Both the position numbers and the translations under genes were made by a program. Shown piece by piece: positions 1 through 64,000 of a stretch of DNA of 64,000 nucleotides. How positions within the stretch are numbered: position 1 is the stretch's first letter; every line of letters starts with the position of its first letter. Source of the stretch: Acidobacteriota bacterium (GTDB lineage Bacteria; Acidobacteriota; Thermoanaerobaculia; Multivoradales; JAGPDF01); assembly GCA_045862895.1 (NCBI GenBank), contig BTUO01000002.1, forward strand, positions 113,141-177,140, given 5' to 3'. The notes below the pieces were generated by a model. The model ran no database searches and had not been told where the DNA came from. It saw only the letters and a program-made list of their open reading frames with translations.

Positions 1-1
1 C

Positions 2-211
2 GACAACGTCCAGATCAAGGCCGTCGAGGAGAACGCGAACACGATCTACGTCATCGTCCCGCACTCGGTCGCCGCCGGCGCCGAGCTGGCCGACGAGGAC
101 CTCGAGAAGGTGGCCGGTGGCGCGACCGTCAAGGGCGACGCCAACTGCAACGACAGCGACGGCGCGATGAACACCGTCGTCGAGATCAACGCCGAGTTCA
201 GCCTGATCTAA
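2..211 (+). CDS. NHLP-leader RiPP precursor peptide, copy 1 (5'-truncated by window edge)
   Basis: Frame from base 2 reads DNVQIKAVEENANTIYVIVPHSVAAGAELADEDLEKVAGG|ATVKGDANCNDSDGAMNTVVEINAEFSLI-TAA(209-211). Near-identical to the 274..612 ORF. Not in the ORF track because the start lies outside the window. Confidence 0.92.
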   Translation, partial: DNVQIKAVEENANTIYVIVPHSVAAGAELADEDLEKVAGGATVKGDANCNDSDGAMNTVVEINAEFSLI

Positions 212-610
212 GCAGCACCGCTCCGTCGACGGAACGCAGCAGCAAACAAACCAGAAACTGAGGAGAGACTCCGATGAAGATGACCCGTGGTGAGATGCAG
301 GACCTGCTCGAGAAGTTCGCTTCGTCCAACCCGCAGTACCGTTCGGCCCTGCTCAAGAACCCCAAGGCCGTGGTCGAGAAGCAGTTCAACATGACGGTTC
401 CGGACAACGTCCAGATCAAGGCCGTCGAAGAGAGCGCGTCGACGATCTACGTGATCGTCCCGCACTCGGTCGCCGCCGGCGCCGAGCTGGCCGACGAGGA
501 CCTCGAGAAGGTGGCCGGTGGCGCGACCGTCAAGGGCGACGCCAACTGCAACGACAGCGACGGCGCGATGAACACCGTCGTCGAGATCAACGCCGAGTTC
601 AGCCTGATCT
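53..610 (+). repeat. Direct repeat: 53-209 identical to 454-610 (157 bp, offset 401)
   Basis: Base-by-base comparison of the two precursor genes. Confidence 0.93.
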
Positions 611-612
611 GA
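274..612 (+). CDS. NHLP (nitrile hydratase-like leader) RiPP precursor peptide, copy 2
   Basis: GAGGAG RBS before ATG274. NHLP leader hallmarks (YRSALLKNPKAVVE, IKAVEE..TIYVIVP) and the double-Gly cleavage motif ELADEDLEKVAGG, followed by a 29-aa core with 1 Cys, 4 Ser/Thr and 1 Lys. Confidence 0.95.
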   Translation: MKMTRGEMQDLLEKFASSNPQYRSALLKNPKAVVEKQFNMTVPDNVQIKAVEESASTIYVIVPHSVAAGAELADEDLEKVAGGATVKGDANCNDSDGAMNTVVEINAEFSLI

Positions 613-627
613 GCCTCACGCTTCGAG

Positions 628-670
628 CCGGCGTCCCTTCCCGCCCGGGAGGGGACGCCGGTGCCTTTTT
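628..670 (+). terminator. Hairpin plus T-tract after the precursor genes (intrinsic terminator/attenuator)
   Basis: CCGGCGTCCCTTCCC-gccc-GGGAGGGGACGCCGG stem (one G-U pair) followed by tgccTTTTT. Confidence 0.75.
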
Positions 671-727
671 CGGGGGCGCGGCCTCCGGGACCTTGCGGTA
701 GTTTCTGCCGTCGCGACGCGCCGATCC

Positions 728-3700
728 GTGACCCCTCCGACTTCCTCCGCTTCCGCCCCGACCGACGACGTCGCGGCCCGCCTGTCGAGAATCGCGGCGC
801 GTGCCGAGACCCTCGCCGAGCGGCTGGAGCGCGCCCGCGCGACTTCCGGCCCCGCCGATGTGGACGTCACGGAGGCGCTCGCCGGCTGGCAGCGCGCCTT
901 CGCGCCCGGGGACCCGGCCGCGCTCGAGCGCCGACTCGGCTGGGACGGCCTCGACCCGTCCACTGCGGCCCGCGCGCTCGGCCCGCAGGGCGAGCTCGCG
1001 CCGGCCTCGCCGCTGCCGGAGTGGGCCGATCTCGCGCGCCGGATGGGGGTGGGATCCGACTTGCGCCAGGCTCCCGAGCTGCCGCTCGATCTCACCTCGG
1101 TGCCCTTCGTCGAGCTCTGGTCCCCGCTGGTCGGGATGGCCCTGGCGGCCTACGCCCAGGCCCGCGAGACGGCGATCCCGGCCGAATCCATGAAGGTGCT
1201 GGTGCGCGGCCTCGCGGAGGACATGGCGCGCGTCGCGGGCGTCGCCGCCTTCGAGCGGTTCCGGCGCCGGCGCGAGGCCGATCCCGCGCCCGGCGTCTAT
1301 CAGCGGTTCGTCGCCGACGAGCTCGCCTCGGGCCTGCTCGACTTCGCCGAGGAGTTCCCGGTGGCGATGCGGCAGTTGGTCCGACTCGCGTCGACCTGGT
1401 ACGACGCGCTCACCGAGCTGGTCGCCCGCGTCGAGCGCGACCGGCCGGCGCTCGCCGAACGATTCGCGGCCGGCGCCGAGCTCGGGCCGATCGCCGTCGT
1501 CGAGCGCGCCGATTCCGACCGCCACGCCGGCGGCCGCGTCGTCTTCCGCGTCGCTTTCGCCAGCGGGCTCGAGCTGGCCGCCAAGCCGCGCTCGCTGGCG
1601 GTCGAGGCGGCGTTCGCCGGACTCGTCGGCTGGCTCGCCGAAGCCGGGTTCCCCGACCCGCCGCCGGCGCCCGAAGTGCTCGATCGCGGCGACCACGGTT
1701 GGATGCGCTGGGAGCGCGCCGCTCCGCTCGCCGATCGCGGGGCGCTCGAGACCTGGTGGCGCCGGGCCGGGACCCTGATCGCTCTGGCCGAGCTGCTCGG
1801 CGCCGAAGATTTGCATGCCGAGAACATCGTGGCGGTCGCCGACGGCCCGCTGGTGGTCGACGCCGAGATGCTGCTCCAGCCCGACCGTGCCGGCGTCGCC
1901 GGACGCGAGCGCCGCGAGCGGTTCACCGGCGGCCTGCTGCGGCGCGCCGGGGAGGCGGGGCGGGTGGCGGCCTGGGCCGGGCTCCATCCGGTCGAGGAGC
2001 GGGTGGTCTCGGAGCGCGGCCGGGGGTGGAGCGGCCTCGGCACCGACGCGCTCGCGCCGGTCCCGGTGCCGGTCGTCGCGCGGCCGCTTGCCAACGTCCC
2101 GGCGCACGACGGGCGGCCGACCTCGCCGCAGGAGTTCGCCGTCGCCCTGGTCGCCGGCTACCGCTCGACCTGGCGGCGGCTGCTCGACGCACGCGACCGG
2201 CTCGTCGCCGCGGACGGCCCGCTCGACCGGTTCGTCGGCGCGCCGCTGCGCCTGCTGATGCGCGCGAGCCAGGAGTACGCCACCGTCCTCGACCTCGCCG
2301 CGACGCCGCGCCACCAGCGCGACGCGCTCGGCGCCTCCCTGTTGTTCGAGGCGATGGCGCGGCCGTTCGCGTCCGCGACGAAGGCGCCACGCGCCTGGCC
2401 GTTGATCGCCGCCGAGCGCGCGGCGCTCGAGGGGCTCGACGTGCCACGCTTCGAGATCGCCGCCGACGGGCTCGACGCGACCGCGGACGGGGTGCGCGCG
2501 GAGGGGGTCGTCCCCCGCTCGGCGCTCGCCGCGGCCCGCGCCCGCCTGGCGGAGCTGACCGAGGCGCAGATCGAGCGCCGGGTCGAGGCGGTGGTCGAGG
2601 CTCTGGCGCCCGATGCGGGCGTGCGCATCGAGCTCGAGCCGCCGGCCGGCGAGGGCGCCGTCGCGCGGGCGCTGGTGGTCGCCGACCGCATCGTCGCCTT
2701 CGATCTCGATCCGCGGCGCGCGCGCGCTGCCGGCGATCGTCCGCGTCGCCTCGAAGAACGTCTCCTCGATCTGGCGCTCTACGACGGGCGCCTCGGCCGC
2801 GCCTTCGTGCTGGCGAGCGCCGATCGCGTCGACGGCGGCTCGCGGCTGACCGCGGTCCTGCCCGCGCTGATCGAGGATCTCGACCGCTTCGCGACCGATT
2901 CCGAGCAGAGCGATCTGCCCGTCGGCGGTCTCACCGGACTCGGTTCGATCGTCTGGTCGCTGGTGGCGATCGCGCGCGCGAGCGGGCGCGGCGAGCTGCT
3001 CGACATGGCGCGAAGCTACGCCCGGCGCCTGACGGGCGAGCGTCTCGCCGCCGACGAGCGGCTGGACGTCGAAGGAGGCGCCGCCGGCGCCCTGCTCGCC
3101 CTGCTCGCGCTCGCCCAGGCGACCGGCGAAGCGAGCTGGCGCGAAGCGGCGACCTCGGCCGGAGAGCGGCTGCTCGCGACCCGGACGCCGCAGCCCGAAG
3201 GGGGCGCCGCCTGGGTCGGCAGCGGCGGGCGCGCGCTCGCCGGCTACGCCCACGGCGCGGCCGGTATCGCCCGCGCGCTCGCCGCCCTCGGCGCGGCCAC
3301 CGGCGACCCCCGCTTCGCCGCGGCGGTGGCCGACGCCCTCGATTTCGAGCGGGCGCTCTACGACCCGGCCCACGGCAACTGGCCGGTTCGGCGCGCCGGC
3401 GCGGTGAGCGGAGACGAACGGGTGATCTGGATGACTGCTTACTGCCACGGTGCCCCGGGCATCGCGATCGGCCGCACCCTGCTGCCGCCGTCGGCCCGCG
3501 ACGAGCAAGTGGGGGAGGAGCTCGCTTCGGCGGTCGCGGCGACGCTCGCCGCTGGCGAGGGGAGCCACGACCACCTCTGCTGCGGAGCGGCCGGTCGCGC
3601 CCTCGCGCTCGCCCGCGCGGCGCTCGACGCCGGCTCGCCCGAGCTCGGCGCCTTCGCGCGCGGATTCGCCGCGAGCCTGCTCGAGCGGCCGGCGCGGCTG

Positions 3701-4867
3701 CCGCGTTCGCCACGCGATCCGGCGGCGGCCGAAGCCGGCCTGTTCCGCGGCGTCGGCGGCCTCGCCTGGCTGGCGCTGTTCCTCGATCGCGCGAACGAAC
3801 CCGCGCTGCTCGACCCGGCGGCGCTCGAGCTCCCCTCGGAAGCCGAGGATCGAGCGGCGCGGGTCGGCGCGATGCCCGCGGCGACTTCCGGAGCTGTTCG
3901 AATGACCGAGTCCGTCGAGATCACGACGCTCGAGGCGGGGACGTCCGAGCCCCGGCTCACCGCCATGACCTTTCCGATCTATCGGCCGCTGCTCACCCTC
4001 GCACCGGCGAGCCGCCACCCCGAGCAGGGGGACGCGCGCCGCATCCAGCCGGTGGCGGTGGTCGCCCGCGCCGGCGGCGAGCCGCTCGGCCTGGCGCTCG
4101 GCGAGCTGCCGGTCGACCCGGGCCCGGCGCCGGAGCTGCTCTCCCTGTTCGTCGCCGCCGAGGCGCGCGGGATGGGGATCGGCACCGCGCTGGTTGCCGC
4201 CTTCGAGGAGGAGATCGCGCGTCGGGGGCTCGACGAGGTGGCGGCGGTCTACACCGCCGGCAAGCCGGCGATCGCCGCGGTCGAGCGGATCTTCGCCAAG
4301 CGGGCCTGGGAAGCACCCCGGCCGCGCACGCTCTCGGTGCGCTTCCCGCCCGAGGCGGCGCTCGCCTCGGAGCTGTTCTCCGAGCGCCGGATGCGGGCGC
4401 TCGGCGCCGGCCTCGAGCTGGTGCCCTGGGTCGAGCTCGGCGCCGAGGAGCGCTCGGAGATCCGCCGCTCGCACGAGCGCGCGCCCTGGATCACGCCGGC
4501 GCTGGCGCCCTGGCGCTTCGAGGCCGCCGGCTTCGACCCGGTCTCCTCGATCGGCGCCCGCTATCGCGGCGAGGTGGTCGGCTGGGTGATCAACCACGTG
4601 GTCGACCCCCTCACCGTCCGGTTCACCTGCAGTTTCATGCGCAAGGACATCAGCCGGCGCGGGCGGATCATCCCGCTCTACCGGGCGTCGCTCGAGCGGC
4701 TGGCCGCCGCCGGCGTGCCGCGGGCGACCTTCATCACGCCGGTGGTCTACCCGAACATGATTCGTTTCATCCGGCGCTGGATCGAGCCGATCGCCGAGTT
4801 CGTCGGCGAGACGCGCGGGACGCGCAAGCTGCTGGGCGGAGCGGCCGGAGCCGCTTCCCGCCCTTGA
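728..4867 (+). CDS. lanM: Class II lanthipeptide synthetase (LanM) fused to a C-terminal tandem GNAT acyltransferase
   Basis: Dehydratase motifs SDRH, AKPRS, DLHAENI, VDAEML and RLLMRASQEY. LanC cyclase motifs GYAHGAAG, YCHGAPG and LCCG. The last ~320 aa carry GNAT motif A (LFVAAEARGMGIGTAL) and a second GNAT half (GEVVGWVINH..RFTCSFMRKDISRRGR). Confidence 0.9.
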   Translation: MTPPTSSASAPTDDVAARLSRIAARAETLAERLERARATSGPADVDVTEALAGWQRAFAPGDPAALERRLGWDGLDPSTAARALGPQGELAPASPLPEWADLARRMGVGSDLRQAPELPLDLTSVPFVELWSPLVGMALAAYAQARETAIPAESMKVLVRGLAEDMARVAGVAAFERFRRRREADPAPGVYQRFVADELASGLLDFAEEFPVAMRQLVRLASTWYDALTELVARVERDRPALAERFAAGAELGPIAVVERADSDRHAGGRVVFRVAFASGLELAAKPRSLAVEAAFAGLVGWLAEAGFPDPPPAPEVLDRGDHGWMRWERAAPLADRGALETWWRRAGTLIALAELLGAEDLHAENIVAVADGPLVVDAEMLLQPDRAGVAGRERRERFTGGLLRRAGEAGRVAAWAGLHPVEERVVSERGRGWSGLGTDALAPVPVPVVARPLANVPAHDGRPTSPQEFAVALVAGYRSTWRRLLDARDRLVAADGPLDRFVGAPLRLLMRASQEYATVLDLAATPRHQRDALGASLLFEAMARPFASATKAPRAWPLIAAERAALEGLDVPRFEIAADGLDATADGVRAEGVVPRSALAAARARLAELTEAQIERRVEAVVEALAPDAGVRIELEPPAGEGAVARALVVADRIVAFDLDPRRARAAGDRPRRLEERLLDLALYDGRLGRAFVLASADRVDGGSRLTAVLPALIEDLDRFATDSEQSDLPVGGLTGLGSIVWSLVAIARASGRGELLDMARSYARRLTGERLAADERLDVEGGAAGALLALLALAQATGEASWREAATSAGERLLATRTPQPEGGAAWVGSGGRALAGYAHGAAGIARALAALGAATGDPRFAAAVADALDFERALYDPAHGNWPVRRAGAVSGDERVIWMTAYCHGAPGIAIGRTLLPPSARDEQVGEELASAVAATLAAGEGSHDHLCCGAAGRALALARAALDAGSPELGAFARGFAASLLERPARLPRSPRDPAAAEAGLFRGVGGLAWLALFLDRANEPALLDPAALELPSEAEDRAARVGAMPAATSGAVRMTESVEITTLEAGTSEPRLTAMTFPIYRPLLTLAPASRHPEQGDARRIQPVAVVARAGGEPLGLALGELPVDPGPAPELLSLFVAAEARGMGIGTALVAAFEEEIARRGLDEVAAVYTAGKPAIAAVERIFAKRAWEAPRPRTLSVRFPPEAALASELFSERRMRALGAGLELVPWVELGAEERSEIRRSHERAPWITPALAPWRFEAAGFDPVSSIGARYRGEVVGWVINHVVDPLTVRFTCSFMRKDISRRGRIIPLYRASLERLAAAGVPRATFITPVVYPNMIRFIRRWIEPIAEFVGETRGTRKLLGGAAGAASRP

Positions 4868-4948
4868 CGGAGCCGATGCCCGAACGTAGCCTCGCATCCG
4901 TCCGATGAGTCCGAAAGGGTCGCCGGTGGGCGACCGGGAGGGAAATCC

Positions 4949-6961
4949 ATGAGGCTTCCGATGAAATCGGTGCGCGGGTTCGGAGCGTTCGCGCTCGCGA
5001 CCCTGCTGGCCACCGCGGCGGGTGCGCAGGACGCGGCCTACGAGCCGCCCACCTTCTCCTACGGCGAGGGGCGGATCGAGCTGATCGAGGCGGTCCGGCT
5101 GACTCTCGCCCACGACCCCAACCTGCTGCTCGACCGCGAGGACGTGGTCTTCCGGCGCGGCGTGCTGCAGGAGATCTCGGGCTCGTTCGACTGGACGCTC
5201 GACCTCGGAGTCTCGTACGACTACCGCGAGCAGCGGCTGCGCGACTCGACCATCGACCGCGAGCGCGAGAAGCGCAACGACCTGACCACCCAGCGCGACT
5301 TCGCCTGCGCCGAGGAGCAGCGCCAGCGCGAGAGCCTGGCCAACCTCCAGCGCTATGCCGGCGGTGACACCAGCGCGCCGATCCCGAACGACGTCCGCCA
5401 GCAGATCGATTTTCTCGACGCGCTGATCGCCGCCGAGGACAACGCCACCCAGCGGGCCCTGCTCCAGCAGGCGCGCGCCAACGTCCTCCAGCGCGCGGTC
5501 ACCCAGGCGACCGAGGCGATCGACGATCTCGCCTCGACCTGCACCGAGCTCGGCGACAGCATCGCGCGCCTCGATGCGCCGCCGGACGAGGAGGAGTTCG
5601 CGACCGGCAAGTTCAATCTCGGCCTGTCGAAGCTCTACCGCAGCGGTCTCTTCCTCGCGCCCTTCTTCACCGCCAGCTACGAGCACAACCAGTTCAAGGG
5701 CAAGAAGAACGGCTTCTTCGAGGATCGTCTCGACGAGAACGGCCAGCCGGTAGTCACCGAGTTCGGCACGCCGCTGCGCCGCTTCGTCGACTTCGGTGGC
5801 AAGAACATCGCCGATCTCTACCGGGCCGAGCTCGGCTTCGACGTCAACGTGCCGCTGCTGCGCGGCCGCGGCGTCGAGTCGACGGGTGCCTCGGAGAAGG
5901 CGGCGGAGATCGACGTCGCCGCCTCGGAGATGGCGCTGCGCCACGGCTCCTCGTTGTCGGTGCTGTCGACCGCGGCGGCCTATTGGCAGCTGCTCGCCGC
6001 CCAGGAACGGGTGGCGGTGCTCGAGCGCTCGGTGGAGTTGCAGAGCCGGCTGGTCGACCTGACCGGACAGCTGATCGAAGGCGGCGTGATTCCGCGGGTC
6101 GAGTCCGCGCGCGCCGCGGCGGGTCAGGCCAACGCCCGAGCCCAGGTCGACGGCGCCCGCCGCGATCTGGTGTCGGCGCGGCTGGCGCTGGCGCGGGCGA
6201 TGGGTGTCGACGTCCAGAGCGAGGCCAACGCGCCGCTGGCGCAGGGACCGTTCCCGGCGGCGCCCTCGCTCGAGGCGATCCGGGCGCTCGACCCGGCGGC
6301 GCTCGCCGCCAGCGCGCTCGACCTGCGCGCCGACCGGCTCGCCTCGCGCGAGCTGGTGCGCTCGGGCCTGGTGCTGGCGGAGGCCGCGCGGCGCAACCTG
6401 GCGTCGCGGCTCGACCTGGCGCTGTCGTTGTCGGCCGGAGCGCTCGGCGAGAACAGCTTCTCGAACGCGGTCGACCGCTGGACCGGCCCGAACGGCTCGT
6501 TCGCGCTGGCCTTCGAAAAGAGCATCGGCAACAACTCGCTCGAGGGGCGCCTCGCCCAGAACCAGTCGCTGGTGCGCCAGCGCGAGATCTCGGCGATCGA
6601 TCTCGAGCGCAACATCCGGATCGGCATCGTGTCCACCCTGCGCTCGCTCGAAGAGGCCGTGGCGCGCCTCGAGGCGGCCGAGACCGCGGCCGGACACTTC
6701 CAGGCCACGATCGACGCCGAGTTCGAGAAGCTCGGGCTGGGCGCGTCGACCCTGATCGACGCCATCGTCACCGAGCAGCAGAAGACCGGCGCCGACCTCA
6801 CCGTGCTCACCGCCCGCCAGCAGGTCGCCAATCTGCTCTCGCAGCTGCGCTTCGAGACCGGCACGCTGGTCGAATGGGGCGACGGCGGCGGCACGCTGCC
6901 GGCCGACGCCCTGATCTCGCTGCCGCCCGGCGCGGCGGGAACCGCCGGAGGGCTGCCGTGA
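4949..6961 (+). CDS. TolC-family outer membrane efflux protein (with large insertion)
   Basis: Signal peptide, TolC helical repeats (VPLLRGRG..AAAYWQLLAAQERV; EFEKLGLGASTLIDAI..LRFETGTL), located in an export operon. Confidence 0.85.
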   Translation: MRLPMKSVRGFGAFALATLLATAAGAQDAAYEPPTFSYGEGRIELIEAVRLTLAHDPNLLLDREDVVFRRGVLQEISGSFDWTLDLGVSYDYREQRLRDSTIDREREKRNDLTTQRDFACAEEQRQRESLANLQRYAGGDTSAPIPNDVRQQIDFLDALIAAEDNATQRALLQQARANVLQRAVTQATEAIDDLASTCTELGDSIARLDAPPDEEEFATGKFNLGLSKLYRSGLFLAPFFTASYEHNQFKGKKNGFFEDRLDENGQPVVTEFGTPLRRFVDFGGKNIADLYRAELGFDVNVPLLRGRGVESTGASEKAAEIDVAASEMALRHGSSLSVLSTAAAYWQLLAAQERVAVLERSVELQSRLVDLTGQLIEGGVIPRVESARAAAGQANARAQVDGARRDLVSARLALARAMGVDVQSEANAPLAQGPFPAAPSLEAIRALDPAALAASALDLRADRLASRELVRSGLVLAEAARRNLASRLDLALSLSAGALGENSFSNAVDRWTGPNGSFALAFEKSIGNNSLEGRLAQNQSLVRQREISAIDLERNIRIGIVSTLRSLEEAVARLEAAETAAGHFQATIDAEFEKLGLGASTLIDAIVTEQQKTGADLTVLTARQQVANLLSQLRFETGTLVEWGDGGGTLPADALISLPPGAAGTAGGLP

Positions 6962-8952
6962 AGCGAGTTCTCCGAACCGCGCGGCCGTTCGCGGCCGCGC
7001 TCCTGGTGGCGGTCGCGTCCGGGTCCGCCCGGCCGGCCGCCGCCGCGGCGCTCTCGGCCGACGACGCGGTGCGCCGCGCGCTCGCCGCGAGCCCGGTGAT
7101 CGCGCGGGCCGAGCAGGAGGTCGCGCTGCGCTCCGGCGCGGTGACCCAGGCGGAAGGCCTGTTCGACAACGCGCTGCTCTCGGATTTCCGGGTCGACTAC
7201 GGCGTCGAGGAGCTGTTCGGCTCCCGGCTCAAGGCCGAGCAGGACCGGCGGCTCCGGCTCGAGATTCCGCCGCCGATCCTCGACGACATCGCCGCCAAGC
7301 TGATCGACCGGCTGCCGACCGATGCCAGCTTCTTCCTGCCCAGCAGCTGTCTCCAGGCGACCAGCTTCATCGTCCTCGGCGACACCTCGACGGTGGTCTG
7401 CGTCAACGACGACGGCAACGTGCTCGGCATCCTCGACCCGTCGATCGCCCTCGACCCGTCGCTGTTCACCACGCTCGAGCTGGGCGAGGCCTTCGCGGGC
7501 CTGTCCGGATTCGACGAGCGCCTGCAGGTCTTCATCGACCTCATCCGCAACTCCGCCGCCGACCAGATGCGCCTGACCGCGCTCATCCTGCGCCGCACCG
7601 CCGACTCGCTGCGCTTCCAGCGCATCCGGATCGGCCAGGTGCCGGAGGACCGCGTCTCGATCCGCATGGACGCCGGCGTCGACTACCGAATCCCGATGCG
7701 CAGCGGCGCGGCCCTGATCTCGTCGCTGTCGCTCGGCAGCTCCGAGGAGAACTTCCGCGGCAAGCGGCTCGATCCGACCTGGGGCGACGCGCTGATCGCC
7801 AACCAGTTCCGAATGACCGCCGGCCTCGCTCTCGACCTGCCGCTCGGTCGCGGCGCCGGCCGCGTCTCCTTCGAAGCGCCGCTGGTGGCGGCGCGGCGCG
7901 GCCAGGTAGCGGCGGAGGCGCTCTACGAGCACACCGCCTCCGAGCGCGCGCTGGCGACGCTCGAGGCCTACTGGGACGTCGCCGCTGCGGCGCGCCGCCT
8001 CGACCTGCTCGAGCAGTCGCTCGTGATCCAGGACCGCCTGCTCGGCGCGAGCGGCGAGCTGGCCGAGGCCGGAGTGATCCCGCGCGTCGACCTCGAGCTC
8101 AACCGCGCGCGCCGGGCGTCGACCGAGTCCTCGGTCGCCGGCGCGCGGCAGGCGCTCACGGTGGCGCGCGCCGAGCTCGCCCGGGTGCTCGGCATCGAGG
8201 CGGCGGAGCTCGAGACGATCGAGACCGACGCCGACCTCGCCGGCTGGATCGGCGCCGATCCGCTCGGGACCGGCGACGTCGAAGCGCTCGTCTCCAGGGC
8301 CGTCGCGGAGCGCGACGATCTGCGCGCGGCCGGCGAGCGGCTCGCGGCGGATCGCGCTCTGGCGGCCGCCGCGGAGCACGACCTCAGGCCCCAGGTCGCG
8401 CTCCAGATCAACGCCTCGTACAACGCATTCCACGAGACCTTCCGCGAGCGCTTCTACGATCCCGAGGGGTTCGAGAAGGCGATGGACGAGCCGTGGTCGG
8501 GTCCGAGCTACGGCGCGGCGCTGCGCATCCGCTTGCCGATCGGCAACAACGCCGCGCGCGGCCGGCTGCTCCAGGCCCGCTCGGCGGCGACCTCGAGCGA
8601 GATCGGATCGATCGACCTCAGGCGTTCGATCCGTCTGTCGGTGATCGAGGCGGCCGAGGCGCTGCGACGCTCGCGCGCCGAGCTCGAGTCGCGGCGCGAG
8701 GCGCTGGCGCGCATCGAGGAGACGGCGGAGGCGACGGTCGAGCGGTTCCGCGCCGGCGACCTCACCGTCCTCGACACCCTGATCACCGAGTCGGACCTGA
8801 CCAACGCCCGGCTCGAGGTGCTCGCGGCCGAGCGTACCTACCTGTCGCTCGCCGCCCGACTTCGCTTCGCCACCGGCACCCTGCTCGATCTGCCGGCGGC
8901 GGGCGACGTCCGGGGCGCGCGACTGGCGCCGTTCGCGCAGCCGATTCTCTGA
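6958..8952 (+). CDS. Second TolC-family outer membrane protein (with large insertion)
   Basis: GTG6958 overlaps the upstream TGA, GGAGG RBS. Signal peptide VKRVLRTARPFAAALLVAVA, then LPLGRG..AYWDV and RFRAGDLTVLDTL..LRFATGTL. Confidence 0.85.
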   Translation: MKRVLRTARPFAAALLVAVASGSARPAAAAALSADDAVRRALAASPVIARAEQEVALRSGAVTQAEGLFDNALLSDFRVDYGVEELFGSRLKAEQDRRLRLEIPPPILDDIAAKLIDRLPTDASFFLPSSCLQATSFIVLGDTSTVVCVNDDGNVLGILDPSIALDPSLFTTLELGEAFAGLSGFDERLQVFIDLIRNSAADQMRLTALILRRTADSLRFQRIRIGQVPEDRVSIRMDAGVDYRIPMRSGAALISSLSLGSSEENFRGKRLDPTWGDALIANQFRMTAGLALDLPLGRGAGRVSFEAPLVAARRGQVAAEALYEHTASERALATLEAYWDVAAAARRLDLLEQSLVIQDRLLGASGELAEAGVIPRVDLELNRARRASTESSVAGARQALTVARAELARVLGIEAAELETIETDADLAGWIGADPLGTGDVEALVSRAVAERDDLRAAGERLAADRALAAAAEHDLRPQVALQINASYNAFHETFRERFYDPEGFEKAMDEPWSGPSYGAALRIRLPIGNNAARGRLLQARSAATSSEIGSIDLRRSIRLSVIEAAEALRRSRAELESRREALARIEETAEATVERFRAGDLTVLDTLITESDLTNARLEVLAAERTYLSLAARLRFATGTLLDLPAAGDVRGARLAPFAQPIL

Positions 8953-8980
8953 GTCATCCGAGCCGGGGAAGGAAGCCGCC

Positions 8981-10126
8981 ATGCAGGGACCGGACAAGCT
9001 GCTGCGCAAGGCCTCGGTCGAGAAGCTCTCCTCGCCCGAGCAGCTCGACATGATGATGAGGGTCACCTCGCCGATGGGATGGGTGGCGGTGGTGGCGATC
9101 GGAGCGATGATCGTGGTGGCGATCGTCTGGAGCGTCACCTTCCCGATGCCGGTCAAGGTCGACGGCCGCGGCTTCATGGTGCGCGGCGAGGCGGTGCGCG
9201 AGGTGCAGATCCTGACCTCGGCGACCATCCAGTCGGTCGAGGTCAAGACCGGGGACGTGATCGAGGCGGGCGCGGTCGTCGCCCGCCTCGCGATGCCCGA
9301 CGTCGAGGCGCGTCTGGCCTCGTCGAAGGCGCTGCTCGCCGAGCTCGAGCAGCAGACCTCGGACTCGGGCTCGCAGACCGCGTCGATCCAGGGCCGCCTG
9401 CGCGCCCAGATCGCGCGGCTCGAGCAGGACCGCCGGCAGAAGCAGCAGCTGGTCGACCGCGGGCTGCTGACCTCGGCGGCGGTGGCGTCGATCGATCAGC
9501 AGATCACCAGCCTGCAGAACTCGATGGCGCAGAGCATGATCGGCACCGGCGACCGCGGGCTCCGGGTCGAGGACAAACGGCTCGAAGTGCGGGAGCTCGA
9601 GGCCAAGCTCGCCAACGAGTCGGTGGTGCGCAGCTCGTTCGGCGGCCGGGTGGTCGCGGTCCGGGCGGGAGTCGGGCAACCGGTACGCCCCGGCGACGCG
9701 CTGCTGTCGCTCGAGTCGATCGGCGATCCGATGCGCGTCATCGGCTTCGTGCCGCTCGCCGCCGGCAAGAAGGTCTCGGCCGGACTCGAAGTCCGCATCG
9801 CGCCTTCGTTCATCCGGGTCGAGGACTACGGCTTCATGATCGGCAAGGTGGTGTCGGTCTCCGCCCTGCCGGCCACGCCTGAGGAGATCCAGCGCATCGT
9901 CGCCAACGACTCGCTGGCCCGGCAGTACATCGATCTCAACCCGTTCCAGGTGGTGATCGAGCCGACCGCGGCGGAGACGCCGTCGGGCTTCAAGTGGACT
10001 TCGTCCTCCGGCCCGCCGGTCGAGGTCGGCAGCGGCACCGACTGCACGGTGCAGGTCGTGGTCGAGACCAGGAAGCCGATCTCGTACGTGATCCCGACCG
10101 TCAAGCAGACGCTGGGCCTGTCCTGA
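8981..10126 (+). CDS. NHLP bacteriocin-system secretion protein (HlyD-type membrane fusion protein)
   Basis: LRKASVEKLSSPEQLD N-terminus, one TM helix, coiled coil, and the FKWTSSSGP C-terminal motif typical of NHLP HlyD proteins. Confidence 0.92.
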   Translation: MQGPDKLLRKASVEKLSSPEQLDMMMRVTSPMGWVAVVAIGAMIVVAIVWSVTFPMPVKVDGRGFMVRGEAVREVQILTSATIQSVEVKTGDVIEAGAVVARLAMPDVEARLASSKALLAELEQQTSDSGSQTASIQGRLRAQIARLEQDRRQKQQLVDRGLLTSAAVASIDQQITSLQNSMAQSMIGTGDRGLRVEDKRLEVRELEAKLANESVVRSSFGGRVVAVRAGVGQPVRPGDALLSLESIGDPMRVIGFVPLAAGKKVSAGLEVRIAPSFIRVEDYGFMIGKVVSVSALPATPEEIQRIVANDSLARQYIDLNPFQVVIEPTAAETPSGFKWTSSSGPPVEVGSGTDCTVQVVVETRKPISYVIPTVKQTLGLS

Positions 10127-10129
10127 CCG

Positions 10130-12346
10130 ATGGCCGAGGCGGAGAAGAAGCCGGCCGCCGCCGGCGCCAAGGCGAAACCCAAGCCGAAAGCGAAGCGGCA
10201 GCGTGTCCCCACCGTCCTCCAGATGGAGGCGGTGGAGTGCGGCGCCGCGTCGCTCTGCATGATCCTCGCCTACCACGGCCGGATCGCCCCGCTCGAGGAG
10301 TGCCGCGCCGAGTGCGGCGTCTCGCGCGACGGCTCCAAGGCCAACAACGTCCTCAAGGCCGCGCGCAAGTACGGGCTCGACGCCAAGGGGTTCAAGTACG
10401 AGCTCGAGGACCTCTACAACCTCGAGTACCCGGCGGTGCTGTTCTGGAACGCCAACCACTTCCTGGTGCTCGAGGGGTTCAAGGGGGACAAGGCCTGCCT
10501 CAACGACCCGGCGCAGGGCCCGCGCCAGGTCACGATCGACGAGCTCGACTCGTCGTTCTCGGGCGTCGTCCTGACCTTCAAGAAGGGGCCCGATTTCAAG
10601 CCGGGTGGCGAGAAGCCGAGCCTGGCCGGCGCGCTGCGCCGCCGGCTGCGCGGCTCCGAGACCGCGCTCGCGTTCGTCCTGCTCTGCGGTCTGTTCCTGG
10701 TCGTCCCCGGGCTGGTGATCCCGACTTTCTCGCGCGTCTTCGTCGACGAGTTCCTGGTCGCCAACCGGGCGTCGATCGTCAAGCCGCTGCTGCTCGGCAT
10801 GGGTCTGACGCTCGGACTCCAGGCGGTTCTGACCTGGCTCCAGCGTTATTACCTCCTGCGTCTCGAGACGAAACTGGCGCTCTCCAACTCCGCGGCCTTC
10901 TTCAATCACATCCTGCGATTGCCGGTCGGCTACTTCGCGCAGCGCTTCGCTGGCGAGATCGGTTCGCGGGTGGCGATCAACGACAAGGTCGCCGGTATCG
11001 TCTCGGGCAAGCTCGCGACCACGGCGATCGACTGCTTCCTGGTCATCTTCTACGCCATCCTGATGTTCCGCTACGACGTCGGCCTGACTCTCACCGTCAT
11101 CGGCGTCGCGCTCGCCAACGTGGTCGCGATCCGGGTGGTCGGCCGGGTGCGCACCGACGCCAGCAGGAAGCTGCTGACCGACAAGGGCAAGCTCGGCGGC
11201 ACCGCGATGGGCGGCTTGCGCATGATGGAGACGCTCAAGGCCACCGGCGGCGAGAACGAGTTCTTCTCGCGCTGGGCGGGCTACCAGGCCAAGGCGCTCC
11301 GGGCCGAGCAGCAGCTGCGCCAGATCAGCGACATGGTCTCGGTGGTGCCGACCGTGGTCAACACGCTGGTGACCGCGTCGGTGCTCTTCTTCGGCGGCCT
11401 GAAGGTCATGGACGGCACGCTCACCGTCGGTCTGCTGGTCGCCTATCAGGCGCTGACCGGCAGCTTCGTCAAGCCGCTCAACTCCTTCGTCACCTTCGGC
11501 TCGACGCTGCAGGAGCTCGAGGCGGACCTCAACCGACTCGACGACGTGCTGCGCTACCCGCAGGATCCGCTCTACAGGAACGAGGCGGCGCAGCGGGCCG
11601 AGAACCCCAACGATCAGCGCTTGAAACTCCAGGGCAAGATCGAGCTGCGCGACGTCACCTTCGGCTACAGCCCGCTCGAGAAACCGCTGATCGAGGATTT
11701 CAACCTCACCATCCAGCCGGGCCAGCGCGTGGCGCTGGTCGGCGGCTCGGGCTCGGGCAAGTCGACCGTCGCCAAGCTGGTCTCGGGTCTCTACCGCCCC
11801 TGGGCGGGCGACGTCCTGTTCGACGACACGCCGCGCGACCGGGTGCCGCGGCGCCTGCTGGCGAACTCGCTCGGCCTGGTCGACCAGGAGATCTTCCTGT
11901 TCGGCGGCACCATCCGCGAGAACGTGACGATGTGGGACGCGACCGTTCCCGCCGGCCGGGTCACCGAGGCCTGCCGCGACGCCGCGATCGCCGAGGTGAT
12001 CGAGACCCGCGACGGCGGCTACGGCGCGATCGTCGACGAGGGCGGCGGTAACTTCTCCGGCGGACAGAAGCAGCGCCTCGAGATCGCCCGCGCCATGGTC
12101 GGCAATCCGACCATCCTGATCCTCGACGAGGCGACGTCGGCGCTCGATCCCTCGACCGAGTCGATCGTCGACGACAGCCTGCGCCGGCGCGGCTGCACCT
12201 GCATCATCATCGCCCACCGGCTGTCGACGATCCGCGACTGCGACGAGATCATCGTCATGCAGCGCGGCAAGATCGTCCAGCGCGGCACCCACGACGAGAT
12301 GAAGGACGCCGAAGGCGCGTATGCAGAGCTCATCAAGACCCACTGA
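10130..12346 (+). CDS. NHLP export ABC transporter, C39 peptidase/permease/ATPase
   Basis: LQMEAVECGAASL (C39 catalytic Cys), NHFLV, TMD, Walker A GGSGSGKS, FSGGQKQR, LDEATSALD. Confidence 0.95.
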   Translation: MAEAEKKPAAAGAKAKPKPKAKRQRVPTVLQMEAVECGAASLCMILAYHGRIAPLEECRAECGVSRDGSKANNVLKAARKYGLDAKGFKYELEDLYNLEYPAVLFWNANHFLVLEGFKGDKACLNDPAQGPRQVTIDELDSSFSGVVLTFKKGPDFKPGGEKPSLAGALRRRLRGSETALAFVLLCGLFLVVPGLVIPTFSRVFVDEFLVANRASIVKPLLLGMGLTLGLQAVLTWLQRYYLLRLETKLALSNSAAFFNHILRLPVGYFAQRFAGEIGSRVAINDKVAGIVSGKLATTAIDCFLVIFYAILMFRYDVGLTLTVIGVALANVVAIRVVGRVRTDASRKLLTDKGKLGGTAMGGLRMMETLKATGGENEFFSRWAGYQAKALRAEQQLRQISDMVSVVPTVVNTLVTASVLFFGGLKVMDGTLTVGLLVAYQALTGSFVKPLNSFVTFGSTLQELEADLNRLDDVLRYPQDPLYRNEAAQRAENPNDQRLKLQGKIELRDVTFGYSPLEKPLIEDFNLTIQPGQRVALVGGSGSGKSTVAKLVSGLYRPWAGDVLFDDTPRDRVPRRLLANSLGLVDQEIFLFGGTIRENVTMWDATVPAGRVTEACRDAAIAEVIETRDGGYGAIVDEGGGNFSGGQKQRLEIARAMVGNPTILILDEATSALDPSTESIVDDSLRRRGCTCIIIAHRLSTIRDCDEIIVMQRGKIVQRGTHDEMKDAEGAYAELIKTH

Positions 12347-12350
12347 CGCC

Positions 12351-15300
12351 GTGGCGACCGTCAAGCTGCGGGTGGTCGAGTCGCCGGTGCCGGGGCTCGC
12401 CGGGCAGGAGCTCACGCTCGACGCCGCCGGCGGCGAGCTCGTCATCGGCCGCGCCGACGACTGCGGCCTGCCGGTCGCCGATCCGTCGATGTCGCGCCGG
12501 CACGCCCGCGTCCTGGTCGTGAACGGGGGCGCCCGCGTGGTCGACAACGGCAGCGCCAACGGCGTCCACGTGGACGGCGCGCGGGTGCCCGAGGCCGAAC
12601 TCGCGGGCGGGCGGCGGTTCACGCTCGGTCAGACCGTGTTCGAGGTCGTCGTCGAGCTGCCGCCGCCTCCGCCCGAGCCGGTCGCGCCGCCGGCGCCGGA
12701 GCCGGATCGGCACGCCCACATCCCGGTCGACCGCACCATCTCGATCTCCGACATCGCCGCGATCGTGCGCGAAATCGAGCGCCCGAAGAGCTTCGAGGAC
12801 GAGGGCGAGGCGGTGGTCACGGCGGCCAACAAGCCGTTCGTGCTCTCCGATCCCGACGCCGTCTACCTGGTCGAGTCGGGCAAGATCGAGATCTTCACGG
12901 TAGCGCTCGAGAACGGCCAGCCGGTCGGCGCGCGCACCCACTTCGTCAGCATCGACCCGGGGCAGCTCTTCTTCGGCATGGATACCGACCGCTACGGCAT
13001 GGGCTCGGGGTTCCTCGCCGTCGGCAAGGCGGGCTCCGAGCTGCGCCGCTATTCGGCCGCGCGGCTGCTGCGCCTGGCCGGCGAGAAGGCCCATCGCGAG
13101 AGGGTCGCCGCGATGGTCGTGCGCTGGGTCGAGGCGCTGTCGCGCCGCCTGGTCTCCGACCTCGAGGTACCGCGGCCCGAGGTCGCGCTCGAAACCGGCA
13201 AGACCTTCGAGGCGGCCGCGGGCAAGCGCGTGGCGAGCGAGCGCGGCGTCGCCTGGGTCGAGATGCCGGCCGCGCAGTTCCTGTTCGACGGCATGTCGAG
13301 CGCGTCGTGGGAGGTCGAGGGCGTTCTGCTGCCGATGGCCCCGGGCAGCTGGATCGAGCTGATCGGTGGCGCCGAGACGTTCACGGGAACGCCGCGCGGC
13401 GCCGCCGAAGTGATCGACGATCCGCGCGCGTGGGCCGGTCTCGAGGTGTTCCACCGCTTGCTGTGCGAGGGCGAGTTCCTCAACAAGCGGCTGTCGACGG
13501 TCGACGAGTACAACCGCCTGCAGAGCAAGGCCGCGCAGACCGAGCAGGCGCGCGAGGCGGCGATGGGCGCCATCGGCTCGGTGCTCGGCGGCACCGGGGT
13601 CTGGGAGCGGCCGTCGTTCGCCGGCGGCGACCTCGGGCCGATCGTCGGCGCGATGCGCCTGATCGGGCAGCGGCTCGGCGTCGAGATCAAGTCGCACCCC
13701 GAGGGCAAGGAAAAGCGCACGTTCGACGAGACGCTGCTCTCGGTCTCTCTGGCGTCCCGACTGCGCTCGCGCCGGGTCGCCCTGGTCGACGACTGGTGGA
13801 ACTACGACCAGGGTCCGATGCTCGGCCAGTACGAGGAGTCCAAGGCGCCGGTGGCGCTGCTGCCGACCGGACCGACCAGCTACGACGCGGTCGACCCGAC
13901 GACCGGCGACCGCCGCAAAGTCGACGAGCAGCTCGGGCGCAGTCTGGTGCCGTTCGCCACCACCTTCTACGTCGGATTCGGCGACGGGCCGGTGACCGCC
14001 AAGCAGTTGATCCGCTTCGCGCTGCGCGGCCTGAAGTCCGACTTCCGCACCGTCGCGCTCATGGGCATCGGGCTCGGCCTGCTCGGGACCGTGCCGCCGA
14101 TGATCACCGGCAAGGTCTTCGATACCGCCATCCCGCAGGCCGAACGGGCGATGCTGATCCAGTTCGCGGGCGGCCTCTTCTTGATGGCGCTGGCCCAGGC
14201 GGCGTTCAAGATCACCCAGGCGATCGCCATGGTCCGCGTCCAGGGGCGGATGGACTACTCGGCGCAGTCGGCGGTCTGGGATCGCCTGCTCGACCTGCCG
14301 ATGACCTTCTTCCGCGGATTCTCGGCCGGCGACCTCGCCGACCGCGCCTCCGGCGTCGACCAGATCCGCCAGATCGTCGCCGGCGCCGGCATCGCCGCGA
14401 TCCTCGGGTCGTTCTCGTCGATCTTCAACGTCTTCCAGATGGTCGGGTACAACATCACCCTGGCGGCGGTGGCGATCGGCCTGACGCTGTTCTACGTCGG
14501 CGTGACCACCTCGGCGAACTACCTGCAGCTGCGCTTCCAGCGCGACGAGCAGAAGCGACGCGGCCGCATCACCGGCCTGGTGCTGCAGTTGATCTCGGGC
14601 GTCGCCAAGCTGCGCGTCAGCGGCGCCGAGAACCACGCCTTCCGGGTCTGGGCGACGGCCTTCTCCGAGCAGCGCAAGGTCAGCTTCAAGGTCGGCCGAG
14701 TGCGCAACGTCATGCAGGTTTTCAACGCCGGCTTCCCGGTCGCCTCCTCGATGGTGATCTTCGCCACGATGGTTTCGCTCAAGTCGTCGTCGGCGGAGAA
14801 GGGGACGCCGTTCGAGATGACGACCGGCGAGTTTCTGGCCTTCTCCGCCGCTTACGGCCTGTTCCTCGCCGCGATGCAGGCGCTGGGCGACGCCTCGCTG
14901 TCGATGCTCAAGATCGTCCCGGTCTGGGAGCGGTTGAAGCCGATCCTCGAGGCCACTCCGGAAGTCGACGCCAGCAAGGTCTACCCGGGCCGCTTGAACG
15001 GCGCGATCGACATTTCGCACCTCTCCTTCCGCTACACCTCCGACGGGCCCTGGATCCTCAAGGACGTCTCGCTCAAGATCCAGCCCGGGGAGTTCGTGGC
15101 GCTGGTCGGCGGATCCGGCTCGGGCAAGTCGACGTTGATGCGACTGATGCTCGGTTTCGAGACGCCGGAGATGGGCTCGATCTACTACGACGGCCAGGAT
15201 CTGGCGACCCTCGACCTGCGCCTGGTCCGCTCCCAGATGGGCGTGGTGCTGCAGGAGAGCCGCCTGCTGCCGGCCGACATCTATCGCAACATCGTCGGTT

Positions 15301-15716
15301 CCTCCTCGCGCACCGTCCAGGAGGCGTGGGAGGCGGCCGAGAAGGCCGGCATCGCCGAGGACGTCCGCGCCATGCCGATGCAGATGCACACCGTGGTCGC
15401 CGAGGGCGGCGGCAGCTTCTCGGGTGGGCAGAAGCAGCGCCTGATGATCGCCCGCGCCATCGTCCACAAGCCGAAGATCCTCTTCCTCGACGAGGCGACC
15501 TCCGCGCTCGACAACAAGACCCAGGCGATCGTCACCGAGAGCATGAACAAGCTCTCGGCGACGCGCATCGTGATCGCCCACCGGCTGTCGACCATCGTCA
15601 ACGCCGACCGCATCTGCTACCTCGAGAAGGGCGAGCTCAAGGAGCAGGGGACGTTCAAGGAGCTGATGGAGCTCGACGGCCTGTTCGCGGCGCTCGCCAA
15701 GCGCCAGCTCGCCTGA
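12351..15716 (+). CDS. NHLP export ABC transporter permease/ATPase with N-terminal FHA and cNMP-binding-like domains
   Basis: FHA motifs IGR..SRRHA..SANG, Pro-rich linker, VYLVESGKIEIF cNMP-like segment, TMD, GGSGSGKS, FSGGQKQR, LDEATS. Start is GTG12351 or ATG12321. Confidence 0.9.
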   Translation: MATVKLRVVESPVPGLAGQELTLDAAGGELVIGRADDCGLPVADPSMSRRHARVLVVNGGARVVDNGSANGVHVDGARVPEAELAGGRRFTLGQTVFEVVVELPPPPPEPVAPPAPEPDRHAHIPVDRTISISDIAAIVREIERPKSFEDEGEAVVTAANKPFVLSDPDAVYLVESGKIEIFTVALENGQPVGARTHFVSIDPGQLFFGMDTDRYGMGSGFLAVGKAGSELRRYSAARLLRLAGEKAHRERVAAMVVRWVEALSRRLVSDLEVPRPEVALETGKTFEAAAGKRVASERGVAWVEMPAAQFLFDGMSSASWEVEGVLLPMAPGSWIELIGGAETFTGTPRGAAEVIDDPRAWAGLEVFHRLLCEGEFLNKRLSTVDEYNRLQSKAAQTEQAREAAMGAIGSVLGGTGVWERPSFAGGDLGPIVGAMRLIGQRLGVEIKSHPEGKEKRTFDETLLSVSLASRLRSRRVALVDDWWNYDQGPMLGQYEESKAPVALLPTGPTSYDAVDPTTGDRRKVDEQLGRSLVPFATTFYVGFGDGPVTAKQLIRFALRGLKSDFRTVALMGIGLGLLGTVPPMITGKVFDTAIPQAERAMLIQFAGGLFLMALAQAAFKITQAIAMVRVQGRMDYSAQSAVWDRLLDLPMTFFRGFSAGDLADRASGVDQIRQIVAGAGIAAILGSFSSIFNVFQMVGYNITLAAVAIGLTLFYVGVTTSANYLQLRFQRDEQKRRGRITGLVLQLISGVAKLRVSGAENHAFRVWATAFSEQRKVSFKVGRVRNVMQVFNAGFPVASSMVIFATMVSLKSSSAEKGTPFEMTTGEFLAFSAAYGLFLAAMQALGDASLSMLKIVPVWERLKPILEATPEVDASKVYPGRLNGAIDISHLSFRYTSDGPWILKDVSLKIQPGEFVALVGGSGSGKSTLMRLMLGFETPEMGSIYYDGQDLATLDLRLVRSQMGVVLQESRLLPADIYRNIVGSSSRTVQEAWEAAEKAGIAEDVRAMPMQMHTVVAEGGGSFSGGQKQRLMIARAIVHKPKILFLDEATSALDNKTQAIVTESMNKLSATRIVIAHRLSTIVNADRICYLEKGELKEQGTFKELMELDGLFAALAKRQLA

Positions 15717-15741
15717 GTCACGGTTTCGCGGTCTCCCGGAC

Positions 15742-16851
15742 GTGACAGCGACCCTGCCCGTCGAACGCCGTCACGCGCTGCTCACCGAGCTCGGTGCGCC
15801 GGCCGCCGCCCGCGACGAGCTGCTCGACTACCTGGACGATCACTACCAGGGACTCGCCGGCGATGCTCCGGACGCCGCGGCGGAGGAGCCGCAGGTGCGT
15901 TTCTGGCGCACCTACGTCGAGGAGGCGGGGCGCGACGGGGTCGCGCGGGCGCTGCGTCGCCGCTTTCCGCAGCTCGGCTTTCCGGTCGCCTCCGGAGTCT
16001 CGCAGTCTCCGGAGTACCGTGCCGCGACCCGTCGCGGCGAGTTCGATCGCGAGGGGCCGGTGGCGCTCGGGTTCGAGCGGCCCGACCGGCTCGAGCTCGT
16101 GCTCGATACCGGCATCGCGGGGCCGGTCCCGGTGCTGACCGCGCGCCACCGCCCGGACTTCGTCGCGCTGGTGCGCGCTCTCTCCGCCCGCAACGAGCCC
16201 GAAGTCGTACCGGACGCGATGGGCGCCTGCCTGGTCAAGGGGCTCGCCGACTGGGAGCGGGTCGATGACTACCGCCGCGCCTGGGAGCGCCGCCTCGGCC
16301 GCACCCCGGGCGACGAGGAATGGTCGGCCGAGATGGCCGCCGGCCTCGCGCCGAACAAGGAGCTCTGGCAGGACCGGCTCATCCTGCTCTCCGACGGGCC
16401 CTACTCGGCCGTGCCGGCGGCGGAGATCGGGCTCGCGGAAGAGGAGTGGCGCGAACGCTCGCTGGCGATCCGCCTCGCGCACGAGAGCTTTCACTACCTG
16501 ACCCTGCGCCGGGCCGGCGCGATCCGCAGCCACCTGCTCGACGAGCTGGTCGCCGACTACGCCGGGCTGACCTTCGCGTTCGGGCGCTACGAGCCCCGGC
16601 TCGCGCTGCGCTTCCTCGGCCTCGATCGCCTCCCCGAGATCCGTCCGGACGGGCGGCTCGCGGTCTATCGTGGCGCCCTCTCGGACGACTCGGTGGCGGT
16701 GCTCGCCCGGTTGCTCGCGCGGGCGGCGGCCGCGCTCGCCGCTCTGCCGCCGGTGGACTCCGCTCCGCAGCGGCGGGCGACGCGCCTGCTCCGGCTGGCC
16801 GCCGCCGGGCTCGACGGCATCGCGGACGGGGCGGTCGGGGTCGCGGAGTGA
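15742..16851 (+). CDS. HExxH-motif protein of unknown function (DUF7005-like)
   Basis: LILLSDGPYS and IRLAHESFHYLTLR..LLDELVADYAG motifs. Co-oriented with the export operon. Confidence 0.7.
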   Translation: MTATLPVERRHALLTELGAPAAARDELLDYLDDHYQGLAGDAPDAAAEEPQVRFWRTYVEEAGRDGVARALRRRFPQLGFPVASGVSQSPEYRAATRRGEFDREGPVALGFERPDRLELVLDTGIAGPVPVLTARHRPDFVALVRALSARNEPEVVPDAMGACLVKGLADWERVDDYRRAWERRLGRTPGDEEWSAEMAAGLAPNKELWQDRLILLSDGPYSAVPAAEIGLAEEEWRERSLAIRLAHESFHYLTLRRAGAIRSHLLDELVADYAGLTFAFGRYEPRLALRFLGLDRLPEIRPDGRLAVYRGALSDDSVAVLARLLARAAAALAALPPVDSAPQRRATRLLRLAAAGLDGIADGAVGVAE

Positions 16852-17264
16852 CGGCGGCGAGGTTCCGCCGCCGGCTCGAGCCGCCGACGATCGAGGGCGT
16901 CGCCGAGGCCGCGGTCGAGCTCGACGCCTGGTGCCGACGAAGCGGGGTCGACGAGCAGCGCCGGCGCGACCTGTTGCTGATCCACGACGAGCTCGCTTCG
17001 AACGTGGCGCGCCACGCCGGCGGCGCGACCTTCGTCGCGATCCGCGCGCGCCTCGAGCACGAGGCGGCGCGGCTGGTCTACGGGGTCGAGGACGACGGCG
17101 ACCGTTTCGATCCGCTGGCACGGCGATCGCCGGAGACCGGCGCGCCGCTCGAGGAGCGGGTCCCCGGTGGCCTGGGCATCCACCTCGTGCGCACGCTCGC
17201 CGCCCGCGTCGCGTGGCGGCGGGCGCGGGGGCGAAACCGGCTCGAGGTAGAGCTCGCGCTCTGA
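16848..17264 (+). CDS. Anti-sigma-factor-type ATP-binding protein (RsbW-like HATPase)
   Basis: GTG overlaps the previous TGA. N-box DELASNVARH, G1 EDDGDRFDP, G2 GGLGIHLV, GRNRL. Confidence 0.85.
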   Translation: MTAARFRRRLEPPTIEGVAEAAVELDAWCRRSGVDEQRRRDLLLIHDELASNVARHAGGATFVAIRARLEHEAARLVYGVEDDGDRFDPLARRSPETGAPLEERVPGGLGIHLVRTLAARVAWRRARGRNRLEVELAL

Positions 17265-17280
17265 GGCGTCGGGTCCGGCC

Positions 17281-18474
17281 CTACTTCAGCCGGAAGACCA
17301 GTCGCACGGTACCGAACTGGACGCGGTCGCCTTCCGCCAGCAGCCGCTCGCGGATGCGGTCGCCGTTGACCCAGGTGCCGTTCTCGGACTGCAGGTCCTT
17401 GAGCAGCCAGCCGTTCTCGGTCTGCGACAGCTGCGCGTGGCGACGCGAGACCGCGGGCTTGTTGAGCCGCACCTGGTTGTCCGGCGTCCTGCCGACGAAC
17501 GACAGCGGCTCGAGCGGGAACTCGGGCGCTCCGAGGTCGGTGTCGATCGCCATCAGCCTGGCCAGCGACAGCACGACGGTCTTGCCCGGCGCGGCCGGCG
17601 CGGGCGGTGGCGCCAGCGCGGCGGGCGAGAGGATCACCGTGCCGTCCTGCGCCGGAACGTCGGCGGCCGGAGGCGGGGCCAACGGCCCGGTCGCCACCGG
17701 CTTCGGCGGCGGCGGCGCCGGCGGCGGCGTCGGGCCGGCGATGATCGTGGCGTCACCGGGCGCGGCGATCAGCTGCGGGGCGGTGATCGCGGCGGGGTCG
17801 ATCGGTAGCGGTGAGGCCATTGCCGCCGGCGCCAACGGCCCCAGGGAGGAGAACGGCGGCGGCGGGGGGGCGGCCGGGGCGATGACGGTGGCCGCCGGCA
17901 TCGCGGCGGCGGGCTCGACCGCCGGCTCGGTGGGCGTGGGCGCGGGAGCGGCGACGACCGGCGTCGGCTCGGGCGGTGGAGCCGCCGCGGGGGCCGGCGC
18001 GGGAGGTGGCTCCGGGGGCGCGGCGAGCTCGGCCTCCGAGTCGAACGCCGCCACGAAGCGCTGCCGGACTTCGCCGGCCTCCTCGAGCTCCCGGGCGTGC
18101 CGCTCGAGCCGTTCGCGGATCTCGTCGCCCTTCTTGCCGAACTCCTCGTCCGAGAACTCGCCCAGGCGATGGCGCAGCTCGAGCTCCTCCTGGTCGAGCT
18201 TGGCCGTCACGTGGGCCGCCTCGAAGCCGTCGAGCAGCTTCTTGAGCTTGGCGTACTCGCGACGCGCCCGGTCCTTGAGCGGCGACGCCTTGCGGTCGAG
18301 GTCGGCCGAGCGCGTCTCGTAGTCCTTGCGCACCCGCCGGTAGACCTGTGCGGAGACCTTTTCCTTCTCGGCCTCCATCTTCGACATCCGCTCGGCGACG
18401 GTGTCGCGCTCCTTCTTGAGCGCCATCAGCTCGTCGATGACGGCGGCGTCGACCTGTTCGAGTTGTTCGAGCAT
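17281..18474 (-). CDS. FHA-domain protein with N-terminal coiled coil and Pro/Ala-rich linker
   Basis: C-terminal VGR..SRRHA..SENGTWVNG FHA motif; charged helical N-terminus. Confidence 0.88.
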   Translation of the reverse strand: MLEQLEQVDAAVIDELMALKKERDTVAERMSKMEAEKEKVSAQVYRRVRKDYETRSADLDRKASPLKDRARREYAKLKKLLDGFEAAHVTAKLDQEELELRHRLGEFSDEEFGKKGDEIRERLERHARELEEAGEVRQRFVAAFDSEAELAAPPEPPPAPAPAAAPPPEPTPVVAAPAPTPTEPAVEPAAAMPAATVIAPAAPPPPPFSSLGPLAPAAMASPLPIDPAAITAPQLIAAPGDATIIAGPTPPPAPPPPKPVATGPLAPPPAADVPAQDGTVILSPAALAPPPAPAAPGKTVVLSLARLMAIDTDLGAPEFPLEPLSFVGRTPDNQVRLNKPAVSRRHAQLSQTENGWLLKDLQSENGTWVNGDRIRERLLAEGDRVQFGTVRLVFRLK

Positions 18475-18689
18475 CGCTCCCTCCGGGCCCGCCGGACGGG
18501 CCGGCCACGAAGGGCGATCCTACCGCGCGGGGCCCGCCGCCTGTGAACCGATCCGCAGCCCCGGAGGCCGGATCCGAGCCAGGATGGGCTCATCGTCCTC
18601 CACGGCGGAACGACCGCCGGCGCCGCGCAGCTCTGCCCGCGCGCGACGCCCGGGCCGCGCTGCCTCGTGGAGCAGGGGAGGAGGGTTCG

Positions 18690-20108
18690 ATGTTCCGCGT
18701 CACGACCGTCGCCGCGTTGGTCCTCGCCGCCGGACCGCTGGCCGGGCAGGGACCCGGCCTGCCGACCCAGACCTGGCCGGCCGGCACCTACCTGGGCGCC
18801 ATGGACAAGGGGGGGAGGGTGACCACCTTCCATCGCGGCTGGCTCTACCTCGGCGCCCAGGACGACACGTCGGTCTGGGACATTTCCGATCCGACCGACC
18901 CGCAGATGGAGCAATTCTCCGCGATCGGGGTCAACGGCCACTCCTGGTACAAGATCGGGGACCTGTTCTGGCGCCAGTACTGGATTCCCGAGCACCTCGA
19001 CGCCGATCCGCCGCAGTTCCAGAGTCTCGCGAACCCGCTCGTCCGCGTGCCCTGGACGCAGCCGATGCACTTCCCGATCGGCACCTGGCGCTGGCACTTC
19101 CTGTCGACCTATCCGCTCTCGATCGGCAACGACGTGGTCGACGTGCGCACCGGCCAGCAACTGTCGGACCGCAACCTGTCCGCCGAGGACGGGATCAACG
19201 CGGGCCTCTCTTTCCGGATCGGCAACCTGCTGTTCTTCACCCCCGGCGACGAGCAGACCGGCGTCTCGGTGTTCGACGTCGGCGATCCTGCGAACCCGGT
19301 GCTGCTCGACGTGCTCTCCGGCAACTTCCGGCAGTACACCACGGCCTGGCAGGTCTGGCGCAACTACGTCGTCCTGATGTCGGGCGACGAGACCAACGGA
19401 CCCGACCAGAACGCCAATCTGGTGGCGATCGACTTCTCGGACCCGACCGACCTCCAGGTCGGATTCACGCTCCCGTACTCGACGCTGCCCGGCCGCTACG
19501 TCCACTTCCAGGACGAGTTCGGTTTCGCCGGTCGCTTCAATGTCGGCCGCAAAGTGAACCTGGAGACCGGGCAGATCGCCCAGAGCTTCCAGCCGCCACC
19601 CGGAGGAGTCTTCGAGGACTTCCAGTGGATTCCCCTCGGGCACCTGCTGATGATGAGTCAGGCGCAGGTCGGGAGCAGCCACAGCTACCTCTACGCTCAC
19701 CGGCCGGACCTCGACGACGACCGGCCGTACGTCGGTTATCACCTGCCGGTCGACGGCGCGGTCGACCAGCCGGTCGGCACCGTGATCGGGCTGGTGATCA
19801 ACGAGGAGCTGGACGACACTACGATTCACGACGGCACCATCGAGGTGCGGCCCCTGGGCGGCGCGTCGATCGAGGGGACGGTGGTCTCGACCCAGTACGA
19901 CGTCGTCAACTTCACCCCCGAGCCGGCGCTGCTCCCGAACACGACCTACGAGGTGCGCGTGCGCGGTGACGGCATCCGCGATCTGGCCGGCAACCGCATC
20001 CAGTACACCACCTTCCGTTTCTCCACCGGCCCGAGCCTCGCGACCTGCATCCTGTGCGACGGTTTCGAGAGCGGGGATACGGGAGCCTGGTCGACGCCGG
20101 CGCCGTGA
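18690..20108 (+). CDS. Secreted beta-propeller (LVIVD-like) and Ig-like domain protein with DGFESGD tail
   Basis: GGAGGG RBS, signal peptide, WDISDPTDP/FDVGDPANP/IDFSDPTD repeats, Big_5-like FTPEPALLPNTTYEV..DLAGN, tail ILCDGFESGDTGAWS. Confidence 0.78.
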   Translation: MFRVTTVAALVLAAGPLAGQGPGLPTQTWPAGTYLGAMDKGGRVTTFHRGWLYLGAQDDTSVWDISDPTDPQMEQFSAIGVNGHSWYKIGDLFWRQYWIPEHLDADPPQFQSLANPLVRVPWTQPMHFPIGTWRWHFLSTYPLSIGNDVVDVRTGQQLSDRNLSAEDGINAGLSFRIGNLLFFTPGDEQTGVSVFDVGDPANPVLLDVLSGNFRQYTTAWQVWRNYVVLMSGDETNGPDQNANLVAIDFSDPTDLQVGFTLPYSTLPGRYVHFQDEFGFAGRFNVGRKVNLETGQIAQSFQPPPGGVFEDFQWIPLGHLLMMSQAQVGSSHSYLYAHRPDLDDDRPYVGYHLPVDGAVDQPVGTVIGLVINEELDDTTIHDGTIEVRPLGGASIEGTVVSTQYDVVNFTPEPALLPNTTYEVRVRGDGIRDLAGNRIQYTTFRFSTGPSLATCILCDGFESGDTGAWSTPAP

Positions 20109-22375
20109 GCGGTCGGCGAGCCGCCTTCGGCTTCGTGCTGCTCGTCTCGGCTGCTGCCGCTGCCGAGGCCGGTCCGCCGTCCGTGACGGCGCTCACGCTC
20201 GACCCGCCCTCGCCGGTGCCGGTCGGAACCGACGTCACGCTGGCCGCCACGGCCTCCGACCCGGACGGCGATCCGCTGTCGTTCCGCTGGGATTTCGGCG
20301 ACGGCTCGCCGCAGACCGGCTGGCTGCCCGGTCAGAGCTCGATCGCGCACGTCTACGCCGCGACGGGGGTCTTCACCGCGATCGTCCAGGCGCGCGACCC
20401 CGGCGGCGCGGTCGCCGCGCGGGTGGTGACGCTCGTGGTCCACGATCCGGTGGCGGAGGCGGCGCCGACCCGTTCATCGACGGTGCTCGTCGACGCCGAA
20501 CGAGGGCGGGTCTGGACCGCCAACGCCGATCACGACACGGTCTCGTCGTTCGACCTCGAGCTCGGCGATCGCGTCGAGCTGCCGGCCTGCGACGAGCCGC
20601 GCGGCTTGGCCCTCGACGCGCTCGGCCGGCTCTGGGTGCCGTGCCGGGCCGACGACGCGATCGCCGTGATCGACGCCGCCAGCGCGACGACCGTCGCGAC
20701 GGTCGTCCTCGACTGGGGCGCGGCGCCGGTCGCGGCGGTGGCGACTCCCGACGGCGCGGCGATCTGGATCGCGGAGCGCGGGCCAGGGCGCGTGGTTCGT
20801 CGCGACGCCGCGACGCTCGGCGTCACCGCCGTGGTCGAAGTCGGACCGGACCCCGCGGCGCTGGCGATGTCGCCCGACGGCTCGTCGCTGCTCGTCTCGC
20901 GCCTGGTCTCGTCCGGGATCGCCGGCACGGTGCACCGGGTCGACGCCGAAGCTCCCGGGGCCCCGCTCGCGATCGCGCTGCCGCTCGACTCGACTTCGCC
21001 CGACTCGGGCACGGCCGGCCGCGGCCTGCCGAACGCGCTCGCCGGCCTCGCAATCTCGCCCGACGGCACCCGCGCCTGGGTGGTCGGCAAGAAGGACAAC
21101 GTCCTGCGTGGACAGTACCGGGAGGGGACCTCGCTCACCTTCGAGACGACGACGCGAGCGATCGTCGCCGAGATCGACCTCGCCTCGTCGCAGGAGATCG
21201 TCGCCCGGCGCAACGACGTCGACGACCAGTCGGCGGCCTCCGCGATCGTCGCCTCGCCGCTCGGCTCGCACCTGTTCGTCACTTTCCACGGATCGCGCCG
21301 GCTGGTCGCGTTCGTCGTCGCCAGCGGCGCCGAGGCGACGCGCGTCGACGTCGGCCTCGGGCCGGACGGCGTCGCGATCGATCCGCAGAGTCGCCGGGTC
21401 TACGTCCATTCGGGGCTCGACCGGTCGATCCGCGGCTTCGACGCGTCAGCGCTGCTCGACCGCGGCGAGACCGTCCTGCCGCAGGTCGCCGTCGCGCCGA
21501 CCGTCGGTGCCGAGGTGCTGCCGCCGGCGGTCTACGCCGGCAAGCGCATCTTCTCGGACGCCCGCGACCCGCGCATGTCGCAGGAGGGCTACCTCTCCTG
21601 TGGCGCCTGCCACGCCGACGGCGGACGCGACGGGCGCGTGTGGGACTTCACCCAGTTCGGCGAGGGATTGCGCGAGACCACGACGCTGCGCGGCGCCGGG
21701 CGCGCGGGCCGCGGTCTCCTGCACTGGACCGGTAACTTCGACGAGGCGCAGGACTTCGAGACGCCGATCCGCGAGCACTTCGGCGGCACCGGTCTGATGT
21801 CGGACGAACAGTATGCGCTCTCGGCGCCGCCCATGGGCCCGCCGAAGGCCGGACGTTCGGCCGATCTCGACGCGCTGGCCGCCTACGTCGACTCACTGGT
21901 CGAGGTCGAGCGCAGCCCGCATCGCGAGGCGGACGGCGCGCCGACGGCGGACGGCGCCGCCGGGCGCGCGCTGTTCGTCGCCGCGGGGTGCGTCGCCTGC
22001 CACGCCGGTCCGTCCTTCACCGACAGCTCGCTGCGCCTGCGTCACGACGTCGGGACGATCGGACCGGGCTCGGGCGGTCGCCTCGGGTTGCCGCTCGACG
22101 GGCTCGACACGCCGAGCCTGCTGGGCGTCTGGGCGACCGCGCCGTACCTCCACGACGGCTCGGCCGCGACGCTCGAAGAGGTCCTGACGCTGCGCAATCC
22201 GGTCGATCAGCACGGGCAGACGGCGGCGCTGTCGTCGACCGAGATCGCGCAGCTGGTCGCCTTCCTGCTCGAGCTCGACGGCGCGGAGCCGCCGTTCGAC
22301 GGCCCGGGCGCGACGGTTTTCGCGGACGGCTTCGACTCCGGCGATCTGTCGGCCTGGAGCGGCGCCGCTCCCTGA
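20105..22375 (+). CDS. Secreted PKD + YVTN/YncE beta-propeller + di-heme cytochrome c (peroxidase-like) protein
   Basis: GTG overlaps the previous stop. WDFGDGS PKD motif, two CxxCH (CGACH, CVACH), TPSLLGVWATAPYLHDGSA, tail VFADGFDSGDLSAWS. Confidence 0.85.
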   Translation: MSGRRAAFGFVLLVSAAAAAEAGPPSVTALTLDPPSPVPVGTDVTLAATASDPDGDPLSFRWDFGDGSPQTGWLPGQSSIAHVYAATGVFTAIVQARDPGGAVAARVVTLVVHDPVAEAAPTRSSTVLVDAERGRVWTANADHDTVSSFDLELGDRVELPACDEPRGLALDALGRLWVPCRADDAIAVIDAASATTVATVVLDWGAAPVAAVATPDGAAIWIAERGPGRVVRRDAATLGVTAVVEVGPDPAALAMSPDGSSLLVSRLVSSGIAGTVHRVDAEAPGAPLAIALPLDSTSPDSGTAGRGLPNALAGLAISPDGTRAWVVGKKDNVLRGQYREGTSLTFETTTRAIVAEIDLASSQEIVARRNDVDDQSAASAIVASPLGSHLFVTFHGSRRLVAFVVASGAEATRVDVGLGPDGVAIDPQSRRVYVHSGLDRSIRGFDASALLDRGETVLPQVAVAPTVGAEVLPPAVYAGKRIFSDARDPRMSQEGYLSCGACHADGGRDGRVWDFTQFGEGLRETTTLRGAGRAGRGLLHWTGNFDEAQDFETPIREHFGGTGLMSDEQYALSAPPMGPPKAGRSADLDALAAYVDSLVEVERSPHREADGAPTADGAAGRALFVAAGCVACHAGPSFTDSSLRLRHDVGTIGPGSGGRLGLPLDGLDTPSLLGVWATAPYLHDGSAATLEEVLTLRNPVDQHGQTAALSSTEIAQLVAFLLELDGAEPPFDGPGATVFADGFDSGDLSAWSGAAP

Positions 22376-22387
22376 AGCGGGGTTTCG

Positions 22388-22954
22388 TCAGTCGCCGCCG
22401 TCCGGCCGGTCGCCGCGGTGGATCTCCTCGGGCGGAAAGACCATCAGCGTGCTGGTGGCGTGGGCGGCGAGGCGCCCGTCGGGCAGCAGCAGTCGCCCTT
22501 CGGCGACCGCCGAGCGGCGACCCAGGTGGAGGACGGTGCCCTCGGCCGTGACCCGGGGCGAGCGGGCCGAGAGCGACCGGATGTAGTTGACCTTGAGCTC
22601 GAGCGTCGCGCAGGTCACGCCGAACGGCAGCTGGGTCATCACGGCGCAGCCGGTGACGGTGTCGAGCAGCATCGCGGCGACGCCGCCGTGGACGACGCCG
22701 TTGGGGTTGTAGTGGTGCTCGCCCGGCTGGAGGCCGAAGACGACGCGGCCGGGGTCGACCTCGTCGATCTCGAAACCGAGCAGCGCGCCCACCGGAGGCC
22801 CGGGAATCTCACCGTCGCGCATCGCCCTCAGGAAATCGAGGCCGGAGAGCCGCAGCTCGATGGCCAGGCGGAGGATCTCGCGCGGGTCGGTCCACTCGAC
22901 GGTGCGGGTGTGCGCGGCCCGGGTCGCGCCCGGCGTGTCCTGGGATTCGGTCAT
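22388..22954 (-). CDS. PaaI-family thioesterase
   Basis: HYNPNGVVHGGVAAMLLD hotdog-fold motif. Confidence 0.9.
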   Translation of the reverse strand: MTESQDTPGATRAAHTRTVEWTDPREILRLAIELRLSGLDFLRAMRDGEIPGPPVGALLGFEIDEVDPGRVVFGLQPGEHHYNPNGVVHGGVAAMLLDTVTGCAVMTQLPFGVTCATLELKVNYIRSLSARSPRVTAEGTVLHLGRRSAVAEGRLLLPDGRLAAHATSTLMVFPPEEIHRGDRPDGGD

Positions 22955-23027
22955 GGCGACTCCGGAGACGTGAAGGCGCCGGCCCGCGATCGCGGACCGG
23001 CGCCCGGATGGTAGCAGCGCGGCGCGC

Positions 23028-23606
23028 TTACTGCTTCTTGGTCGAGAGGTGGATCTCGACGTTGACGTCGTCGGAGAGCAGGAATCCGCCCTGGTCGAGC
23101 GCCTTGTTCCAATTGATTCCGAACTCCTTGCGATCGAGGGTGGTTTCGGTCGAGAAGCCGGCGCGCAGATTCCCCCACGGATCCTTCATCTCGCCGTCGA
23201 AGGTCACGGGCAGGGTGATCACCTTGGTGACGCCGCGCATCGTCAACGGACCAGTCACCTTGTACTCGGTATCGGAGACCTTCTCGATCGAGGTGCTCTT
23301 GAAGGTGATCGTCGGATGGTTGGCGACGTCGAAGAAGTCCGGAGTGCGCAGATGCTTGTCGCGATCGGCGATGCCGGTGTCGATCGAGGTCGCCTGGATG
23401 GTGAACTCGATCGATGACTTCGCCGGGTCGGCGTCCTTGACCACGGTTGCGGTGAAGTCGCGGAAGACGCCGCGCACGCGCGACATCAGGTGGCGGACCT
23501 GGAAGCTGACCTCGGAATGGCCCGGATCGACGACCCAGGTGTCGGCGGCGAACGCCGGCGCGGAGAGTGTGACGGCGAGAACGGCGATGGCGATGCGCTT
23601 CATCAT
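23028..23606 (-). CDS. YceI-family periplasmic polyisoprenoid-binding protein
   Basis: Signal peptide, VDPGHSEVSFQVRH, RDKHLRTPDFFDV. Confidence 0.92.
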   Translation of the reverse strand: MMKRIAIAVLAVTLSAPAFAADTWVVDPGHSEVSFQVRHLMSRVRGVFRDFTATVVKDADPAKSSIEFTIQATSIDTGIADRDKHLRTPDFFDVANHPTITFKSTSIEKVSDTEYKVTGPLTMRGVTKVITLPVTFDGEMKDPWGNLRAGFSTETTLDRKEFGINWNKALDQGGFLLSDDVNVEIHLSTKKQ

Positions 23607-23652
23607 GGTGTCGCTCCTCTGGTCGTTGACGTGGGGAATCGATGACGACGAA

Positions 23653-24153
23653 TCAGGTCTCGACCGGCTCCGCCGGGCCGACGCCGGCGCGGACTTTGTC
23701 GAGCAGCTTCGAGAGCTTGCGGACCTCGGGTTCGCCGAGCTCGCGGAAGGCGTCGACCAGCGCGGCGCGCAGCGGCTCGTCGAGCGCGGCGAGCAGCGTC
23801 AGGCCGGCCGGGGTGATCGAACAAAGCACCTGCCGGCGGTCGTTCCTGCAACGATCGCGCCGGACCAGCCCCTTGATCTCGAGCCGGTCGAGCAGGCGGG
23901 TGATTCCCGGCGTCGACTCGATCATCCGGGTCGCGATCTCGAGCGTTGGAAGGTTGCCCGGATGCGAGCCGCGCAGGATGCGCAGCACGTTGTACTGCTG
24001 GTGGGTGATCCCGCTCGGCTCGACCGTCTCGGCGACCTGCCGGCGCAGTCGCTCCGCGGTCAGCATCACCCCCACCGCCGCCTCCTCCTCGGCGCTGCGA
24101 AAGGGGCGGGTCTGCCGGAGCTCGGTCTGCACGTCGGTCGGTTTCGGGGCCAT
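23653..24153 (-). CDS. MarR-family transcriptional regulator
   Basis: ITHQQYNVLRIL..ITRLLDRLEIKGLVRR..DRR wHTH. Real start is ATG24153 inside the longer ORF; upstream of the YceI gene. Confidence 0.9.
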   Translation of the reverse strand: MAPKPTDVQTELRQTRPFRSAEEEAAVGVMLTAERLRRQVAETVEPSGITHQQYNVLRILRGSHPGNLPTLEIATRMIESTPGITRLLDRLEIKGLVRRDRCRNDRRQVLCSITPAGLTLLAALDEPLRAALVDAFRELGEPEVRKLSKLLDKVRAGVGPAEPVET

Positions 24154-24333
24154 GAGGTTTACACTACCTCTAAATGATTGACATGACAATCTACGCCCTC
24201 CGCTCTCTGGTTCCGTGGCACGTCCGTAAGTGGCTTCGGATCGGGGAGATCGCCGATGAGTCCCCGACTCGGAGCCGGCCCAGCGCCGACTTGAGAGAGG
24301 ATGTGGGGAAGACGAAAGAGGGGCTCGGAAGAG

Positions 24334-24924
24334 ATGACCGAAAGGTGCGCGGGTCGGACCGGTGTGCTTCTGTCGCTTGTTCTCGTCCTCGCGAGCTGCG
24401 ACGACTCCTACACGTTTCCGATCATCGAGCTCGATCGTTCCCAGCATGCCGGGACGCCGATCCTGGGCACCTGGCGGGTCGAGGAGTTCGTCGGTGAGCG
24501 GGAGGGGCTGGAGGACGCGTCGAGAGTGACCTTCGAGTCCGACGAGGAGGGGCGCCTGTGGATGCGTTTTTCGGACTCTCCTCAGGAGCGTGGTCGTTGC
24601 GCCGCACTTCGCGACCGTCAGGAGCTCCTGGTCTCGTGTCGATTCGGACCCACGGAGGCCGACGGCGGCTGGATTCTGGTCAAGATCCGCTTCGTCGCGA
24701 GCGGTGAGGTGCTGGAGGTGTTTCCTCCGCGCGCGGATCAGCTGCGCTCGGCCGTTCGCGACGGGACACTCCCCGGGCGACTCATGACCTTCGAAGTCCC
24801 CGACGATCTGATCGAGGTCGAGGCACCTCCGGAACGACTCCGGCAGTTCTTCGTCGGGAACGAGCTCGCCTTCCCGGACCGCCCGGCGGTGGTCTTGAGT
24901 CGAGTGTGGCAGTCGCCCTCGTAG
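24334..24924 (+). CDS. Hypothetical lipoprotein
   Basis: Hydrophobic stretch and lipobox VLASC; region of lower GC. Confidence 0.6.
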   Translation: MTERCAGRTGVLLSLVLVLASCDDSYTFPIIELDRSQHAGTPILGTWRVEEFVGEREGLEDASRVTFESDEEGRLWMRFSDSPQERGRCAALRDRQELLVSCRFGPTEADGGWILVKIRFVASGEVLEVFPPRADQLRSAVRDGTLPGRLMTFEVPDDLIEVEAPPERLRQFFVGNELAFPDRPAVVLSRVWQSPS

Positions 24925-25012
24925 GTGCACCAGCGCGAGCGCCTGCTGCGAGAAGCTGCCGGCAGCCGGGCGGATCGGGCGGCGAGTCGACGCAGGACCA
25001 GGAGACTCCCCG

Positions 25013-25816
25013 ATGAAGCTCACGGTGGGAACGATGTCGCTTGTGATGCTGTGCGCGGCGGCGAGCCTCGCTGCGGACTCCCTGCTTCGACCGCGATGCA
25101 GACCGGACTGGACCCGGGAAGGTCAGGATGGGCCGGTGAACGACTACCACGGAGATTCGCACTACCGCCTGAGGCAGGCGGGGGTTCGAGCCGATCCGGA
25201 GGAGCTGCTCGGAGTCGTCGTCTACGAGAAGGAGCACCGAATCCGGATCGAAGCGCTCGCCGCGATTGCGGACTGCGAGTTCAGGGAGACTCGCGGGGAG
25301 CTCGAGAAGTTCCTCGAGGATCCTGCGTCGAAAGCGTTCCGCGAGATTCTCACGACGATTCTCCTTCAGTGGGGAAGTGAGAAGGCGAGGGCCTATGTTC
25401 GAGACGCGGCGACGAATCCTCTCAATGAAGACAAGCGACGACTCGAGTGGTACCCGGTGCACCTCAAGTACGGCGGGAAGTGTGACCTCCCATTTCTCAG
25501 GAGCATGGTGATCTCCAGGGATCCGAGAACGCGATCCATGTCCGCGCCTGCCGTCGCCGGCCTCCTGGGGCGGCCGGAATGCGCGGAAGCTGGCCTCGAG
25601 CTCATGCGGACACTGCTCCGAGACTCACAGGCGGAGGTACGTTCGTTTGCGCTCAACCGCCTCTACGACGAGGCCTATCGGGGAAAGCGTGCCGACCTCT
25701 GGCGACTCATCGAGGAGGTCGCCGAGCGAGGTGCGGGGGAGGAGCTGCGGGCCGAGGCTGCGAAGTACCTCGGGAGGCCCGGGCGTCGTGGAGCGAGCTC
25801 TGCACCGAGAGAGTGA
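25013..25816 (+). CDS. Secreted HEAT-repeat-like hypothetical protein
   Basis: AGGAG RBS, signal peptide, helical repeats (RIRIEALAAIA; LLRDSQAEVRSFAL; LRAEAAKYLG). Confidence 0.6.
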   Translation: MKLTVGTMSLVMLCAAASLAADSLLRPRCRPDWTREGQDGPVNDYHGDSHYRLRQAGVRADPEELLGVVVYEKEHRIRIEALAAIADCEFRETRGELEKFLEDPASKAFREILTTILLQWGSEKARAYVRDAATNPLNEDKRRLEWYPVHLKYGGKCDLPFLRSMVISRDPRTRSMSAPAVAGLLGRPECAEAGLELMRTLLRDSQAEVRSFALNRLYDEAYRGKRADLWRLIEEVAERGAGEELRAEAAKYLGRPGRRGASSAPRE

Positions 25817-25901
25817 GTCCTCGGGTCGAGAAGCGGCGATGACCCCCTCCGGGCGGGTTCGTCGTACTGTTTCGGGAGCCGATGATCCCAGGAGGGTATC
25901 G

Positions 25902-26741
25902 ATGCCGCCTCGTTTCCGTTTCTTTGTAGCTGCCGCTTTCGTGTTGGCCGGGTCCGTCGCCGTCCGGGCCGATGTCGAGGACGATCTGAGGGCCCGGCTG
26001 CGCGGGCGGTGGGCGATCGTCAAGTCGCCGATCGCCAGCGAGTGCACCGAGCATTACACCGACAACGCCGCGTCGGGTCGTTACGCATCGGGGCGCGGGC
26101 CGGTGCAGCTGCCGGCGGGGGAGCTGGTCTCGATCGACAACGTCCACGTCGGCTGGACCCGGTTCGACGTCAACCTGAGCCTCCAGGTGCCCTACCGCGT
26201 GACCATCGTCGACGGGCCGTTCACGCTCTACGAGCTGCGCGCCTGCCGCGTCCAGATCTCCTTCGACGTGCCGCGCGAGGTGCGCAAGGACCTCGGACGG
26301 GCCGAGGCGACCGTGCTCGAGATCCTCGAGGTCCACGACAGCGAGCGTGCCGCCCACGCCTCCTCGGCTTGGAACGCCCGCGAGCCCGAGGCGCTGCCGG
26401 CGGACTCCGAGCAGGTCTGGGCCGAGTACCGGGTCTGGAAGGCGGCGCAGGTCAACGCCGCGGTCCGGCGCCGGATCGAAGAGGTGCTGGCCGACGCGCA
26501 GGCGGTGCTGCGCAACATGTCGGACGACGCCGACTACCTCGACTCGTTCGGCCGCGGCGCGGCCGCTCGCCGCTACGAGTCGGTCACCGACTGCGACGCG
26601 CTGCTGTCGGCCTCCTTCTATGTCTCGGGCTCGGGCGGCAAGAGCTCGCGCGGCTACGCCGACGGTCAGCGCGTCGCCTGGGCGACGATGGTCGCGCGCG
26701 GCCTCGCCGGCTGCCTGGTCGACGTCACTCCCCTCCCCTGA
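25902..26741 (+). CDS. Secreted hypothetical protein
   Basis: GGAGG RBS, signal peptide MPPRFRFFVAAAFVLAGSVAVRA, typical GC3-rich codon usage, 4 Cys. Confidence 0.72.
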   Translation: MPPRFRFFVAAAFVLAGSVAVRADVEDDLRARLRGRWAIVKSPIASECTEHYTDNAASGRYASGRGPVQLPAGELVSIDNVHVGWTRFDVNLSLQVPYRVTIVDGPFTLYELRACRVQISFDVPREVRKDLGRAEATVLEILEVHDSERAAHASSAWNAREPEALPADSEQVWAEYRVWKAAQVNAAVRRRIEEVLADAQAVLRNMSDDADYLDSFGRGAAARRYESVTDCDALLSASFYVSGSGGKSSRGYADGQRVAWATMVARGLAGCLVDVTPLP

Positions 26742-26787
26742 GGAGATCCGGGGACAGGATGGTTGACCATCCTGTCCCCGGATCTCC
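26742..26787. terminator. Perfect 22-bp inverted repeat between convergent genes (bidirectional terminator or REP-like)
   Basis: GGAGATCCGGGGACAGGATGGT-tg-ACCATCCTGTCCCCGGATCTCC. Confidence 0.7.
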
Positions 26788-26792
26788 CGGGG

Positions 26793-27767
26793 TCAGGCGG
26801 TCAGGCCGCGCGGTTCCATCCAGTCGGGGTTGAGCTTCGACAGGTAGCGCTCGCCCGAATCGGGGAAGAGGGTGATGACGATGGCGTCGTCCGGCAGCCC
26901 CTTGGCCAGCTCGCGGGCGGCGTGGGCGGCGGCGCCGCCCGAAGAGCCGGTGAAGATCCCCTCGGTGCGCGCCAGCTCGAAGACGGCCTTGTAGGCGGTC
27001 GGGTCGTCGACGGTCATCACCTCGTCGATGTACTGCGGCCAGTAGCTCTCGGGCAGATAGCTCTGGCCGATGCCGTCGATCAGGTAGACCCGCAGCTCCT
27101 CGGGAGTCGGCAGCTTGCCGGTGCGGTGGTAGTGCTCGTAGACGCTCCCCGCCGGGTCGACGCCGACGATGCGCACCGCCGGATTCTTCTCCTTGAGGTA
27201 GCGCGCGACGCCGGAGATGGTGCCGCCGGTGCCGATCCCGGCCACGAAGTGGGTCACCTTGCCGTCGGTCTGCTCCCAGATCTCGGGCCCGGTCGTCTCG
27301 TAGTGCGCGATCGGGTTGGCCTGGTTGAAGTACTGGTAGGGCAGGTAGGCGCCGCGCTCGTCGCGGATCCGCTCCGCGACCTTGTAGTAGGAGCGCGGGT
27401 CGTCGGCGGCGACGTCGACCGGACAGACCACCACCTCGGCGCCGTGCGCCTCGAGCAGGGCGATCTTCTCCTTCGAGATCTTCTCGGTCGCGGTGCAGAC
27501 CAGCTTGTAACCACGCAGGATGCAGGCGAGCGCGAGCCCGAGACCGGTGTTGCCGCTGGTCGGCTCGACGATGGTCATGCCGGGCGTGAGCTTTCCCTCG
27601 CGCTCGCCGGCCTCGATCATGGCGAGGCCGATCCGGTCCTTGACGCTCGCGGCCGGGTTGAAGAACTCGAGCTTGGCGGCGACCAGCGCGCCCTCGGGGT
27701 GGTAACGGCGCAGGGCGACGATCGGAGTGTTGCCCAGCGTTTCGAGGATGTTCTGACGGATGTCCAT
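26793..27767 (-). CDS. PLP-dependent cysteine synthase / cystathionine beta-synthase family protein
   Basis: KLEFFNPAASVKDR, EPTSGNTG, GIGTGGT, FPDSGERYLS. Confidence 0.92.
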   Translation of the reverse strand: MDIRQNILETLGNTPIVALRRYHPEGALVAAKLEFFNPAASVKDRIGLAMIEAGEREGKLTPGMTIVEPTSGNTGLGLALACILRGYKLVCTATEKISKEKIALLEAHGAEVVVCPVDVAADDPRSYYKVAERIRDERGAYLPYQYFNQANPIAHYETTGPEIWEQTDGKVTHFVAGIGTGGTISGVARYLKEKNPAVRIVGVDPAGSVYEHYHRTGKLPTPEELRVYLIDGIGQSYLPESYWPQYIDEVMTVDDPTAYKAVFELARTEGIFTGSSGGAAAHAARELAKGLPDDAIVITLFPDSGERYLSKLNPDWMEPRGLTA

Positions 27768-27870
27768 CGCTTCCTGGGTGCGCTCGCGCGCGTCGGGCCT
27801 GCCGATTGGGGGGATGCGGATCTGCGAGGCGTTCGCGACCGGCGCGGTCCGCGCTCCGGAAGGGCCTATC

Positions 27871-28539
27871 CTATCCGAGCCCGGAGGTGCCGCCGAGCAG
27901 CCGGACCACCAGGCGGGCGGCGAAGAAGAGCATCAGCGCGCCGGTCGCGGCGCGCGTGGTGATTTCCCATCCCGGCGTCGCGAAGCGGGCTCCGAAGTGC
28001 ACCGCGGTGCACAGGACGAGCCCCCAGAGCGTCGCGCCGGTGACCACCGCCGCCGCCAGCACCAGCGAGCGCGTCATCGTCAGCGAGCCGCCCGACTGCT
28101 GGCCGATCACGGCCAGCCAGAAGGCGATGTTCCAGGGCGAAGACAGCGCCATGCCGAGTCCGAGCAGATAGCCGCCGCGGGTCGAGTCGAGGGCGGAAGC
28201 GACGGGCTCCGGCTCGCCGCGGCGCAGCCGGCGCCAGCTCCGCCAGGCACCGGACAGGAAGCTCCAGGCCAGCCAGAGCAGCAGCGCGAAGCTGATCCCG
28301 GCCAGCGCGGGGCGGACCCCCGGCAGGTCGGCGAGCGCGCCGGCGCCGAGCGCGACCCCGAGCGCCCAGAGGAAGTCGCCGGTGCAGGCGCCCAGGCCGA
28401 GCGCGAACGCCGGCCAGAAGCCGCGCGCCAGGCCGCGACGGATCATCTCCGCGTTGATCGGTCCCGGCGGCCAGGCCACCGACCAGCCGAGCAGCAGCCC
28501 GGTGCCGATCGTGGCGGCGAGCGAGGCGGGCGCGGTCAC
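27871..28539 (-). CDS. LysE-family translocator
   Basis: PPGPINAEMIRRGL, SSPWNIAFW, multiple TM helices. GTG start overlaps the upstream kinase stop. Confidence 0.85.
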   Translation of the reverse strand: MTAPASLAATIGTGLLLGWSVAWPPGPINAEMIRRGLARGFWPAFALGLGACTGDFLWALGVALGAGALADLPGVRPALAGISFALLLWLAWSFLSGAWRSWRRLRRGEPEPVASALDSTRGGYLLGLGMALSSPWNIAFWLAVIGQQSGGSLTMTRSLVLAAAVVTGATLWGLVLCTAVHFGARFATPGWEITTRAATGALMLFFAARLVVRLLGGTSGLG

Positions 28540-30515
28540 GGTCGGGACGGGGAGTCGGGCTGCGGCGTTTCGCGCAGCGTCGGCAGCGAGATCGACTCGA
28601 ACACTTCGCGGGCGTCGAACTCCCCCTTGGAACGGGCGAAGTCGAGCCGCCAGATCAGCCCCTGCTCGGAGCCGAACCGGGCCAGGCGGGCCGCCAGCGC
28701 CTCGGTCGGGTGCGGGCGCGCGGCGGGATCCTTGGCCAGCAGCTCGGCGACGATCCCCGCCATCGCCGGCGGCATGGCGTGGAGCAGCTCCTCGGGGCGC
28801 GGCGCCGGGTCGCGCACCGTCGAGCGCACGATGTCGCGGAACTCGGTGCCGCGGAACGGATAGCGGCCCAGGAGCGCGCGGAACAGCAATACTCCGAGCG
28901 CGTAGAGGTCGGCGCGGGCGTCGTAGGGCTCGCCGCGCAGCACCTCCGGGGCGAGGAAACCCGGCGTGCCGAACACCTTGCCGGGCGCCTCGGCGCGCAG
29001 GTGGACGTAGGTGGCGAGCCCGAAGTCGGCGAGCTTGACCGAGCCGTCGTGGCCGAGCAGCACGTTGCCCGGCTTGACGTCGCGGTGGACCAGCCCGCGC
29101 GCGTGCGCCGCGGCGAGCCCTTCGGCGACGCCCGCGGCGAGCGGTACCACCTCGCGCCAGGACAGCGAGCCGCGCTCCTCCAGGTAGCGGTCGAGGCCGA
29201 TGCCGTCGACATACTCCATGGCGACGTAAGCGACCTCCTCGGTCTCTTCGGCGTCGTAGACCGCCACCACGTTGGGGTGGGTGACCTGCGCGGCGCGCAC
29301 CGCCTCGGCCAGGATCCGCTCGGCGCCGCGGGCGCGGCGCGGGTCGTCGGAGCGCCGTCCGACGTGGATGGTCTTGAGCGCCACCGGCCGCTGCAGGCGC
29401 GGGTCCCAACCGCGGAAGACCGTGCCCATGCCGCCGGAGCCGACGATCTCGATCACCTGGTAGCGGCCGAGGAAGACGTCGGCGATCGCCTCACGGTCGC
29501 GCGCGTGCCGCTCGAGCGCGCCCAGCGCTTCCTTGAGCGCCGCGGTCTCCGATCCGCGCGAGGGTGCGCGGGTCAGGCCGGCGACCTGCCGCTGCGCCGA
29601 GAGCAGCGCGCGCAGCGGCTTGACCAGCCCGCGCCACGCCGCCAGCGACAGCAGTGCGGTGAGCGCCAGCGCCAGCGCCACGGCGAGCGCCGAACGCCGC
29701 GCCATGCGCCGGGCGCTGGCCTCGGCCACGTCCGCCGGCTGGGTCGAGATCACGATCCATCGCCCCTGGTCCGCCGACGACCAGGCGCCGACGATCCCGT
29801 TCGCCGGATCGGTCAGGAAGCGCCCCGCCCCCGAGAGCCGGCCGGAGAGGGCGGCCTGGCGCAGCGCCTCGGGCAGGCCCGGCGCGGCTTCGAGGTTGCC
29901 GGCGAGCGGCCGGCCCGAGCGGTCGAGCAGCAGGAGGCTGGCCTGCTCTCCGAGCTCGTCGGGGGAGAGCGAGCGTTCGATCGGCCCGGCGAGCGTGGCG
30001 AGCGCGAGCGATCCGCCGCCCGAGAGCGGCAGTGGAACCACCGCCCACAGCGCGCCATCGACCAGGCTGAGCTCGGGGGCGGGATCGGGCGCCGCGGCGA
30101 GCAGCCGCTCGGCGGTCGTCGCCGCGTCGCGGGTCTGGACGCGCACGGCGAGCCGCCCTCGGGAGTCGTGGATCGCGAGGCCGGCGACGCCCGCTTCGCT
30201 CCACCCCGCGAGCGTGTCCGCCAGCAGGCGCTGGGCGTCGGGCTCGGTGGGCCGGCCGAGGCGCGGATCGGCGGCCAGCGCCGAGGCGAGGGCGCGGTGA
30301 CCGGCGAGGAAACCGTCGATCTGATCCGCCGAGGTGCGGGCGGCGACGGTGTGGGTGCGCAGCAGCTGGTCGAGCAGCGCGTCGCGGTTGACGGCGGTGA
30401 GCTGCAGGGCGGCGAGCGTCAACGGAATCGTGCCGACGGCGGCGAGCGCGAGCGCGATCTGGATCAGCAGGGTCGGGGTGCGGCCGCGGCCGCTGGCGGC
30501 GGAAGTCGTGCTCAT
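28536..30515 (-). CDS. Membrane Ser/Thr protein kinase with periplasmic Cache-like sensor
   Basis: TM, periplasmic domain, TM, then GSGGMG, VALK, HRDVKPGN, DFG, GTPGFLAPE. Confidence 0.88.
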   Translation of the reverse strand: MSTTSAASGRGRTPTLLIQIALALAAVGTIPLTLAALQLTAVNRDALLDQLLRTHTVAARTSADQIDGFLAGHRALASALAADPRLGRPTEPDAQRLLADTLAGWSEAGVAGLAIHDSRGRLAVRVQTRDAATTAERLLAAAPDPAPELSLVDGALWAVVPLPLSGGGSLALATLAGPIERSLSPDELGEQASLLLLDRSGRPLAGNLEAAPGLPEALRQAALSGRLSGAGRFLTDPANGIVGAWSSADQGRWIVISTQPADVAEASARRMARRSALAVALALALTALLSLAAWRGLVKPLRALLSAQRQVAGLTRAPSRGSETAALKEALGALERHARDREAIADVFLGRYQVIEIVGSGGMGTVFRGWDPRLQRPVALKTIHVGRRSDDPRRARGAERILAEAVRAAQVTHPNVVAVYDAEETEEVAYVAMEYVDGIGLDRYLEERGSLSWREVVPLAAGVAEGLAAAHARGLVHRDVKPGNVLLGHDGSVKLADFGLATYVHLRAEAPGKVFGTPGFLAPEVLRGEPYDARADLYALGVLLFRALLGRYPFRGTEFRDIVRSTVRDPAPRPEELLHAMPPAMAGIVAELLAKDPAARPHPTEALAARLARFGSEQGLIWRLDFARSKGEFDAREVFESISLPTLRETPQPDSPSRP

Positions 30516-30534
30516 TCGGGGTCTCCGCCTGCGT

Positions 30535-32349
30535 TCACGCCGGATCCAGGTGGCCGCGCTCCGAGTCGCCCATCTCGACGCCGGCGGCGGGGAAGTACTC
30601 GCGCCAGCGGCGCGTCACGGTGGCGGCCGTGTCCGGATCACAGGAGAGCTCGCGGGGATACCAGGGCTTCATGCGCGCGTCGATCGCGATCGGCGGCGTG
30701 CGCACCAGGTGATTGCGAGCGACCCGGCTCGCCGCGGCGTGGAGGTCGGCCGCGGGTTCGAAGCGGGTGAAGGTGGTCCACAGGAAGTTCATGGCGCTGG
30801 CGACGGCGCGCGCCGGCTCGTCGGTGACCACCACCAGCGGCCACTGGGCGAACGCCGGGTGGGCGGCGAAACGCGCCGCGGCCTCGGGGTCCTCGGCGTA
30901 GGGCCGCGCGCCGACGACCAGGCAACCGGCGCAGAACGGTCGCGCGTCGCGCGCGTCCGACGGCGGCTCGACCGGAAAGCGGGCCTCGCGCGGCAGCTCG
31001 CGCACCGGCTCGCCCAGGCCGAGCCAGACCCCCTTCGAGCCGCGGTTGACCTCGGGGCCGGTGTAGTCGAGGGTGTCCATCGAGAGATTGGCGAAGACGA
31101 ACAGGTCGGTCTCGGGCCGCGTGCGCGCCAGCACGTGCTCGAGCGTGGCGCGGAAGTCGCGCAGGTCGACCCGCGAGTCGGTCACCAGCAGGAACTTGGT
31201 GAGCGCCAGCTGCCCCTCGCCGAGAATGCGGAAGGCCGAGCTCATCGCCTCGCGCGCGTAGCGCTCGCGCACCACCGCGCCGGCGAGCGAGTGATAGCCG
31301 GTCTCGCCGTAGGACCAGAGATCGACGACTCCGGGCATGACCAGCGGGAAGAGCGGCGAGAGCAGCTCCTGCAGCAGGTCGCCGAGGAAGAAATCCTCCT
31401 GGCGCGGCTTGCCGACCACGGTCGCCGGGAAGATCGCGTCGCGCCGGCGCGCGAGCCATTCGACCTCGAAGACCGGGTAGTCGTGTTTCAACGAGTAGTA
31501 GCCGTAGTGGTCGCCGAAGGGTCCCTCGGGCGCGCGGCGCTCCGGCCGCACGCGCCCGATCAGCGCGAGCTCGGCTCCGGCGATCAGGCGCCGGCGGTCC
31601 GGACCGTCGGCCACGCGCAGGCGCTCGCCGGCGACGAGCGAGGCGAGCACCAGCTCGGGGACGTTCTCCGGCAGCGGCGCGATCGCCGAAAGGATCAGGG
31701 CGGGCGGACCGCCGAGAAAGACGGTGACCGGCAGCGCCTCGCCGCGCTCCTCGGCGACGGCATAGTGGAAGCCGCCCCCCTTGCCGATCTGCCAGTGCAT
31801 CCCGGTGGTGGTCGGGGAGTGCACCTGCATCCGGTACATGCCGAGGTTGTGGCCGTGTCCCGCGGGGTGCTCGGTGTAGACCAGCGGCAGCGTGACGAAG
31901 GGTCCGCCGTCCTCGGGCCAGGTGGTGAGCACCGGCAGACGATCGAGGCGGACGTCGCGGGTGACGACCTCGGCCACGGGGGCTCGCCGAACCCGCTTCA
32001 CCCCGACGCGCAGCAGGTCGCCGGCGATGTCGCGCGCCCGCCAGAGCTTCGCCGGCGACGGCGGCAGCAGCTCCTGGGCGAGCGCCACCATCCGCCGCAC
32101 CAGCTCGAACGGGCGCTCGCCGAAGGCGAGCCGCGCCCGGCGCGGCGTGCCGAACAGGTTGGTGACCAGCGGGAAGTCGGCGCCCTCGACGTGGGTGAAC
32201 AGCAGGGCCGGGCCGCCGGCCGCGATCACGCGGCGGTGGATCTCCGCGGCCTCGAGCCGGGCCGAGACCGGCGCCGCGACCTCGACCAGGTCGCCGTCGC
32301 GACGCAGCCGCTCGAGGAAGCTCCGGAGGTCGGGGAAGGCCGCGCCCAT
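30535..32349 (-). CDS. ubiD: UbiD-family (prFMN-dependent) decarboxylase
   Basis: DLRSFLERL, TNLFGT, NLGMYRMQ, EGPFGDHYGYY, GKPRQED. Confidence 0.9.
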   Translation of the reverse strand: MGAAFPDLRSFLERLRRDGDLVEVAAPVSARLEAAEIHRRVIAAGGPALLFTHVEGADFPLVTNLFGTPRRARLAFGERPFELVRRMVALAQELLPPSPAKLWRARDIAGDLLRVGVKRVRRAPVAEVVTRDVRLDRLPVLTTWPEDGGPFVTLPLVYTEHPAGHGHNLGMYRMQVHSPTTTGMHWQIGKGGGFHYAVAEERGEALPVTVFLGGPPALILSAIAPLPENVPELVLASLVAGERLRVADGPDRRRLIAGAELALIGRVRPERRAPEGPFGDHYGYYSLKHDYPVFEVEWLARRRDAIFPATVVGKPRQEDFFLGDLLQELLSPLFPLVMPGVVDLWSYGETGYHSLAGAVVRERYAREAMSSAFRILGEGQLALTKFLLVTDSRVDLRDFRATLEHVLARTRPETDLFVFANLSMDTLDYTGPEVNRGSKGVWLGLGEPVRELPREARFPVEPPSDARDARPFCAGCLVVGARPYAEDPEAAARFAAHPAFAQWPLVVVTDEPARAVASAMNFLWTTFTRFEPAADLHAAASRVARNHLVRTPPIAIDARMKPWYPRELSCDPDTAATVTRRWREYFPAAGVEMGDSERGHLDPA

Positions 32350-32443
32350 CGCGCGGCGGAGCCTACAACGCGCCCCGGGGCGCCGCCGCGCCTGCGAGCA
32401 GCGCTGGCCCGCTCGGCGCGGGTCTGGTGGAATGGCGCTCCAG

Positions 32444-33406
32444 ATGACGACCCGCCCCGATCCCGCGACGCTGTTCGCGCCCCACCGGCGCGGCGGACGC
32501 TTCTGGAACCCGTGGGGCGCGGCTCGCCGCTCGTTCTTCGACGCCTTTCGCTGGCAGCTCCGCCGGGCTCCGGCGCGTACCCGGCTCGCCGGCGGGGTGC
32601 CGCGGGTGGAGGCCGACACCGACCGCCTTCGGCGTGCCGCCGAGCGCGCCGAGCTGACCTGGATCGGCCACGCCTCGTTCGCACTCCACGAGGGGGAGAC
32701 CGTCGCCCTGCTCGATCCGCACTTCGGCGCGCGCGCCCTGTTGCCGTCGCGTCAGACGCCCCCGGGCCTGCCGCTCGCCGCGGTGCCCGCGCGCGGGCTG
32801 GTGCTGATCTCGCACAACCACTACGACCACCTCGACGCCTGGACTCTCGCGCGCCTGCCGAAGTCGCTCGCCGTGCGCGTGCCGCTCGGGCTCGAGGCCT
32901 ACGTGCGCTCGTTCGGGTTCACCGACGTCGCCGCGCTCGACTGGTGGCAGCAGTGCGAGGTCGCCGGCTGGCGGCTGACCTTCGTGCCGATGCAGCACTG
33001 GTCGAACCGGCTCGGGCAGCGGCCGAACACCACGCTGTGGGGCGGCTGGATGATCGACACCGGGCGGTCGCGGGTGCTGTTCGCCGGCGACAGCGGCTAC
33101 TTCCACGGCTTCGCCGAGATCGGCCGCCGCTTCGACCGGCTCGACGCGGCGCTGCTGCCGATCGGCGCCTACGAGCCACGCTGGTTCATGCGCAACGTGC
33201 ACATGAATCCGGCCGAAGCGCTCGAGGCGCTGCGCGACACCGGCGCCCGGACACTGGTTCCGACCCACTGGGGGACTTTCGACCTCGCCGACGAGGCGGT
33301 CGACGAGCCGCCGCGCGAGCTCGCCCGCCGACTCGCCGAGCCGCGCTTCGCGGAGCTGGCGCCGCGCGTGCGCGTCCTGGCCGTCGGCGAGACGCTCGAG
33401 CTGTGA
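32444..33406 (+). CDS. MBL-fold metallo-hydrolase (NAPE-PLD-like)
   Basis: WIGHAS, ISHNHYDHLD, FAGDSGY, PIGAYEPRWFM, HWGTF. Confidence 0.9.
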   Translation: MTTRPDPATLFAPHRRGGRFWNPWGAARRSFFDAFRWQLRRAPARTRLAGGVPRVEADTDRLRRAAERAELTWIGHASFALHEGETVALLDPHFGARALLPSRQTPPGLPLAAVPARGLVLISHNHYDHLDAWTLARLPKSLAVRVPLGLEAYVRSFGFTDVAALDWWQQCEVAGWRLTFVPMQHWSNRLGQRPNTTLWGGWMIDTGRSRVLFAGDSGYFHGFAEIGRRFDRLDAALLPIGAYEPRWFMRNVHMNPAEALEALRDTGARTLVPTHWGTFDLADEAVDEPPRELARRLAEPRFAELAPRVRVLAVGETLEL

Positions 33407-33413
33407 GGTCCGG

Positions 33414-33896
33414 TCAGTCGAACTCGCGCGCGGGCACGGGCTGGTCGGCGCCGGTGCGACCGGCGCGGATCTCGGCTCGGAAGTAGTTCTCGCCGCGCAC
33501 GGGCGCGCCGGCGAGCCGGCGCAGGTAGGCGATCTGGCCGATATGGGTGAGCGCGTCGGCGAGCGGACCCTGAAAGATGCGCCCCGCGGGGAATCCGAGC
33601 GGCTCGGCGGAGGCGATCCGGCGGTCGAGCTCGGCCAGACCGGCGTGGAATCGCGCCGACTCGTCGGTCCAGTTGGTCGGAATCGAGTCGTTCCAGAAGT
33701 GCTCGCCGCCGAACAGGTGGCGGGCCCAGTCGAACAGGTCGTTGACGTGCGCCAGGATCTCGAGCGGAGAGCGGCTGCCGGGCGCCGGGCGGAACTCCTC
33801 GACGCCGGCGGGCAGGTCGCGGATCGCCTTGCCGCCGCGGTAGGCGAGGGTGGCGACGACGTGGCGCAGCAGGGCGCGCTCGGCGTTCTCGGCCAT
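33414..33896 (-). CDS. DinB-family protein
   Basis: RSPLEILAHV and DALTHIGQIAYLRR motifs. Confidence 0.8.
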   Translation of the reverse strand: MAENAERALLRHVVATLAYRGGKAIRDLPAGVEEFRPAPGSRSPLEILAHVNDLFDWARHLFGGEHFWNDSIPTNWTDESARFHAGLAELDRRIASAEPLGFPAGRIFQGPLADALTHIGQIAYLRRLAGAPVRGENYFRAEIRAGRTGADQPVPAREFD

Positions 33897-33905
33897 GGCG
33901 GGACT

Positions 33906-34370
33906 CTAGTCGACGCGGCCCGCGGCCGACCGGCTGCTGGCGAGCGCCACGCCCAGGACGAGGGCGGTGGCGATCGCGATCGCGAGCACGGCGAGCAAGT
34001 CGATGCCGATCCCCATCGCGTCGTCGGCCGACGGCCGCATCGCGCGCGGCGCGACGCGCAGCGCGGCGACGACGCCGAACGGCAGGCCCAGCGCGGCGCC
34101 GGTCGCGAGCAGGTGGCGGCCGAACGCCGCGAGCCGGGTGCGCTCGCCGCAGTGGTACCGCCACCACTGCCGGCCACCGCTCCACGGCAGCGCGATCGCC
34201 GCCGCGAGCATCGCCCCGAACGCCGGCAGCCGCGACGCCAGGTCGTAGCGGAAGAAGCTCGAGCTGTACTGCCAGCTGAACGCCCAGAACCAGAAGCCGC
34301 CCCAGAACACGAGCGCGACGCGACCGAGCGTGACGAGCGCGCGGGATCTGCTGGAATCGCGGCGCGCCAC
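33906..34370 (-). CDS. Hypothetical membrane protein
   Basis: Four hydrophobic segments; sits in a co-oriented gene run. Confidence 0.6.
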   Translation of the reverse strand: MARRDSSRSRALVTLGRVALVFWGGFWFWAFSWQYSSSFFRYDLASRLPAFGAMLAAAIALPWSGGRQWWRYHCGERTRLAAFGRHLLATGAALGLPFGVVAALRVAPRAMRPSADDAMGIGIDLLAVLAIAIATALVLGVALASSRSAAGRVD

Positions 34371-34377
34371 CGCCGCC

Positions 34378-35790
34378 TCAGCCCGCGTAGGGCAGCGCGT
34401 TGCCGAGCTTGCGCTTCAGGCGGTCCTCGATCCAGTGGGCGTCCCACCATTCGACCGGGCGCACCGGCAGGCCCTGGAGCAGGAAGCTGAAGTGGAGGTG
34501 GTCGCCGCCGGCCAGGCCGGTGGCGCCGCTCCTTCCCACCGCCGTGCCGCGGCCGACGGCGTCGCCCTCGCCGACCGTGATCGACGACAGGTGGGCGTAG
34601 AGGCTCATCAGCCCGTAACCATGGTCGACCACGACGGTGTTGCCGTAGATGCCGAGCCAGCGCGCCAGCACCACCACCCCGGCGTTGGCCGCGGGCACGT
34701 CGGCGCGCGCGATCGAGGCGAGATCGAAGCCGAGGTGGACCTGCCGGTCGACCTCGCGCCCCTGGTAGAAGTAAGTGCGGCGGTCGGCGAACGACGACAT
34801 CACCTGGCCGCCGGGCATCGCCAGGAACGGCGCGTTCCAGAGGAACTCCCGGCGGCTGGTGCCGGCCAGCGTGCGCAGCTCGTCGGCGTTGGTCCGGCGC
34901 AGGTCGCGATTGATCTGGAGGTAGTCGTCGAGCAGGTTGCCCTTCGACTCGAGCGACGGCGTGTTCTCGAGGATCTCCGGCACCACCCGCGCGAGGAACT
35001 TCTCGTCGAGCTGGATGTCGTCGTCGGCGGGCGGCTTGGCGAAGAACTGGTCGACGAAGGCGGTCGAGCGCGTATTACCGACCTCGTCGGCCGCGACCAG
35101 GCGGACTCTGGCCGCATCGTCGACGTCCCACGGCACCGCGAACAGGGCGAAGCGCTCGCGCTCGCTGCCGCCCGGCAGCGCGAAGCCGGGGAAGAACCAG
35201 TCGCCGACCTCGACGCCGTCGCGCACGCTGGTGGCTCCGACCCGGTAGACGACGACCTCGGCACCCCCTTGCGCGACGTAGTGCTGGCTCGAGAGCACCT
35301 CGAGCGCCGGCGGCACCAGTCGCACTGGCAGGTCGACGACCATCGTGGCTCTCGGCGCTCCGCGCAGCCAGGCCGGCGCGCCCGTCGCGGTCACGCGCAC
35401 CTGGGCGTCGCCCTCGGTGAGCGCCGGCAAGCTGTCCTTGCCGATCGTGAGCTTCCAGATCTTCGCTTTCGTCCCGCTCGCCCAGAGCTTCCAGCCCGGC
35501 GGCGTCGAGAAGCTCTCTGCGGCGACCGGCAGGACGCGCTCCCCCTGGAGGACGTCGACCTCGACCCGCGAGAACCCGCGCGACGGCACCTTCACCTCGA
35601 CCTCGACCGGCGTCGCCCGGCCGAGCGCTCCGAGCGGCGTGCGAACGGTGACCTCCGGCGCCGGCCCGGTCCGGAAGGCTCCGAGCGCCGCCACGGCGAG
35701 CGCTGGGATGGCGACCAGCAGGAGAAGCGTGCGCAGCCGCGAACGGCGGCGATGGGAACGGATCGTGTCGGTCGACGGCGCGAGTCGCAT
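34378..35790 (-). CDS. M23-family metallopeptidase
   Basis: HLGFD (HxxxD), YGNTVVVDHG, YAHL, HLHF; N-terminal TM anchor. Confidence 0.9.
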   Translation of the reverse strand: MRLAPSTDTIRSHRRRSRLRTLLLLVAIPALAVAALGAFRTGPAPEVTVRTPLGALGRATPVEVEVKVPSRGFSRVEVDVLQGERVLPVAAESFSTPPGWKLWASGTKAKIWKLTIGKDSLPALTEGDAQVRVTATGAPAWLRGAPRATMVVDLPVRLVPPALEVLSSQHYVAQGGAEVVVYRVGATSVRDGVEVGDWFFPGFALPGGSERERFALFAVPWDVDDAARVRLVAADEVGNTRSTAFVDQFFAKPPADDDIQLDEKFLARVVPEILENTPSLESKGNLLDDYLQINRDLRRTNADELRTLAGTSRREFLWNAPFLAMPGGQVMSSFADRRTYFYQGREVDRQVHLGFDLASIARADVPAANAGVVVLARWLGIYGNTVVVDHGYGLMSLYAHLSSITVGEGDAVGRGTAVGRSGATGLAGGDHLHFSFLLQGLPVRPVEWWDAHWIEDRLKRKLGNALPYAG

Positions 35791-35856
35791 CGCTGGGGGC
35801 CCTCCAGGAGATTGCGCCGTGCGACGCGCGACGGCGCGTGGAAGGATATCAACGCG

Positions 35857-36429
35857 ATGGACGATCGACCCGCTCTCGCGCCGCTCGTCGGCGGCCTGCT
35901 GGTCGGCGGCGCCAGCCGTCGCTTCGGCCGCGACAAGGCCCTCGCGCTGCTGGAAGGGCGGCCGCTCGCCGAGCGCGTCGCCGCCGCGCTCGCGGCGGTG
36001 TCGCGGGAGGTGGTGCTGCTCGGAGCCGGCCCGGTGCCGGCGTCGCTCGACGCGATGGCTCGGATCGCCGACGACCCGCGCGGGCGCGGGCCGCTCGCCG
36101 GCCTGCTCGGCGCCTTCGCGGCGCGGCCGGACAGCGCCTGGCTGGTGGCGGCGTGCGACCAGCCCTGGCTGGACGAGTCCGCGCTCGCCTGGCTCCTCGG
36201 CGAGCGTACGCCCGGAGCGATCGCCGTGCTGCCGCGACGGGGCGGGCCCGGCGTGGAGCCGTTCCCGGCCGTCTACGAGCCCGGGGCGGCTCCGGTCCTC
36301 GCGCTGCTCGCCGAGGGGGGCGGCTCGCTCCAGCCGCTCGCCGCGCGCGACGACGTCGCGACGCCGCGGGTGCCCGGCGAGCTCGAGCGCGCTTTCGCCG
36401 ACGTCGATTTCGAGCGCGACCTCGACTGA
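35857..36429 (+). CDS. mobA: Molybdenum cofactor guanylyltransferase
   Basis: GGASRRFGRDKA, GPLAGL, ACDQP, EPFPAVY. Confidence 0.85.
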   Translation: MDDRPALAPLVGGLLVGGASRRFGRDKALALLEGRPLAERVAAALAAVSREVVLLGAGPVPASLDAMARIADDPRGRGPLAGLLGAFAARPDSAWLVAACDQPWLDESALAWLLGERTPGAIAVLPRRGGPGVEPFPAVYEPGAAPVLALLAEGGGSLQPLAARDDVATPRVPGELERAFADVDFERDLD

Positions 36430-36505
36430 TCGCGGTCGCCAACCGCTACAATCCCATCGGATTCTCCGAAGCAACGACCGCAGCGCCGCCACCGAGGCCG
36501 AGGCC

Positions 36506-39500
36506 GTGGAGCGAGAGACCAGCGACCCCCGACCCCGCGCCGCACCGGTCGTCGAGCCCGCCTTCGGCGTCGACGATCTGGTCGCCGGCCGCTACCGGGT
36601 GCGCCGCTACCTCGGCCGCGGCACCTCGGGCGAGGTCTACGCCGTCGCCGACCTCGAGCTCGGCACCGAGGTCGCGCTCAAGGCGCTGCGCCCGGCCGGC
36701 GGTGACGGCGAGGTCCAGACCGAGCGCTTCCGTCGCGAGGTCCTGCTCGCGCGCCGCGTCAGCCACCCGAACGTCTGCCGCATCTTCGACCTCGGTGTCC
36801 ACCTGCTCGAGCGCCCCGGCGCGGTGCCGCGGCCGATCCGCTTCCTGACCATGGAGTTGCTCGAGGGGCGCACCCTGCTGCGGCGGATCGAGGAGGAGGG
36901 GCCGCTGCCCGAGGCCGACGCGGTCGCCCTCGCGCGTCAGCTCTGCGCCGCGCTCGCCGCCGCCCACGCGGCCGGAGTCGTCCATCGCGACTTCAAGAGC
37001 TCGAACGTGCTGCTGGTCGGCGCCGCGACGGGCGAGCGCGCGGTGATCACCGATTTCGGCCTGGCGCGCGACCAGGAGCTGCCGTCGGGAGCCTCCAATC
37101 TCACCGGCACCGGCGGCGTCCTCGGCACCCCCGCCTACATGGCGCCGGAACAGGTCGAGGGGCGCCGCGCGACCGCGCGCTCGGACCTCTACGCGCTCGG
37201 GGTCGTGCTCTACGAGATGGTGACCGGGCGGCTGCCGTTCGAGGGGGAGACGCCGCTGTCGGTCGCGGTCAAGCGGCTGCAGACGGAGCCGACGCCGGTC
37301 GAGCAGCACCGCGGCGACCTCTCGCTCCGGTTCCGCGGCGTGCTGCGGCGCCTGCTCGAGCGCGAGCCGCGCGACCGCTTCGCCGACGCGCTCGAGGTGC
37401 CGCGGGCGCTCGACGGCGAACTGGCGGCGGGAGTGCCGCGCCGACGCCGCCGCCAGCTCGCCTTCGCGCTCGTCGCCGTCGTCGCGGTCGCCACCGCCTG
37501 GGTGTTGTGGCGGCCTCGGCCCGCGCCGCCGGACGCCACGGACGCCGCGGCGCCGGCGACGCGCGAGCGCGTGTCGATCGCGGTGATCGGTCTGCGCAAC
37601 GCCGCCGGCGATCCGGCCGCCGCCTGGCTCTCGGGCGCCCTCGCCGAGATGCTCACCAGCGAGCTCGCGGTGGCCGAGTCGCTGCGCGTGGTGCCGGGGG
37701 AGACGGTCGCGCGCGCGCTGGCGGACCTCGGCGTGGCGCCGTCGGACGCCTTCGGCAGCGACACCCTCGAGCGGCTGCGGCGGGCCCTCGGCGTGCGCTG
37801 GGTGCTGGCCGGCGGCTACACCGCTCTCGGCGAGCGTGCCGGCGGCGCCCTGCGACTCGACCTGCGGCTGCAGCGCGCCGACGGCGGCACCGGCGAGCGC
37901 TCGTTGCCGGTCGAAGGCAGCGAGGCGGAGCTCTTCGACCTGGTCAGCAATGCCGGCCGCCAGCTGCGGGCCGCGCTCGGCGCGCGCGAGCCGGAAGCCG
38001 CCGTCGTCGCCGGCGCCCTCGGCGCGCTGCCGGCGACCGAGGAGGCGGTACGGCTCTACGCCGACGGCCTCGCGCGGCTGCGCGCCGGCGATCCGCTCGC
38101 GGCGCGCGAGCTGCTCGAGGCGACGGTGGCCGCGGATCCCGAATCGGCCCTCGGCTGGTCGGCGCTGGCGCGAGCCTGGCAGGACCTGGGCTACGCGGAG
38201 CGCGCGCGCACGGCCGCCGAGACCGCCTGGCGCCTGGGCGGACGGCTCGGTCGCTCGGAAGCGCTCGCGGTGGAGGCGCGCTACCGGCTCGCGGCGGGTG
38301 AGACGGAGGCCGCCCTCGACAACCTGCGCGCGCTCTGGCGCTTCTACCCCGACGATCCCGAGCAGGGGCTGGCGCTGGCCGACGCCCTGGTCGACGCCGA
38401 CCGCTCGCGCGAGGCGCTCGGAATCGTCGCCCAGCTGCGCGAGCTGCCGGGGTCGGTGCGGGACGACCCGCGGATCGACCTGGTCGCGGCGCGCGCGGCC
38501 GAGGGGCTCTCGGACTTCGCCGGCGCCCTGGAGGCGGCTCGCGCCGCCTTCGCGAAGGCCACCGCGGCGGAATCGCGCAATCTCGGGGCCCGGGCGCGGT
38601 GGGAGGAGGGGCTCGCGCTGCGCAAGCTCGGTCGGGCGGCCGAGAGCCGCGGGGCGCTGCTCGCCGCGCGGAGCGGATTCGCGGAGGTGGGAGATCGCGC
38701 CGGGGTCGCGCGCACGCTGAATCAGCTGGCCGACCTGGAGCGGGTCGAGGGCCACCTCGACCAGGCCGCGGCGCTCTACGCCGAGGCCCGATCCACCTAC
38801 GCCGCGATCGGCAACCGGCCGCGTGAGGCGCGGGTCGAGCTGATGCAGGGGCTGCTGATGTCGGAGCGGGGCGACGTCGCCGGCGCGGCCGCGACCTACG
38901 AGTCGGCGCTCGCCAAGCTGCGCGAGGCGGGCGATCGACGCGGCGCCGCGGCGGCGCTGGCGAATCTCGGCAGCATGCGGTACCAACTGGGCGACCTCGA
39001 GGGCGCTCTCGCCCGCCAGCGGGAGGCGCTGGCCGAGTTCCGGGCGCTCGGCGACGAGGCGCGGGCGCTGGTGTCGCTGCAGAACCACGCGATGATCCAG
39101 CAGGAGCTCGGTGACTTCGCAGCGGCCGCCGCGGCGCTCGACGAGGAGCTCGGCATCGCGCGGCGGATCGGCGACCGCGCCGGCGAGGGGTACGCCCTCA
39201 AGGGGCTGGGCGACCTGGCGGCCGAGCGCGGCGACTTCGACCTCGCGCTCGGCCGTTATGCCGAAGCCCGCGAGGTCTTCCGCGCCGCCGGCCAGGAGAT
39301 CTGGGTGCCGCGGGTCGACCTGGCGGCGGCGATCGTCGCCCGCGAGAGCGGCGACGTCGCCGCCGCGGAGCGCGAGCTCGAGCGGGTCGCGAGCGTCTTC
39401 GAGAGCGCGGGCTCCGAGGGCGAGCTGGACGAGGCAAGGCTCGAACGGGCGCGCTCGCTGGTGGCGCTCGACCGCCTCTCGGAGGGCGCGGAGCTGCTCG

Positions 39501-39835
39501 AGCGCGTCGCTCCGCGCGCGGAAGGCTCGGAGACCCGCCGGCTCCGCGAGCTGGTCGCGCTGGCGCGCGGAGAGCTGGCGCTCGCGCGGGGAGATCACGC
39601 CGCGGCGCGCGCTCTCTTCGCGGAGCTGCTCGAGGAGAGCCGGCGCCGCGGACTGGTGGTCGGCGCGCTCGAGGCGCGGGTCGCGCTGGCGCGCGTCGCG
39701 TTGGCGGCGGGCGAGCCGGCCGGTCGGGAGCTCGCGGCCGAGACCGCGCGGGAGGCCCGGCGGATCGGCTGCGGAAGACTGCTGGCGCGGCTCGGCTCGC
39801 CGGCCGGGGCGGAGCCGTCCACGCCGCGAATGTGA
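36506..39835 (+). CDS. Ser/Thr protein kinase with TM, TolB_N-like and TPR domains
   Basis: GRGTSG, VALK, HRDFKSSN, DFG, GTPAYMAPE; TM helix; multiple TPRs. Confidence 0.88.
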   Translation: MERETSDPRPRAAPVVEPAFGVDDLVAGRYRVRRYLGRGTSGEVYAVADLELGTEVALKALRPAGGDGEVQTERFRREVLLARRVSHPNVCRIFDLGVHLLERPGAVPRPIRFLTMELLEGRTLLRRIEEEGPLPEADAVALARQLCAALAAAHAAGVVHRDFKSSNVLLVGAATGERAVITDFGLARDQELPSGASNLTGTGGVLGTPAYMAPEQVEGRRATARSDLYALGVVLYEMVTGRLPFEGETPLSVAVKRLQTEPTPVEQHRGDLSLRFRGVLRRLLEREPRDRFADALEVPRALDGELAAGVPRRRRRQLAFALVAVVAVATAWVLWRPRPAPPDATDAAAPATRERVSIAVIGLRNAAGDPAAAWLSGALAEMLTSELAVAESLRVVPGETVARALADLGVAPSDAFGSDTLERLRRALGVRWVLAGGYTALGERAGGALRLDLRLQRADGGTGERSLPVEGSEAELFDLVSNAGRQLRAALGAREPEAAVVAGALGALPATEEAVRLYADGLARLRAGDPLAARELLEATVAADPESALGWSALARAWQDLGYAERARTAAETAWRLGGRLGRSEALAVEARYRLAAGETEAALDNLRALWRFYPDDPEQGLALADALVDADRSREALGIVAQLRELPGSVRDDPRIDLVAARAAEGLSDFAGALEAARAAFAKATAAESRNLGARARWEEGLALRKLGRAAESRGALLAARSGFAEVGDRAGVARTLNQLADLERVEGHLDQAAALYAEARSTYAAIGNRPREARVELMQGLLMSERGDVAGAAATYESALAKLREAGDRRGAAAALANLGSMRYQLGDLEGALARQREALAEFRALGDEARALVSLQNHAMIQQELGDFAAAAAALDEELGIARRIGDRAGEGYALKGLGDLAAERGDFDLALGRYAEAREVFRAAGQEIWVPRVDLAAAIVARESGDVAAAERELERVASVFESAGSEGELDEARLERARSLVALDRLSEGAELLERVAPRAEGSETRRLRELVALARGELALARGDHAAARALFAELLEESRRRGLVVGALEARVALARVALAAGEPAGRELAAETAREARRIGCGRLLARLGSPAGAEPSTPRM

Positions 39836-40002
39836 AGCGGCGGACAGCGCGGCGCGCGCCGGTCTGCGAATCTCGAGTCGCCCTCCTTGGGTCCCTCCTC
39901 CGCGGCGCCGGAGGCCGAATGCCTCCGGCGCCGCCCCTTCTTGCGCGACACCGAATCGTCGCCCCGGACCGACCCGATCCGGACTGCTAGAGTCCGCCGC
40001 CC

Positions 40003-41154
40003 GTGTCGCCCCGCCGCTTCCTGGTTTCGCTGCCGTTCGTGCGCATCTGGACCATCGCCTTCGCGGCGATGGCGGGTGGTTTCCTGCTCTTTCCGACCGC
40101 GCCGAAGCGGCTGAAGGAGCTCGGGGCGCCGCTGTGGGCCGTCGGTCTGTTGCTGACCCTGCTGACCTTCGGCTCGGCGGTCTCGGCGGCCTGGACCGGA
40201 GCCCTCGGCGATCTGCTCGGGCGCCGCCGCGTCCTGACCACGGCGGGCGTCGTGCTCGCCGCTTTCGCCGCGCTCTACTCGGTGCTCGAGATCTGGTGGG
40301 CGATGCCGCTGCTGGGGCTGGTCCACGGCGTCGTCTGGTCGGCGCTGCTGACCGGCGGCAGCGCGGAGGCGACGGCGATCATCCCGGTCGAGCGCCGGGC
40401 CGAGGGGATCGGTTGGTTCGGGATGGCGTCGACGCTCGCCATCGTCGTGGCGCCGGCTGCCGGTTTCTGGCTGTCCGAGCGCCGCGACTGGCAGTGGGTG
40501 TGCGCGGCGATCGTGACGCTCGACCTCGCCGTGGCGCTGTTGGCGAGCCGGCTGCCGGCGGCGCCTCCGCCGCAGCCGGGGTGGTGGCGTCACCTGGCGC
40601 CGAAGCGCGCGGTCGAGTGGCGCGTGCTGCGCTCCTCGACCGTGCTGATGCTGGTCGCGTTCGGCTACGGCGGTTCGACCAGCTTCGTCGCGCTGCTCGC
40701 CGAGGAGCGGGGGATCGAGCCGAAGGGGATCTTCTTCACCGCCTTCGCGCTCTCGATCCTGGTCCTGCGCCCGGCGCTCGGGCCGATGGTCGACCGCGTC
40801 GGGGCGCGGCGCGCGCTGCCGCCGTCGATCGCGCTGGCCGCGGCCGGCCTGGCGCTGGTGCCGTTCCAGCGCGACGCGGCCGGCCTGGCGGTGGCGGCGC
40901 TGGTCTTCGGCGCCGGATTCTCGACGCTCTATCCCGCCTTCTCGACGCTGATGCTGTCCCGGGTCGCCCCCGAGCGCCACGGCGCCGCCTTCGGCGCGAT
41001 GCTCGCGGCGTTCGACGTCGGCATCGGCACGGGCTCGTTCGCCTTCGGCCCTCTGGTCGCCCGCTTCGGGCCGGAAGCCGCCTTTCTGACCGGCGGAGCG
41101 CTGGCGTTCGCGGCGTGGCCGCTGCTCCGGATCCTCGAGCCCGAGACGCGCTGA
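40003..41154 (+). CDS. MFS transporter
   Basis: About 12 TM helices; GALGDLLGRR and VDRVGARR motif A. Confidence 0.88.
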   Translation: MSPRRFLVSLPFVRIWTIAFAAMAGGFLLFPTAPKRLKELGAPLWAVGLLLTLLTFGSAVSAAWTGALGDLLGRRRVLTTAGVVLAAFAALYSVLEIWWAMPLLGLVHGVVWSALLTGGSAEATAIIPVERRAEGIGWFGMASTLAIVVAPAAGFWLSERRDWQWVCAAIVTLDLAVALLASRLPAAPPPQPGWWRHLAPKRAVEWRVLRSSTVLMLVAFGYGGSTSFVALLAEERGIEPKGIFFTAFALSILVLRPALGPMVDRVGARRALPPSIALAAAGLALVPFQRDAAGLAVAALVFGAGFSTLYPAFSTLMLSRVAPERHGAAFGAMLAAFDVGIGTGSFAFGPLVARFGPEAAFLTGGALAFAAWPLLRILEPETR

Positions 41155-41157
41155 CGC

Positions 41158-42432
41158 TCAGCGAACCCGCAGCGACCAGAGGCCGGTCCCTCCGGTCTCG
41201 AAGTCGTCGTGGAACAGGTCGACGCCCCCTCCCGGCAGCGACGCGTCGCAGGGCGCGGCGGTCGAGTACTCGATGGCGCCGAGGTCCGGAGCGCCGTCGC
41301 GGCGCAGGTGCCCGCAGAAGTCGGGCACGTCGGTGCCGGTGGCGACCCCCTGGTCGACGAAGGCGCTGCCGTCGGTGAGCGTCAGGTCGAGCGCGGCGGG
41401 ATCCTCGAACCAGAGATCGTAGGTGCCGAGCGCGAGCCCGGTCAGGTTGGCGATCGAGGTCGACGTGCCGCCGTCGCGATTGCGAATCTGGCCCGAGACC
41501 AGGTTGTTGCGGATGGTCGCGGTCGACGCCGCGAAACGGACGTCGATGCCGGTGTTGGTGATCAGGGTGTTGTGCTCGATCCGGGTCGCGGCGGCTTCGT
41601 TGAGGTAGATGCCGACGTCGGCGGGGCAGTGGGCGATCACGTTGTTGCGCAGCACGCCGTTCTGGTGCTCCGGCGTGCAGGTGCCGTCCTCGCAGATCGA
41701 GCCCGGCCCGGAGCCGCCGCCGCCGAAGGAGAGCCCGAGCCGCACGCCGCCGGCGGTCGCGTCCTCGCAGATCACCAGGTTGCGTTCGAAGATCCCGTCG
41801 CGCGAGTTGCCCTTGAGAAAGGCCGAGTAGGAGACGTTGTCGCCGCCCCCCTTCTCGCCGTCGCGAATGAGGTTGGCGCGCACCCGCCAGCGCCGGCCGC
41901 CGACGACGTCGATCTTGGTCACCGGATTCGAGGTGTTGCGGGCCCGGCTGTCGGAGAGCTCGCAGCGCTCGACCACGACGTCGTCCGGGAACTGGCCGCC
42001 GGTGATGTTCGACTTGATCTGGGCGTTGAAGTCGCGCACGCGGCAGTCGCGGATGCGCAGGAAGTCGGCGTTGCCGAAGACGTGGAAGGCGTGCTCGCAG
42101 TCGGAGTCGATCGCGCAGACGCCGACGACGTCGAGGTTCTCGAACACCCAGTGCGGCGCCGAGACCTTGAAACCCTCGACCGCGTCGAAGCGGATCAGCG
42201 CGTCGCCGAACGCCACCGAGCGCACCTTGATCGGCGCTTCGGGCGTCCCGGCCGCGTCGCAGTTCAGGTTCTGGGTCACGGTGTAGGTCCCGGGCGCGAG
42301 CGTGATCTCGTCGCCCGGCTGCGCGGTGTCGATCGCCGCGACGAGCTGGGCGGTGCTGGCGACCGGCACCACGTCGGCCGCGGCGACGGTGGGTGCCAGC
42401 ACGAGCAGGCCGAAGCAGTCTGCGATTCTCAC
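41158..42432 (-). CDS. Secreted right-handed beta-helix (pectin-lyase fold) protein with DxFE tail
   Basis: GAGGAGG RBS before GTG42432; AQPGDEITLAPGTY; parallel beta-helix Asn repeats; PDLGAIEY; tail LFHDDFETGGTGLWS. Confidence 0.8.
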   Translation of the reverse strand: MRIADCFGLLVLAPTVAAADVVPVASTAQLVAAIDTAQPGDEITLAPGTYTVTQNLNCDAAGTPEAPIKVRSVAFGDALIRFDAVEGFKVSAPHWVFENLDVVGVCAIDSDCEHAFHVFGNADFLRIRDCRVRDFNAQIKSNITGGQFPDDVVVERCELSDSRARNTSNPVTKIDVVGGRRWRVRANLIRDGEKGGGDNVSYSAFLKGNSRDGIFERNLVICEDATAGGVRLGLSFGGGGSGPGSICEDGTCTPEHQNGVLRNNVIAHCPADVGIYLNEAAATRIEHNTLITNTGIDVRFAASTATIRNNLVSGQIRNRDGGTSTSIANLTGLALGTYDLWFEDPAALDLTLTDGSAFVDQGVATGTDVPDFCGHLRRDGAPDLGAIEYSTAAPCDASLPGGGVDLFHDDFETGGTGLWSLRVR

Positions 42433-42568
42433 GAGACCCTCCTCAGGATCGAGCCTGGAGTCGAGCTCGTTCTGCCACGGCGCTCCGTTCCCGTCAACGA
42501 CATCCTCCACGGCCGGCGCCTGCGCCCGCGATCGCTATGATCGGGCCACCACCCCGAAGGGAGGCCCG

Positions 42569-45163
42569 ATGGACCGGCAGCGCTGGCAGCGCCTCTGGGA
42601 CCTCTTCCACGACGCCCTCGAGCGCCGGCCGGAGGAACGCTCGGCCTATCTCGAGGGTGCCTGCGAAGACGCTGCGCTGCGCGCGGAGGTCGAGCGGATG
42701 CTGGCCGCCCACGCGACGACCGGCGCGCCGGTGCTGCCGACCTCGCCGGACCTCGCTCCGGTGTTCGACGGAGCCCGTCCCGCCGCGAGCCTGCTCGGCA
42801 CGACCATCGGGCCCTACCGGCTGGAGCGGCTGCTCGGCGAGGGCGGGATGGGGGTCGTCTACGAAGCGGCGCAGGAGGAGCCGATCCGGCGCAGCGTCGC
42901 GCTCAAGGTGATCCGCCAGGGCATGGAGAGTCGCGAAGCGGTCGCCCGCTTCGAGGCCGAGCGCCAGGCGCTGGCGGCGATGAGCCACCCCGACATCGCC
43001 ACGGTGCACGATGCCGGGCTGACCCGCGACGGGCGCCCCTATTTCGTGATGGAAAGGGTCGAAGGAGTTCCGATCACGCAGTACGCGGAACGGGAGCGCC
43101 TCGACCTGCGGCACCGCGTCGAGCTCTTCGTCCGGATCTGCCGCGCGGTGGAGCACGCCCATCGGCGCGGCATCCTGCATCGCGACCTCAAGCCCGCGAA
43201 TCTCCTGGTGTCGAGCAGCGAGACCGGCGCGCGGCCCAAGGTCATCGACTTCGGCGTCGCCAAGGCGACCGGCGGCGAAGCGCGCGGCGGCGCGCTGGAA
43301 ACGCGAGCCGGGCGGCTGATCGGCACGCCGGAGTACATGAGCCCGGAGCAGGCGGCGATGAGCGCCGACATCGATACGCGCGCCGACGTCTACTCGCTCG
43401 GTGTCTGCCTGTACGAGCTGTTGACCGGCGAGCTGCCGTTCGACTTCCGCGACACCCCCTATCCGGAAGTGGCGCGCGCGCTGCGCGAGCGCGAGCCGGA
43501 ACGGCCGAGCCGCAGGGCCTCCTCCGCCGCACCCTGCGCCGACGGGTCGCAGCGCGGGCGCGCCGAGCGTGCCCGCGCGCTGCGCGGCGACCTCGATTGG
43601 ATCGTGCTGCGCGCCCTCGAGAAGGACCGCGCCCGCCGCTACGGTTCGGCGGCGGCGCTCGCCGACGATCTCGAGCGCCACCTGCGCGACGAGCCGGTGG
43701 CGGCGGGTCCGCCGAGCGCCGGATACCGACTGCGGAAGTTCGTGCGACGGCACCGGGTCGGCGTCGCCGCCTCGCTGGCGCTCGGGCTGGCGCTGTTCGC
43801 GGGCGTGGCGGCGACCAGCCGGATGGCGTGGATCGCGGAGCGGGAGCGGCGGGCCGCGGTGCGCGAGGCGGAGGTCTCGCTCGCCGTCCGCGGCTTCCTG
43901 GAAAGGATGCTCGCCGCCGCGGATCCCCGTGGCGACGCGGCGATCGTGGCGGTGCCGCGGGAGGTCCGGGTCGCCGAGGTCCTCGACCACGCGGCGCGCG
44001 GCCTCGACGCCGGCTTCGACGGACCGACGGAGGTCGAGGCGGCCCTGCGCCAGGTCCTGGGCCGCACCTATCGCGGGCTCGGTCTCGCCGACCGCGCCGA
44101 GCCGCAGCTCGAGCGCGCCGTGGCACTGCGCGAGGCGAGCGCCGACGGCGACGAGGCGGCCGCGATCGAGGCCGGGGTCGAGCTCGCGGGCCTGCGACTC
44201 GACCAGGGGCGCTATGAGGAGGCCGAGGCCAGGCTGCGCGCGCTCGCGACGCGCGCCCGGGAGCGCCTGGGCGGATCGGACCCGCTGACGCTGCGCGTCG
44301 TTAGCCAGCTCAACGACGCGCTGTTCGAGCAGGGCAAGGTCGAGGAGGCGGTCGCGCTCTACCGCGAAACGCTGGCGCGCTGTCGGCGCGAGCTCGGCGA
44401 GCGCCATCCGGTGACGCTCCAGGTGCTCCACAACCTCGGGGCGGTGTTGAACCGCAAAGGGGAGTCGCAGGAGGCGATCGCCGTCTACCGCGAGGCGGTG
44501 ACCGGCCACGAAGCGGAGTTCGGCGCGGACCACCCGAACACCCTGCAGGCGGTGGGCAACCTGGCCGCGGCGGTGATGGCCGGTGGCGAGCTCGGGGAGG
44601 CGGAGCGCCTGCTGCGTCGGGCCGAGACGGGCCTCGTGCGGACGCTGGGCGCCGAACACGCCGACACGCTGCGCACGCGCAACAACCTGGGCGCCGTGCT
44701 CTGGCGTCAGGGGCGCCTCGGCGATGCCGGGGAGATCTGGAGCCAGGTGCTCGCCGGCTACCGCAAGACCCTCGGCCCGGATCATCCGCTGGTGCTGGTC
44801 ACTACCGCCAACATCGCGCGGGTGACCCAGGACCTCGGTCGGCTCGACGAGGCGGAGCGGCTCTATCGCGACCTCGTCACCCGAGCCGAGCGCACGCTGC
44901 CGCCGGGGCACTTCAACCTCCACCTCTATCGCGGCGGCCTCGGCGTCTGTCTGATGGAGCGCGGCGCGTACGACGAGGCCGAACGGTGGCTTCTCGAGAG
45001 CCACCGTGGCCATCTCGCGGCGCACGGCCCGCAGCACCCGCGCTCGGCGCAGTCGATCGAGCGGCTGGTCGACCTCTACGAGCGCTGGGGCCGCGCCCGG
45101 GAGGCCGCGCGCTTCCGCGCTCTGATCCCGAGGAGCAGTGCGAGCGCCGCCGGTTCGGGTTAG
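42569..45163 (+). CDS. Ser/Thr protein kinase with TPR repeats (ECF-associated type)
   Basis: MDRQRWQRLWDLF N-terminus, GEGGMG, HRDLKPAN, DFG, GTPEYMSPE, GDLDWIV; kinesin-light-chain-like TPRs (GxDHP). Confidence 0.92.
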   Translation: MDRQRWQRLWDLFHDALERRPEERSAYLEGACEDAALRAEVERMLAAHATTGAPVLPTSPDLAPVFDGARPAASLLGTTIGPYRLERLLGEGGMGVVYEAAQEEPIRRSVALKVIRQGMESREAVARFEAERQALAAMSHPDIATVHDAGLTRDGRPYFVMERVEGVPITQYAERERLDLRHRVELFVRICRAVEHAHRRGILHRDLKPANLLVSSSETGARPKVIDFGVAKATGGEARGGALETRAGRLIGTPEYMSPEQAAMSADIDTRADVYSLGVCLYELLTGELPFDFRDTPYPEVARALREREPERPSRRASSAAPCADGSQRGRAERARALRGDLDWIVLRALEKDRARRYGSAAALADDLERHLRDEPVAAGPPSAGYRLRKFVRRHRVGVAASLALGLALFAGVAATSRMAWIAERERRAAVREAEVSLAVRGFLERMLAAADPRGDAAIVAVPREVRVAEVLDHAARGLDAGFDGPTEVEAALRQVLGRTYRGLGLADRAEPQLERAVALREASADGDEAAAIEAGVELAGLRLDQGRYEEAEARLRALATRARERLGGSDPLTLRVVSQLNDALFEQGKVEEAVALYRETLARCRRELGERHPVTLQVLHNLGAVLNRKGESQEAIAVYREAVTGHEAEFGADHPNTLQAVGNLAAAVMAGGELGEAERLLRRAETGLVRTLGAEHADTLRTRNNLGAVLWRQGRLGDAGEIWSQVLAGYRKTLGPDHPLVLVTTANIARVTQDLGRLDEAERLYRDLVTRAERTLPPGHFNLHLYRGGLGVCLMERGAYDEAERWLLESHRGHLAAHGPQHPRSAQSIERLVDLYERWGRAREAARFRALIPRSSASAAGSG

Positions 45164-45753
45164 ATCCGTTCGGAGGGCGCGGAGCCGCCCAGCTCGGCCC
45201 GCAGCCAGGCGCGGGCGGCCGTCCATTGCCGGTTGACGGAGCGCGGCGACAGCTCGAGCGCGGCGGCGGTCTCTTCTACGGTCATGCCGGCGAAGTAACG
45301 CATCTTCACAACCGCCGCCATCTCCGCGTCCTGCTCGTCGAGCCGCGCGAGGGCGCGATCGAGATCGAGGAGCTGTTCGGAGCCGACCTCGACCGCGAAC
45401 GCGCCCTCGTCGAACGTCGTGCGGCGCGGGTCGCTACCGCGCTTCAGGCGAGAGCGGCCACGGGCGCGCTCGATCAGGATCCGGCGCATCGCCTCGGCGG
45501 CGGCGGCGAAGAAGTGGCCGCGGTTGCGCCAGGTCGCCGCGCCAGCGGAACCGACCAGGCGCAGGTAGGCCTCGTGGACCAGGCCGGTCGGGCGCAGCGA
45601 ATCGCCCGGCCGCTCGCGCGCCATGCGCGCACGGGCGAGCTTGCGCAGCTCCTCGTAGAGCAGCGGGAGCAGCTCGTCGCTGGCGCGCGCGTCGCCGTCG
45701 CTGGCGGCTTCGAGCAGGCTGGCGACTCGGGAATTCGGCGCGGTCTCGTCCAT
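45160..45753 (-). CDS. ECF-type RNA polymerase sigma factor (kinase-associated, ECF43-like)
   Basis: LYEELRKLA, LRPTGLVHEAYLRL, HFFAAAAEAMRRIL, WTAARAWL. Confidence 0.9.
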   Translation of the reverse strand: MDETAPNSRVASLLEAASDGDARASDELLPLLYEELRKLARARMARERPGDSLRPTGLVHEAYLRLVGSAGAATWRNRGHFFAAAAEAMRRILIERARGRSRLKRGSDPRRTTFDEGAFAVEVGSEQLLDLDRALARLDEQDAEMAAVVKMRYFAGMTVEETAAALELSPRSVNRQWTAARAWLRAELGGSAPSERI

Positions 45754-45847
45754 CGGTCTGGCTCTCGGCGGGTACGCCGAGAGCCAGACTATCGAATCCG
45801 GCTCGCGCCTCCGGGCCGCACTCGCCGAGGAGCGCGCCGCGCCGTCG

Positions 45848-46453
45848 TCAGGACACGCTCGCGCTCCACTTCGAAGTGTCGCCGCTCTCGAAGCCGTCGA
45901 GGAAGATCGGTCCGAACGCGGCCTCGAGGGAGGCGTCGTCGAGCAGAGCGTCGACCGGCGGCCCGCCGGAAGTCGCCGACGGCACGAACAGGATCCGCAC
46001 GCTGGCGGTGTCCGCCAGCGAGTCGAAGGTCTCCGTGTAGAGGGTCCAGGCGAGCGGCGGGAGGAAGTACTGCGAGAAGTCGACGGCCTGACCGAAGCCG
46101 GCGCAGGTGGGGTTGGGATAGACGAACGCGAACAGGGTCAAGCCGGTGGTGTCGCCGCCGTGCGCGAGCGCGATCTCGTACTCGAAGGTCTGCGGGTGCG
46201 CGAGCGCCGACAGGTCGACGCACTGGCCGACCTGGCACTCCGACGCGTCGGTGCAGGAGAGCGCCCCAGGACTGGTGCGCCCGCCGGCCGCGACCCAGGC
46301 GGCGGCCCCCGTCCAGCTCCACGGCAGCGGTCCGCCGTCGAGGCCGGGGTTGCGGGCGAGGTTGGTCTGGGCGTGCGCGGAGGCGGCGAGTCCGGCCGCG
46401 AAGAGCACGGCGACGGCGCTTCGGCAATGGCGCTGGCGAGACGAGCGATCCAT
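45848..46453 (-). CDS. Secreted hypothetical protein (CBM-like) with DGFESGD tail
   Basis: AGGAG RBS, signal peptide ending AHA, NLARNPGLD start, tail PIFLDGFESGDTSKWS. Confidence 0.75.
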   Translation of the reverse strand: MDRSSRQRHCRSAVAVLFAAGLAASAHAQTNLARNPGLDGGPLPWSWTGAAAWVAAGGRTSPGALSCTDASECQVGQCVDLSALAHPQTFEYEIALAHGGDTTGLTLFAFVYPNPTCAGFGQAVDFSQYFLPPLAWTLYTETFDSLADTASVRILFVPSATSGGPPVDALLDDASLEAAFGPIFLDGFESGDTSKWSASVS

Positions 46454-46608
46454 GGTCTTCTCCTTTCGTCGCCGATCGGGGCGACGCTCGAATCGACCAT
46501 GCGCCGGGACGGGAGAAACCGCGCCAGGATGCCTCCGACCGCGAGCCTGGGGCGCGAATCGTCGCGCCTTTTCCCTACTGCTCGAAGGTGTTCAGCGACC
46601 GGGACCTT

Positions 46609-49017
46609 TTACAGCCCGAAGTCGGGGAGCTTCGTCGGCTTCGCTTCGCGCACCGAGGCGTAGACGGCGCGGAAGACCTCCTCGCGCGAGGGCTTGGAGA
46701 AGTAGTCGCCGTCGGAGCCGTAGGCGGGGCGGTGCTCGCGGCCGGTGACGGTCGCCGGGGCGCCGTCGAGCCACCAGAAGCCACCGGCGCGCTCGAGGAT
46801 CTGCTGGAGCATGTAGGCCGAGGCGCCGCCGGGGACGTCCTCGTCGACGATCACCAGGCGACCGGTCTTCTCCAGGCTCTCGACGATCCGACCGTCCCGG
46901 TCGAACGGGAGCAGGGTCTGGACGTCGATCACCTCGGCGTCGACGCCGGCGCGCGCGAGCAGCTCGGCGGCGTCGAGCGCGATCCGGCAGCAGGCGCCGT
47001 AAGTCACCACCGTGACGTCGGTCCCCGCGCGAAGGACCTCCGGCACGCCGAGCGGAACGCGGAAGTCGCCGACGTTGGCCGGCAGTCGCTCCTTGTGGCG
47101 GTAGCCGTTGAGCACCTCGACGACGATCGCCGGGTCGTCGGCGGCGAGCAGCGTGTTGTACATGCCGGCCGCCTGGGTCATGTCGCGCGGCACGCAGACC
47201 CACATGCCGCGCACCAGGTGGACCAAGCCGCCCATCGGCGAGCCCGAGTGCCAGATCCCCTCGAGCCGGTGGCCGCGGGTGCGCACGACGACGGGCGCCG
47301 CCTGGCGGCCAGCGGTGCGCCAGCGCAGCGTCGCGAGGTCGTCGGAGAGCGTCTGCAGACCGTAGAGCACGTAGTCGAGGTACTGGATCTCGGCGATCGG
47401 CCGCAGGCCGCGCATCGCCAGCCCGATCGCCTGTCCCATGATCGTCTGCTCGCGGATGCCGGTGTCGGCCACGCGCAGCGCTCCGTGCTTCGCCTGCAGG
47501 CCGTGCAGCCCCTGGTTCACGTCGCCGAGCTGGCCGACGTCCTCGCCGAAGGCGACCAGCTCCGGCATCCTTGAGAGCGCCGCGTCGAAGCAGGCGTTGA
47601 GCACCTCGAAGCCGTTGACCGTCGGCGAGTCGTCGCGGTAGCTCGCCGCGACTGGCGCCACCCCGAGCACCGAGCGCGCGCCAGGAGCGACCAGGTCGGA
47701 GCCGTAGCGCTCCTCGTTGGCGACGCGGTGGCGCTCGGTCCAGGCCGCGAGCTCGGCGCGCGCCGACGAGGTCTCGCCGAGCGTCGCCACCAGGATGTCG
47801 TGGGCCGCCACCTGGAGGTGGCGGCGCAGCACCGGCTGGTTGCGGTCGACGGCGGCGAGCACCTGCTCGATCGCCGCCTTGGCCGGCGAAGCGGCGGCGA
47901 GCGCGCCGGCGAGCCCGGCCAGCTCGCCGTGCTCGGCGCGCATCGGCTGCTGGAAGGCTTCCCAGGCGCGGCGCTGGGCGTCGCGCGCGGCAGTGAGCGC
48001 GTCGTGCTCGAGGGCGTCGAGCTCCTCGGCGCCGGCGATCCCCTGCTCGATCATCCAGCCGCGCATCCGGCGCAGGCCGTCGTGCGACTCCTCGAAGGCG
48101 AGCCGCTGCTTGGACTTGTAGCGCTCGTGCGAGCCCGAGGTCGAATGCCCCTGCGGCTGGGTCACCTCCTGGACGTGGAGGATCGCCGGCACGTGCTCGC
48201 GGCGGGCGAGCTCGGTGACTTCGAGGTAGGTGTCGACCAGTGCCGGGTAGTCCCAACCCTTGACCGCGCGCAGCTCGAGCCCGTCGCGCGCCCCCGGCCG
48301 GCGGCGGAACCCGGCGAGCAGCTCCGAGAGGTCGGCCTTGCAGTGCTGGTGCTCGTTGGGCACCGAGATGCCGTAGCCGTCGTCCCAGATCGACAGCACC
48401 ACCGGCGCGCGCAGCACGCCGATGGCGTTGATCGCCTCCCAGAAGTGCCCTTCGGCGCACGAAGCGTTGCCGATGGTGCCGAACGCGACTTCGTCGCCGT
48501 TGCGCGAAAAGCCGGTGCGCGCGGCGAGCCCTTCGATCTCGCGGTAGAGGCGCGAGGCGTAGCCGAGCCCGACCAGGCGCGGCATCTGGCCGGCGGTCGG
48601 CGACATGTCGGCCGAGCTGTGGACCTCGGTGGTCAGGTCGAGCCAGGCGCCGTCGTCGCCGCGCATCGCGGTCGCGAAGTGGGCGTTCATCTGGCGGCCG
48701 AAGGACGCCGGCTCGCGCTCGCGGTCGGCGTCGGCGTAGAGCTGGGCGAAGAACTGGTCGAGGGTCAGCCGGCCGACCGCCATCATGAAGGTCTGGTCGC
48801 GGTAGTAGCCGGAGCGCACGTCGCCGGGGCGAGCGGCGCGCGCCATGGCGAGCTGTGGCAGCTCCTTGCCGTCGCCGAAGATGCCGAACTTGCCCTTGCC
48901 GGTGAGCACCTCGCGGCGGCCGATCAGTGAGGCGTGCCGGCTCTGCCAGCCGATCCGGTAGTCGGCGAGCACGCTCTCGCGGGACAGCACGGCGGGGGCG
49001 GGGGCGATCTCGGTCAT
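46609..49017 (-). CDS. 2-oxoacid (branched-chain) dehydrogenase E1, fused alpha/beta subunits
   Basis: GKFGIFGDGKE, SGYYRDQT, GHSTSG, FGEDV, DTGIREQ, AEIQYLDY. Confidence 0.9.
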   Translation of the reverse strand: MTEIAPAPAVLSRESVLADYRIGWQSRHASLIGRREVLTGKGKFGIFGDGKELPQLAMARAARPGDVRSGYYRDQTFMMAVGRLTLDQFFAQLYADADREREPASFGRQMNAHFATAMRGDDGAWLDLTTEVHSSADMSPTAGQMPRLVGLGYASRLYREIEGLAARTGFSRNGDEVAFGTIGNASCAEGHFWEAINAIGVLRAPVVLSIWDDGYGISVPNEHQHCKADLSELLAGFRRRPGARDGLELRAVKGWDYPALVDTYLEVTELARREHVPAILHVQEVTQPQGHSTSGSHERYKSKQRLAFEESHDGLRRMRGWMIEQGIAGAEELDALEHDALTAARDAQRRAWEAFQQPMRAEHGELAGLAGALAAASPAKAAIEQVLAAVDRNQPVLRRHLQVAAHDILVATLGETSSARAELAAWTERHRVANEERYGSDLVAPGARSVLGVAPVAASYRDDSPTVNGFEVLNACFDAALSRMPELVAFGEDVGQLGDVNQGLHGLQAKHGALRVADTGIREQTIMGQAIGLAMRGLRPIAEIQYLDYVLYGLQTLSDDLATLRWRTAGRQAAPVVVRTRGHRLEGIWHSGSPMGGLVHLVRGMWVCVPRDMTQAAGMYNTLLAADDPAIVVEVLNGYRHKERLPANVGDFRVPLGVPEVLRAGTDVTVVTYGACCRIALDAAELLARAGVDAEVIDVQTLLPFDRDGRIVESLEKTGRLVIVDEDVPGGASAYMLQQILERAGGFWWLDGAPATVTGREHRPAYGSDGDYFSKPSREEVFRAVYASVREAKPTKLPDFGL

Positions 49018-49040
49018 GGCGGGCTTCCTCGGGACGGTCC

Positions 49041-50117
49041 TCAGGCGCCGCGCGGCGGCGCCCCGGCGGCGGCGCCGGCGCTCCAGTCGAAGGCGAGCTC
49101 GCCCTTGCGGGCGAGAATCGCCTCCCACCAGTCGCGGTGGTCGACGTACCAGCGCACGGTCTGCTCGAGGCCGCGCTCGAACGGCACTTCGGGACGCCAG
49201 CCGAGCTGCGTTTCGAGCTTGGCCGGCTCGATCAGGTAGCGGCGGTCGTGGTTCGGCCGATCGGGGACGTGCTCGATCCACTCTTCGGGGCGTTTACCCA
49301 GAAGGTCGAGCACCGCGCGCACGATCTCGAGGTTGGTGCGCTCGTTGCGCGCCGAGATGTCCCAGATCGGCAGCAGGCCGGGGTCGATCGCGGCGGCGGC
49401 GGGGATCTCTGGCTTCGGCGCCAGCAGGATGGCGCGGATCGCCGCGCAGTGGTCGTCGACGTGCAGCCAGTCGCGCAGCTGCAGGCCGTCGCCGTAGACC
49501 GGCACCTTCCGGCCGCGCAGCACGTGGGTGATCATCAGCGGGATCAGCTTCTCGGGGAACTGGAAGCGGCCGTAGTTGTTGGCGCAGTGGGTCATCGCGA
49601 CGTCCATCTCGCGATAGGTCTGCATGTAGGCGCGCACGAACTGGTCACCGGCCGCCTTGGCGGCTGAGTAGGGGGTCTTGGCGTTGAGCGGGCTCGACTC
49701 GGTGAAGTAGGCCGCCCCCTCCTCGAGCTCGCCGTAGACCTCGATGGTCGAGACGTGCAGGTGGCGCCGCACCGGCTCGCGGCGCGAGACCTCGAGCAGC
49801 GTCTGGGCGCCGAGCGCGTTGGTGCGCGCGAACGACGACGGGTCGACCACCGCGCGGTCGTTGTGGCTCTCGGCGGCGAAGTTGACGACGTAGTCGGGCC
49901 GGTACCGGCGCCAGACGCCGAGCATGCCGTCGAAGTCGCAGATGTCGCCGACGACGAAGCGGATGCGGTCGCGCACGGCGTCGAGGTTGGCCTCGTTGGC
50001 CGCGAACGAGAGGTTGTCGACCGCCACCACCGTCGCGTCGGGCTCGCGCTCGAGCACGTGGTGGACGAAGTTCGAGCCGATGAAGCCGCAGGCGCCGGTG
50101 ACCACCCAGGTCGTCAC
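49041..50117 (-). CDS. rfbB: dTDP-glucose 4,6-dehydratase
   Basis: TGACGFIGSNF, FAAESHND, YSAAK, NNYG..QFPEKLIP, DRPNHDRRY. Confidence 0.88.
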   Translation of the reverse strand: MTTWVVTGACGFIGSNFVHHVLEREPDATVVAVDNLSFAANEANLDAVRDRIRFVVGDICDFDGMLGVWRRYRPDYVVNFAAESHNDRAVVDPSSFARTNALGAQTLLEVSRREPVRRHLHVSTIEVYGELEEGAAYFTESSPLNAKTPYSAAKAAGDQFVRAYMQTYREMDVAMTHCANNYGRFQFPEKLIPLMITHVLRGRKVPVYGDGLQLRDWLHVDDHCAAIRAILLAPKPEIPAAAAIDPGLLPIWDISARNERTNLEIVRAVLDLLGKRPEEWIEHVPDRPNHDRRYLIEPAKLETQLGWRPEVPFERGLEQTVRWYVDHRDWWEAILARKGELAFDWSAGAAAGAPPRGA

Positions 50118-50118
50118 G

Positions 50119-51000
50119 TCAGACCTCCTCGTCGCCGTCGCTGGTGACCGCGCCCGAGCGCGCGCGCTCGATGCGGGCGAAGCGGCGCTCGAACTGGGTC
50201 ATGGCGAAACCGAGAAAATCGTCGGGCGCGAGGTCGAAGGGGATCGGGTCGTAGGCCTCGAAGATCTCTCCGACGGTCCCCATCGCGAGCGGCAGCAGCC
50301 GCTCGAACCGGTCGGAGATCGTCCGCCAGACCCGCTCGCCGTGCTCGGCGACGAGGCGCGAGAGCAGGTGGACGCCGTAGGCGATGTGGCGGGACTCGTC
50401 CTCCTTGAGCTTCTCGATCCCTGAGCGCATGCCGGGCAGGATGTCGCGCCGCTCGAGGACCGAGAAGTATCCGTGGTAGCCGGTCTCGGCGAGCACGCCC
50501 TCGACGATCATGTTGTAGGTGACCGAAGCCGCGGCCAGCGCCTCGGGCGAGCGGTCGTCGCGCAGGCGCCCGAGCGCCGACGGCAGCTCGACGTAGACCA
50601 GCTCCCGGTAACTGAGCCCGTGATAGCGGGCGAGATCGCCACGCTCGTCCGCGACTTCGTCGAGGAACCTGCGGAACAGGTCGACGTGCTTGGCCTCCTC
50701 GAACAGGAACGTCGCGAGGTAGAGCTCCTCCTCGAGCCGCTCCTCGGCCGCGATCGCCTCGATCAGCGGAACGAGGTCGAGCGCCACCGACTCCTCGCCG
50801 CCCTGGAACAGGGCGGTCAGGCGCAGCAACAGGTCGCGCTCGTCGCGGGCGAGCCCACCCCAGTCGGCCGCGTCGCGCGCGAAGTCGAGATCGGAGGGAT
50901 TCCAGACGCCACGCCGCTTGGCCTTCTCGAACAGCCGCATCGGCAGCGAGGCCCGATCGAGTCCGGAGGGCGAAGTCGTGCGCAGAACGCGCCCGGTCAT
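50119..51000 (-). CDS. R2-like ligand-binding oxidase (R2lox)
   Basis: GEESVALDL, EEAKH, YNMIVEGVLAETGY and DESRH dimetal ligands. Confidence 0.9.
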   Translation of the reverse strand: MTGRVLRTTSPSGLDRASLPMRLFEKAKRRGVWNPSDLDFARDAADWGGLARDERDLLLRLTALFQGGEESVALDLVPLIEAIAAEERLEEELYLATFLFEEAKHVDLFRRFLDEVADERGDLARYHGLSYRELVYVELPSALGRLRDDRSPEALAAASVTYNMIVEGVLAETGYHGYFSVLERRDILPGMRSGIEKLKEDESRHIAYGVHLLSRLVAEHGERVWRTISDRFERLLPLAMGTVGEIFEAYDPIPFDLAPDDFLGFAMTQFERRFARIERARSGAVTSDGDEEV

Positions 51001-51434
51001 CGCTCCTCCGCCGAGGCCAGGCGCCCCGCGCCGACGCGGCGGGCGGCGGCGAGCAACCGCTTCGCCGCGTCGAGGTGGGGGAACAGCGAAAACAGCGAGC
51101 CCTTCTCCAACCGCACGCGACCCGACATCAGCGCGGTTCCGGCTTCGAGGTCTCCCTCGAGCAGGTCGACCCAGGTCAGCGCCGGCGCGGCGAGCCGGTA
51201 GCGCGCGGCGCGATCGTCGCCGTCGAGCGCCGGCCGCACCGCGCGGGCGTTGCCGTGGGCGAGGTCGAGGAAGAGGACCCGTCCGCCGGCGACGCCGATC
51301 GACGGATCCGCTTCGAGCACGAACAGCAGCGACCCGTGCCAGTTCGCCGCGGCGCTCCGGTAGTCGGCGTCGCCCGCGAGCTCGCGCTCGAGGGCGGCCG
51401 CCCAGGCCTCCGAGAAGAGCTCGTCGCGGGTCAC
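50997..51434 (-). CDS. SCP2 sterol/lipid-binding domain protein
   Basis: LFSEAWAAA..WHG..ALMSGRVRLEKG; start/stop overlaps with both neighbours. Confidence 0.75.
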   Translation of the reverse strand: MTRDELFSEAWAAALERELAGDADYRSAAANWHGSLLFVLEADPSIGVAGGRVLFLDLAHGNARAVRPALDGDDRAARYRLAAPALTWVDLLEGDLEAGTALMSGRVRLEKGSLFSLFPHLDAAKRLLAAARRVGAGRLASAEER

Positions 51435-52522
51435 TCGACCGGCGCCCGCTTGGGGGTGATCCCCTTGCGCGTCAGCTCGTCGTCGATCACCTTGGCCAGC
51501 GTCTCGAACGGCACCGCGCCGTTGATGAAGCGACCGTTGACGAAGATGGCGGGGGTGCCGCTGACGCCGGCGCGCTGACCGTCGGCCATGTCGGCGGCGA
51601 CCTTGGCGGCGTGCTTGCCGGAGTCGAGGCAGGAGTCGAACTGCGTGGCGTCGAGGCCGAGGCCGGCGGCCTTGGCCTTGAGCTGCTCGATCGCGAGCTC
51701 GCGCTGGGCGGCGAACAGGGCGTCGTGCATCTCCCAGAACTTGCCCTGGTCGGCCGCGCACAGCGACGCCTCGGCGGCCTTCGGCGCGCGCGGGTGGATG
51801 TTGAGCGGGAACTGGCGGAAGACCACGCGCACCTGGTCGCCGTAGGTGGCGACCACCTGGTCGACGGCCGGCACCACGCGGCTGCAGAACGGGCACTCGA
51901 AGTCGGAGAACTCGATCAGCGTCACCGGGGCGCCGACCGGGCCCTTGGCCGGCGAGCCGTCGCCCTCGGCGACCTCGACCCGGTCGACGTCGAGCAGGAT
52001 GCGGGTGGCGTGCTTGACGCGCAGGGCGGCCACCAGCTCGCCGCGCAGCCGCTCGCGGCGCTCCTGGCCGAGATACTGCGCGATCTGCGGGCGGATGTTC
52101 TCGAGCGGCTGGTTGATGCGCGCCTGGTTCTCCGCGTAGAAGGCGTCGACCTCGGCGTCGGTCACCTCGCCCGCCTTGTCGTCGAGCTCGGCCTTGAGGA
52201 AAGCGTCGAGGGCGACGCCGCGCGCCGCGGCCTCGGCCTCGAGGATCCTGTCCTCGACCACGCGGTCGAGCGCCTGCTCGACCAGCGCCTTGCGCTGGCG
52301 GTCGATCTGCGCGAGCTGCGGGGCGACCAGGGCCTCGACCTCGGCGCGCGTGATCACCTTGCCGGCGACCTCGGCGAGCGGCTCCGAAGGTCCGGACGGG
52401 GTGGCGGCGGCGGTCGGCTGGGCGTCGGCGGCGCAGGCGGGGGCGGCGAGCGCGATCAGGGCCAGCGCCACGGCGGCGCCGTGGGCGCGCAGGGCATCGG
52501 AGAGACGGGGCAGCGGCTTCAT
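51431..52522 (-). CDS. DsbA-like thioredoxin-domain protein with SurA-N-like region
   Basis: FSDFECPFC, FPLNIH, GTPAIFVNG; signal peptide. Confidence 0.9.
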   Translation of the reverse strand: MKPLPRLSDALRAHGAAVALALIALAAPACAADAQPTAAATPSGPSEPLAEVAGKVITRAEVEALVAPQLAQIDRQRKALVEQALDRVVEDRILEAEAAARGVALDAFLKAELDDKAGEVTDAEVDAFYAENQARINQPLENIRPQIAQYLGQERRERLRGELVAALRVKHATRILLDVDRVEVAEGDGSPAKGPVGAPVTLIEFSDFECPFCSRVVPAVDQVVATYGDQVRVVFRQFPLNIHPRAPKAAEASLCAADQGKFWEMHDALFAAQRELAIEQLKAKAAGLGLDATQFDSCLDSGKHAAKVAADMADGQRAGVSGTPAIFVNGRFINGAVPFETLAKVIDDELTRKGITPKRAPVE

Positions 52523-52668
52523 CGGGTTCGGTCTCCTGGGCGTCGAGGTCCGGGCTCGAGCGGAGGCTCGTCGGGGGCGCCGGCACTCGACCGGCGATCC
52601 GGAACCCGGAAGCGGGCAGTCTATCGAATGGAGCGGCCCGGCGCCCTTCCGCTAGGATCGCGACGGAG

Positions 52669-53175
52669 GTGTCCCCCATGCAGCGAGGTTTCCCGGCCGC
52701 GCTTCCCGCGGCCCTGATGCTCACCGTTCTCGCCGTGCCCGCCGCCGCGAGCGTCCCGGGCTGCGACGCCCGCCAGGTCGGCGCCGGCGTCACGGTCGCC
52801 GAGACCACGCCGGTCGCCGAGATCCTCGACCGGCCCGAGTCCTTCGTCGGCCACACCGTCGCGGTCGAGGGCGAGGTCGCCGACGTCTGCCAGGCCGCCG
52901 GCTGCTGGCTCGAGATGCGCGCCGCCGACGGCCCGCGCACTCTCAAGGTCAAGGTCGAGGACGGCGTCCTGGTCTTCCCGAAGGACTCGCGCGGCAAGCG
53001 CGCCCGCGCCCAGGGCGAAGTCGAGCGGCTCGACCTCGACCGCGAGGGCTACCTCCTCCATCTCGCCCACGAAGCCCACGAGCAGGGCCGGGACTTCGAC
53101 GAGGCGACGGTCCCGGCCGAGGGGCCGTACCACGTCTACCGCATCCGCGGCACCGGCGCCGAAGTCTGCCGCTGA
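52669..53175 (+). CDS. DUF4920-like secreted protein
   Basis: Signal peptide, VEGEVADVCQAAGCW motif, HLAHE. Confidence 0.75.
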   Translation: MSPMQRGFPAALPAALMLTVLAVPAAASVPGCDARQVGAGVTVAETTPVAEILDRPESFVGHTVAVEGEVADVCQAAGCWLEMRAADGPRTLKVKVEDGVLVFPKDSRGKRARAQGEVERLDLDREGYLLHLAHEAHEQGRDFDEATVPAEGPYHVYRIRGTGAEVCR

Positions 53176-54607
53176 AGGCGGGCCCGGCGGCAAGACGCCT
53201 TCCGGCGCGCGCGCGGCCGGCGGATTCGGCGTCTTTCTGCTCTTCCTCGCGCTCTACGCCGCGGGGACGCACGGTCGCGTCTTCTCGGCCGGCAACGACG
53301 CCTCGCGCTGGGCGCACGTCGAGTCGCTGGTCGAGCGCGGCACCTCGTCGATCGCGCAATCGCGCTTCCGCGGCACCGTCGACAAGGTGGTGCTGCCCGA
53401 CGGCCGCGAGCTGTCGAACAAGCCGCCGCTGATGGCCTTCGCGGGCGCGGCGCTCTACGCGCCGCTCCACGCGGTGACCGGCTGGCGGCTGGCGGACCCG
53501 CGCACCGGCGGCCGGGCGATCTGGACCCTGACCGTGCTGCTGGTCGGCGTGCCGGCCGCCGCGACCGTCGCGCTGTTCGCCAGGGCGGTCGCGCGCGATC
53601 GCGCGTCGGGGCCGCGGACCCGTTCGCTGCTGGTCGTCGCGCTCGGCGCCGGCACCCTGGTCGCGAGCTTCTCGGGGACGCTCAACAATCACGTGCCCGC
53701 GGCGCTCGGCGTGCTGGCCGGCGTGCTCGCGGCGCTCGACGGCCGCTTCGGCCGCGCCGGACTCTGGCTCGGTCTCGCCGCGGCGATCGACCTGCTGCCG
53801 GGCGCGGGCTTCGTCCCGGTGGCGTTCGCGCTGCTGCTCGCGGCGCCCGATCGCGTGCGCGCGCTGGCACGGTTCGCCGGCGGGCTCGCCGTCGCGGCGA
53901 CGCTGTTCGTGGCCGCCAACGTCGCCACCGCCGGTTCGCCGCTGCCGCCCAAGATGCTCCCCGGGGCGGTCGACCTGTCGGCCCAGGCGGGGCCGGCGAT
54001 GGCCGGCGTCGTGCTGCCGCAGGGTCCCTTCTACGCGCTCGAGCTGCTGTTCGGCGGCCACGGCCTGTTCTCGGTCTCGCCGGTGCTGCTGGTCGGCGCA
54101 GCGGGTCTGGCGCTCGCGGTGCGCCGGCCGCCGTTCGGACCGCGCCGCTTCTGGACGTGGCTGGCGGCGGGCATCGTCCTTCAGTTCGTCGGACACGCGC
54201 TGGTCGCGGGCTCCTACGGCGGCTGGTCGTACGGCTACCGTTACCTGATCCCGATCCAGCCGCTGCTGCTGCTCGCGGCGCCGGCCGCGCTCGCCGCCCG
54301 CGCCGGGCGTCTGGCGCTCGCGGCCCTGCTGCCGCCGTCGCTGGTGTTCGCTGCGCTCGGCGCCTTTCACCCCTGGCCGCCGGCCTTCGAGCAGTCGACC
54401 GCGGGCGATCCGGTCGCGACCCTCGTCACCAACCCGATCGGCGGCAACGCCGCCGCGTGGCTCGAGCGGAATCTGCCCGGCAGCGCCGCGGCGCGCGCGG
54501 CCGGGGAGGTCTTCGTCGACCGCGATCCGGAGCTGCGCCGCCGTTACTATCGGCTCTTCTTCGGCAGCAAGGGGGACTTGGCGACCCTGCGCAGGTTCGA
54601 GCGATGA
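53162..54607 (+). CDS. Polytopic membrane protein (GT-C glycosyltransferase-like); start codon uncertain
   Basis: The frame is open and protein-like upstream of GTG53387 (FLLFLALY..NDASRWAHVESLVERGT..DKV..SNKPPL). Many TM helices and GGWSYGYRYLIP. Confidence 0.65.
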   Translation, partial: KSAAEGGPGGKTPSGARAAGGFGVFLLFLALYAAGTHGRVFSAGNDASRWAHVESLVERGTSSIAQSRFRGTVDKVVLPDGRELSNKPPLMAFAGAALYAPLHAVTGWRLADPRTGGRAIWTLTVLLVGVPAAATVALFARAVARDRASGPRTRSLLVVALGAGTLVASFSGTLNNHVPAALGVLAGVLAALDGRFGRAGLWLGLAAAIDLLPGAGFVPVAFALLLAAPDRVRALARFAGGLAVAATLFVAANVATAGSPLPPKMLPGAVDLSAQAGPAMAGVVLPQGPFYALELLFGGHGLFSVSPVLLVGAAGLALAVRRPPFGPRRFWTWLAAGIVLQFVGHALVAGSYGGWSYGYRYLIPIQPLLLLAAPAALAARAGRLALAALLPPSLVFAALGAFHPWPPAFEQSTAGDPVATLVTNPIGGNAAAWLERNLPGSAAARAAGEVFVDRDPELRRRYYRLFFGSKGDLATLRRFER

Positions 54608-55992
54608 GATCCGGCCGCGGCTGGATCGAGCGCGCGCTGGTCGAACCGGGGACCGACTGGAGCTGGCGCGGCGAGCTGACCGGTGGCGTCACCACCTTCC
54701 TCGCCACCGCCTACATCGTCGTGGTCAATCCGGCGATCCTCGCCTTCGCCGGTCTGCCCGTGGGACCGAGCACGGTGGCGACCGCGCTCGCCGCGGCGCT
54801 CGGCACGCTGCTGATGGCCCTGGTCGCGCGGCGCCCGTTCGCGGTGGCGCCGTACATGGGCGAGAACGCCTTCCTCGCCTTCGGCCTGGCGGCGCTCGGC
54901 ATCACCTGGCAGCAGCGACTGGGTGCCGTGTTCGTCGCCGGCGCCCTGTTCTTGCTGTTGACCGTCGCCGGCGTGCGGCGGTGGCTCGCGGAATCGATCT
55001 CGACCAGCCTGAAGCACGCCTTCGCGCTCGCGATCGGTCTGTTCCTGGCCGAGCTCGGGCTCTACCAGACCGGGATCGTCACCAGCGCCGTCGAGGGGAT
55101 GCCGGCCGCGGCGCTCGCTGGCGCCGAAGGGCTGTTGCGGCGGCCGGAGGTGCCGCTGCGGGTCGGAGACTGGTCGTCGACACCCGTTGCGCTGGCGCTC
55201 GGCGGCATCGCGCTCACCGCCTTCCTGGTGCTGCGCCGGGTGCGCGGCGCGATCCTGATCGGCATGCTGCCGACCGCCGCGGCGGGGATCCTGCTCGGCC
55301 TGGCGCAGCGCCCGGCGAGCTGGGTGGCGGTGCCTTTCACCGGCGAGCTCTCGCTGGCGCCGATCGCGCTCGAGCTCGACGTCGCCGGCATCCTCGAGCC
55401 ACGCCACTGGCCGGTGCTGGGCACGCTCGCGCTGATGGGCTTCCTCGACACGCTCGGCACGCTGGTCGCGCTCGGCGCCGCGGCCGGCCTGCTCGACGCG
55501 CGCGGCAACCTGCCGAAGATCGAGCGGCCGATGGCGGTCGACGCGGTGGCGTCGATGGGCAGCGCCCTGCTCGGCACCTCGACCTCGGGCGCGTACATCG
55601 AGTCGGCGGCCGGGATCCGCGACGGCGCGCGCACCGGCATCGCGGCGACCACGACCGCGCTGCTGTTCGGCGCGACCCTGTTCCTGGTGCCGGCGGCGCG
55701 CGCGCTCCAGGCGATGCCGTTCGTCTACGCGCCGGCGCTGGTGGTGGTCGGCATCCTGATGCTCTCCTCGGCGCGTCACGTCGAGTTCGACGACCTGGTC
55801 GAGGCGATCCCGGCCTTCGCCACCGTGGCGCTGACCGTCTTCACCTGGAACATCGCCAACGGTCTGGCGGCCGGGCTGGTCGCGGCGCCGCTGGCGCGCG
55901 CGGGCGCCGGGCGCTGGCGCGAGGTGCGCCCCGCCGGCTGGCTGCTGGGCGCGGTCTGCTTCGCCTATTTCCTCGGCGACTGGAGGCACTGA
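54604..55992 (+). CDS. NCS2-family (AzgA/PbuG-like) purine permease
   Basis: GGVTTFLATAYIVVVNP, APYMGENAF, YIESAAG..GARTG. Confidence 0.9.
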   Translation: MRSGRGWIERALVEPGTDWSWRGELTGGVTTFLATAYIVVVNPAILAFAGLPVGPSTVATALAAALGTLLMALVARRPFAVAPYMGENAFLAFGLAALGITWQQRLGAVFVAGALFLLLTVAGVRRWLAESISTSLKHAFALAIGLFLAELGLYQTGIVTSAVEGMPAAALAGAEGLLRRPEVPLRVGDWSSTPVALALGGIALTAFLVLRRVRGAILIGMLPTAAAGILLGLAQRPASWVAVPFTGELSLAPIALELDVAGILEPRHWPVLGTLALMGFLDTLGTLVALGAAAGLLDARGNLPKIERPMAVDAVASMGSALLGTSTSGAYIESAAGIRDGARTGIAATTTALLFGATLFLVPAARALQAMPFVYAPALVVVGILMLSSARHVEFDDLVEAIPAFATVALTVFTWNIANGLAAGLVAAPLARAGAGRWREVRPAGWLLGAVCFAYFLGDWRH

Positions 55993-55994
55993 CC

Positions 55995-56765
55995 TTGCGC
56001 GCCACGCACGTCGTTCATCTCGGCGACCGCTTCGCCGTTCTCAACAAGCCACCGGGCCTGTCGCTCGCCACGCCGCGCACCGCGCCGCACGAAGCGGTCG
56101 GGCGGCTGGTCGCGGCGCTGCCCGCCTCCGAGCGCGAAGCGCTCGCCGGCCGCGACCTCCATCTGGTCCACCGCCTCGACGAGCCGACCTCCGGCCTGGT
56201 GGTCGTCGCGCTCGACGCCGAGGAGCACCGGCGCCTGACCGCCGAGTTCGCCGGTCGGCGGGTGAACAAGATCTACCTGGCGCTGGTGTGGGGGCACCCG
56301 CGGCCGAAGCTCGCGCGCATCGACCAGTCGATGGGACCCGATCGCTCCGATCGGCGCCGGATGAAGGTCGACGCGGCGGGACGAACGGCGATCACCGACC
56401 GGCAGGTTCTGGCGGTGGCGCCGCACGTGGCGCTGGTCGCGCTCTGGCCGCGCACCGGGCGCACCCACCAGTTGCGCGTCCATCTCGCCGCGGTCGGCCA
56501 CCCGATCGTCGGCGACGACCTCTATGGCGGTCCTCGTCATCGGGCGGTGCGCGACGCGAAGACGCGCGCGGCGCTCGACCCGGGACGGGCGCTGCTCCAC
56601 GCCTGGCGGCTGGAGCTGCCGGGCTCCGAGCCGTCGCGGTTCGAGGCCCCGCTGCCGGGCGACTTCCGGGCCGCCCTGGCGGCCGCCGGCCTCCCTCTTG
56701 CGCCCCCCGAGGATCTATGGCAGGCTCCCGGCAATCTTTCTGGGCAGAACGAACACACCGCCTGA
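55995..56765 (+). CDS. RluA-family pseudouridine synthase
   Basis: NKPPGL, HRLDEPTSG, TGRTHQLRVH, GDDLYG, LHAW. Confidence 0.9.
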   Translation: MRATHVVHLGDRFAVLNKPPGLSLATPRTAPHEAVGRLVAALPASEREALAGRDLHLVHRLDEPTSGLVVVALDAEEHRRLTAEFAGRRVNKIYLALVWGHPRPKLARIDQSMGPDRSDRRRMKVDAAGRTAITDRQVLAVAPHVALVALWPRTGRTHQLRVHLAAVGHPIVGDDLYGGPRHRAVRDAKTRAALDPGRALLHAWRLELPGSEPSRFEAPLPGDFRAALAAAGLPLAPPEDLWQAPGNLSGQNEHTA

Positions 56766-56899
56766 TCTCCACCCCTCCGTGATCCGTCCTTCGTGATCCG
56801 TCTTTCCGCTTTTCATGGCCCGCTCGCGGGCCGTAACGCCCGGGGGTCATTTCCGACCGCCGGCATCATCAACGCAGCACCAGCAGCAAGGAGTAATGC

Positions 56900-57103
56900 A
56901 TGACCGAGCAGGGAACCGTCAAGTGGTTCAACAACGAGAAGGGTTACGGCTTCATCTCCCGCGAGAACGGGCCGGACGTCTTCGTCCACTACACCGCGAT
57001 CCTCTCCGAGGGCTACCGCACCCTGAACGAGGGTGACCGGGTCTCCTTCGAGGTGGTCGAGGGGCAGAAGGGCCTCCAGGCCCGGAACGTCGTCCGCCAG
57101 TAA
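56900..57103 (+). CDS. Cold-shock protein
   Basis: [21 protein letters not shown]; AGGAG RBS. Confidence 0.97.
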
Positions 57104-57132
57104 CCTTCTTCTCTTCTGATCCGTTCCCTTCG

Positions 57133-57162
57133 CGCCCCGCTTCGGCGGGGCGTTTCGTTTTC
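57133..57162 (+). terminator. Intrinsic terminator after the cold-shock gene
   Basis: CGCCCCGC-TTCG-GCGGGGCG followed by TTTCGTTTT. Confidence 0.88.
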
Positions 57163-57179
57163 AGGGGTGTGGTCGCAGG

Positions 57180-58262
57180 TCAACCGCGGAGTCCCGGAGG
57201 AATCTCCTTGAGGTAGACGTCGCGCTTGGCGAAGGGGATCTCGATGGCATCCAGGGAAAAACGCTTGTAGATCGCCGTGTTCAGCGCGTCGAGAATGCGG
57301 CCCCGGTCCATGGGCTGTTCGATCCAGGCGAGCAGCTCGAATTCGAGGCCCGACTCGCCGAAGGCGCGGAAGCGGGCGCGCGGCGCCGGGTCGGCGCAGA
57401 CGTCGGGATCGGCGGCGCCGATCTCCTCGAGCACGCGGCGCACCTGGTCGACGTCGCTGCCATAGGCGACGCCGACCGGGACGCGCAGCCGCAGCTTCGT
57501 CCAGCGTCCACCACTCTCGTTGATGATCTTGGCGTTTCCCATCACGGCGTTGGGGATGGTGACCTCCACGTCGTCGCGGGTCAGCAGCCGGGTGGAACGG
57601 AGGCCGACGTGCGTCACCTGGCCGCGCTCGCCGCTGTCGAGGCGGATGAAATCACCGAGCTTGTAAGGCGCGTCGCTGAGGATGAAGAAGCCGGAGAAGA
57701 GGTTGGCGAGGGAGTCCTTGGCCGCGAAGCCGATGGCGATACCGACGATTCCGGCCGAAGCGAGCCAAGCGGTGACGTCGATACCCCAGGCGACGAACAG
57801 GAAGTAGACCCCGGCGCCGACCAGGACGATGTTGGCCAGGTTGCGCAAGAGAGGCGCGGTACGCTCCGCGCCGAAGCGCGACCGCGAGCTCGCGGCGTCG
57901 AGCAGGACGGCGGCGAGCCGAGTTCCGGCGATCGTCCAGATCGCGATGGCGATCGTCGCGAGGACGTTGACGGTCAACGCGGTGAGATCGAGCGCTCCGT
58001 TCTGGAGCAGCTCCGAGGGATCGATCCGCAATGCCGCGAGCGCCAGCCCGGCGAGCAGCACGCTGGAGCGGACCGGCCGACGCAGGACGACGATCGCCCG
58101 GTCGTCGAAGTCGGTCCGGGTCCGACGCGCCAGGCGCGCGAGCCCGTGCGCGAACACCAGGTCCGCGGCGAGCGCCGCCAGTGCCGCACCGGCGACGAGA
58201 ATTCCGCCCTGTACCCAACGGCTCTCGCCGAACAGCCCCCAAGCCTGCTGCCATCCGCTCAC
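57180..58262 (-). CDS. MscS-family mechanosensitive channel
   Basis: GIAIGFAAKDSLANLFSG, GLRSTRL, IPNA, VGVAYGSD. Confidence 0.92.
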   Translation of the reverse strand: MSGWQQAWGLFGESRWVQGGILVAGAALAALAADLVFAHGLARLARRTRTDFDDRAIVVLRRPVRSSVLLAGLALAALRIDPSELLQNGALDLTALTVNVLATIAIAIWTIAGTRLAAVLLDAASSRSRFGAERTAPLLRNLANIVLVGAGVYFLFVAWGIDVTAWLASAGIVGIAIGFAAKDSLANLFSGFFILSDAPYKLGDFIRLDSGERGQVTHVGLRSTRLLTRDDVEVTIPNAVMGNAKIINESGGRWTKLRLRVPVGVAYGSDVDQVRRVLEEIGAADPDVCADPAPRARFRAFGESGLEFELLAWIEQPMDRGRILDALNTAIYKRFSLDAIEIPFAKRDVYLKEIPPGLRG

Positions 58263-58302
58263 GACTCGGAACCTATCGCAGCGCCCAGGGCGGGCACCTC
58301 GC

Positions 58303-59448
58303 TCAGGCGCCCCCGGAGGCGAGTTGGGCGGTCGCGGTTTCGTCGAGGTCCGCGCCGAGCAGCTCGCGGCGGAAGCCGGTGAGCGGTGCCGCGAGCGGGG
58401 CGGTGCCGTCCCAGGCGGCGTAGAGGCGGCCGCGCTGGCGGCGGGAGAGCAGCAGCTCGGGCGGCAATCCGAGCTCGATCGCGCGGCGGGCGACGAGGTC
58501 GGCCACCGCGCGCTCGAGCAGCTCGCGGCGTTCGCGGTCGAGCGGCGAGCGCGGCCGCGGCGGGTCGGCGCTGGCGCCGGCCTCGGCCGCCTCGCGGGCG
58601 GCGGAGAGCGCGGCGATCCACTCGCCGGCGAAGGCGGCGTGACGGCGCGCCTCGAATCCGGGGAGCTTCGAGACCTCGCCCATCGTCGGCTCGGTCTTCC
58701 TCTGGGCCAGCGCGAGCAGGGTCTCGTCGCGCAGCAGGAACGGCCGGGCGAGGTCGCGGCGCTCGGCCTCGCGCTCGCGCCAGGCGGCGAGCTCCCGGGC
58801 GACGCGCCGCGCGAACGGCGGCAGTCGGTCGATCCCCTTGACCCGCCGCCAGGCCTCCTCCGGATCGGTCACGAAGTCCTCCTCGGCGAGCGTCGCCGAG
58901 TCCTCGAGCGCCCACGCCATCCGGCCGAGCTCCACCAGGCGCCGCTCGAGCTCGCGCGCCACGCCGGGCAAGTGCACGACGTCCTCGGCGGCGTAGCGCA
59001 GCTGCTCGGGCGAAAGCGGCCGGCGCAGCCAGTCGGTGCGCGTCTCGTGCTTGGGCAACTCGACCCCGGCGAGCTCGCGCACCAGCGCGGCGTAGGAGAG
59101 ATTGGTGCCGAGCCCGGCGAAGGCGGCGGCGATCTGGGTATCGAGCAGCGGGCGCGGCGGCACCCGCGTCGCGCGCCGCAGGATCGCGACGTCGCCCGCG
59201 CCGGCGTGCAGCACCTTGCGCGTCGACGTCGCGGCGAGCAGCGGTGCCAGGGTTTCGAGATCGCCGGCGGCGAGCGGGTCGACCAGCGCGATCTCGTCGT
59301 CGGCGGCGACCTGAATCAGGCCGAGTCGCGGCCGGTAGGTGCGCTCGAAGACGAATTCGGTGTCGAGACAGACCTCGTCGGCCGCGAGCCAGCGCTCGAC
59401 GGCTGCGGCGAGATCCTCGGGTCGGTCGATCCAGCGGCTCCCGGTCAC
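58303..59448 (-). CDS. rnd: Ribonuclease D
   Basis: DTEF..RTYRP, DTQIAA, DWLRRPLS..YAAEDV, HRDC region. Confidence 0.92.
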   Translation of the reverse strand: MTGSRWIDRPEDLAAAVERWLAADEVCLDTEFVFERTYRPRLGLIQVAADDEIALVDPLAAGDLETLAPLLAATSTRKVLHAGAGDVAILRRATRVPPRPLLDTQIAAAFAGLGTNLSYAALVRELAGVELPKHETRTDWLRRPLSPEQLRYAAEDVVHLPGVARELERRLVELGRMAWALEDSATLAEEDFVTDPEEAWRRVKGIDRLPPFARRVARELAAWREREAERRDLARPFLLRDETLLALAQRKTEPTMGEVSKLPGFEARRHAAFAGEWIAALSAAREAAEAGASADPPRPRSPLDRERRELLERAVADLVARRAIELGLPPELLLSRRQRGRLYAAWDGTAPLAAPLTGFRRELLGADLDETATAQLASGGA

Positions 59449-59496
59449 CGTCCGAGTCTACCGGCCACGGCGCGCGCGGCGTGGAAGAATCTCGTC

Positions 59497-60066
59497 ATGA
59501 CCGAACGAACCGGCGGACCCGACAGCGAAGCGCGCGTCCTGCGTTCCACGCCGGTGCACCGCGGCAAGGTGCTCGACCTGCGCCTCGAGGAGATCGAGCT
59601 ACCGTCCGGGCGACGTTCGACGCTCGAGCTGATCCGTCACCCCGGCGCGGCCGCGGTGGTGCCGCTGACCGACGACGGCGAGGTGCTGCTGGTGCGCCAG
59701 TACCGCCACGCCACCGGCGGTCACTGGCTGCTCGAGATCCCCGCCGGCAAGCTCGATCCGGGCGAGACTCCCGAGATCTGCGCGGCGCGCGAGTGCGAGG
59801 AGGAGGTCGGCGTGCGGCCGGCCGAGCTGGTGCCGCTCGGCTGGATCTGGACCACGCCCGGCTTCACCGACGAGCGGATCTGGCTCTTCCTCGCGCGCGG
59901 CCTCCGGGCCGGACGGCAGGACCTGCAGGACGACGAGGAGCTCTCGATCGAGCGGCTGCCGCTCGCCGAGGCGGTGGCGCGGGCGCTCGACGGCGGCATC
60001 GACGACGGCAAGTCGATCGCCGCGCTGCTGCGCGCCGCGGCCTACCTGGGCGTCTCGGCCGACTGA
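59497..60066 (+). CDS. NUDIX hydrolase (ADP-ribose pyrophosphatase-like)
   Basis: HPGA, RQYR, EIPAGKLDPGETPEICAARECEEEVG Nudix box. Confidence 0.9.
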   Translation: MTERTGGPDSEARVLRSTPVHRGKVLDLRLEEIELPSGRRSTLELIRHPGAAAVVPLTDDGEVLLVRQYRHATGGHWLLEIPAGKLDPGETPEICAARECEEEVGVRPAELVPLGWIWTTPGFTDERIWLFLARGLRAGRQDLQDDEELSIERLPLAEAVARALDGGIDDGKSIAALLRAAAYLGVSAD

Positions 60067-60479
60067 TCCGCCGGCGGGCCCTCACCCGACAGCGGAGCCT
60101 CGGGCTCCCACGCGAGCCGCGTCCCTGCGGGCAGGAGCTCGATGCGCGCCACCGTCATGCTGGCGAGACCGCTCCAGCGCATCTGGAATCGGAAGGCGAC
60201 CCGGTCGCCCGGCGCGAGGCCTTCGAGTGAGACGCCCGGGGCGACCTTGAACGACATCGTCATCGACTCCATGCCGACGACCTCGCCTTCGGCGTTGCGG
60301 AAGTCGGGAATGGCCTCGTGGCGAAGCCAGATCTCGGCGCTGGTCGCGTCCGGCAGGCGCGCGATCTCGCCGCGCGTCTCGTAATCGGCGTCTCCGGCGG
60401 GGGTGGCGTCGCGGCCGCCGCAGGCGGCGAGCGCGAGCAGGGTGCAGCAGAGCGTGACGCGGAAGGCTCGAACCGGCAT
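60042..60479 (-). CDS. CusF-like copper-binding lipoprotein
   Basis: Lipobox LAAC; HEAIP..MESMTMSF..GDRVAF. Confidence 0.78.
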   Translation of the reverse strand: MPVRAFRVTLCCTLLALAACGGRDATPAGDADYETRGEIARLPDATSAEIWLRHEAIPDFRNAEGEVVGMESMTMSFKVAPGVSLEGLAPGDRVAFRFQMRWSGLASMTVARIELLPAGTRLAWEPEAPLSGEGPPADQSAETPR

Positions 60480-60504
60480 GCTGCGGAGCCTATCCGAGCG
60501 CGGA

Positions 60505-61995
60505 TCAGACGGCCGGATCCTCCGATCCGGGGGCGCCGAACAGCAGCTCGATCAACGGCCGGTCGGCCGCTCGCGCGAACAGGAAGACGTGGTCGCCGGG
60601 CTCGAGCAGGGTCGAGCCCCGCGCCGGGATCAACCGGGAGCCGCGCACCACCAGCAGCACCGCGGCGCCTTCGGGGAAGGGCACGTCGCGGATCGCGGCG
60701 CCGGCGACCGCGAGCGCCGGAGAGATGTGGAACGAGACCACTTCGCCGTCGATCTCGTCGGTCGAGACCATCTCGAGCACGGCGCGCGGCACCGGCGCCG
60801 GGGCCTCCTCGAGCCGGGCGCGGCGCGCCGCCCAGCCGAGCGCGGCGCCGGGCAGCACCGCTCCGATCAGCACGATGAAGAAGACGCCGTGGAAGACTTC
60901 GCGCGCGCCGTCGATGCCGGCGAGGACCGGGAAGATCGCGAGCACGATCGGCACCGCGCCGCGCAGTCCGGCCCAGCCGATGAACAGCGACTCGCGCAGC
61001 CGGTAGCCGAACGGCGCGAGGCAGAGCAGGGTCACCAGCGGCCGGGCGACGACCGTGAGCGCCAGAGCGACGCCGACGCCCCAGCCGACCGCGGGGAGCG
61101 CGTCGGCCGGCGTCACCAGCAGGCCGAGCAGCAGGAACATGCCGACCTGGGAGAGCCAGGCCGTGGCGTCGTGGAAGCGCAGCAGCCCCGAACGGTAGGG
61201 CAGGCGCTCGCTGCCGAGCAGCAGCCCGGCGAGGTAGACGGCGAGCAGCCCGCTGCCCTGGAGCACGGTCGCCGCGCCGAAGGCGATCAGCGCGGTCGAG
61301 ATCGTGAGCACCGGGTAGAGACCGGAGGTCGCGGACCGGAAGCGGCGCAGGACCCGCGCGGCGCCGCGGCCGACCGCCCAGCCGACCACGCCGCCGATCG
61401 CGAACTGCAGGACGACGCCGCCGGCGAGCGCGACCGGACTCGACTCTTCGCCCGCCAGCCACCGCGTGATGCCGATGGTGAGCAGCACGGCCATCGGGTC
61501 ATTGAGCCCCGACTCGACCTCGATGGTCGTCGCGACCCGATCGCGCAAGCGCAGGCGCGCTCCGCGCAGCTGAGCGAAGACCGCGGCGGCGTCGGTCGAC
61601 GAGACGATCGCGCCGACGAGCGCAGCCTGGGACCAGGGCAGGCCGAAGGCTCTCGCGGCGAGCGCGGTCAGCGCGGCGACCAGGACGACGCCGACCGTGG
61701 CCAGCAGGCCCGCCGGCCGGATCACGCGCCGGACCGCGTCGAGCGAGGTGTTGAGACCGCCGTCGAACAGGATCAGCACCAGCGCCAGCGTGCCGAGCCG
61801 GAAGCTGCTGCCGAAGTCGTCGAACAGGATGCCGCCGGGGCCGTTCACGCCGGCCAGCATGCCGATGCCGAGGAAGACCAGGTAGAACGGCAGGCCGAAG
61901 CGGCCCGAGAGCCGGCTCGAGAGCGCGCCGGCGGCCACCAGGATACCGATCGTCACCAGCCACCAGCCGGTGGCGAGGGGTTCCGCGGTCGTCAC
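60505..61995 (-). CDS. Potassium/proton antiporter (NhaP2/CvrA-like) with TrkA-C domain
   Basis: LFDGGL, STDAAAVF, ESGLNDP, GLRGAVPIVLA. Confidence 0.92.
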   Translation of the reverse strand: MTTAEPLATGWWLVTIGILVAAGALSSRLSGRFGLPFYLVFLGIGMLAGVNGPGGILFDDFGSSFRLGTLALVLILFDGGLNTSLDAVRRVIRPAGLLATVGVVLVAALTALAARAFGLPWSQAALVGAIVSSTDAAAVFAQLRGARLRLRDRVATTIEVESGLNDPMAVLLTIGITRWLAGEESSPVALAGGVVLQFAIGGVVGWAVGRGAARVLRRFRSATSGLYPVLTISTALIAFGAATVLQGSGLLAVYLAGLLLGSERLPYRSGLLRFHDATAWLSQVGMFLLLGLLVTPADALPAVGWGVGVALALTVVARPLVTLLCLAPFGYRLRESLFIGWAGLRGAVPIVLAIFPVLAGIDGAREVFHGVFFIVLIGAVLPGAALGWAARRARLEEAPAPVPRAVLEMVSTDEIDGEVVSFHISPALAVAGAAIRDVPFPEGAAVLLVVRGSRLIPARGSTLLEPGDHVFLFARAADRPLIELLFGAPGSEDPAV

Positions 61996-62037
61996 GTGCC
62001 GGATGGTACCGGAGCGGCGCGTGACGGCGCCAAGCCG

Positions 62038-63285
62038 TCAGCGCACCAGGAGGGTCGCGAGACCGAGCAGCAGGCCCATGCTGACCACGTCGGTGGCGGT
62101 GGTCAGGAAGATGCTCGAGGCGGTGGCCGGGTCGGCGCCGAGCCGTTTGAGCGTCAGCGGCACCAGCGCGCCCGACAGGCCGCTGACCACGCAGCTGCCG
62201 ATCATCGCCAGCCAGACCACCAGGCCGAGCATCCAGGCGTCGGCGCGCCCCTGCGAGGTCGCGACGAAGACCATGCCGCCGGCGGCGACCAGGCCGACCA
62301 GCGCGCCGTTGAGCAGCCCGAGCCAGGCCTCCTTGACGAACAGGCGACGGCTCTTGCCGGGCTCGAGCTCGCCCAGTGTGATTCCTCGCAGCGTGACCGC
62401 CAGGGCCTGGCAGCCGGTGTTGCCCGACTGCCCGGCGAGCACCGGCAGGAACATCGCGAGCACCACGAGGCGATCGACCGTTTCCTGGAAGACCGCGACC
62501 ACCGCGCCGGCGACGAAGGCGGTGAACAGGTTGAGCTGCAGCCAGGGGTGGCGGAACTTGAGGCTGCGCGGCCAGCGCGTCGCCAGCCGCTCCTCCTTGT
62601 CGATACCGACCATCCGTCCGGCCTGGGCGCTGATCTCGATGGCCTCCTGCTCGAACAGGGTGCGGCCGCGCACCATGCCGACCAGCCGGCCGCCGGCATC
62701 GACCACCGGGTAGGCGGGGACGTGGAGCGTCACCACGTCGCGCGCGGCGTCGAGCACGGTGAGCTCCGGGCGCAGCGCGAACGGCCTGGCGACCATGATC
62801 TCGGAGAGCCGCTGCTCGGGCTCGGCGAACAGCAATTCACGGAAAGCGAAGACCCCCTCGAGCCGCCCCTGGTCGTCGGTGACGAAGCCGTAGACGATGT
62901 GCGCGCGCCGGGTCAGCTCGCGCAGGCGGTCGGTCGCCTCGCCCACCGTGGTCTCCGGCCGGAAGACGGCGAGCGGCCGCTCCATCAGCCGGCCGATCGT
63001 CCCCTCTTCGTACTGCGAATCGAGCAGCCACTGCTCCCCGCGCCCGCCGGGGGCGGCCGTCGCCAGGCGCGCCCGGCGCTCCGGCTCCATCTCCCAAAGG
63101 ATCTCGACCGCGGTCGCCGGCGTGACCAGCGTCAGCGCGCCGGCGGCGCGCTCGTCGGGGACGCCGTCGAGCGCGGCGGCGGCCTCCTCGGGCGGCAGGT
63201 AGGCGAGCCGGGTCGCGAGCGAATGGGTTTCGGAATCGGGTTCGAACGACTTCGGATCGTCGGCCGCGGCTGCGTCGGTCGTCAC
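62038..63285 (-). CDS. mgtE: Magnesium transporter MgtE
   Basis: CBS pair, GNTGCQA, DPATASSIFLTTATDV. Confidence 0.9.
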   Translation of the reverse strand: MTTDAAAADDPKSFEPDSETHSLATRLAYLPPEEAAAALDGVPDERAAGALTLVTPATAVEILWEMEPERRARLATAAPGGRGEQWLLDSQYEEGTIGRLMERPLAVFRPETTVGEATDRLRELTRRAHIVYGFVTDDQGRLEGVFAFRELLFAEPEQRLSEIMVARPFALRPELTVLDAARDVVTLHVPAYPVVDAGGRLVGMVRGRTLFEQEAIEISAQAGRMVGIDKEERLATRWPRSLKFRHPWLQLNLFTAFVAGAVVAVFQETVDRLVVLAMFLPVLAGQSGNTGCQALAVTLRGITLGELEPGKSRRLFVKEAWLGLLNGALVGLVAAGGMVFVATSQGRADAWMLGLVVWLAMIGSCVVSGLSGALVPLTLKRLGADPATASSIFLTTATDVVSMGLLLGLATLLVR

Positions 63286-63348
63286 GTCGTCTCCTCGGGA
63301 GCCGGCGAAGCCTAACCCGGGACCCGCCGTTGTTACACTGCCGGCGCG

Positions 63349-64000
63349 ATGGCGAACGACCGGCCGAGGTGGGGCAAGGGGACGCGCAGCACGGAGGACC
63401 GCAAGCTCCTCCAGGGCCCGTCCTGGCGGCTGGTCGAGCTGCAGCGGATCCACCGGATCGCCACCGAGTTCCTGCGCGGCTTCCGCGCCCTGCACTTCGC
63501 CGGGCCGTGCGTCACCGTGTTCGGTTCGGCGCGATTCCCGCCGGGACATCGCTGGTACGAGCTCGCGCGCGAGATGGGCGGACGGCTCGCCGACGCCGGC
63601 TTCACCGTGATGACCGGCGGCGGGCCCGGCGTGATGGAGGGGGCCAACCGCGGCGCGCGCGAGGCCGGCGGGCGGTCGATCGGCTGCAACATCGAGCTGC
63701 CGCACGAGCAGAATCCCAACCCCTACCTCGACCGCTTCGTCGAGTTTCGCTACTTCTTCGTGCGCAAGGTGATGCTGGTCAAGTACTCCTACGGTTTCGT
63801 GGTGCTGCCGGGCGGCTTCGGCACCATGGACGAGATCTTCGAGACCGCGACGCTGATCCAGACCGGCAAGATCCCCGGCTTCCCGTTGATCCTGATGGGC
63901 GCCGACTACTGGAAGGACCTGTTCGAGCTGCTGCGCGACTCGATGCTCCCGGCCGGGACCATCGACGCGGCCGACATCGATCGCCTGCACTTGACCGATT
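63349..64000 (+). CDS. LOG-family Rossmann-fold protein (3'-truncated)
   Basis: [36 protein letters not shown]; runs off the window end. Confidence 0.9.

What the first reader, a model, noticed from the sequence alone, without database searches (positions are those of the whole stretch)
1..17264. Candidate new lipo-lanthipeptide (NHLP RiPP) system with a dedicated, phospho-regulated export machine
Seen: a co-oriented, tightly coupled run of at least 2 NHLP precursors, LanM-GNAT, TolC x2, HlyD, C39-ABC, FHA-ABC, an HExxH protein and an anti-sigma ATPase. Established: NHLP/HlyD/two-ABC exporters process double-Gly leaders, and LanM plus a GNAT acylating a Lys/Orn side chain is the logic of the cyanobacterial selidamide lipopeptides. 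Inference: this cluster makes a fatty-acylated, lanthionine-cyclised acidic peptide in a non-cyanobacterial (probably acidobacterial) host, with an architecture I do not recognise from a characterised cluster. More precursors or tailoring genes may lie left of base 1.
Basis: partly seen in the sequence, partly recalled or inferred. Interest (0 to 1): 0.9.

Follow-up and report, generated by a model that had tools for sequence, protein, structure and literature searches.

The report
Regulated lipolanthipeptide cluster in an acidobacterium
This bacterium carries a complete gene set for making, ring-closing, fat-tagging and exporting a small ribosomal peptide of the already known selidamide type, unusual mainly in that the two tailoring enzymes are fused and an elaborate control system sits around them.

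Summary
All listed genes are present, co-oriented and tightly coupled at window 1-17264.

The cluster is larger than the finding, about 27 kb, and starts about 8.7 kb left of base 1. It has three tandem NHLP precursors with one identical 29-residue core. These are the only NHLP genes in the genome.

The GNAT tail of the 1379-aa LanM-GNAT matches NpuN over its full length (33% identity, E 1e-55). NpuN is the characterised Lys fatty-acyltransferase of the nostolysamide cluster.

Across 51 distinct cores from 58 related loci:
- 50 have a Lys in the first five residues.
- 48 have exactly one Cys.
- A Thr or Ser lies 7-9 residues after the Cys in 41.

I therefore predict an Nε-acyl-Lys4, Cys9-Thr18 methyllanthionine lipopeptide, which is the selidamide scaffold.

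Features not found in print in my searches:
- LanM-GNAT fusion that changed state at least 4-5 times on the GNAT tree.
- A sigma-54 promoter before the precursors in 25 of 35 loci.
- A conserved HAD-kinase-like gene.
- An FHA domain on the second ABC transporter in 20 of 28 loci.
- An HExxH protein (DUF7005) tied to NHLP exporters, with no fold match in the PDB.

Hubrich et al. 2022 already noted acidobacterial selidamide-type GNATs, so this is a variant of a known kind. No chemistry was tested.

The parts
1..211 (+). C-terminal 69 residues of NHLP precursor B. The full gene is L007 14873-15211. Precursor A (L007 14467-14805) lies wholly left of the window.
   Evidence: The core is identical to that of precursor C. 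One search finds exactly three TIGR03793 matches in the genome, all here.
274..612 (+). NHLP precursor C, 112 aa. The leader ends in VAGG (residues 80-83). The core is ATVKGDANCNDSDGAMNTVVEINAEFSLI.
   Evidence: TIGR03793 63.1 bits, cut-off 50.9. Translation. Alignment A4 shows the GG motif and Cys invariant and Thr101 at 90% or more.
627..662 (+). Terminator-like or attenuator hairpin (16 pairs) followed by a T-run, between the last precursor and LanM-GNAT.
   Evidence: RNA fold -46.2 kcal/mol, z -4.6, 0 of 200 shuffles as stable.
728..4867 (+). Fused LanM-GNAT, 1379 aa. Dehydratase domain at about nt 1355-2458. LanC-like cyclase with a CCG motif at about nt 2765-3778. NpuN-like tandem GNAT at nt 3896-4864.
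   Evidence: There is no stop between the LanM and GNAT parts. Fused relatives are P0122-P0125 and L008, L009.
4949..6961 (+). TolC-like outer-membrane protein 1, 670 aa, with a long N-terminal extension.
   Evidence: OEP 74.7 bits; the TIGR01844 match begins at residue 316.
6958..8952 (+). TolC-like outer-membrane protein 2. Its GTG start overlaps the TolC1 stop by 4 nt.
   Evidence: OEP 101.4 bits. Start codon.
8981..10126 (+). HlyD-type membrane-fusion protein of the NHLP export system.
   Evidence: TIGR03794 263.3 bits, cut-off 156.2.
10130..12346 (+). ABC1: C39 peptidase, permease and ATPase. It cleaves the leader after Gly-Gly.
   Evidence: TIGR03796 1084.8 bits, cut-off 853.3. Peptidase_C39 113 bits. 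The QMEAVECG and NHF motifs are visible; their catalytic roles are recalled.
12321..15716 (+). ABC2: FHA domain (nt 12441-12629), an N-terminal region I read by eye as cNMP-like, permease and ATPase.
   Evidence: FHA 48.5 bits. TIGR03797 892.6 bits at residues 440-1130. FHA is present on ABC2 in 20 of 28 related loci.
15742..16851 (+). DUF7005 protein with an invariant HExxH motif.
   Evidence: PF22541 345.5 bits. H247, E248 and H251 are invariant in 34 sequences. AF2 pLDDT 93.3. No PDB fold match. Linked to NHLP exporters.
16848..17264 (+). RsbW/SpoIIAB-like HATPase_c_2 kinase. Its GTG start overlaps the DUF7005 stop by 4 nt.
   Evidence: PF13581 66.6 bits. It is fused to DUF7005 in 19 of the 120 listed DUF7005 homologues.
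17281..18474 (-). 397-aa protein with a C-terminal FHA domain, convergent on the operon end.
   Evidence: FHA 69.3 bits at residues 327-388. Whether it belongs to the system was not tested in relatives.

Best explanation
This is an intact, roughly 27-kb cluster that makes, exports and regulates a selidamide-type ribosomal lipopeptide. The host is probably a member of the Thermoanaerobaculia (Acidobacteriota).

**Shown by sequence**
- Three tandem NHLP precursor genes carry one identical 29-residue core.
- A sigma-54 promoter lies upstream of them, next to a sigma-54 activator gene.
- A strong hairpin follows the third copy.
- One polypeptide then carries a ProcM-like (CCG) LanM and an NpuN-like tandem GNAT.
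- A full diderm exporter follows: two TolC-like proteins, HlyD, C39-ABC1 and ABC2.

**Inferred chemistry and export**
- The LanM part dehydrates Thr18 and adds Cys9 to it. This gives a single 10-residue methyllanthionine ring with the Cys on the N-terminal side, as in phaeornamide.
- The GNAT part transfers an acyl chain from acyl-CoA to the side-chain amine of Lys4.
- ABC1 cuts after Gly-Gly83.
- The ABC1/ABC2-HlyD-TolC machine exports the acidic lipopeptide across both membranes.

**Inferred control**
- Production is conditional.
- The candidate control layer is the activator, a co-transcribed HAD-kinase-like protein, a PP2C-GAF-FHA phosphatase, a cNMP-FHA protein, a STAS protein, an RsbW-like kinase with DUF7005, and the FHA domain on ABC2.
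- These could set transcription, export, or both.
For: **Gene content and family scores:**

**GNAT**
- The best hit among 72,556 plasmid records is NpuN itself (WP_012412981.1).
- BLASTP gives 33% identity, E 1e-55, over residues 24-315 of 323 against 18-295 of 295.
- The RGMGIG P-loop aligns with NpuN's RCAGIG.
- NpuN was shown to acylate Lys1, and is a tandem GNAT with the P-loop in its N-terminal half (PMC8784127 section 11; PMC13060382 passages).

**LanM**
- TIGR03897 scores 481 bits.
- It aligns with the active NpuM (E 3e-106). The D-x-H-x-E-N, VD-x-E, HG, CHG and DHLCCG motifs are shared.

**Core**
- Of 51 distinct cores, 50 have Lys within the first five residues, 48 have exactly one Cys, and 41 have Ser/Thr at +7 to +9.
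- In alignment A4 the only conserved core residues are Cys (invariant) and Thr (at least 90%).
- Five real cores (L021, L023, L026, L047, L056) have no Ser/Thr before the Cys, so the ring partner must lie after it.
- Precedents: kamptornamide has one MeLan ring plus acyl-Orn1; phaeornamide has a Cys4-Thr7 MeLan ring plus acyl-hydroxy-Orn2.

**Fusion**
- It is real and recurrent. Four independent fused protein clusters of 1371-1379 aa share 78-91% identity.
- Seven of 50 loci that hold both domains are fused.
- The GNAT tree needs at least 4-5 changes of state.

**Sigma-54 control**
- TGGCAC-N5-CTGC lies 118-132 nt before precursor A.
- A site with at most one mismatch lies within 200 nt of the first precursor in 25 of 35 loci, against a background of 0.04 per kb per strand.
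- The genome has one rpoN gene.

**Exporter**
- The genes are colinear in 26 loci.

**RNA libraries**
- Contigs from four RNA libraries hold near-identical pieces of the precursor and LanM. This is weak evidence.
Against: - No chemistry was tested. Acylation, acyl chain length, the number of dehydrations and the ring are all inferred.
- Identity to NpuN is only 33%.
- I could not place the domain on a tree with KspN and PhaN.
- NpuN accepts acyl groups from C2 to C16 in vitro, and acylation did not change nostolysamide bioactivity. Neither a long chain nor its purpose can be assumed.
- The window core has four Ser/Thr residues (T2, S12, T18, S27), so other dehydrations or a Cys9-Ser12 ring are possible.
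- In 10 of 51 cores the nearest downstream Ser/Thr is not at +7 to +9.
- No sigma-54 site was found in 10 of 35 loci.
- FHA domains read phospho-Thr, and no Thr kinase is demonstrated. The kinase-like fold of the HAD fusion rests on motifs and Atlas structural neighbours only.
- By eye, the STAS phospho-site reads as a Ser.
- The family is patchy: 7 of 401 sampled genomes of the phylum, counting G000.
Confidence: 0.7

Rival explanations
1. The GNAT domain does not lipidate. It transfers acetyl or another short acyl group, or acts at the N-terminal amine or for self-protection, so the product is a plain or acetylated single-ring lanthipeptide.
For: Pfam sees only generic acetyltransferase families. 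The nearest solved structures are ordinary acetyltransferases at E 0.008 or worse. NpuN also used acetyl-CoA in vitro. No acyl-activating or carrier gene is in the cluster.
Against: Full-length homology to NpuN, which adds C16 chains when co-expressed in E. coli. Characterised selidamide GNATs take acyl chains from primary metabolism and need no dedicated genes. A Lys lies near the core N-terminus in 50 of 51 cores.
Confidence: 0.15
2. The peptide is not primarily an antibiotic. It is a conditionally produced surface-active or signalling molecule, which would explain why the cluster is embedded in sigma-54, partner-switching and FHA regulators.
For: The regulator set is conserved with the biosynthetic genes across many loci. 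The sigma-54 promoter is conserved. No immunity gene is recognisable. Kamptornamide and phaeornamide behaved like poorly soluble amphiphiles; foam extraction was among the purification methods tried.
Against: The unacylated nostolysamide C is membrane-depolarising and antifungal. The patchy distribution, 7 of 401 genomes, fits an accessory weapon as well. Nothing here measures activity.
Confidence: 0.3
3. The LanM-GNAT fusion is an assembly or frameshift artefact, and the cell makes two separate proteins as in most relatives.
For: 43 of 50 related loci that hold both domains have them as separate, mostly overlapping or abutting genes. A 90%-identical stand-alone call of 321 aa exists on a 1.4-kb contig (P0002). 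An in-frame ATG (MTES...) lies where stand-alone GNATs start.
Against: The window has no stop codon between the two parts. Four independent fused clusters of 1371-1379 aa at 78-91% identity, plus L008 and L009, share the fusion. In P0003 the linker region aligns with that of the window.
Confidence: 0.05

Closest known systems
Nostolysamide (npu) cluster, Nostoc punctiforme PCC 73102 plasmid pNPUN01 (NpuM, NpuA, NpuN)
   Same: A class II LanM with the DHLCCG motif, a tandem GNAT that acylates a Lys side chain at the core N-terminus, a protein-like leader ending in Gly-Gly, and the HlyD, ABC1 and ABC2 export genes directly downstream.
   Different: Its precursor is Nif11-type, not NHLP. Its 25-mer core has four Cys, with evidence for up to four rings. 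Its enzymes are separate. It has no TolC genes and no DUF7005 within 7 kb after ABC2. The only regulator annotated in the stretch I read is one response-regulator gene upstream; the sigma-54, FHA and partner-switch genes of the window are not annotated there. GNAT identity is only 33%.
Kamptornamide (ksp) and phaeornamide (pha), the founding selidamides (Hubrich et al. 2022, PMC8784127)
   Same: NHLP precursor, LanM, GNAT, a single methyllanthionine ring and a fatty acyl group on a side-chain amine at core position 1 or 2. In phaeornamide the Cys lies N-terminal of the Thr, as predicted here.
   Different: Both acylate ornithine made by a peptide arginase. No arginase gene is present here, and the acceptor is Lys at position 4. 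The cores are unrelated. Neither has fused enzymes. I could not obtain the KspN or PhaN sequences for comparison.
NHLP/Nif11 three-gene export system (TIGR03794/03796/03797; Haft et al. 2010, PMC2887384)
   Same: All three proteins score above the equivalog cut-offs. The paper describes this trio as the partner of NHLP precursors.
   Different: Here ABC2 carries an added N-terminal FHA domain. Two TolC-like genes and a DUF7005 gene are attached. The paper has 0 occurrences of 'FHA'.
Partner-switching modules (RsbU/RsbV/RsbW, SpoIIE/SpoIIAA/SpoIIAB); the comparison is from recall
   Same: A SpoIIE-type PP2C phosphatase, a STAS protein and a HATPase_c_2 kinase are all present.
   Different: No sigma factor gene lies in the neighbourhood I read. 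The kinase is translationally coupled to DUF7005 and is fused to it in relatives. The phosphatase carries FHA and GAF domains. The RsbA model scored 47.8 bits against a cut-off of 210.
Calcium-dependent non-ribosomal lipopeptides such as daptomycin (recalled; a resemblance only)
   Same: An acidic peptide with a lipid near the N-terminus, a predicted 10-residue ring, and a D-x-D-G motif (DSDG) inside that ring.
   Different: This peptide is ribosomal, with a thioether rather than an ester ring. D-x-D-G occurs in only 8 of 51 cores of the family. Calcium dependence is untested.

Membership tests
Selidamides (RiPPs with a GNAT-installed fatty acyl group on a side-chain amine) | GNAT homologous to a characterised selidamide N-acyltransferase | tested here: met
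   NpuN is the best plasmid hit. BLASTP gives 33% identity, E 1e-55, full length.
Selidamides (RiPPs with a GNAT-installed fatty acyl group on a side-chain amine) | Placement inside the published selidamide GNAT clade, together with KspN and PhaN | not tested
   The KspN and PhaN sequences and the paper's SI tree and tables were not available. The paper states that subclade b includes Acidobacteria.
Selidamides (RiPPs with a GNAT-installed fatty acyl group on a side-chain amine) | NHLP or Nif11 precursor with a Gly-Gly junction and a Lys/Orn acceptor near the core N-terminus | tested here: met
   TIGR03793 63.1 bits, above 50.9. VAGG followed by Lys4. Lys lies within the first five residues in 50 of 51 cores.
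Selidamides (RiPPs with a GNAT-installed fatty acyl group on a side-chain amine) | The fatty acyl group is actually attached to the side chain | not testable with these tools
   This needs co-expression and MS/MS.
Class II lanthipeptide synthetase (LanM), ProcM-like subtype | DUF4135 dehydratase plus LanC-like cyclase in one protein, scoring above the family cut-off | tested here: met
   TIGR03897 480.9 bits, above 304. PF13575 264 bits. PF05147 127.4 bits.
Class II lanthipeptide synthetase (LanM), ProcM-like subtype | Catalytic and zinc-ligand motifs retained (D-x-H-x-E-N; CHG; CCG) | tested here: met
   The motifs are seen aligned with NpuM. Their roles are recalled from the LanM literature and were not tested.
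NHLP bacteriocin export system | HlyD, peptidase-ABC and ABC proteins all above the equivalog cut-offs | tested here: met
   263.3 against 156.2; 1084.8 against 853.3; 892.6 against 709.4.
Sigma-54 regulon | A -24/-12 promoter upstream of the operon, an enhancer-binding protein gene and rpoN | tested here: met
   The site is at L007 14335-14349. It is conserved in 25 of 35 loci. Sigma54_activat scores 195.8 bits. The genome has one rpoN. Promoter activity itself was not tested.
Partner-switching module | PP2C phosphatase, STAS antagonist and HATPase_c_2 kinase present, with a sigma factor target | tested here: inconclusive
   The three components score above Pfam cut-offs. The RsbA subfamily model scored 47.8 bits against 210. 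No sigma factor gene was seen in the stretch I read.
Zinc metallopeptidase (for DUF7005) | An HExxH motif together with a known metalloprotease fold | tested here: inconclusive
   H-E-x-x-H is invariant in 34 sequences, with E268 and D272 also invariant. Foldseek against the PDB gave 0 hits at E <= 0.001 and a best TM-score of 0.15, despite pLDDT 93.3.

The most novel reading that the evidence does not exclude
The regulators are not bystanders. DUF7005, a confidently folded HExxH protein with no relative in the PDB, would bind the NHLP precursor or its cleaved leader in the cytoplasm. It would report precursor load to the RsbW-like kinase that is fused to it in many relatives. Together with the HAD-kinase-like protein, the PP2C-FHA phosphatase and the FHA domain on ABC2, this would form a checkpoint that couples sigma-54 transcription of the precursors to export. 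That would be a production-control circuit of a kind not described for RiPPs. A side reading is that the DSDG-containing ring makes the product a ribosomal counterpart of calcium-dependent lipopeptides.

Support so far:
- Gene linkage.
- One weak complex prediction: ipSAE 0.39, best of 3 controls 0.01. That mark was reached by 58 of 80 solved complexes and 2 of 110 mismatched pairs. At 0.60 or under it was reached by only 7 of those 80 and by both mismatches that passed. The runs agree in at least 65% of contacts, and the partner's pLDDT is at least 62.
Probability: 0.12. Interest if true: 0.75.

Novelty: new variant of a known kind. Interest (0 to 1): 0.55.

Why it matters
- **Engineering target.** Ribosomal lipopeptides are wanted as an engineerable alternative to non-ribosomal lipopeptide drugs. 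A natural single polypeptide that both closes the ring and attaches the lipid would be a compact tool.
- **A testable minimal scaffold.** The family-wide core pattern is Lys near the N-terminus, one Cys, a partner Thr 7-9 residues later, and a hydrophobic tail.
- **A handle for switching on a silent cluster.** The conserved sigma-54 promoter and its neighbouring activator may offer a direct way to switch on an otherwise silent acidobacterial cluster.
- **DUF7005.** It is an uncharacterised, apparently new fold that travels with NHLP exporters in general.
- **Limits.** The kind of chemistry is already known and acidobacterial homologues were already noted in print. The gain is a well-defined new subfamily and its control logic, not a new class.

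Tried and rejected
**Searches and scans that led nowhere**
- A PDB sequence search with the GNAT tail gave only generic acetyltransferases (best E 0.008).
- Foldseek of the DUF7005 model against the PDB found nothing.
- Foldseek of the whole HAD-kinase-like model returned only HAD-domain hits in the 50 rows shown, so it says nothing about the C-terminal domain. A profile search of the PDB likewise matched only the HAD half.
- A sigma-70 promoter scan of the precursor region found 0 sites.
- The count of terminator-like sites there (1) was not above shuffles (mean 1.7). The hairpin rests on its own fold energy.

**RNA evidence**
- Contigs from four RNA libraries hold pieces of the region. Contigs cannot show transcription, level or strand, and DNA may contaminate RNA libraries. 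I use this only as a weak hint and did not rank genes by depth.

**What I could not get**
- KspN and PhaN sequences. They were not in the plasmid collection, and the supplements are closed. Those supplements (PMC8784127 Table S7, Figs S64-S66; PMC13060382 Figs S14-S15) may already list this acidobacterial subfamily or fused forms.

**Literature searches that found no description of this cluster**
- 'Acidobacteria + lanthipeptide + NHLP': 3 papers.
- 'LanM + GNAT + fusion + lipopeptide': 3 papers hold all four terms, 2 listed. The passages I read of one of them (PMC13060382) use 'fusion' only for SUMO tags; the other listed paper (PMC10373908) I did not read.
- 'DUF7005': 0 papers.
- 'sigma-54 / lanthipeptide / NHLP': none of the 10 listed papers holds sigma-54.
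- 'Thermoanaerobaculia + lanthipeptide': 1 paper, on a different LanM-oxidoreductase cluster.

**My own error**
- I first translated the HAD gene one base out of frame (L007:12700-14182).
- The 'HADfus' column shows only conserved DNA.
- The error was found and the work was redone in frame.

**Parsing flaw**
- One core (L027|5618) was cut at an internal GG by my regular expression. It counts among the 51 cores.

Full report
**What is in the sequence**

The window is 72% GC, so open frames alone mean little. Third-position GC of 0.90-0.95 picks out one co-oriented run of genes on the + strand. Family searches name the genes.
- The tail of one NHLP precursor lies at 2-211 and a full one at 274-612.
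- A 1379-aa protein at 728-4867 carries a LanM dehydratase domain, a LanC-like cyclase and a GNAT domain.
- Two TolC-like genes follow.
- Next come the three proteins of the NHLP export system, each above its equivalog cut-off.
- The second ABC protein starts with an FHA domain.
- The run ends with a DUF7005 protein containing HESFH and a HATPase_c_2 kinase ending at 17264.
- Starts and stops overlap or lie within 81 nt, apart from 115 nt between the last precursor and LanM.

**The cluster is bigger than the finding**

The window is G000 contig 2, 113141-177140. I fetched the 15 kb to the left. There are three tandem precursor genes with identical cores. They are the only NHLP genes in the genome.

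Upstream of the precursors, in order, lie the following.
- A PP2C (SpoIIE) phosphatase with FHA and GAF domains.
- A GT22-like membrane protein.
- A STAS protein.
- A cNMP-binding FHA protein.
- A sigma-54 activator.
- Overlapping the activator's stop codon, a 502-aa HAD hydrolase with a roughly 300-residue C-terminal domain.

On the right, a convergent FHA protein ends the neighbourhood at 18474. The genes beyond it look unrelated: a Big_5 protein and a PKD/cytochrome-c protein.

**Link to known chemistry**

The last 323 residues of the fused enzyme find at least 381 stand-alone proteins of about 310-340 aa. Where named, these come from Thermoanaerobaculia, Vicinamibacteria and Myxococcota.

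Searched against plasmids, the best hit is the GNAT of the npu cluster on Nostoc punctiforme pNPUN01. It is annotated WP_012412981.1, which is NpuN (accession given in PMC13060382). The pairwise comparison gives 33% identity and E 1e-55 over the full length of both proteins, with the P-loop aligned.

NpuN attaches C16 acyl chains to Lys1 of its core and is predicted to be a tandem GNAT (PMC8784127 section 11; PMC13060382 passages). The LanM part aligns with NpuM (E 3e-106). It shares the kinase-like motifs and the DHLCCG motif. That this motif marks ProcM-like enzymes is my recollection.

The npu cluster continues with HlyD, ABC1 and ABC2. The biosynthetic and export core of the window therefore matches a characterised cluster.

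**What the peptide probably looks like**

A scan of species-representative genomes with an alignment of the GNAT returned 58 loci. Most are Acidobacteriota MAGs. Some are Rhodanobacteraceae or Lysobacter, some Myxococcota, and one is labelled Cyanobacteria. I annotated them by phmmer with the window's proteins.

The loci yielded 60 precursors with 51 distinct cores.
- 50 have Lys in the first five residues.
- 48 have exactly one Cys.
- 41 have Ser/Thr 7-9 residues after the Cys.
- Five real cores have no Ser/Thr before the Cys at all.

In a 25-sequence alignment the only conserved core positions are the Cys (invariant) and one Thr (at least 90%). In the window these are Cys9 and Thr18.

The published selidamides have this plan: one methyllanthionine ring and an acylated side-chain amine at position 1 or 2. 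In phaeornamide the ring runs from Cys4 to Thr7.

I therefore predict Nε-acyl-Lys4 and a Cys9-Thr18 ring. The product would be released after Gly-Gly83 by the C39 domain, whose Cys and His motifs are visible. The chain length cannot be predicted.

**The fusion**

- In the window no stop separates LanM from GNAT.
- Fused proteins are rare: 11 clusters against at least 381 stand-alone ones, both counts being lower bounds.
- Four fused clusters at 78-91% identity have the same length as the window's protein.
- Among the 58 loci, 7 are fused, 43 are split and 8 lack LanM in reach.
- In 33 of the 43 split loci the two genes overlap or lie within about 20 nt of each other.
- On a tree of 55 GNAT domains rooted on NpuN, the fused state needs 5 changes, of which at least 4 are forced by well-supported branches.

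I read this as repeated fusion of two translationally coupled partners. That fits both enzymes acting on the same leader-bound substrate.

**Control**

The only site in the 18-kb locus L007 with at most one mismatch to the sigma-54 consensus is TGGCACGCCCGCTGC. It lies 118-132 nt before the first precursor.
- A comparable site lies within 200 nt of the first precursor in 25 of 35 loci with enough upstream sequence; two loci were skipped.
- The background is 52 sites in 1.29 Mb of strand sequence.
- The genome has one rpoN gene.
- After the third precursor there is a 16-pair hairpin with a T-run (-46.2 kcal/mol, z -4.6). I read it as an attenuator that keeps precursor transcripts in excess.

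The HAD fusion gene is conserved as one frame between the activator and the precursors in 26 loci. Its HAD residues are invariant, and so are a K...NAD-x-RPRN...D-x-E pattern in the C-terminal domain. That domain's nearest Atlas models are HipA-like, Kdo/WaaP, APH and RIO kinases at TM 0.5-0.67, which is a lead and not proof.

ABC2 carries the FHA domain in 20 of 28 loci where its N-terminus was in reach. With four FHA proteins, a PP2C phosphatase, a candidate kinase, a STAS protein and an RsbW-like kinase, phospho-dependent control is plausible. Which step is controlled is not shown.

**DUF7005**

- H-E-x-x-H is invariant in 34 homologues.
- The AlphaFold model is confident (pLDDT 93.3, pTM 0.92), yet Foldseek finds nothing in the PDB.
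- Of the 120 listed homologues, 19 are fused to the HATPase_c_2 kinase.
- In five related genomes the single DUF7005 gene lies directly after ABC2 (four genomes) or about 2 kb away (one genome).
- In a 401-genome sample of the phylum it occurs in 13 genomes, including all 7 that have the GNAT.
- In three genomes without the GNAT it again sits beside TolC, HlyD, ABC1 and ABC2.

It therefore belongs to the exporter and regulator module, not to lipolanthipeptide tailoring.

A complex prediction with the precursor gave weak support only.
- The ipSAE score was 0.39, against 0.01 for the best of 3 controls.
- That mark was reached by 58 of 80 solved complexes and 2 of 110 mismatched pairs.
- At 0.60 or under it was reached by only 7 of those 80 and by both mismatches that passed.
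- The runs agree in at least 65% of contacts, and the partner's pLDDT is at least 62.

**Distribution and habitat**

The family is patchy. It occurs in 7 of 401 sampled genomes of the phylum, counting the window's own, and in none of the same-family or same-order genomes listed. The window's DNA occurs nearly identically in bioreactor and sludge metagenomes of several coded studies. Pieces of it occur in contigs of four RNA libraries.

**Novelty**

Selidamides are established. The 2022 paper states that its GNAT clade includes acidobacterial members, and it screened for neighbouring LanM and precursor genes. The kind is therefore known.

My searches found no description of the fused enzyme, this core scaffold, sigma-54 control, the FHA-bearing ABC2 or DUF7005. 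Supplements that I could not open may list some of these.

I rate this a new variant of a known kind, of moderate interest. All chemistry remains to be tested.

My frame error on the HAD gene, and the calls it voided, are set out under Tried and rejected.

Noticed in passing
L007 12674-14182 (+), i.e. G000:C2 110814-112322, left of the window: A 502-aa HAD hydrolase (DxYGT motif) is fused to a roughly 300-residue kinase-like domain. Its start overlaps the stop of the sigma-54 activator. It is conserved as one frame in 26 related loci. It could be the missing kinase for the FHA domains, or a small-molecule kinase/phosphatase.
   Followed up: partly
window 15742-16851: DUF7005 gives a very confident AlphaFold model with an invariant HExxH motif but has no Foldseek neighbour in the PDB. 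It travels with NHLP-type TolC-HlyD-ABC1-ABC2 exporters even in genomes that lack the GNAT.
   Followed up: partly
window 4949-8952: The two tandem TolC-like proteins are about 665 aa long. The TolC-family matches begin only around residues 260-320, so each has a long N-terminal extension with no assigned family.
   Followed up: no
window 274-612, core residues 11-14: The predicted ring contains DSDG, which matches the D-x-D-G motif I recall from calcium-dependent lipopeptide antibiotics. The motif occurs in 8 of 51 distinct cores (the window's clade and one Myxococcota locus, L050), so it is not a family feature.
   Followed up: partly
L007 8378-9862 (+): A GT22 (Alg9-like) membrane glycosyltransferase gene sits between the PP2C and STAS genes in this genome. 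In L010, L012, L015 and L017 the PP2C gene is followed directly by STAS, so this looks like an insertion.
   Followed up: no
L019 and L057 (ABC2 genes): The FHA part of the window's ABC2 matches twice in tandem in the N-terminus of these Vicinamibacterales-like ABC2 proteins, which suggests two FHA domains.
   Followed up: no
L033, L036, L039, L042, L043, L045: In the Rhodanobacteraceae, Lysobacter and Pseudomonadota loci, 0.7-1.1 kb separate LanM from the GNAT, enough room for an extra gene. In five of the six (all but L033) no exporter genes were found in the fetched stretch.
   Followed up: no
window 18500-64000: The rest of the window was only listed by ORF and GC3. It includes a 1518-aa frame at 35282-39835 and, at 20054-22375, a PKD plus cytochrome-c/peroxidase-like protein. 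None of it was analysed.
   Followed up: no

Follow-up and report, generated by a model that had tools for sequence, protein, structure and literature searches.

Selidamides and nostolysamides, lanthipeptides that are lipidated on a side chain, form a recent class of RiPPs that has been studied for the genetic encoding of lipopeptides. To our knowledge, LanM and the GNAT are separate proteins in every characterised system that produces them. In the npu (nostolysamide) locus on pNPUN01 of Nostoc punctiforme PCC 73102, a precursor gene lies between the genes for the class II LanM and the tandem GNAT NpuN, which, according to the cited passages, adds C16 acyl groups to core Lys1 (PMC8784127, PMC13060382), takes donors from C2 to C16 in vitro (PMC13060382, PMC13647313) and is active without NpuM (PMC8784127). 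The passages of PMC13060382 on NpuN, which name it as WP_012412981.1, state that the measured bioactivity was unaltered by its acylation, that a function in self-resistance was thought unlikely, and that Asp182 and His265 were suggested to be catalytic from an AlphaFold3 model. The kamptornamide (ksp) and phaeornamide (pha) systems combine NHLP precursors with a single-ring LanM and require a peptide arginase for ornithine; their GNATs, KspN and PhaN, are described in the cited part of PMC13647313 as attaching a defined fatty acid to the side chain of the ornithine or lysine nearest the N-terminus, the most N-terminal position being favoured by KspN. Acidobacterial homologues share the KspN subclade in the relevant passage of Hubrich et al. 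(PMC8784127), which places the GNATs of microvionin-type systems in a different clade. Microvionin, goadvionins and lipoavitides are also lanthipeptides lipidated by GNAT-superfamily enzymes, but their synthetases are of class III, and acylation is N-terminal with polyketide or dedicated fatty-acid-synthase donors.

The locus described here lies within the window (the whole stretch of 64,000 nucleotides that was analysed), of which the host is a high-GC acidobacterium (probably Thermoanaerobaculia) of sludge or bioreactor communities. It resembles npu in having a class II LanM, a tandem GNAT homologous end to end to NpuN, an NHLP/Nif11-type Gly-Gly leader followed by a core with Lys close to its start, and exporter genes from the same three families (TIGR03794, TIGR03796, TIGR03797). 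It differs in that a single polypeptide combines LanM and GNAT, the leader belongs to the NHLP rather than the Nif11 type, the host is acidobacterial, two TolC-like genes are added, and the core, with one Cys and Lys4, is unrelated to that of npu, with four Cys and Lys1. NHLP precursors and, as proposed below, a single ring are shared with ksp and pha, of which the enzymes are separate proteins (KspN and PhaN being likened by description, not by sequence); Arg is missing from the core encoded in the window, and the cluster genes examined revealed no arginase. Unfused acidobacterial lanM-GNAT operons (such as L003-L012 and L031) have the same precursor family (xTVKGDAxC...) and gene order, with GNATs 64-69% identical to that of the window. 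Our preferred reading, to which we assign a probability of roughly 0.7, takes the locus for a selidamide-type (nostolysamide-like) class II lanthipeptide cluster with a synthetase fused by a one-base insertion, its chemistry predicted from homology. The kind of pathway is known; the domain architecture is the apparently new element.

The fused synthetase gene

The LanM-GNAT gene (728-4867, forward strand, as are all window features below) is a single open frame of 1379 aa that starts with GTG and is free of stops throughout, and encodes the sole LanM and the sole GNAT of its family in the genome of the window. Pfam domains DUF4135 (PF13575; aa 210-577, 1355..2458; 264 bits, cut-off 29), the LanM dehydratase domain, and LANC_like (PF05147; aa 680-1017, 2765..3778; 127 bits, cut-off 23.2), the cyclase domain, occur in one protein that also exceeds the cut-off of the TIGR03897 LanM profile (480.9 bits versus 304), identifying the LanM part as class II; Acetyltransf_1 matches aa 1105-1187 (47 bits). 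Cys906 (CHG) and Cys951-Cys952 (CCG), which we take to be the cyclase zinc ligands and to form a ProcM-like Cys-Cys-Cys set, are unchanged across 14 fused homologues. An Ala/Gly/Pro-rich linker of about 40 aa (3779..3901), ending with the Arg codon CGA (3899-3901), represents what was once the C-terminal tail of a separate LanM (..LELPSEAEDRAARV..SGAVR), by comparison with unfused relatives.

The last 321 aa (aa 1059-1379; 3902..4864) form two GNAT lobes in an AF2 model with a pLDDT of 95, and the best PDB structure matches are tandem GNATs (2wpw, 7q3a, VipF, MshD). Alignment to NpuN (L081:5815-6702) extends through both lobes with 33% identity over 292 aa (E 1e-55), and a tblastn search of plasmids (7.3 Gb) with the GNAT matched the NpuN gene on pNPUN01 (E 3e-37). 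The N-terminal lobe contains RGMGIG (4166-4183, aa 1147-1152), which matches the P-loop motif Q/R-x-x-G-x-G/A given for this lobe in the cited passage of PMC13060382, and the C-terminal lobe carries the family signature G-x-VVGWVINH. The residues suggested to be catalytic in NpuN are not kept in the pairwise alignment, where His265 corresponds to Tyr283 and the Asp182 region to Pro199-Ala200 (GNAT-part numbering). In a tree of family members alone, which leaves out KspN, PhaN and outgroup GNATs, NpuN falls in the cyanobacterial half and the window GNAT in the acidobacterial half. This separation, the identity of just 33% and the changed candidate catalytic residues tell against the preferred reading. 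The initial annotation had proposed that no stop separates the LanC domain from a two-lobed GNAT of about 321 aa that resembles GNATs of cyanobacterial Nif11/NHLP clusters; the open frame with its Pfam domains, the model with its structure matches, and the NpuN alignment bear out these points respectively, and the same homologies (Pfam, TIGR03897, NpuN) support its prediction of a trifunctional dehydratase-cyclase-acyltransferase.

The junction and its counterparts in relatives

As had been noted from the sequence, the GNAT part begins past the low-complexity linker at an in-frame ATG (3902-3904) with GGAG (3890-3893) 8 nt upstream, and these elements constitute a relic GNAT translation start (3890..3904). 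The junction of the window reads GGA GCT GTT CGA ATG ACC, whereas the close unfused relatives inspected at this point read ...GGA GCx Gxx CGA TGA. In these, as in L003-L012 and L031, the TGA stop of LanM overlaps the ATG of GNAT (CGA-TGA over ATG-A). ATG3902 aligns with the start of the stand-alone homologues, of which the Shine-Dalgarno sequence is at the place of the window's GGAG. Base 3901 is extra with respect to these two-gene relatives, and therefore the window has one open reading frame here; the +1 frame retains a TGA that overlaps the ATG. The stop/start overlap that was sought in homologous loci is present in close unfused relatives; the fused frame of the window has no stop, and no indel is listed for the contigs that span its junction. 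The junction Met is kept solely in relatives P0003-P0005 (87-94% identical), and sequence comparison supports a recent fusion in the lineage of the window. An earlier proposal of recent fusion by stop-codon loss holds as to age but not as to mechanism: the stop was not mutated away, and one base was inserted 5' of the ATG instead. The ancestor would have had lanM followed at once by the GNAT gene with overlapping stop and start, an arrangement that persists in close relatives, and insertion of one base directly before the ATG would have fused the two, leaving the Shine-Dalgarno sequence and ATG as relics.

Support for the junction was found in contigs from four of four runs, which span positions 3811-4036 or more with no gaps and no listed indels. 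Each run belongs to a separate study, and none carries a mark as possible source. Neither of two single-nucleotide polymorphisms at the junction (3895 T>C, 3901 A>G) alters the protein read in the fused frame; strains have A or G at base 3901, encoding Arg either way, and it is G in the contigs of two of the four runs. This support consists of assembled contigs rather than raw reads, and therefore minor unfused variants may exist.

The architecture is not unique to the window; it recurs in no fewer than 10 further full-length LanM-GNAT proteins and in seven fused genome loci. Eleven fused-type proteins of 785-1445 aa have GNAT parts that are 43-91% identical, and DUF4135, LANC_like and GNAT occur together in ten of them; P0003-P0005, which come from other assemblies, have lengths of 1376-1379 aa. 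Among the best 150 of 1318 matches at the 50%-cluster level, seven have 1374-1445 aa and a C-terminal GNAT, and of 80 genome loci, 7 are fused and 28 have a separate lanM directly upstream. Four distinct junctions were recognised: that of the window, that of L001/L002, which retains GGAGGAGG followed by GTG, that of L040/L044, and that of L028/L032/L039. The junction Met is absent from P0006, P0008-P0013, P0017, P0019 and P0025, and from L040, L028, L032 and L039. At least four changes of fusion state are required by the tree, which is of the "quick" type and in which unfused states in metagenome-assembled genomes might include assembly indels; a single clade of all eight fused rows was rejected (delta lnL 344, p-AU 7.1e-5). 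By these sequence comparisons, the LanM-GNAT fusion arose several times independently. The other independent junctions in relatives therefore indicate that fusion and separation interconvert easily, which fits equal production of two enzymes that share one leader-bound substrate. The architecture is recurrent and apparently undescribed, although the supplements of two key papers might already show such fusions.

Precursors, proposed pathway and alternatives

The third precursor gene (274..612) encodes 112 aa, with an NHLP-type leader (TIGR03793, 63.1 bits, cut-off 50.9) that ends with the Gly-Gly cleavage motif (...EKVAGG) and is followed by the 29-aa core ATVKGDANCNDSDGAMNTVVEINAEFSLI. The 3' part of copy 2, with an NHLP leader and the same core, occupies positions 1..211, its gene starting 128 nt before the window, and copy 1 (L087:11467-11802) is further upstream. 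The core contains Thr2, Lys4, Cys9, Ser12, Thr18 and Ser27; its translation confirms the annotated Lys4 as the only Lys, Cys9 is the only Cys, and Arg is absent. Of 86 related precursor-like open reading frames, 82 have Lys within core positions 1-4, with such a Lys at all 53 loci where a precursor was found, and the motif xTVKGDAxC is kept in the clade of the window. Together with the published data on NpuN and KspN, this conservation supports Lys4 as the likely acyl acceptor, which had been considered obvious.

In the pathway that we propose, the three precursor genes would supply NHLP leaders with one shared core, and the one synthetase gene would supply one protein of 1379 aa. The LanM part would dehydrate Ser/Thr and close a single (methyl)lanthionine ring on Cys9, the only Cys, with Thr2 as its most likely partner. 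The C-terminal tandem GNAT would acylate Lys4 at its epsilon-amino group with an acyl-CoA as donor, the chain probably being a fatty acyl of medium or long length as with NpuN, KspN and PhaN. The expected chemistry is of a kind already known.

An alternative with some force, though we consider it improbable, is that in a young and almost neutral fusion the Shine-Dalgarno sequence and ATG3902 still initiate translation internally to yield a free 321-aa GNAT beside the 1379-aa fusion; the free GNAT might then do most of the acylation. The GGAG, the 8-nt spacing and the ATG sit exactly where unfused relatives initiate, the Met is retained in P0003-P0005, the L001/L002 junction keeps its own candidate start, and NpuN is active without NpuM in the cited passage of PMC8784127, so a free GNAT would be competent. 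Older fused lineages, however, lack the junction Met, and therefore an internal start is not needed by the family, while a start retained in so young a fusion tells nothing of selection. No run on record as RNA contains this stretch. Clearly less probable is that the GNAT is not a fatty acylase of Lys4 but carries out short-chain acetylation, N-terminal acylation after leader removal, or self-protective inactivation of the peptide. The N-terminus is the GNAT target in microvionin, goadvionins and lipoavitides (cited passage of PMC13060382), the donor range of NpuN reaches down to C2, and chain length is not revealed by sequence; but those N-terminal acyltransferases serve class III systems, the window GNAT is homologous end to end to a side-chain acyltransferase, the family goes almost invariably with a Lys at core positions 1-4, and self-resistance was disfavoured by the authors of the NpuN study in the passage cited above. 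It is extremely improbable that assembly or sequencing error created the fusion by adding a spurious base at the stop/start overlap of what are really two genes. A difference of a single base from close unfused relatives would suit such an error, but the gap-free contigs of four runs from four studies, with the base still present where it is G, the length of P0003-P0005 and the 10 full-length LanM-GNAT proteins elsewhere contradict it.

The repeated origin of a natural single-chain LanM-GNAT is Rosetta-stone evidence for cooperation of the two enzymes on the same leader-bound substrate, and the window gives a base-by-base view of gene fusion through one inserted base at an overlapping stop and start, in a family where the fused state flips readily. 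If the preferred reading of a fused selidamide-type synthetase is right, the protein would also offer a compact one-gene catalyst for engineering. A bolder and, on balance, doubtful extension from this recurrence is that LanM and the selidamide GNAT form one physical unit in all such pathways, the window enzyme being a natural catalyst of three activities. Under this extension, a single leader-binding event would serve dehydration, cyclisation and lipidation; the fatty acyl-lysine at position 4 would be enclosed by the methyllanthionine ring from Thr2 to Cys9, a lipopeptide topology not yet described; and the relic start at ATG3902 might also govern the balance between fused and free acyltransferase.

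Export genes and an intergenic hairpin

Downstream of the synthetase gene, profile searches identified a TolC-like outer-membrane efflux protein (4949..6961) and a second TolC-like outer-membrane protein (6958..8952), of which the GTG start overlaps the preceding stop. The N-terminus of the second TolC-like protein resembles a signal peptide. All three profiles of the NHLP export system exceed their cut-offs: the HlyD-type secretion protein (8981..10126; TIGR03794, 263 bits, cut-off 156), the export ABC transporter with an N-terminal C39 peptidase (10130..12346; TIGR03796, 1085 bits, cut-off 853; Peptidase_C39) and ABC transporter subunit 2 (12321..15716; TIGR03797, 893 bits, cut-off 709), which has an additional FHA domain at its N-terminus. 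The C39 peptidase presumably cleaves the leader after Gly-Gly, and the C39-ABC, HlyD and TolC proteins would export the lipopeptide. A terminator-like hairpin of 16 pairs followed by a T-run (627..662) lies in the gap that separates the third precursor gene from the synthetase gene and is a possible attenuator; the scan for terminators gave one match versus a shuffle mean of 1.5, a chance-level count, so that its position alone is suggestive.

The fused protein and its gene cluster

The 1379-aa protein encoded by nucleotides 728-4867 of the window (+ strand) contains a DUF4135 domain (aa 210-577), a LANC_like domain (aa 680-1017) and an Acetyltransf_1 domain (aa 1105-1187) with no intervening stop, and scores above the cut-off of the LanM model TIGR03897. 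The single stop-free frame through LanM, LanC and GNAT domains that the initial annotation described is thus present, as is the in-frame ATG at 3902 with GGAG 8 nt before it. The GNAT part of the protein, 321 aa beginning at this ATG, was modelled with a 41-sequence alignment (pLDDT 95) as two GNAT lobes, and tandem-GNAT structures take the top Foldseek ranks for the model, in agreement with the two-lobed reading of this region. The genome (4.56 Mb, 98% complete) encodes a single LanM and a single GNAT of the family, both within this one open reading frame.

The gene belongs to a compact RiPP cluster on the + strand of the window, the G+C content of which is about 75%. Two precursor genes precede it, one truncated at the start of the window (1-211, +) and one complete (274-612, +); a third copy lies further upstream on the same contig; all three encode an identical core. 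The precursor leader is of the NHLP type (TIGR03793, 63.1 bits versus a cut-off of 50.9) and ends in ...EKVAGG, followed by a 29-aa core (ATVKGDANCNDSDGAMNTVVEINAEFSLI) with a single Cys at position 9, a single Lys at position 4 and no Arg. The intergenic stretch that separates the precursor genes from the synthetase gene contains a strong hairpin of 16 pairs, 12 of them G-C, followed by a T-run (627-662); it may be an attenuator that yields surplus precursor transcript.

Downstream of the synthetase gene are two tandem TolC-like genes (4949-6961 and 6958-8952, both +), the start of the second overlapping the stop of the first, and then three genes of an NHLP bacteriocin export system, each above its NCBIfam cut-off; the overlapping TolC-like pair lies inside this export cluster. 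An extra N-terminal FHA domain is present in the second ABC subunit (12321-15716), and further FHA-domain genes lie nearby, in the window (17281-18474, minus strand) and on L087, a longer piece of the window's own contig (L087:3235-5136 and L087:7583-8581). Directly 3' of the export genes is a gene for a DUF7005 protein (15742-16851, 345 bits) that matches no NCBIfam model. The upstream neighbours of the cluster are genes for a HAD-domain protein and a sigma-54 activator, the latter just upstream in the same genome (L087:8403-9677). The neighbouring genes examined include no acyl-CoA ligase or carrier-protein gene and give no hint of the acyl donor.

A sigma-54-type -24/-12 motif (TGGCAC-N5-YTGC) is located at L087:11335-11349, which is 652-666 nt before window position 1. 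In this genome and in 11 related loci (L002, L003, L005, L006, L008, L009, L020, L025, L032, L033 and L065), the motif occurs as one copy on the + strand, approximately 110-130 nt 5' of the first precursor gene; overall, 15 of 87 loci have a match. The position of the motif 5' of the precursor genes, together with the adjacent sigma-54 activator gene, suggests that precursor expression is sigma-54-dependent.

Origin and recurrence of the fusion

The state of fusion was scored in 82 rows (80 related genome loci, the window and NpuN, the nostolysamide acyltransferase), the loci being biased towards motif-keeping members because they were found with the pattern Gx[VI]VGWV[IL][NT]H, derived from a 13-row alignment; this search missed Nostoc punctiforme, which was recovered via a plasmid collection. 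Eight rows are fused (the window, L001, L002, L028, L032, L039, L040 and L044), 28 have a separate lanM directly upstream of the GNAT gene, 18 have LanM elsewhere in the locus, and in the remaining 28, several of which end at a contig edge, no LanM was seen.

The junction was compared with those of L003-L012 and L072, 11 close relatives without the fusion. Ten of these have the stop of LanM and the start of the GNAT gene overlapping in ATGA, typically ...GGA GCx Gxx CGA TGA over ATG AGC, the exception being L003, with TGATGA. The window reads ...GGA GCT GTT CGA ATG ACC. Its tail codons and frame are those of the relatives, with one additional base between CG and ATGA, and the former TGA can still be read in the +1 frame. 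The aligned junctions therefore identify the fusion as a one-base insertion at an overlapping stop and start. Loss of the stop codon, as initially proposed, is not what the junction records, and a point mutation of that codon is rejected, the TGA having persisted in the +1 frame. By the same comparison, GGAG and ATG3902 are best described as the relic Shine-Dalgarno sequence and start codon of a once separate GNAT gene. The nearest relatives, P0003-P0005 (87-94% identical overall), are alone in retaining the junction Met, which the other fused lineages lack.

It had also been anticipated that a stop at homologous junctions might expose an assembly artefact in the window. The close unfused relatives do have a LanM stop there, and the junction of the window is not an artefact. 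The stretch 3400-4400 is present in 20 of 24 listed sequencing runs (11 metagenome studies of sludge and bioreactors); none of the listed runs is recorded as RNA. The junction is spanned with no gaps and no listed indel by contigs of all four runs examined (four studies), none of which is marked as a possible source, although assembled contigs may leave rare unfused variants unseen. Assembly error is rejected on the strength of these gap-free contigs. Two SNPs in the last codons 5' of the ATG (3895 T>C and 3901 A>G) are both synonymous in the fused frame.

Other fused lineages have other junctions. L001 and L002 share a separate type (...EEVV-VSEAG, with TGG TGA in the +1 frame); L040 and L044 are fused via a frame change immediately after ...LAFEA, and the ATGA overlap persists in their sister L031; L028, L032 and L039 have another linker again. 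On a maximum-likelihood tree of the GNAT part (quick search, 82 rows), at least four changes of fused state are required, and the starred branches alone force the same number. When all eight fused rows are constrained to be monophyletic, the log-likelihood falls by 344 units (p-AU 7.1e-5). A domain-architecture search, as initially proposed, likewise finds the fusion beyond the window: 11 long proteins match the GNAT part, ten of them with the full LanM-GNAT architecture, and the best 150 of 1318 representatives include seven proteins of 1374-1445 aa with a C-terminal GNAT. P0007 (785 aa, on an 820-kb contig) has LanC-like and GNAT domains without a dehydratase domain; either the gene call is truncated or the LanM is split. 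In the Vicinamibacterales locus L060 (L060:7851-8060), LanM and GNAT share one frame and only a TAA stop plus three codons stand between them, such that a simple stop-codon change would suffice to fuse them.

Identity of the GNAT and predicted product

With the 321-aa part as query, a HMMER search across 1.84 billion representatives returned 1318 relatives, mostly stand-alone proteins of about 300 aa. By tblastn, the plasmid collection yielded a match on pNPUN01 of Nostoc punctiforme PCC 73102, in the gene annotated WP_012412981.1, which is adjoined by genes for a LanM (WP_012412979.1) and a Nif11 precursor (WP_012412980.1) and then by the same three exporter families as in the window. In the main text of the nostolysamide preprint (PMC13060382), these accessions are those of NpuN, NpuM and NpuA, respectively. 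The window GNAT aligns pairwise with NpuN over 292 aa covering both lobes (33% identity, E 1e-55), which bears out its noted likeness to GNATs of cyanobacterial Nif11/NHLP clusters; the two residues of NpuN proposed as catalytic from an AlphaFold3 model (Asp182 and His265) are not conserved in this alignment.

According to the main texts of the selidamide reports, NpuN modifies the Lys1 side chain in its core with C16 acyl groups, without needing NpuM (PMC8784127), and prefers palmitoyl-CoA as donor in vitro (PMC13060382); the related KspN and PhaN acylate ornithine, accept Lys and favour the most N-terminal acceptor (PMC13647313). Acidobacterial homologues in the KspN subclade were already pointed out by Hubrich et al. 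(PMC8784127).

Precursors were surveyed in the 80 related loci, the window and the npu locus. A Lys is found within core positions 1-4 in 82 of the 86 precursor-like ORFs that have a recognisable leader end (position 1 in 50), a count that excludes five more ORFs lacking such an end, and in all 53 loci with a precursor found. Since Lys recurs near the core start across precursors and the motif x-T-V-K-G-D-A-x-C is kept across the window's clade, Lys4 is likely to be the acyl acceptor. The single ring is likely to join Thr2 to Cys9 and would then enclose the acylated Lys. In the predicted pathway, a single polypeptide would dehydrate, cyclise and lipidate one leader-bound precursor, after which the C39-ABC/HlyD/TolC system would remove the leader and export the product.

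No natural LanM-GNAT fusion was found in the main texts of the literature searched (PMC8784127, PMC13647313, PMC13060382 and PMC7268733 included), where "fusion" and "fused" refer in every case to tags or leader-core hybrids. Judged from these main texts, the kind of pathway is known, and what is new is the domain architecture together with its recurrent origin by a single indel.

Members of this GNAT family also occur in fusion with cytochrome P450 (in either order), with DUF4915/TIGR03032, with a methyltransferase and with a FemAB-like domain (P0105, P0132, P0040, P0070 and P0041 among the matches listed). Plasmid matches within genes annotated as TIGR03032 family occur on two plasmids of Nostoc sp. 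ATCC 53789 and one of Gloeothece. The GNAT of L058, from a metagenome-assembled genome labelled Tatlockia (Legionellaceae), branches in the cyanobacterial clade beside a Nostoc sequence, a placement that points to either transfer or a binning error.
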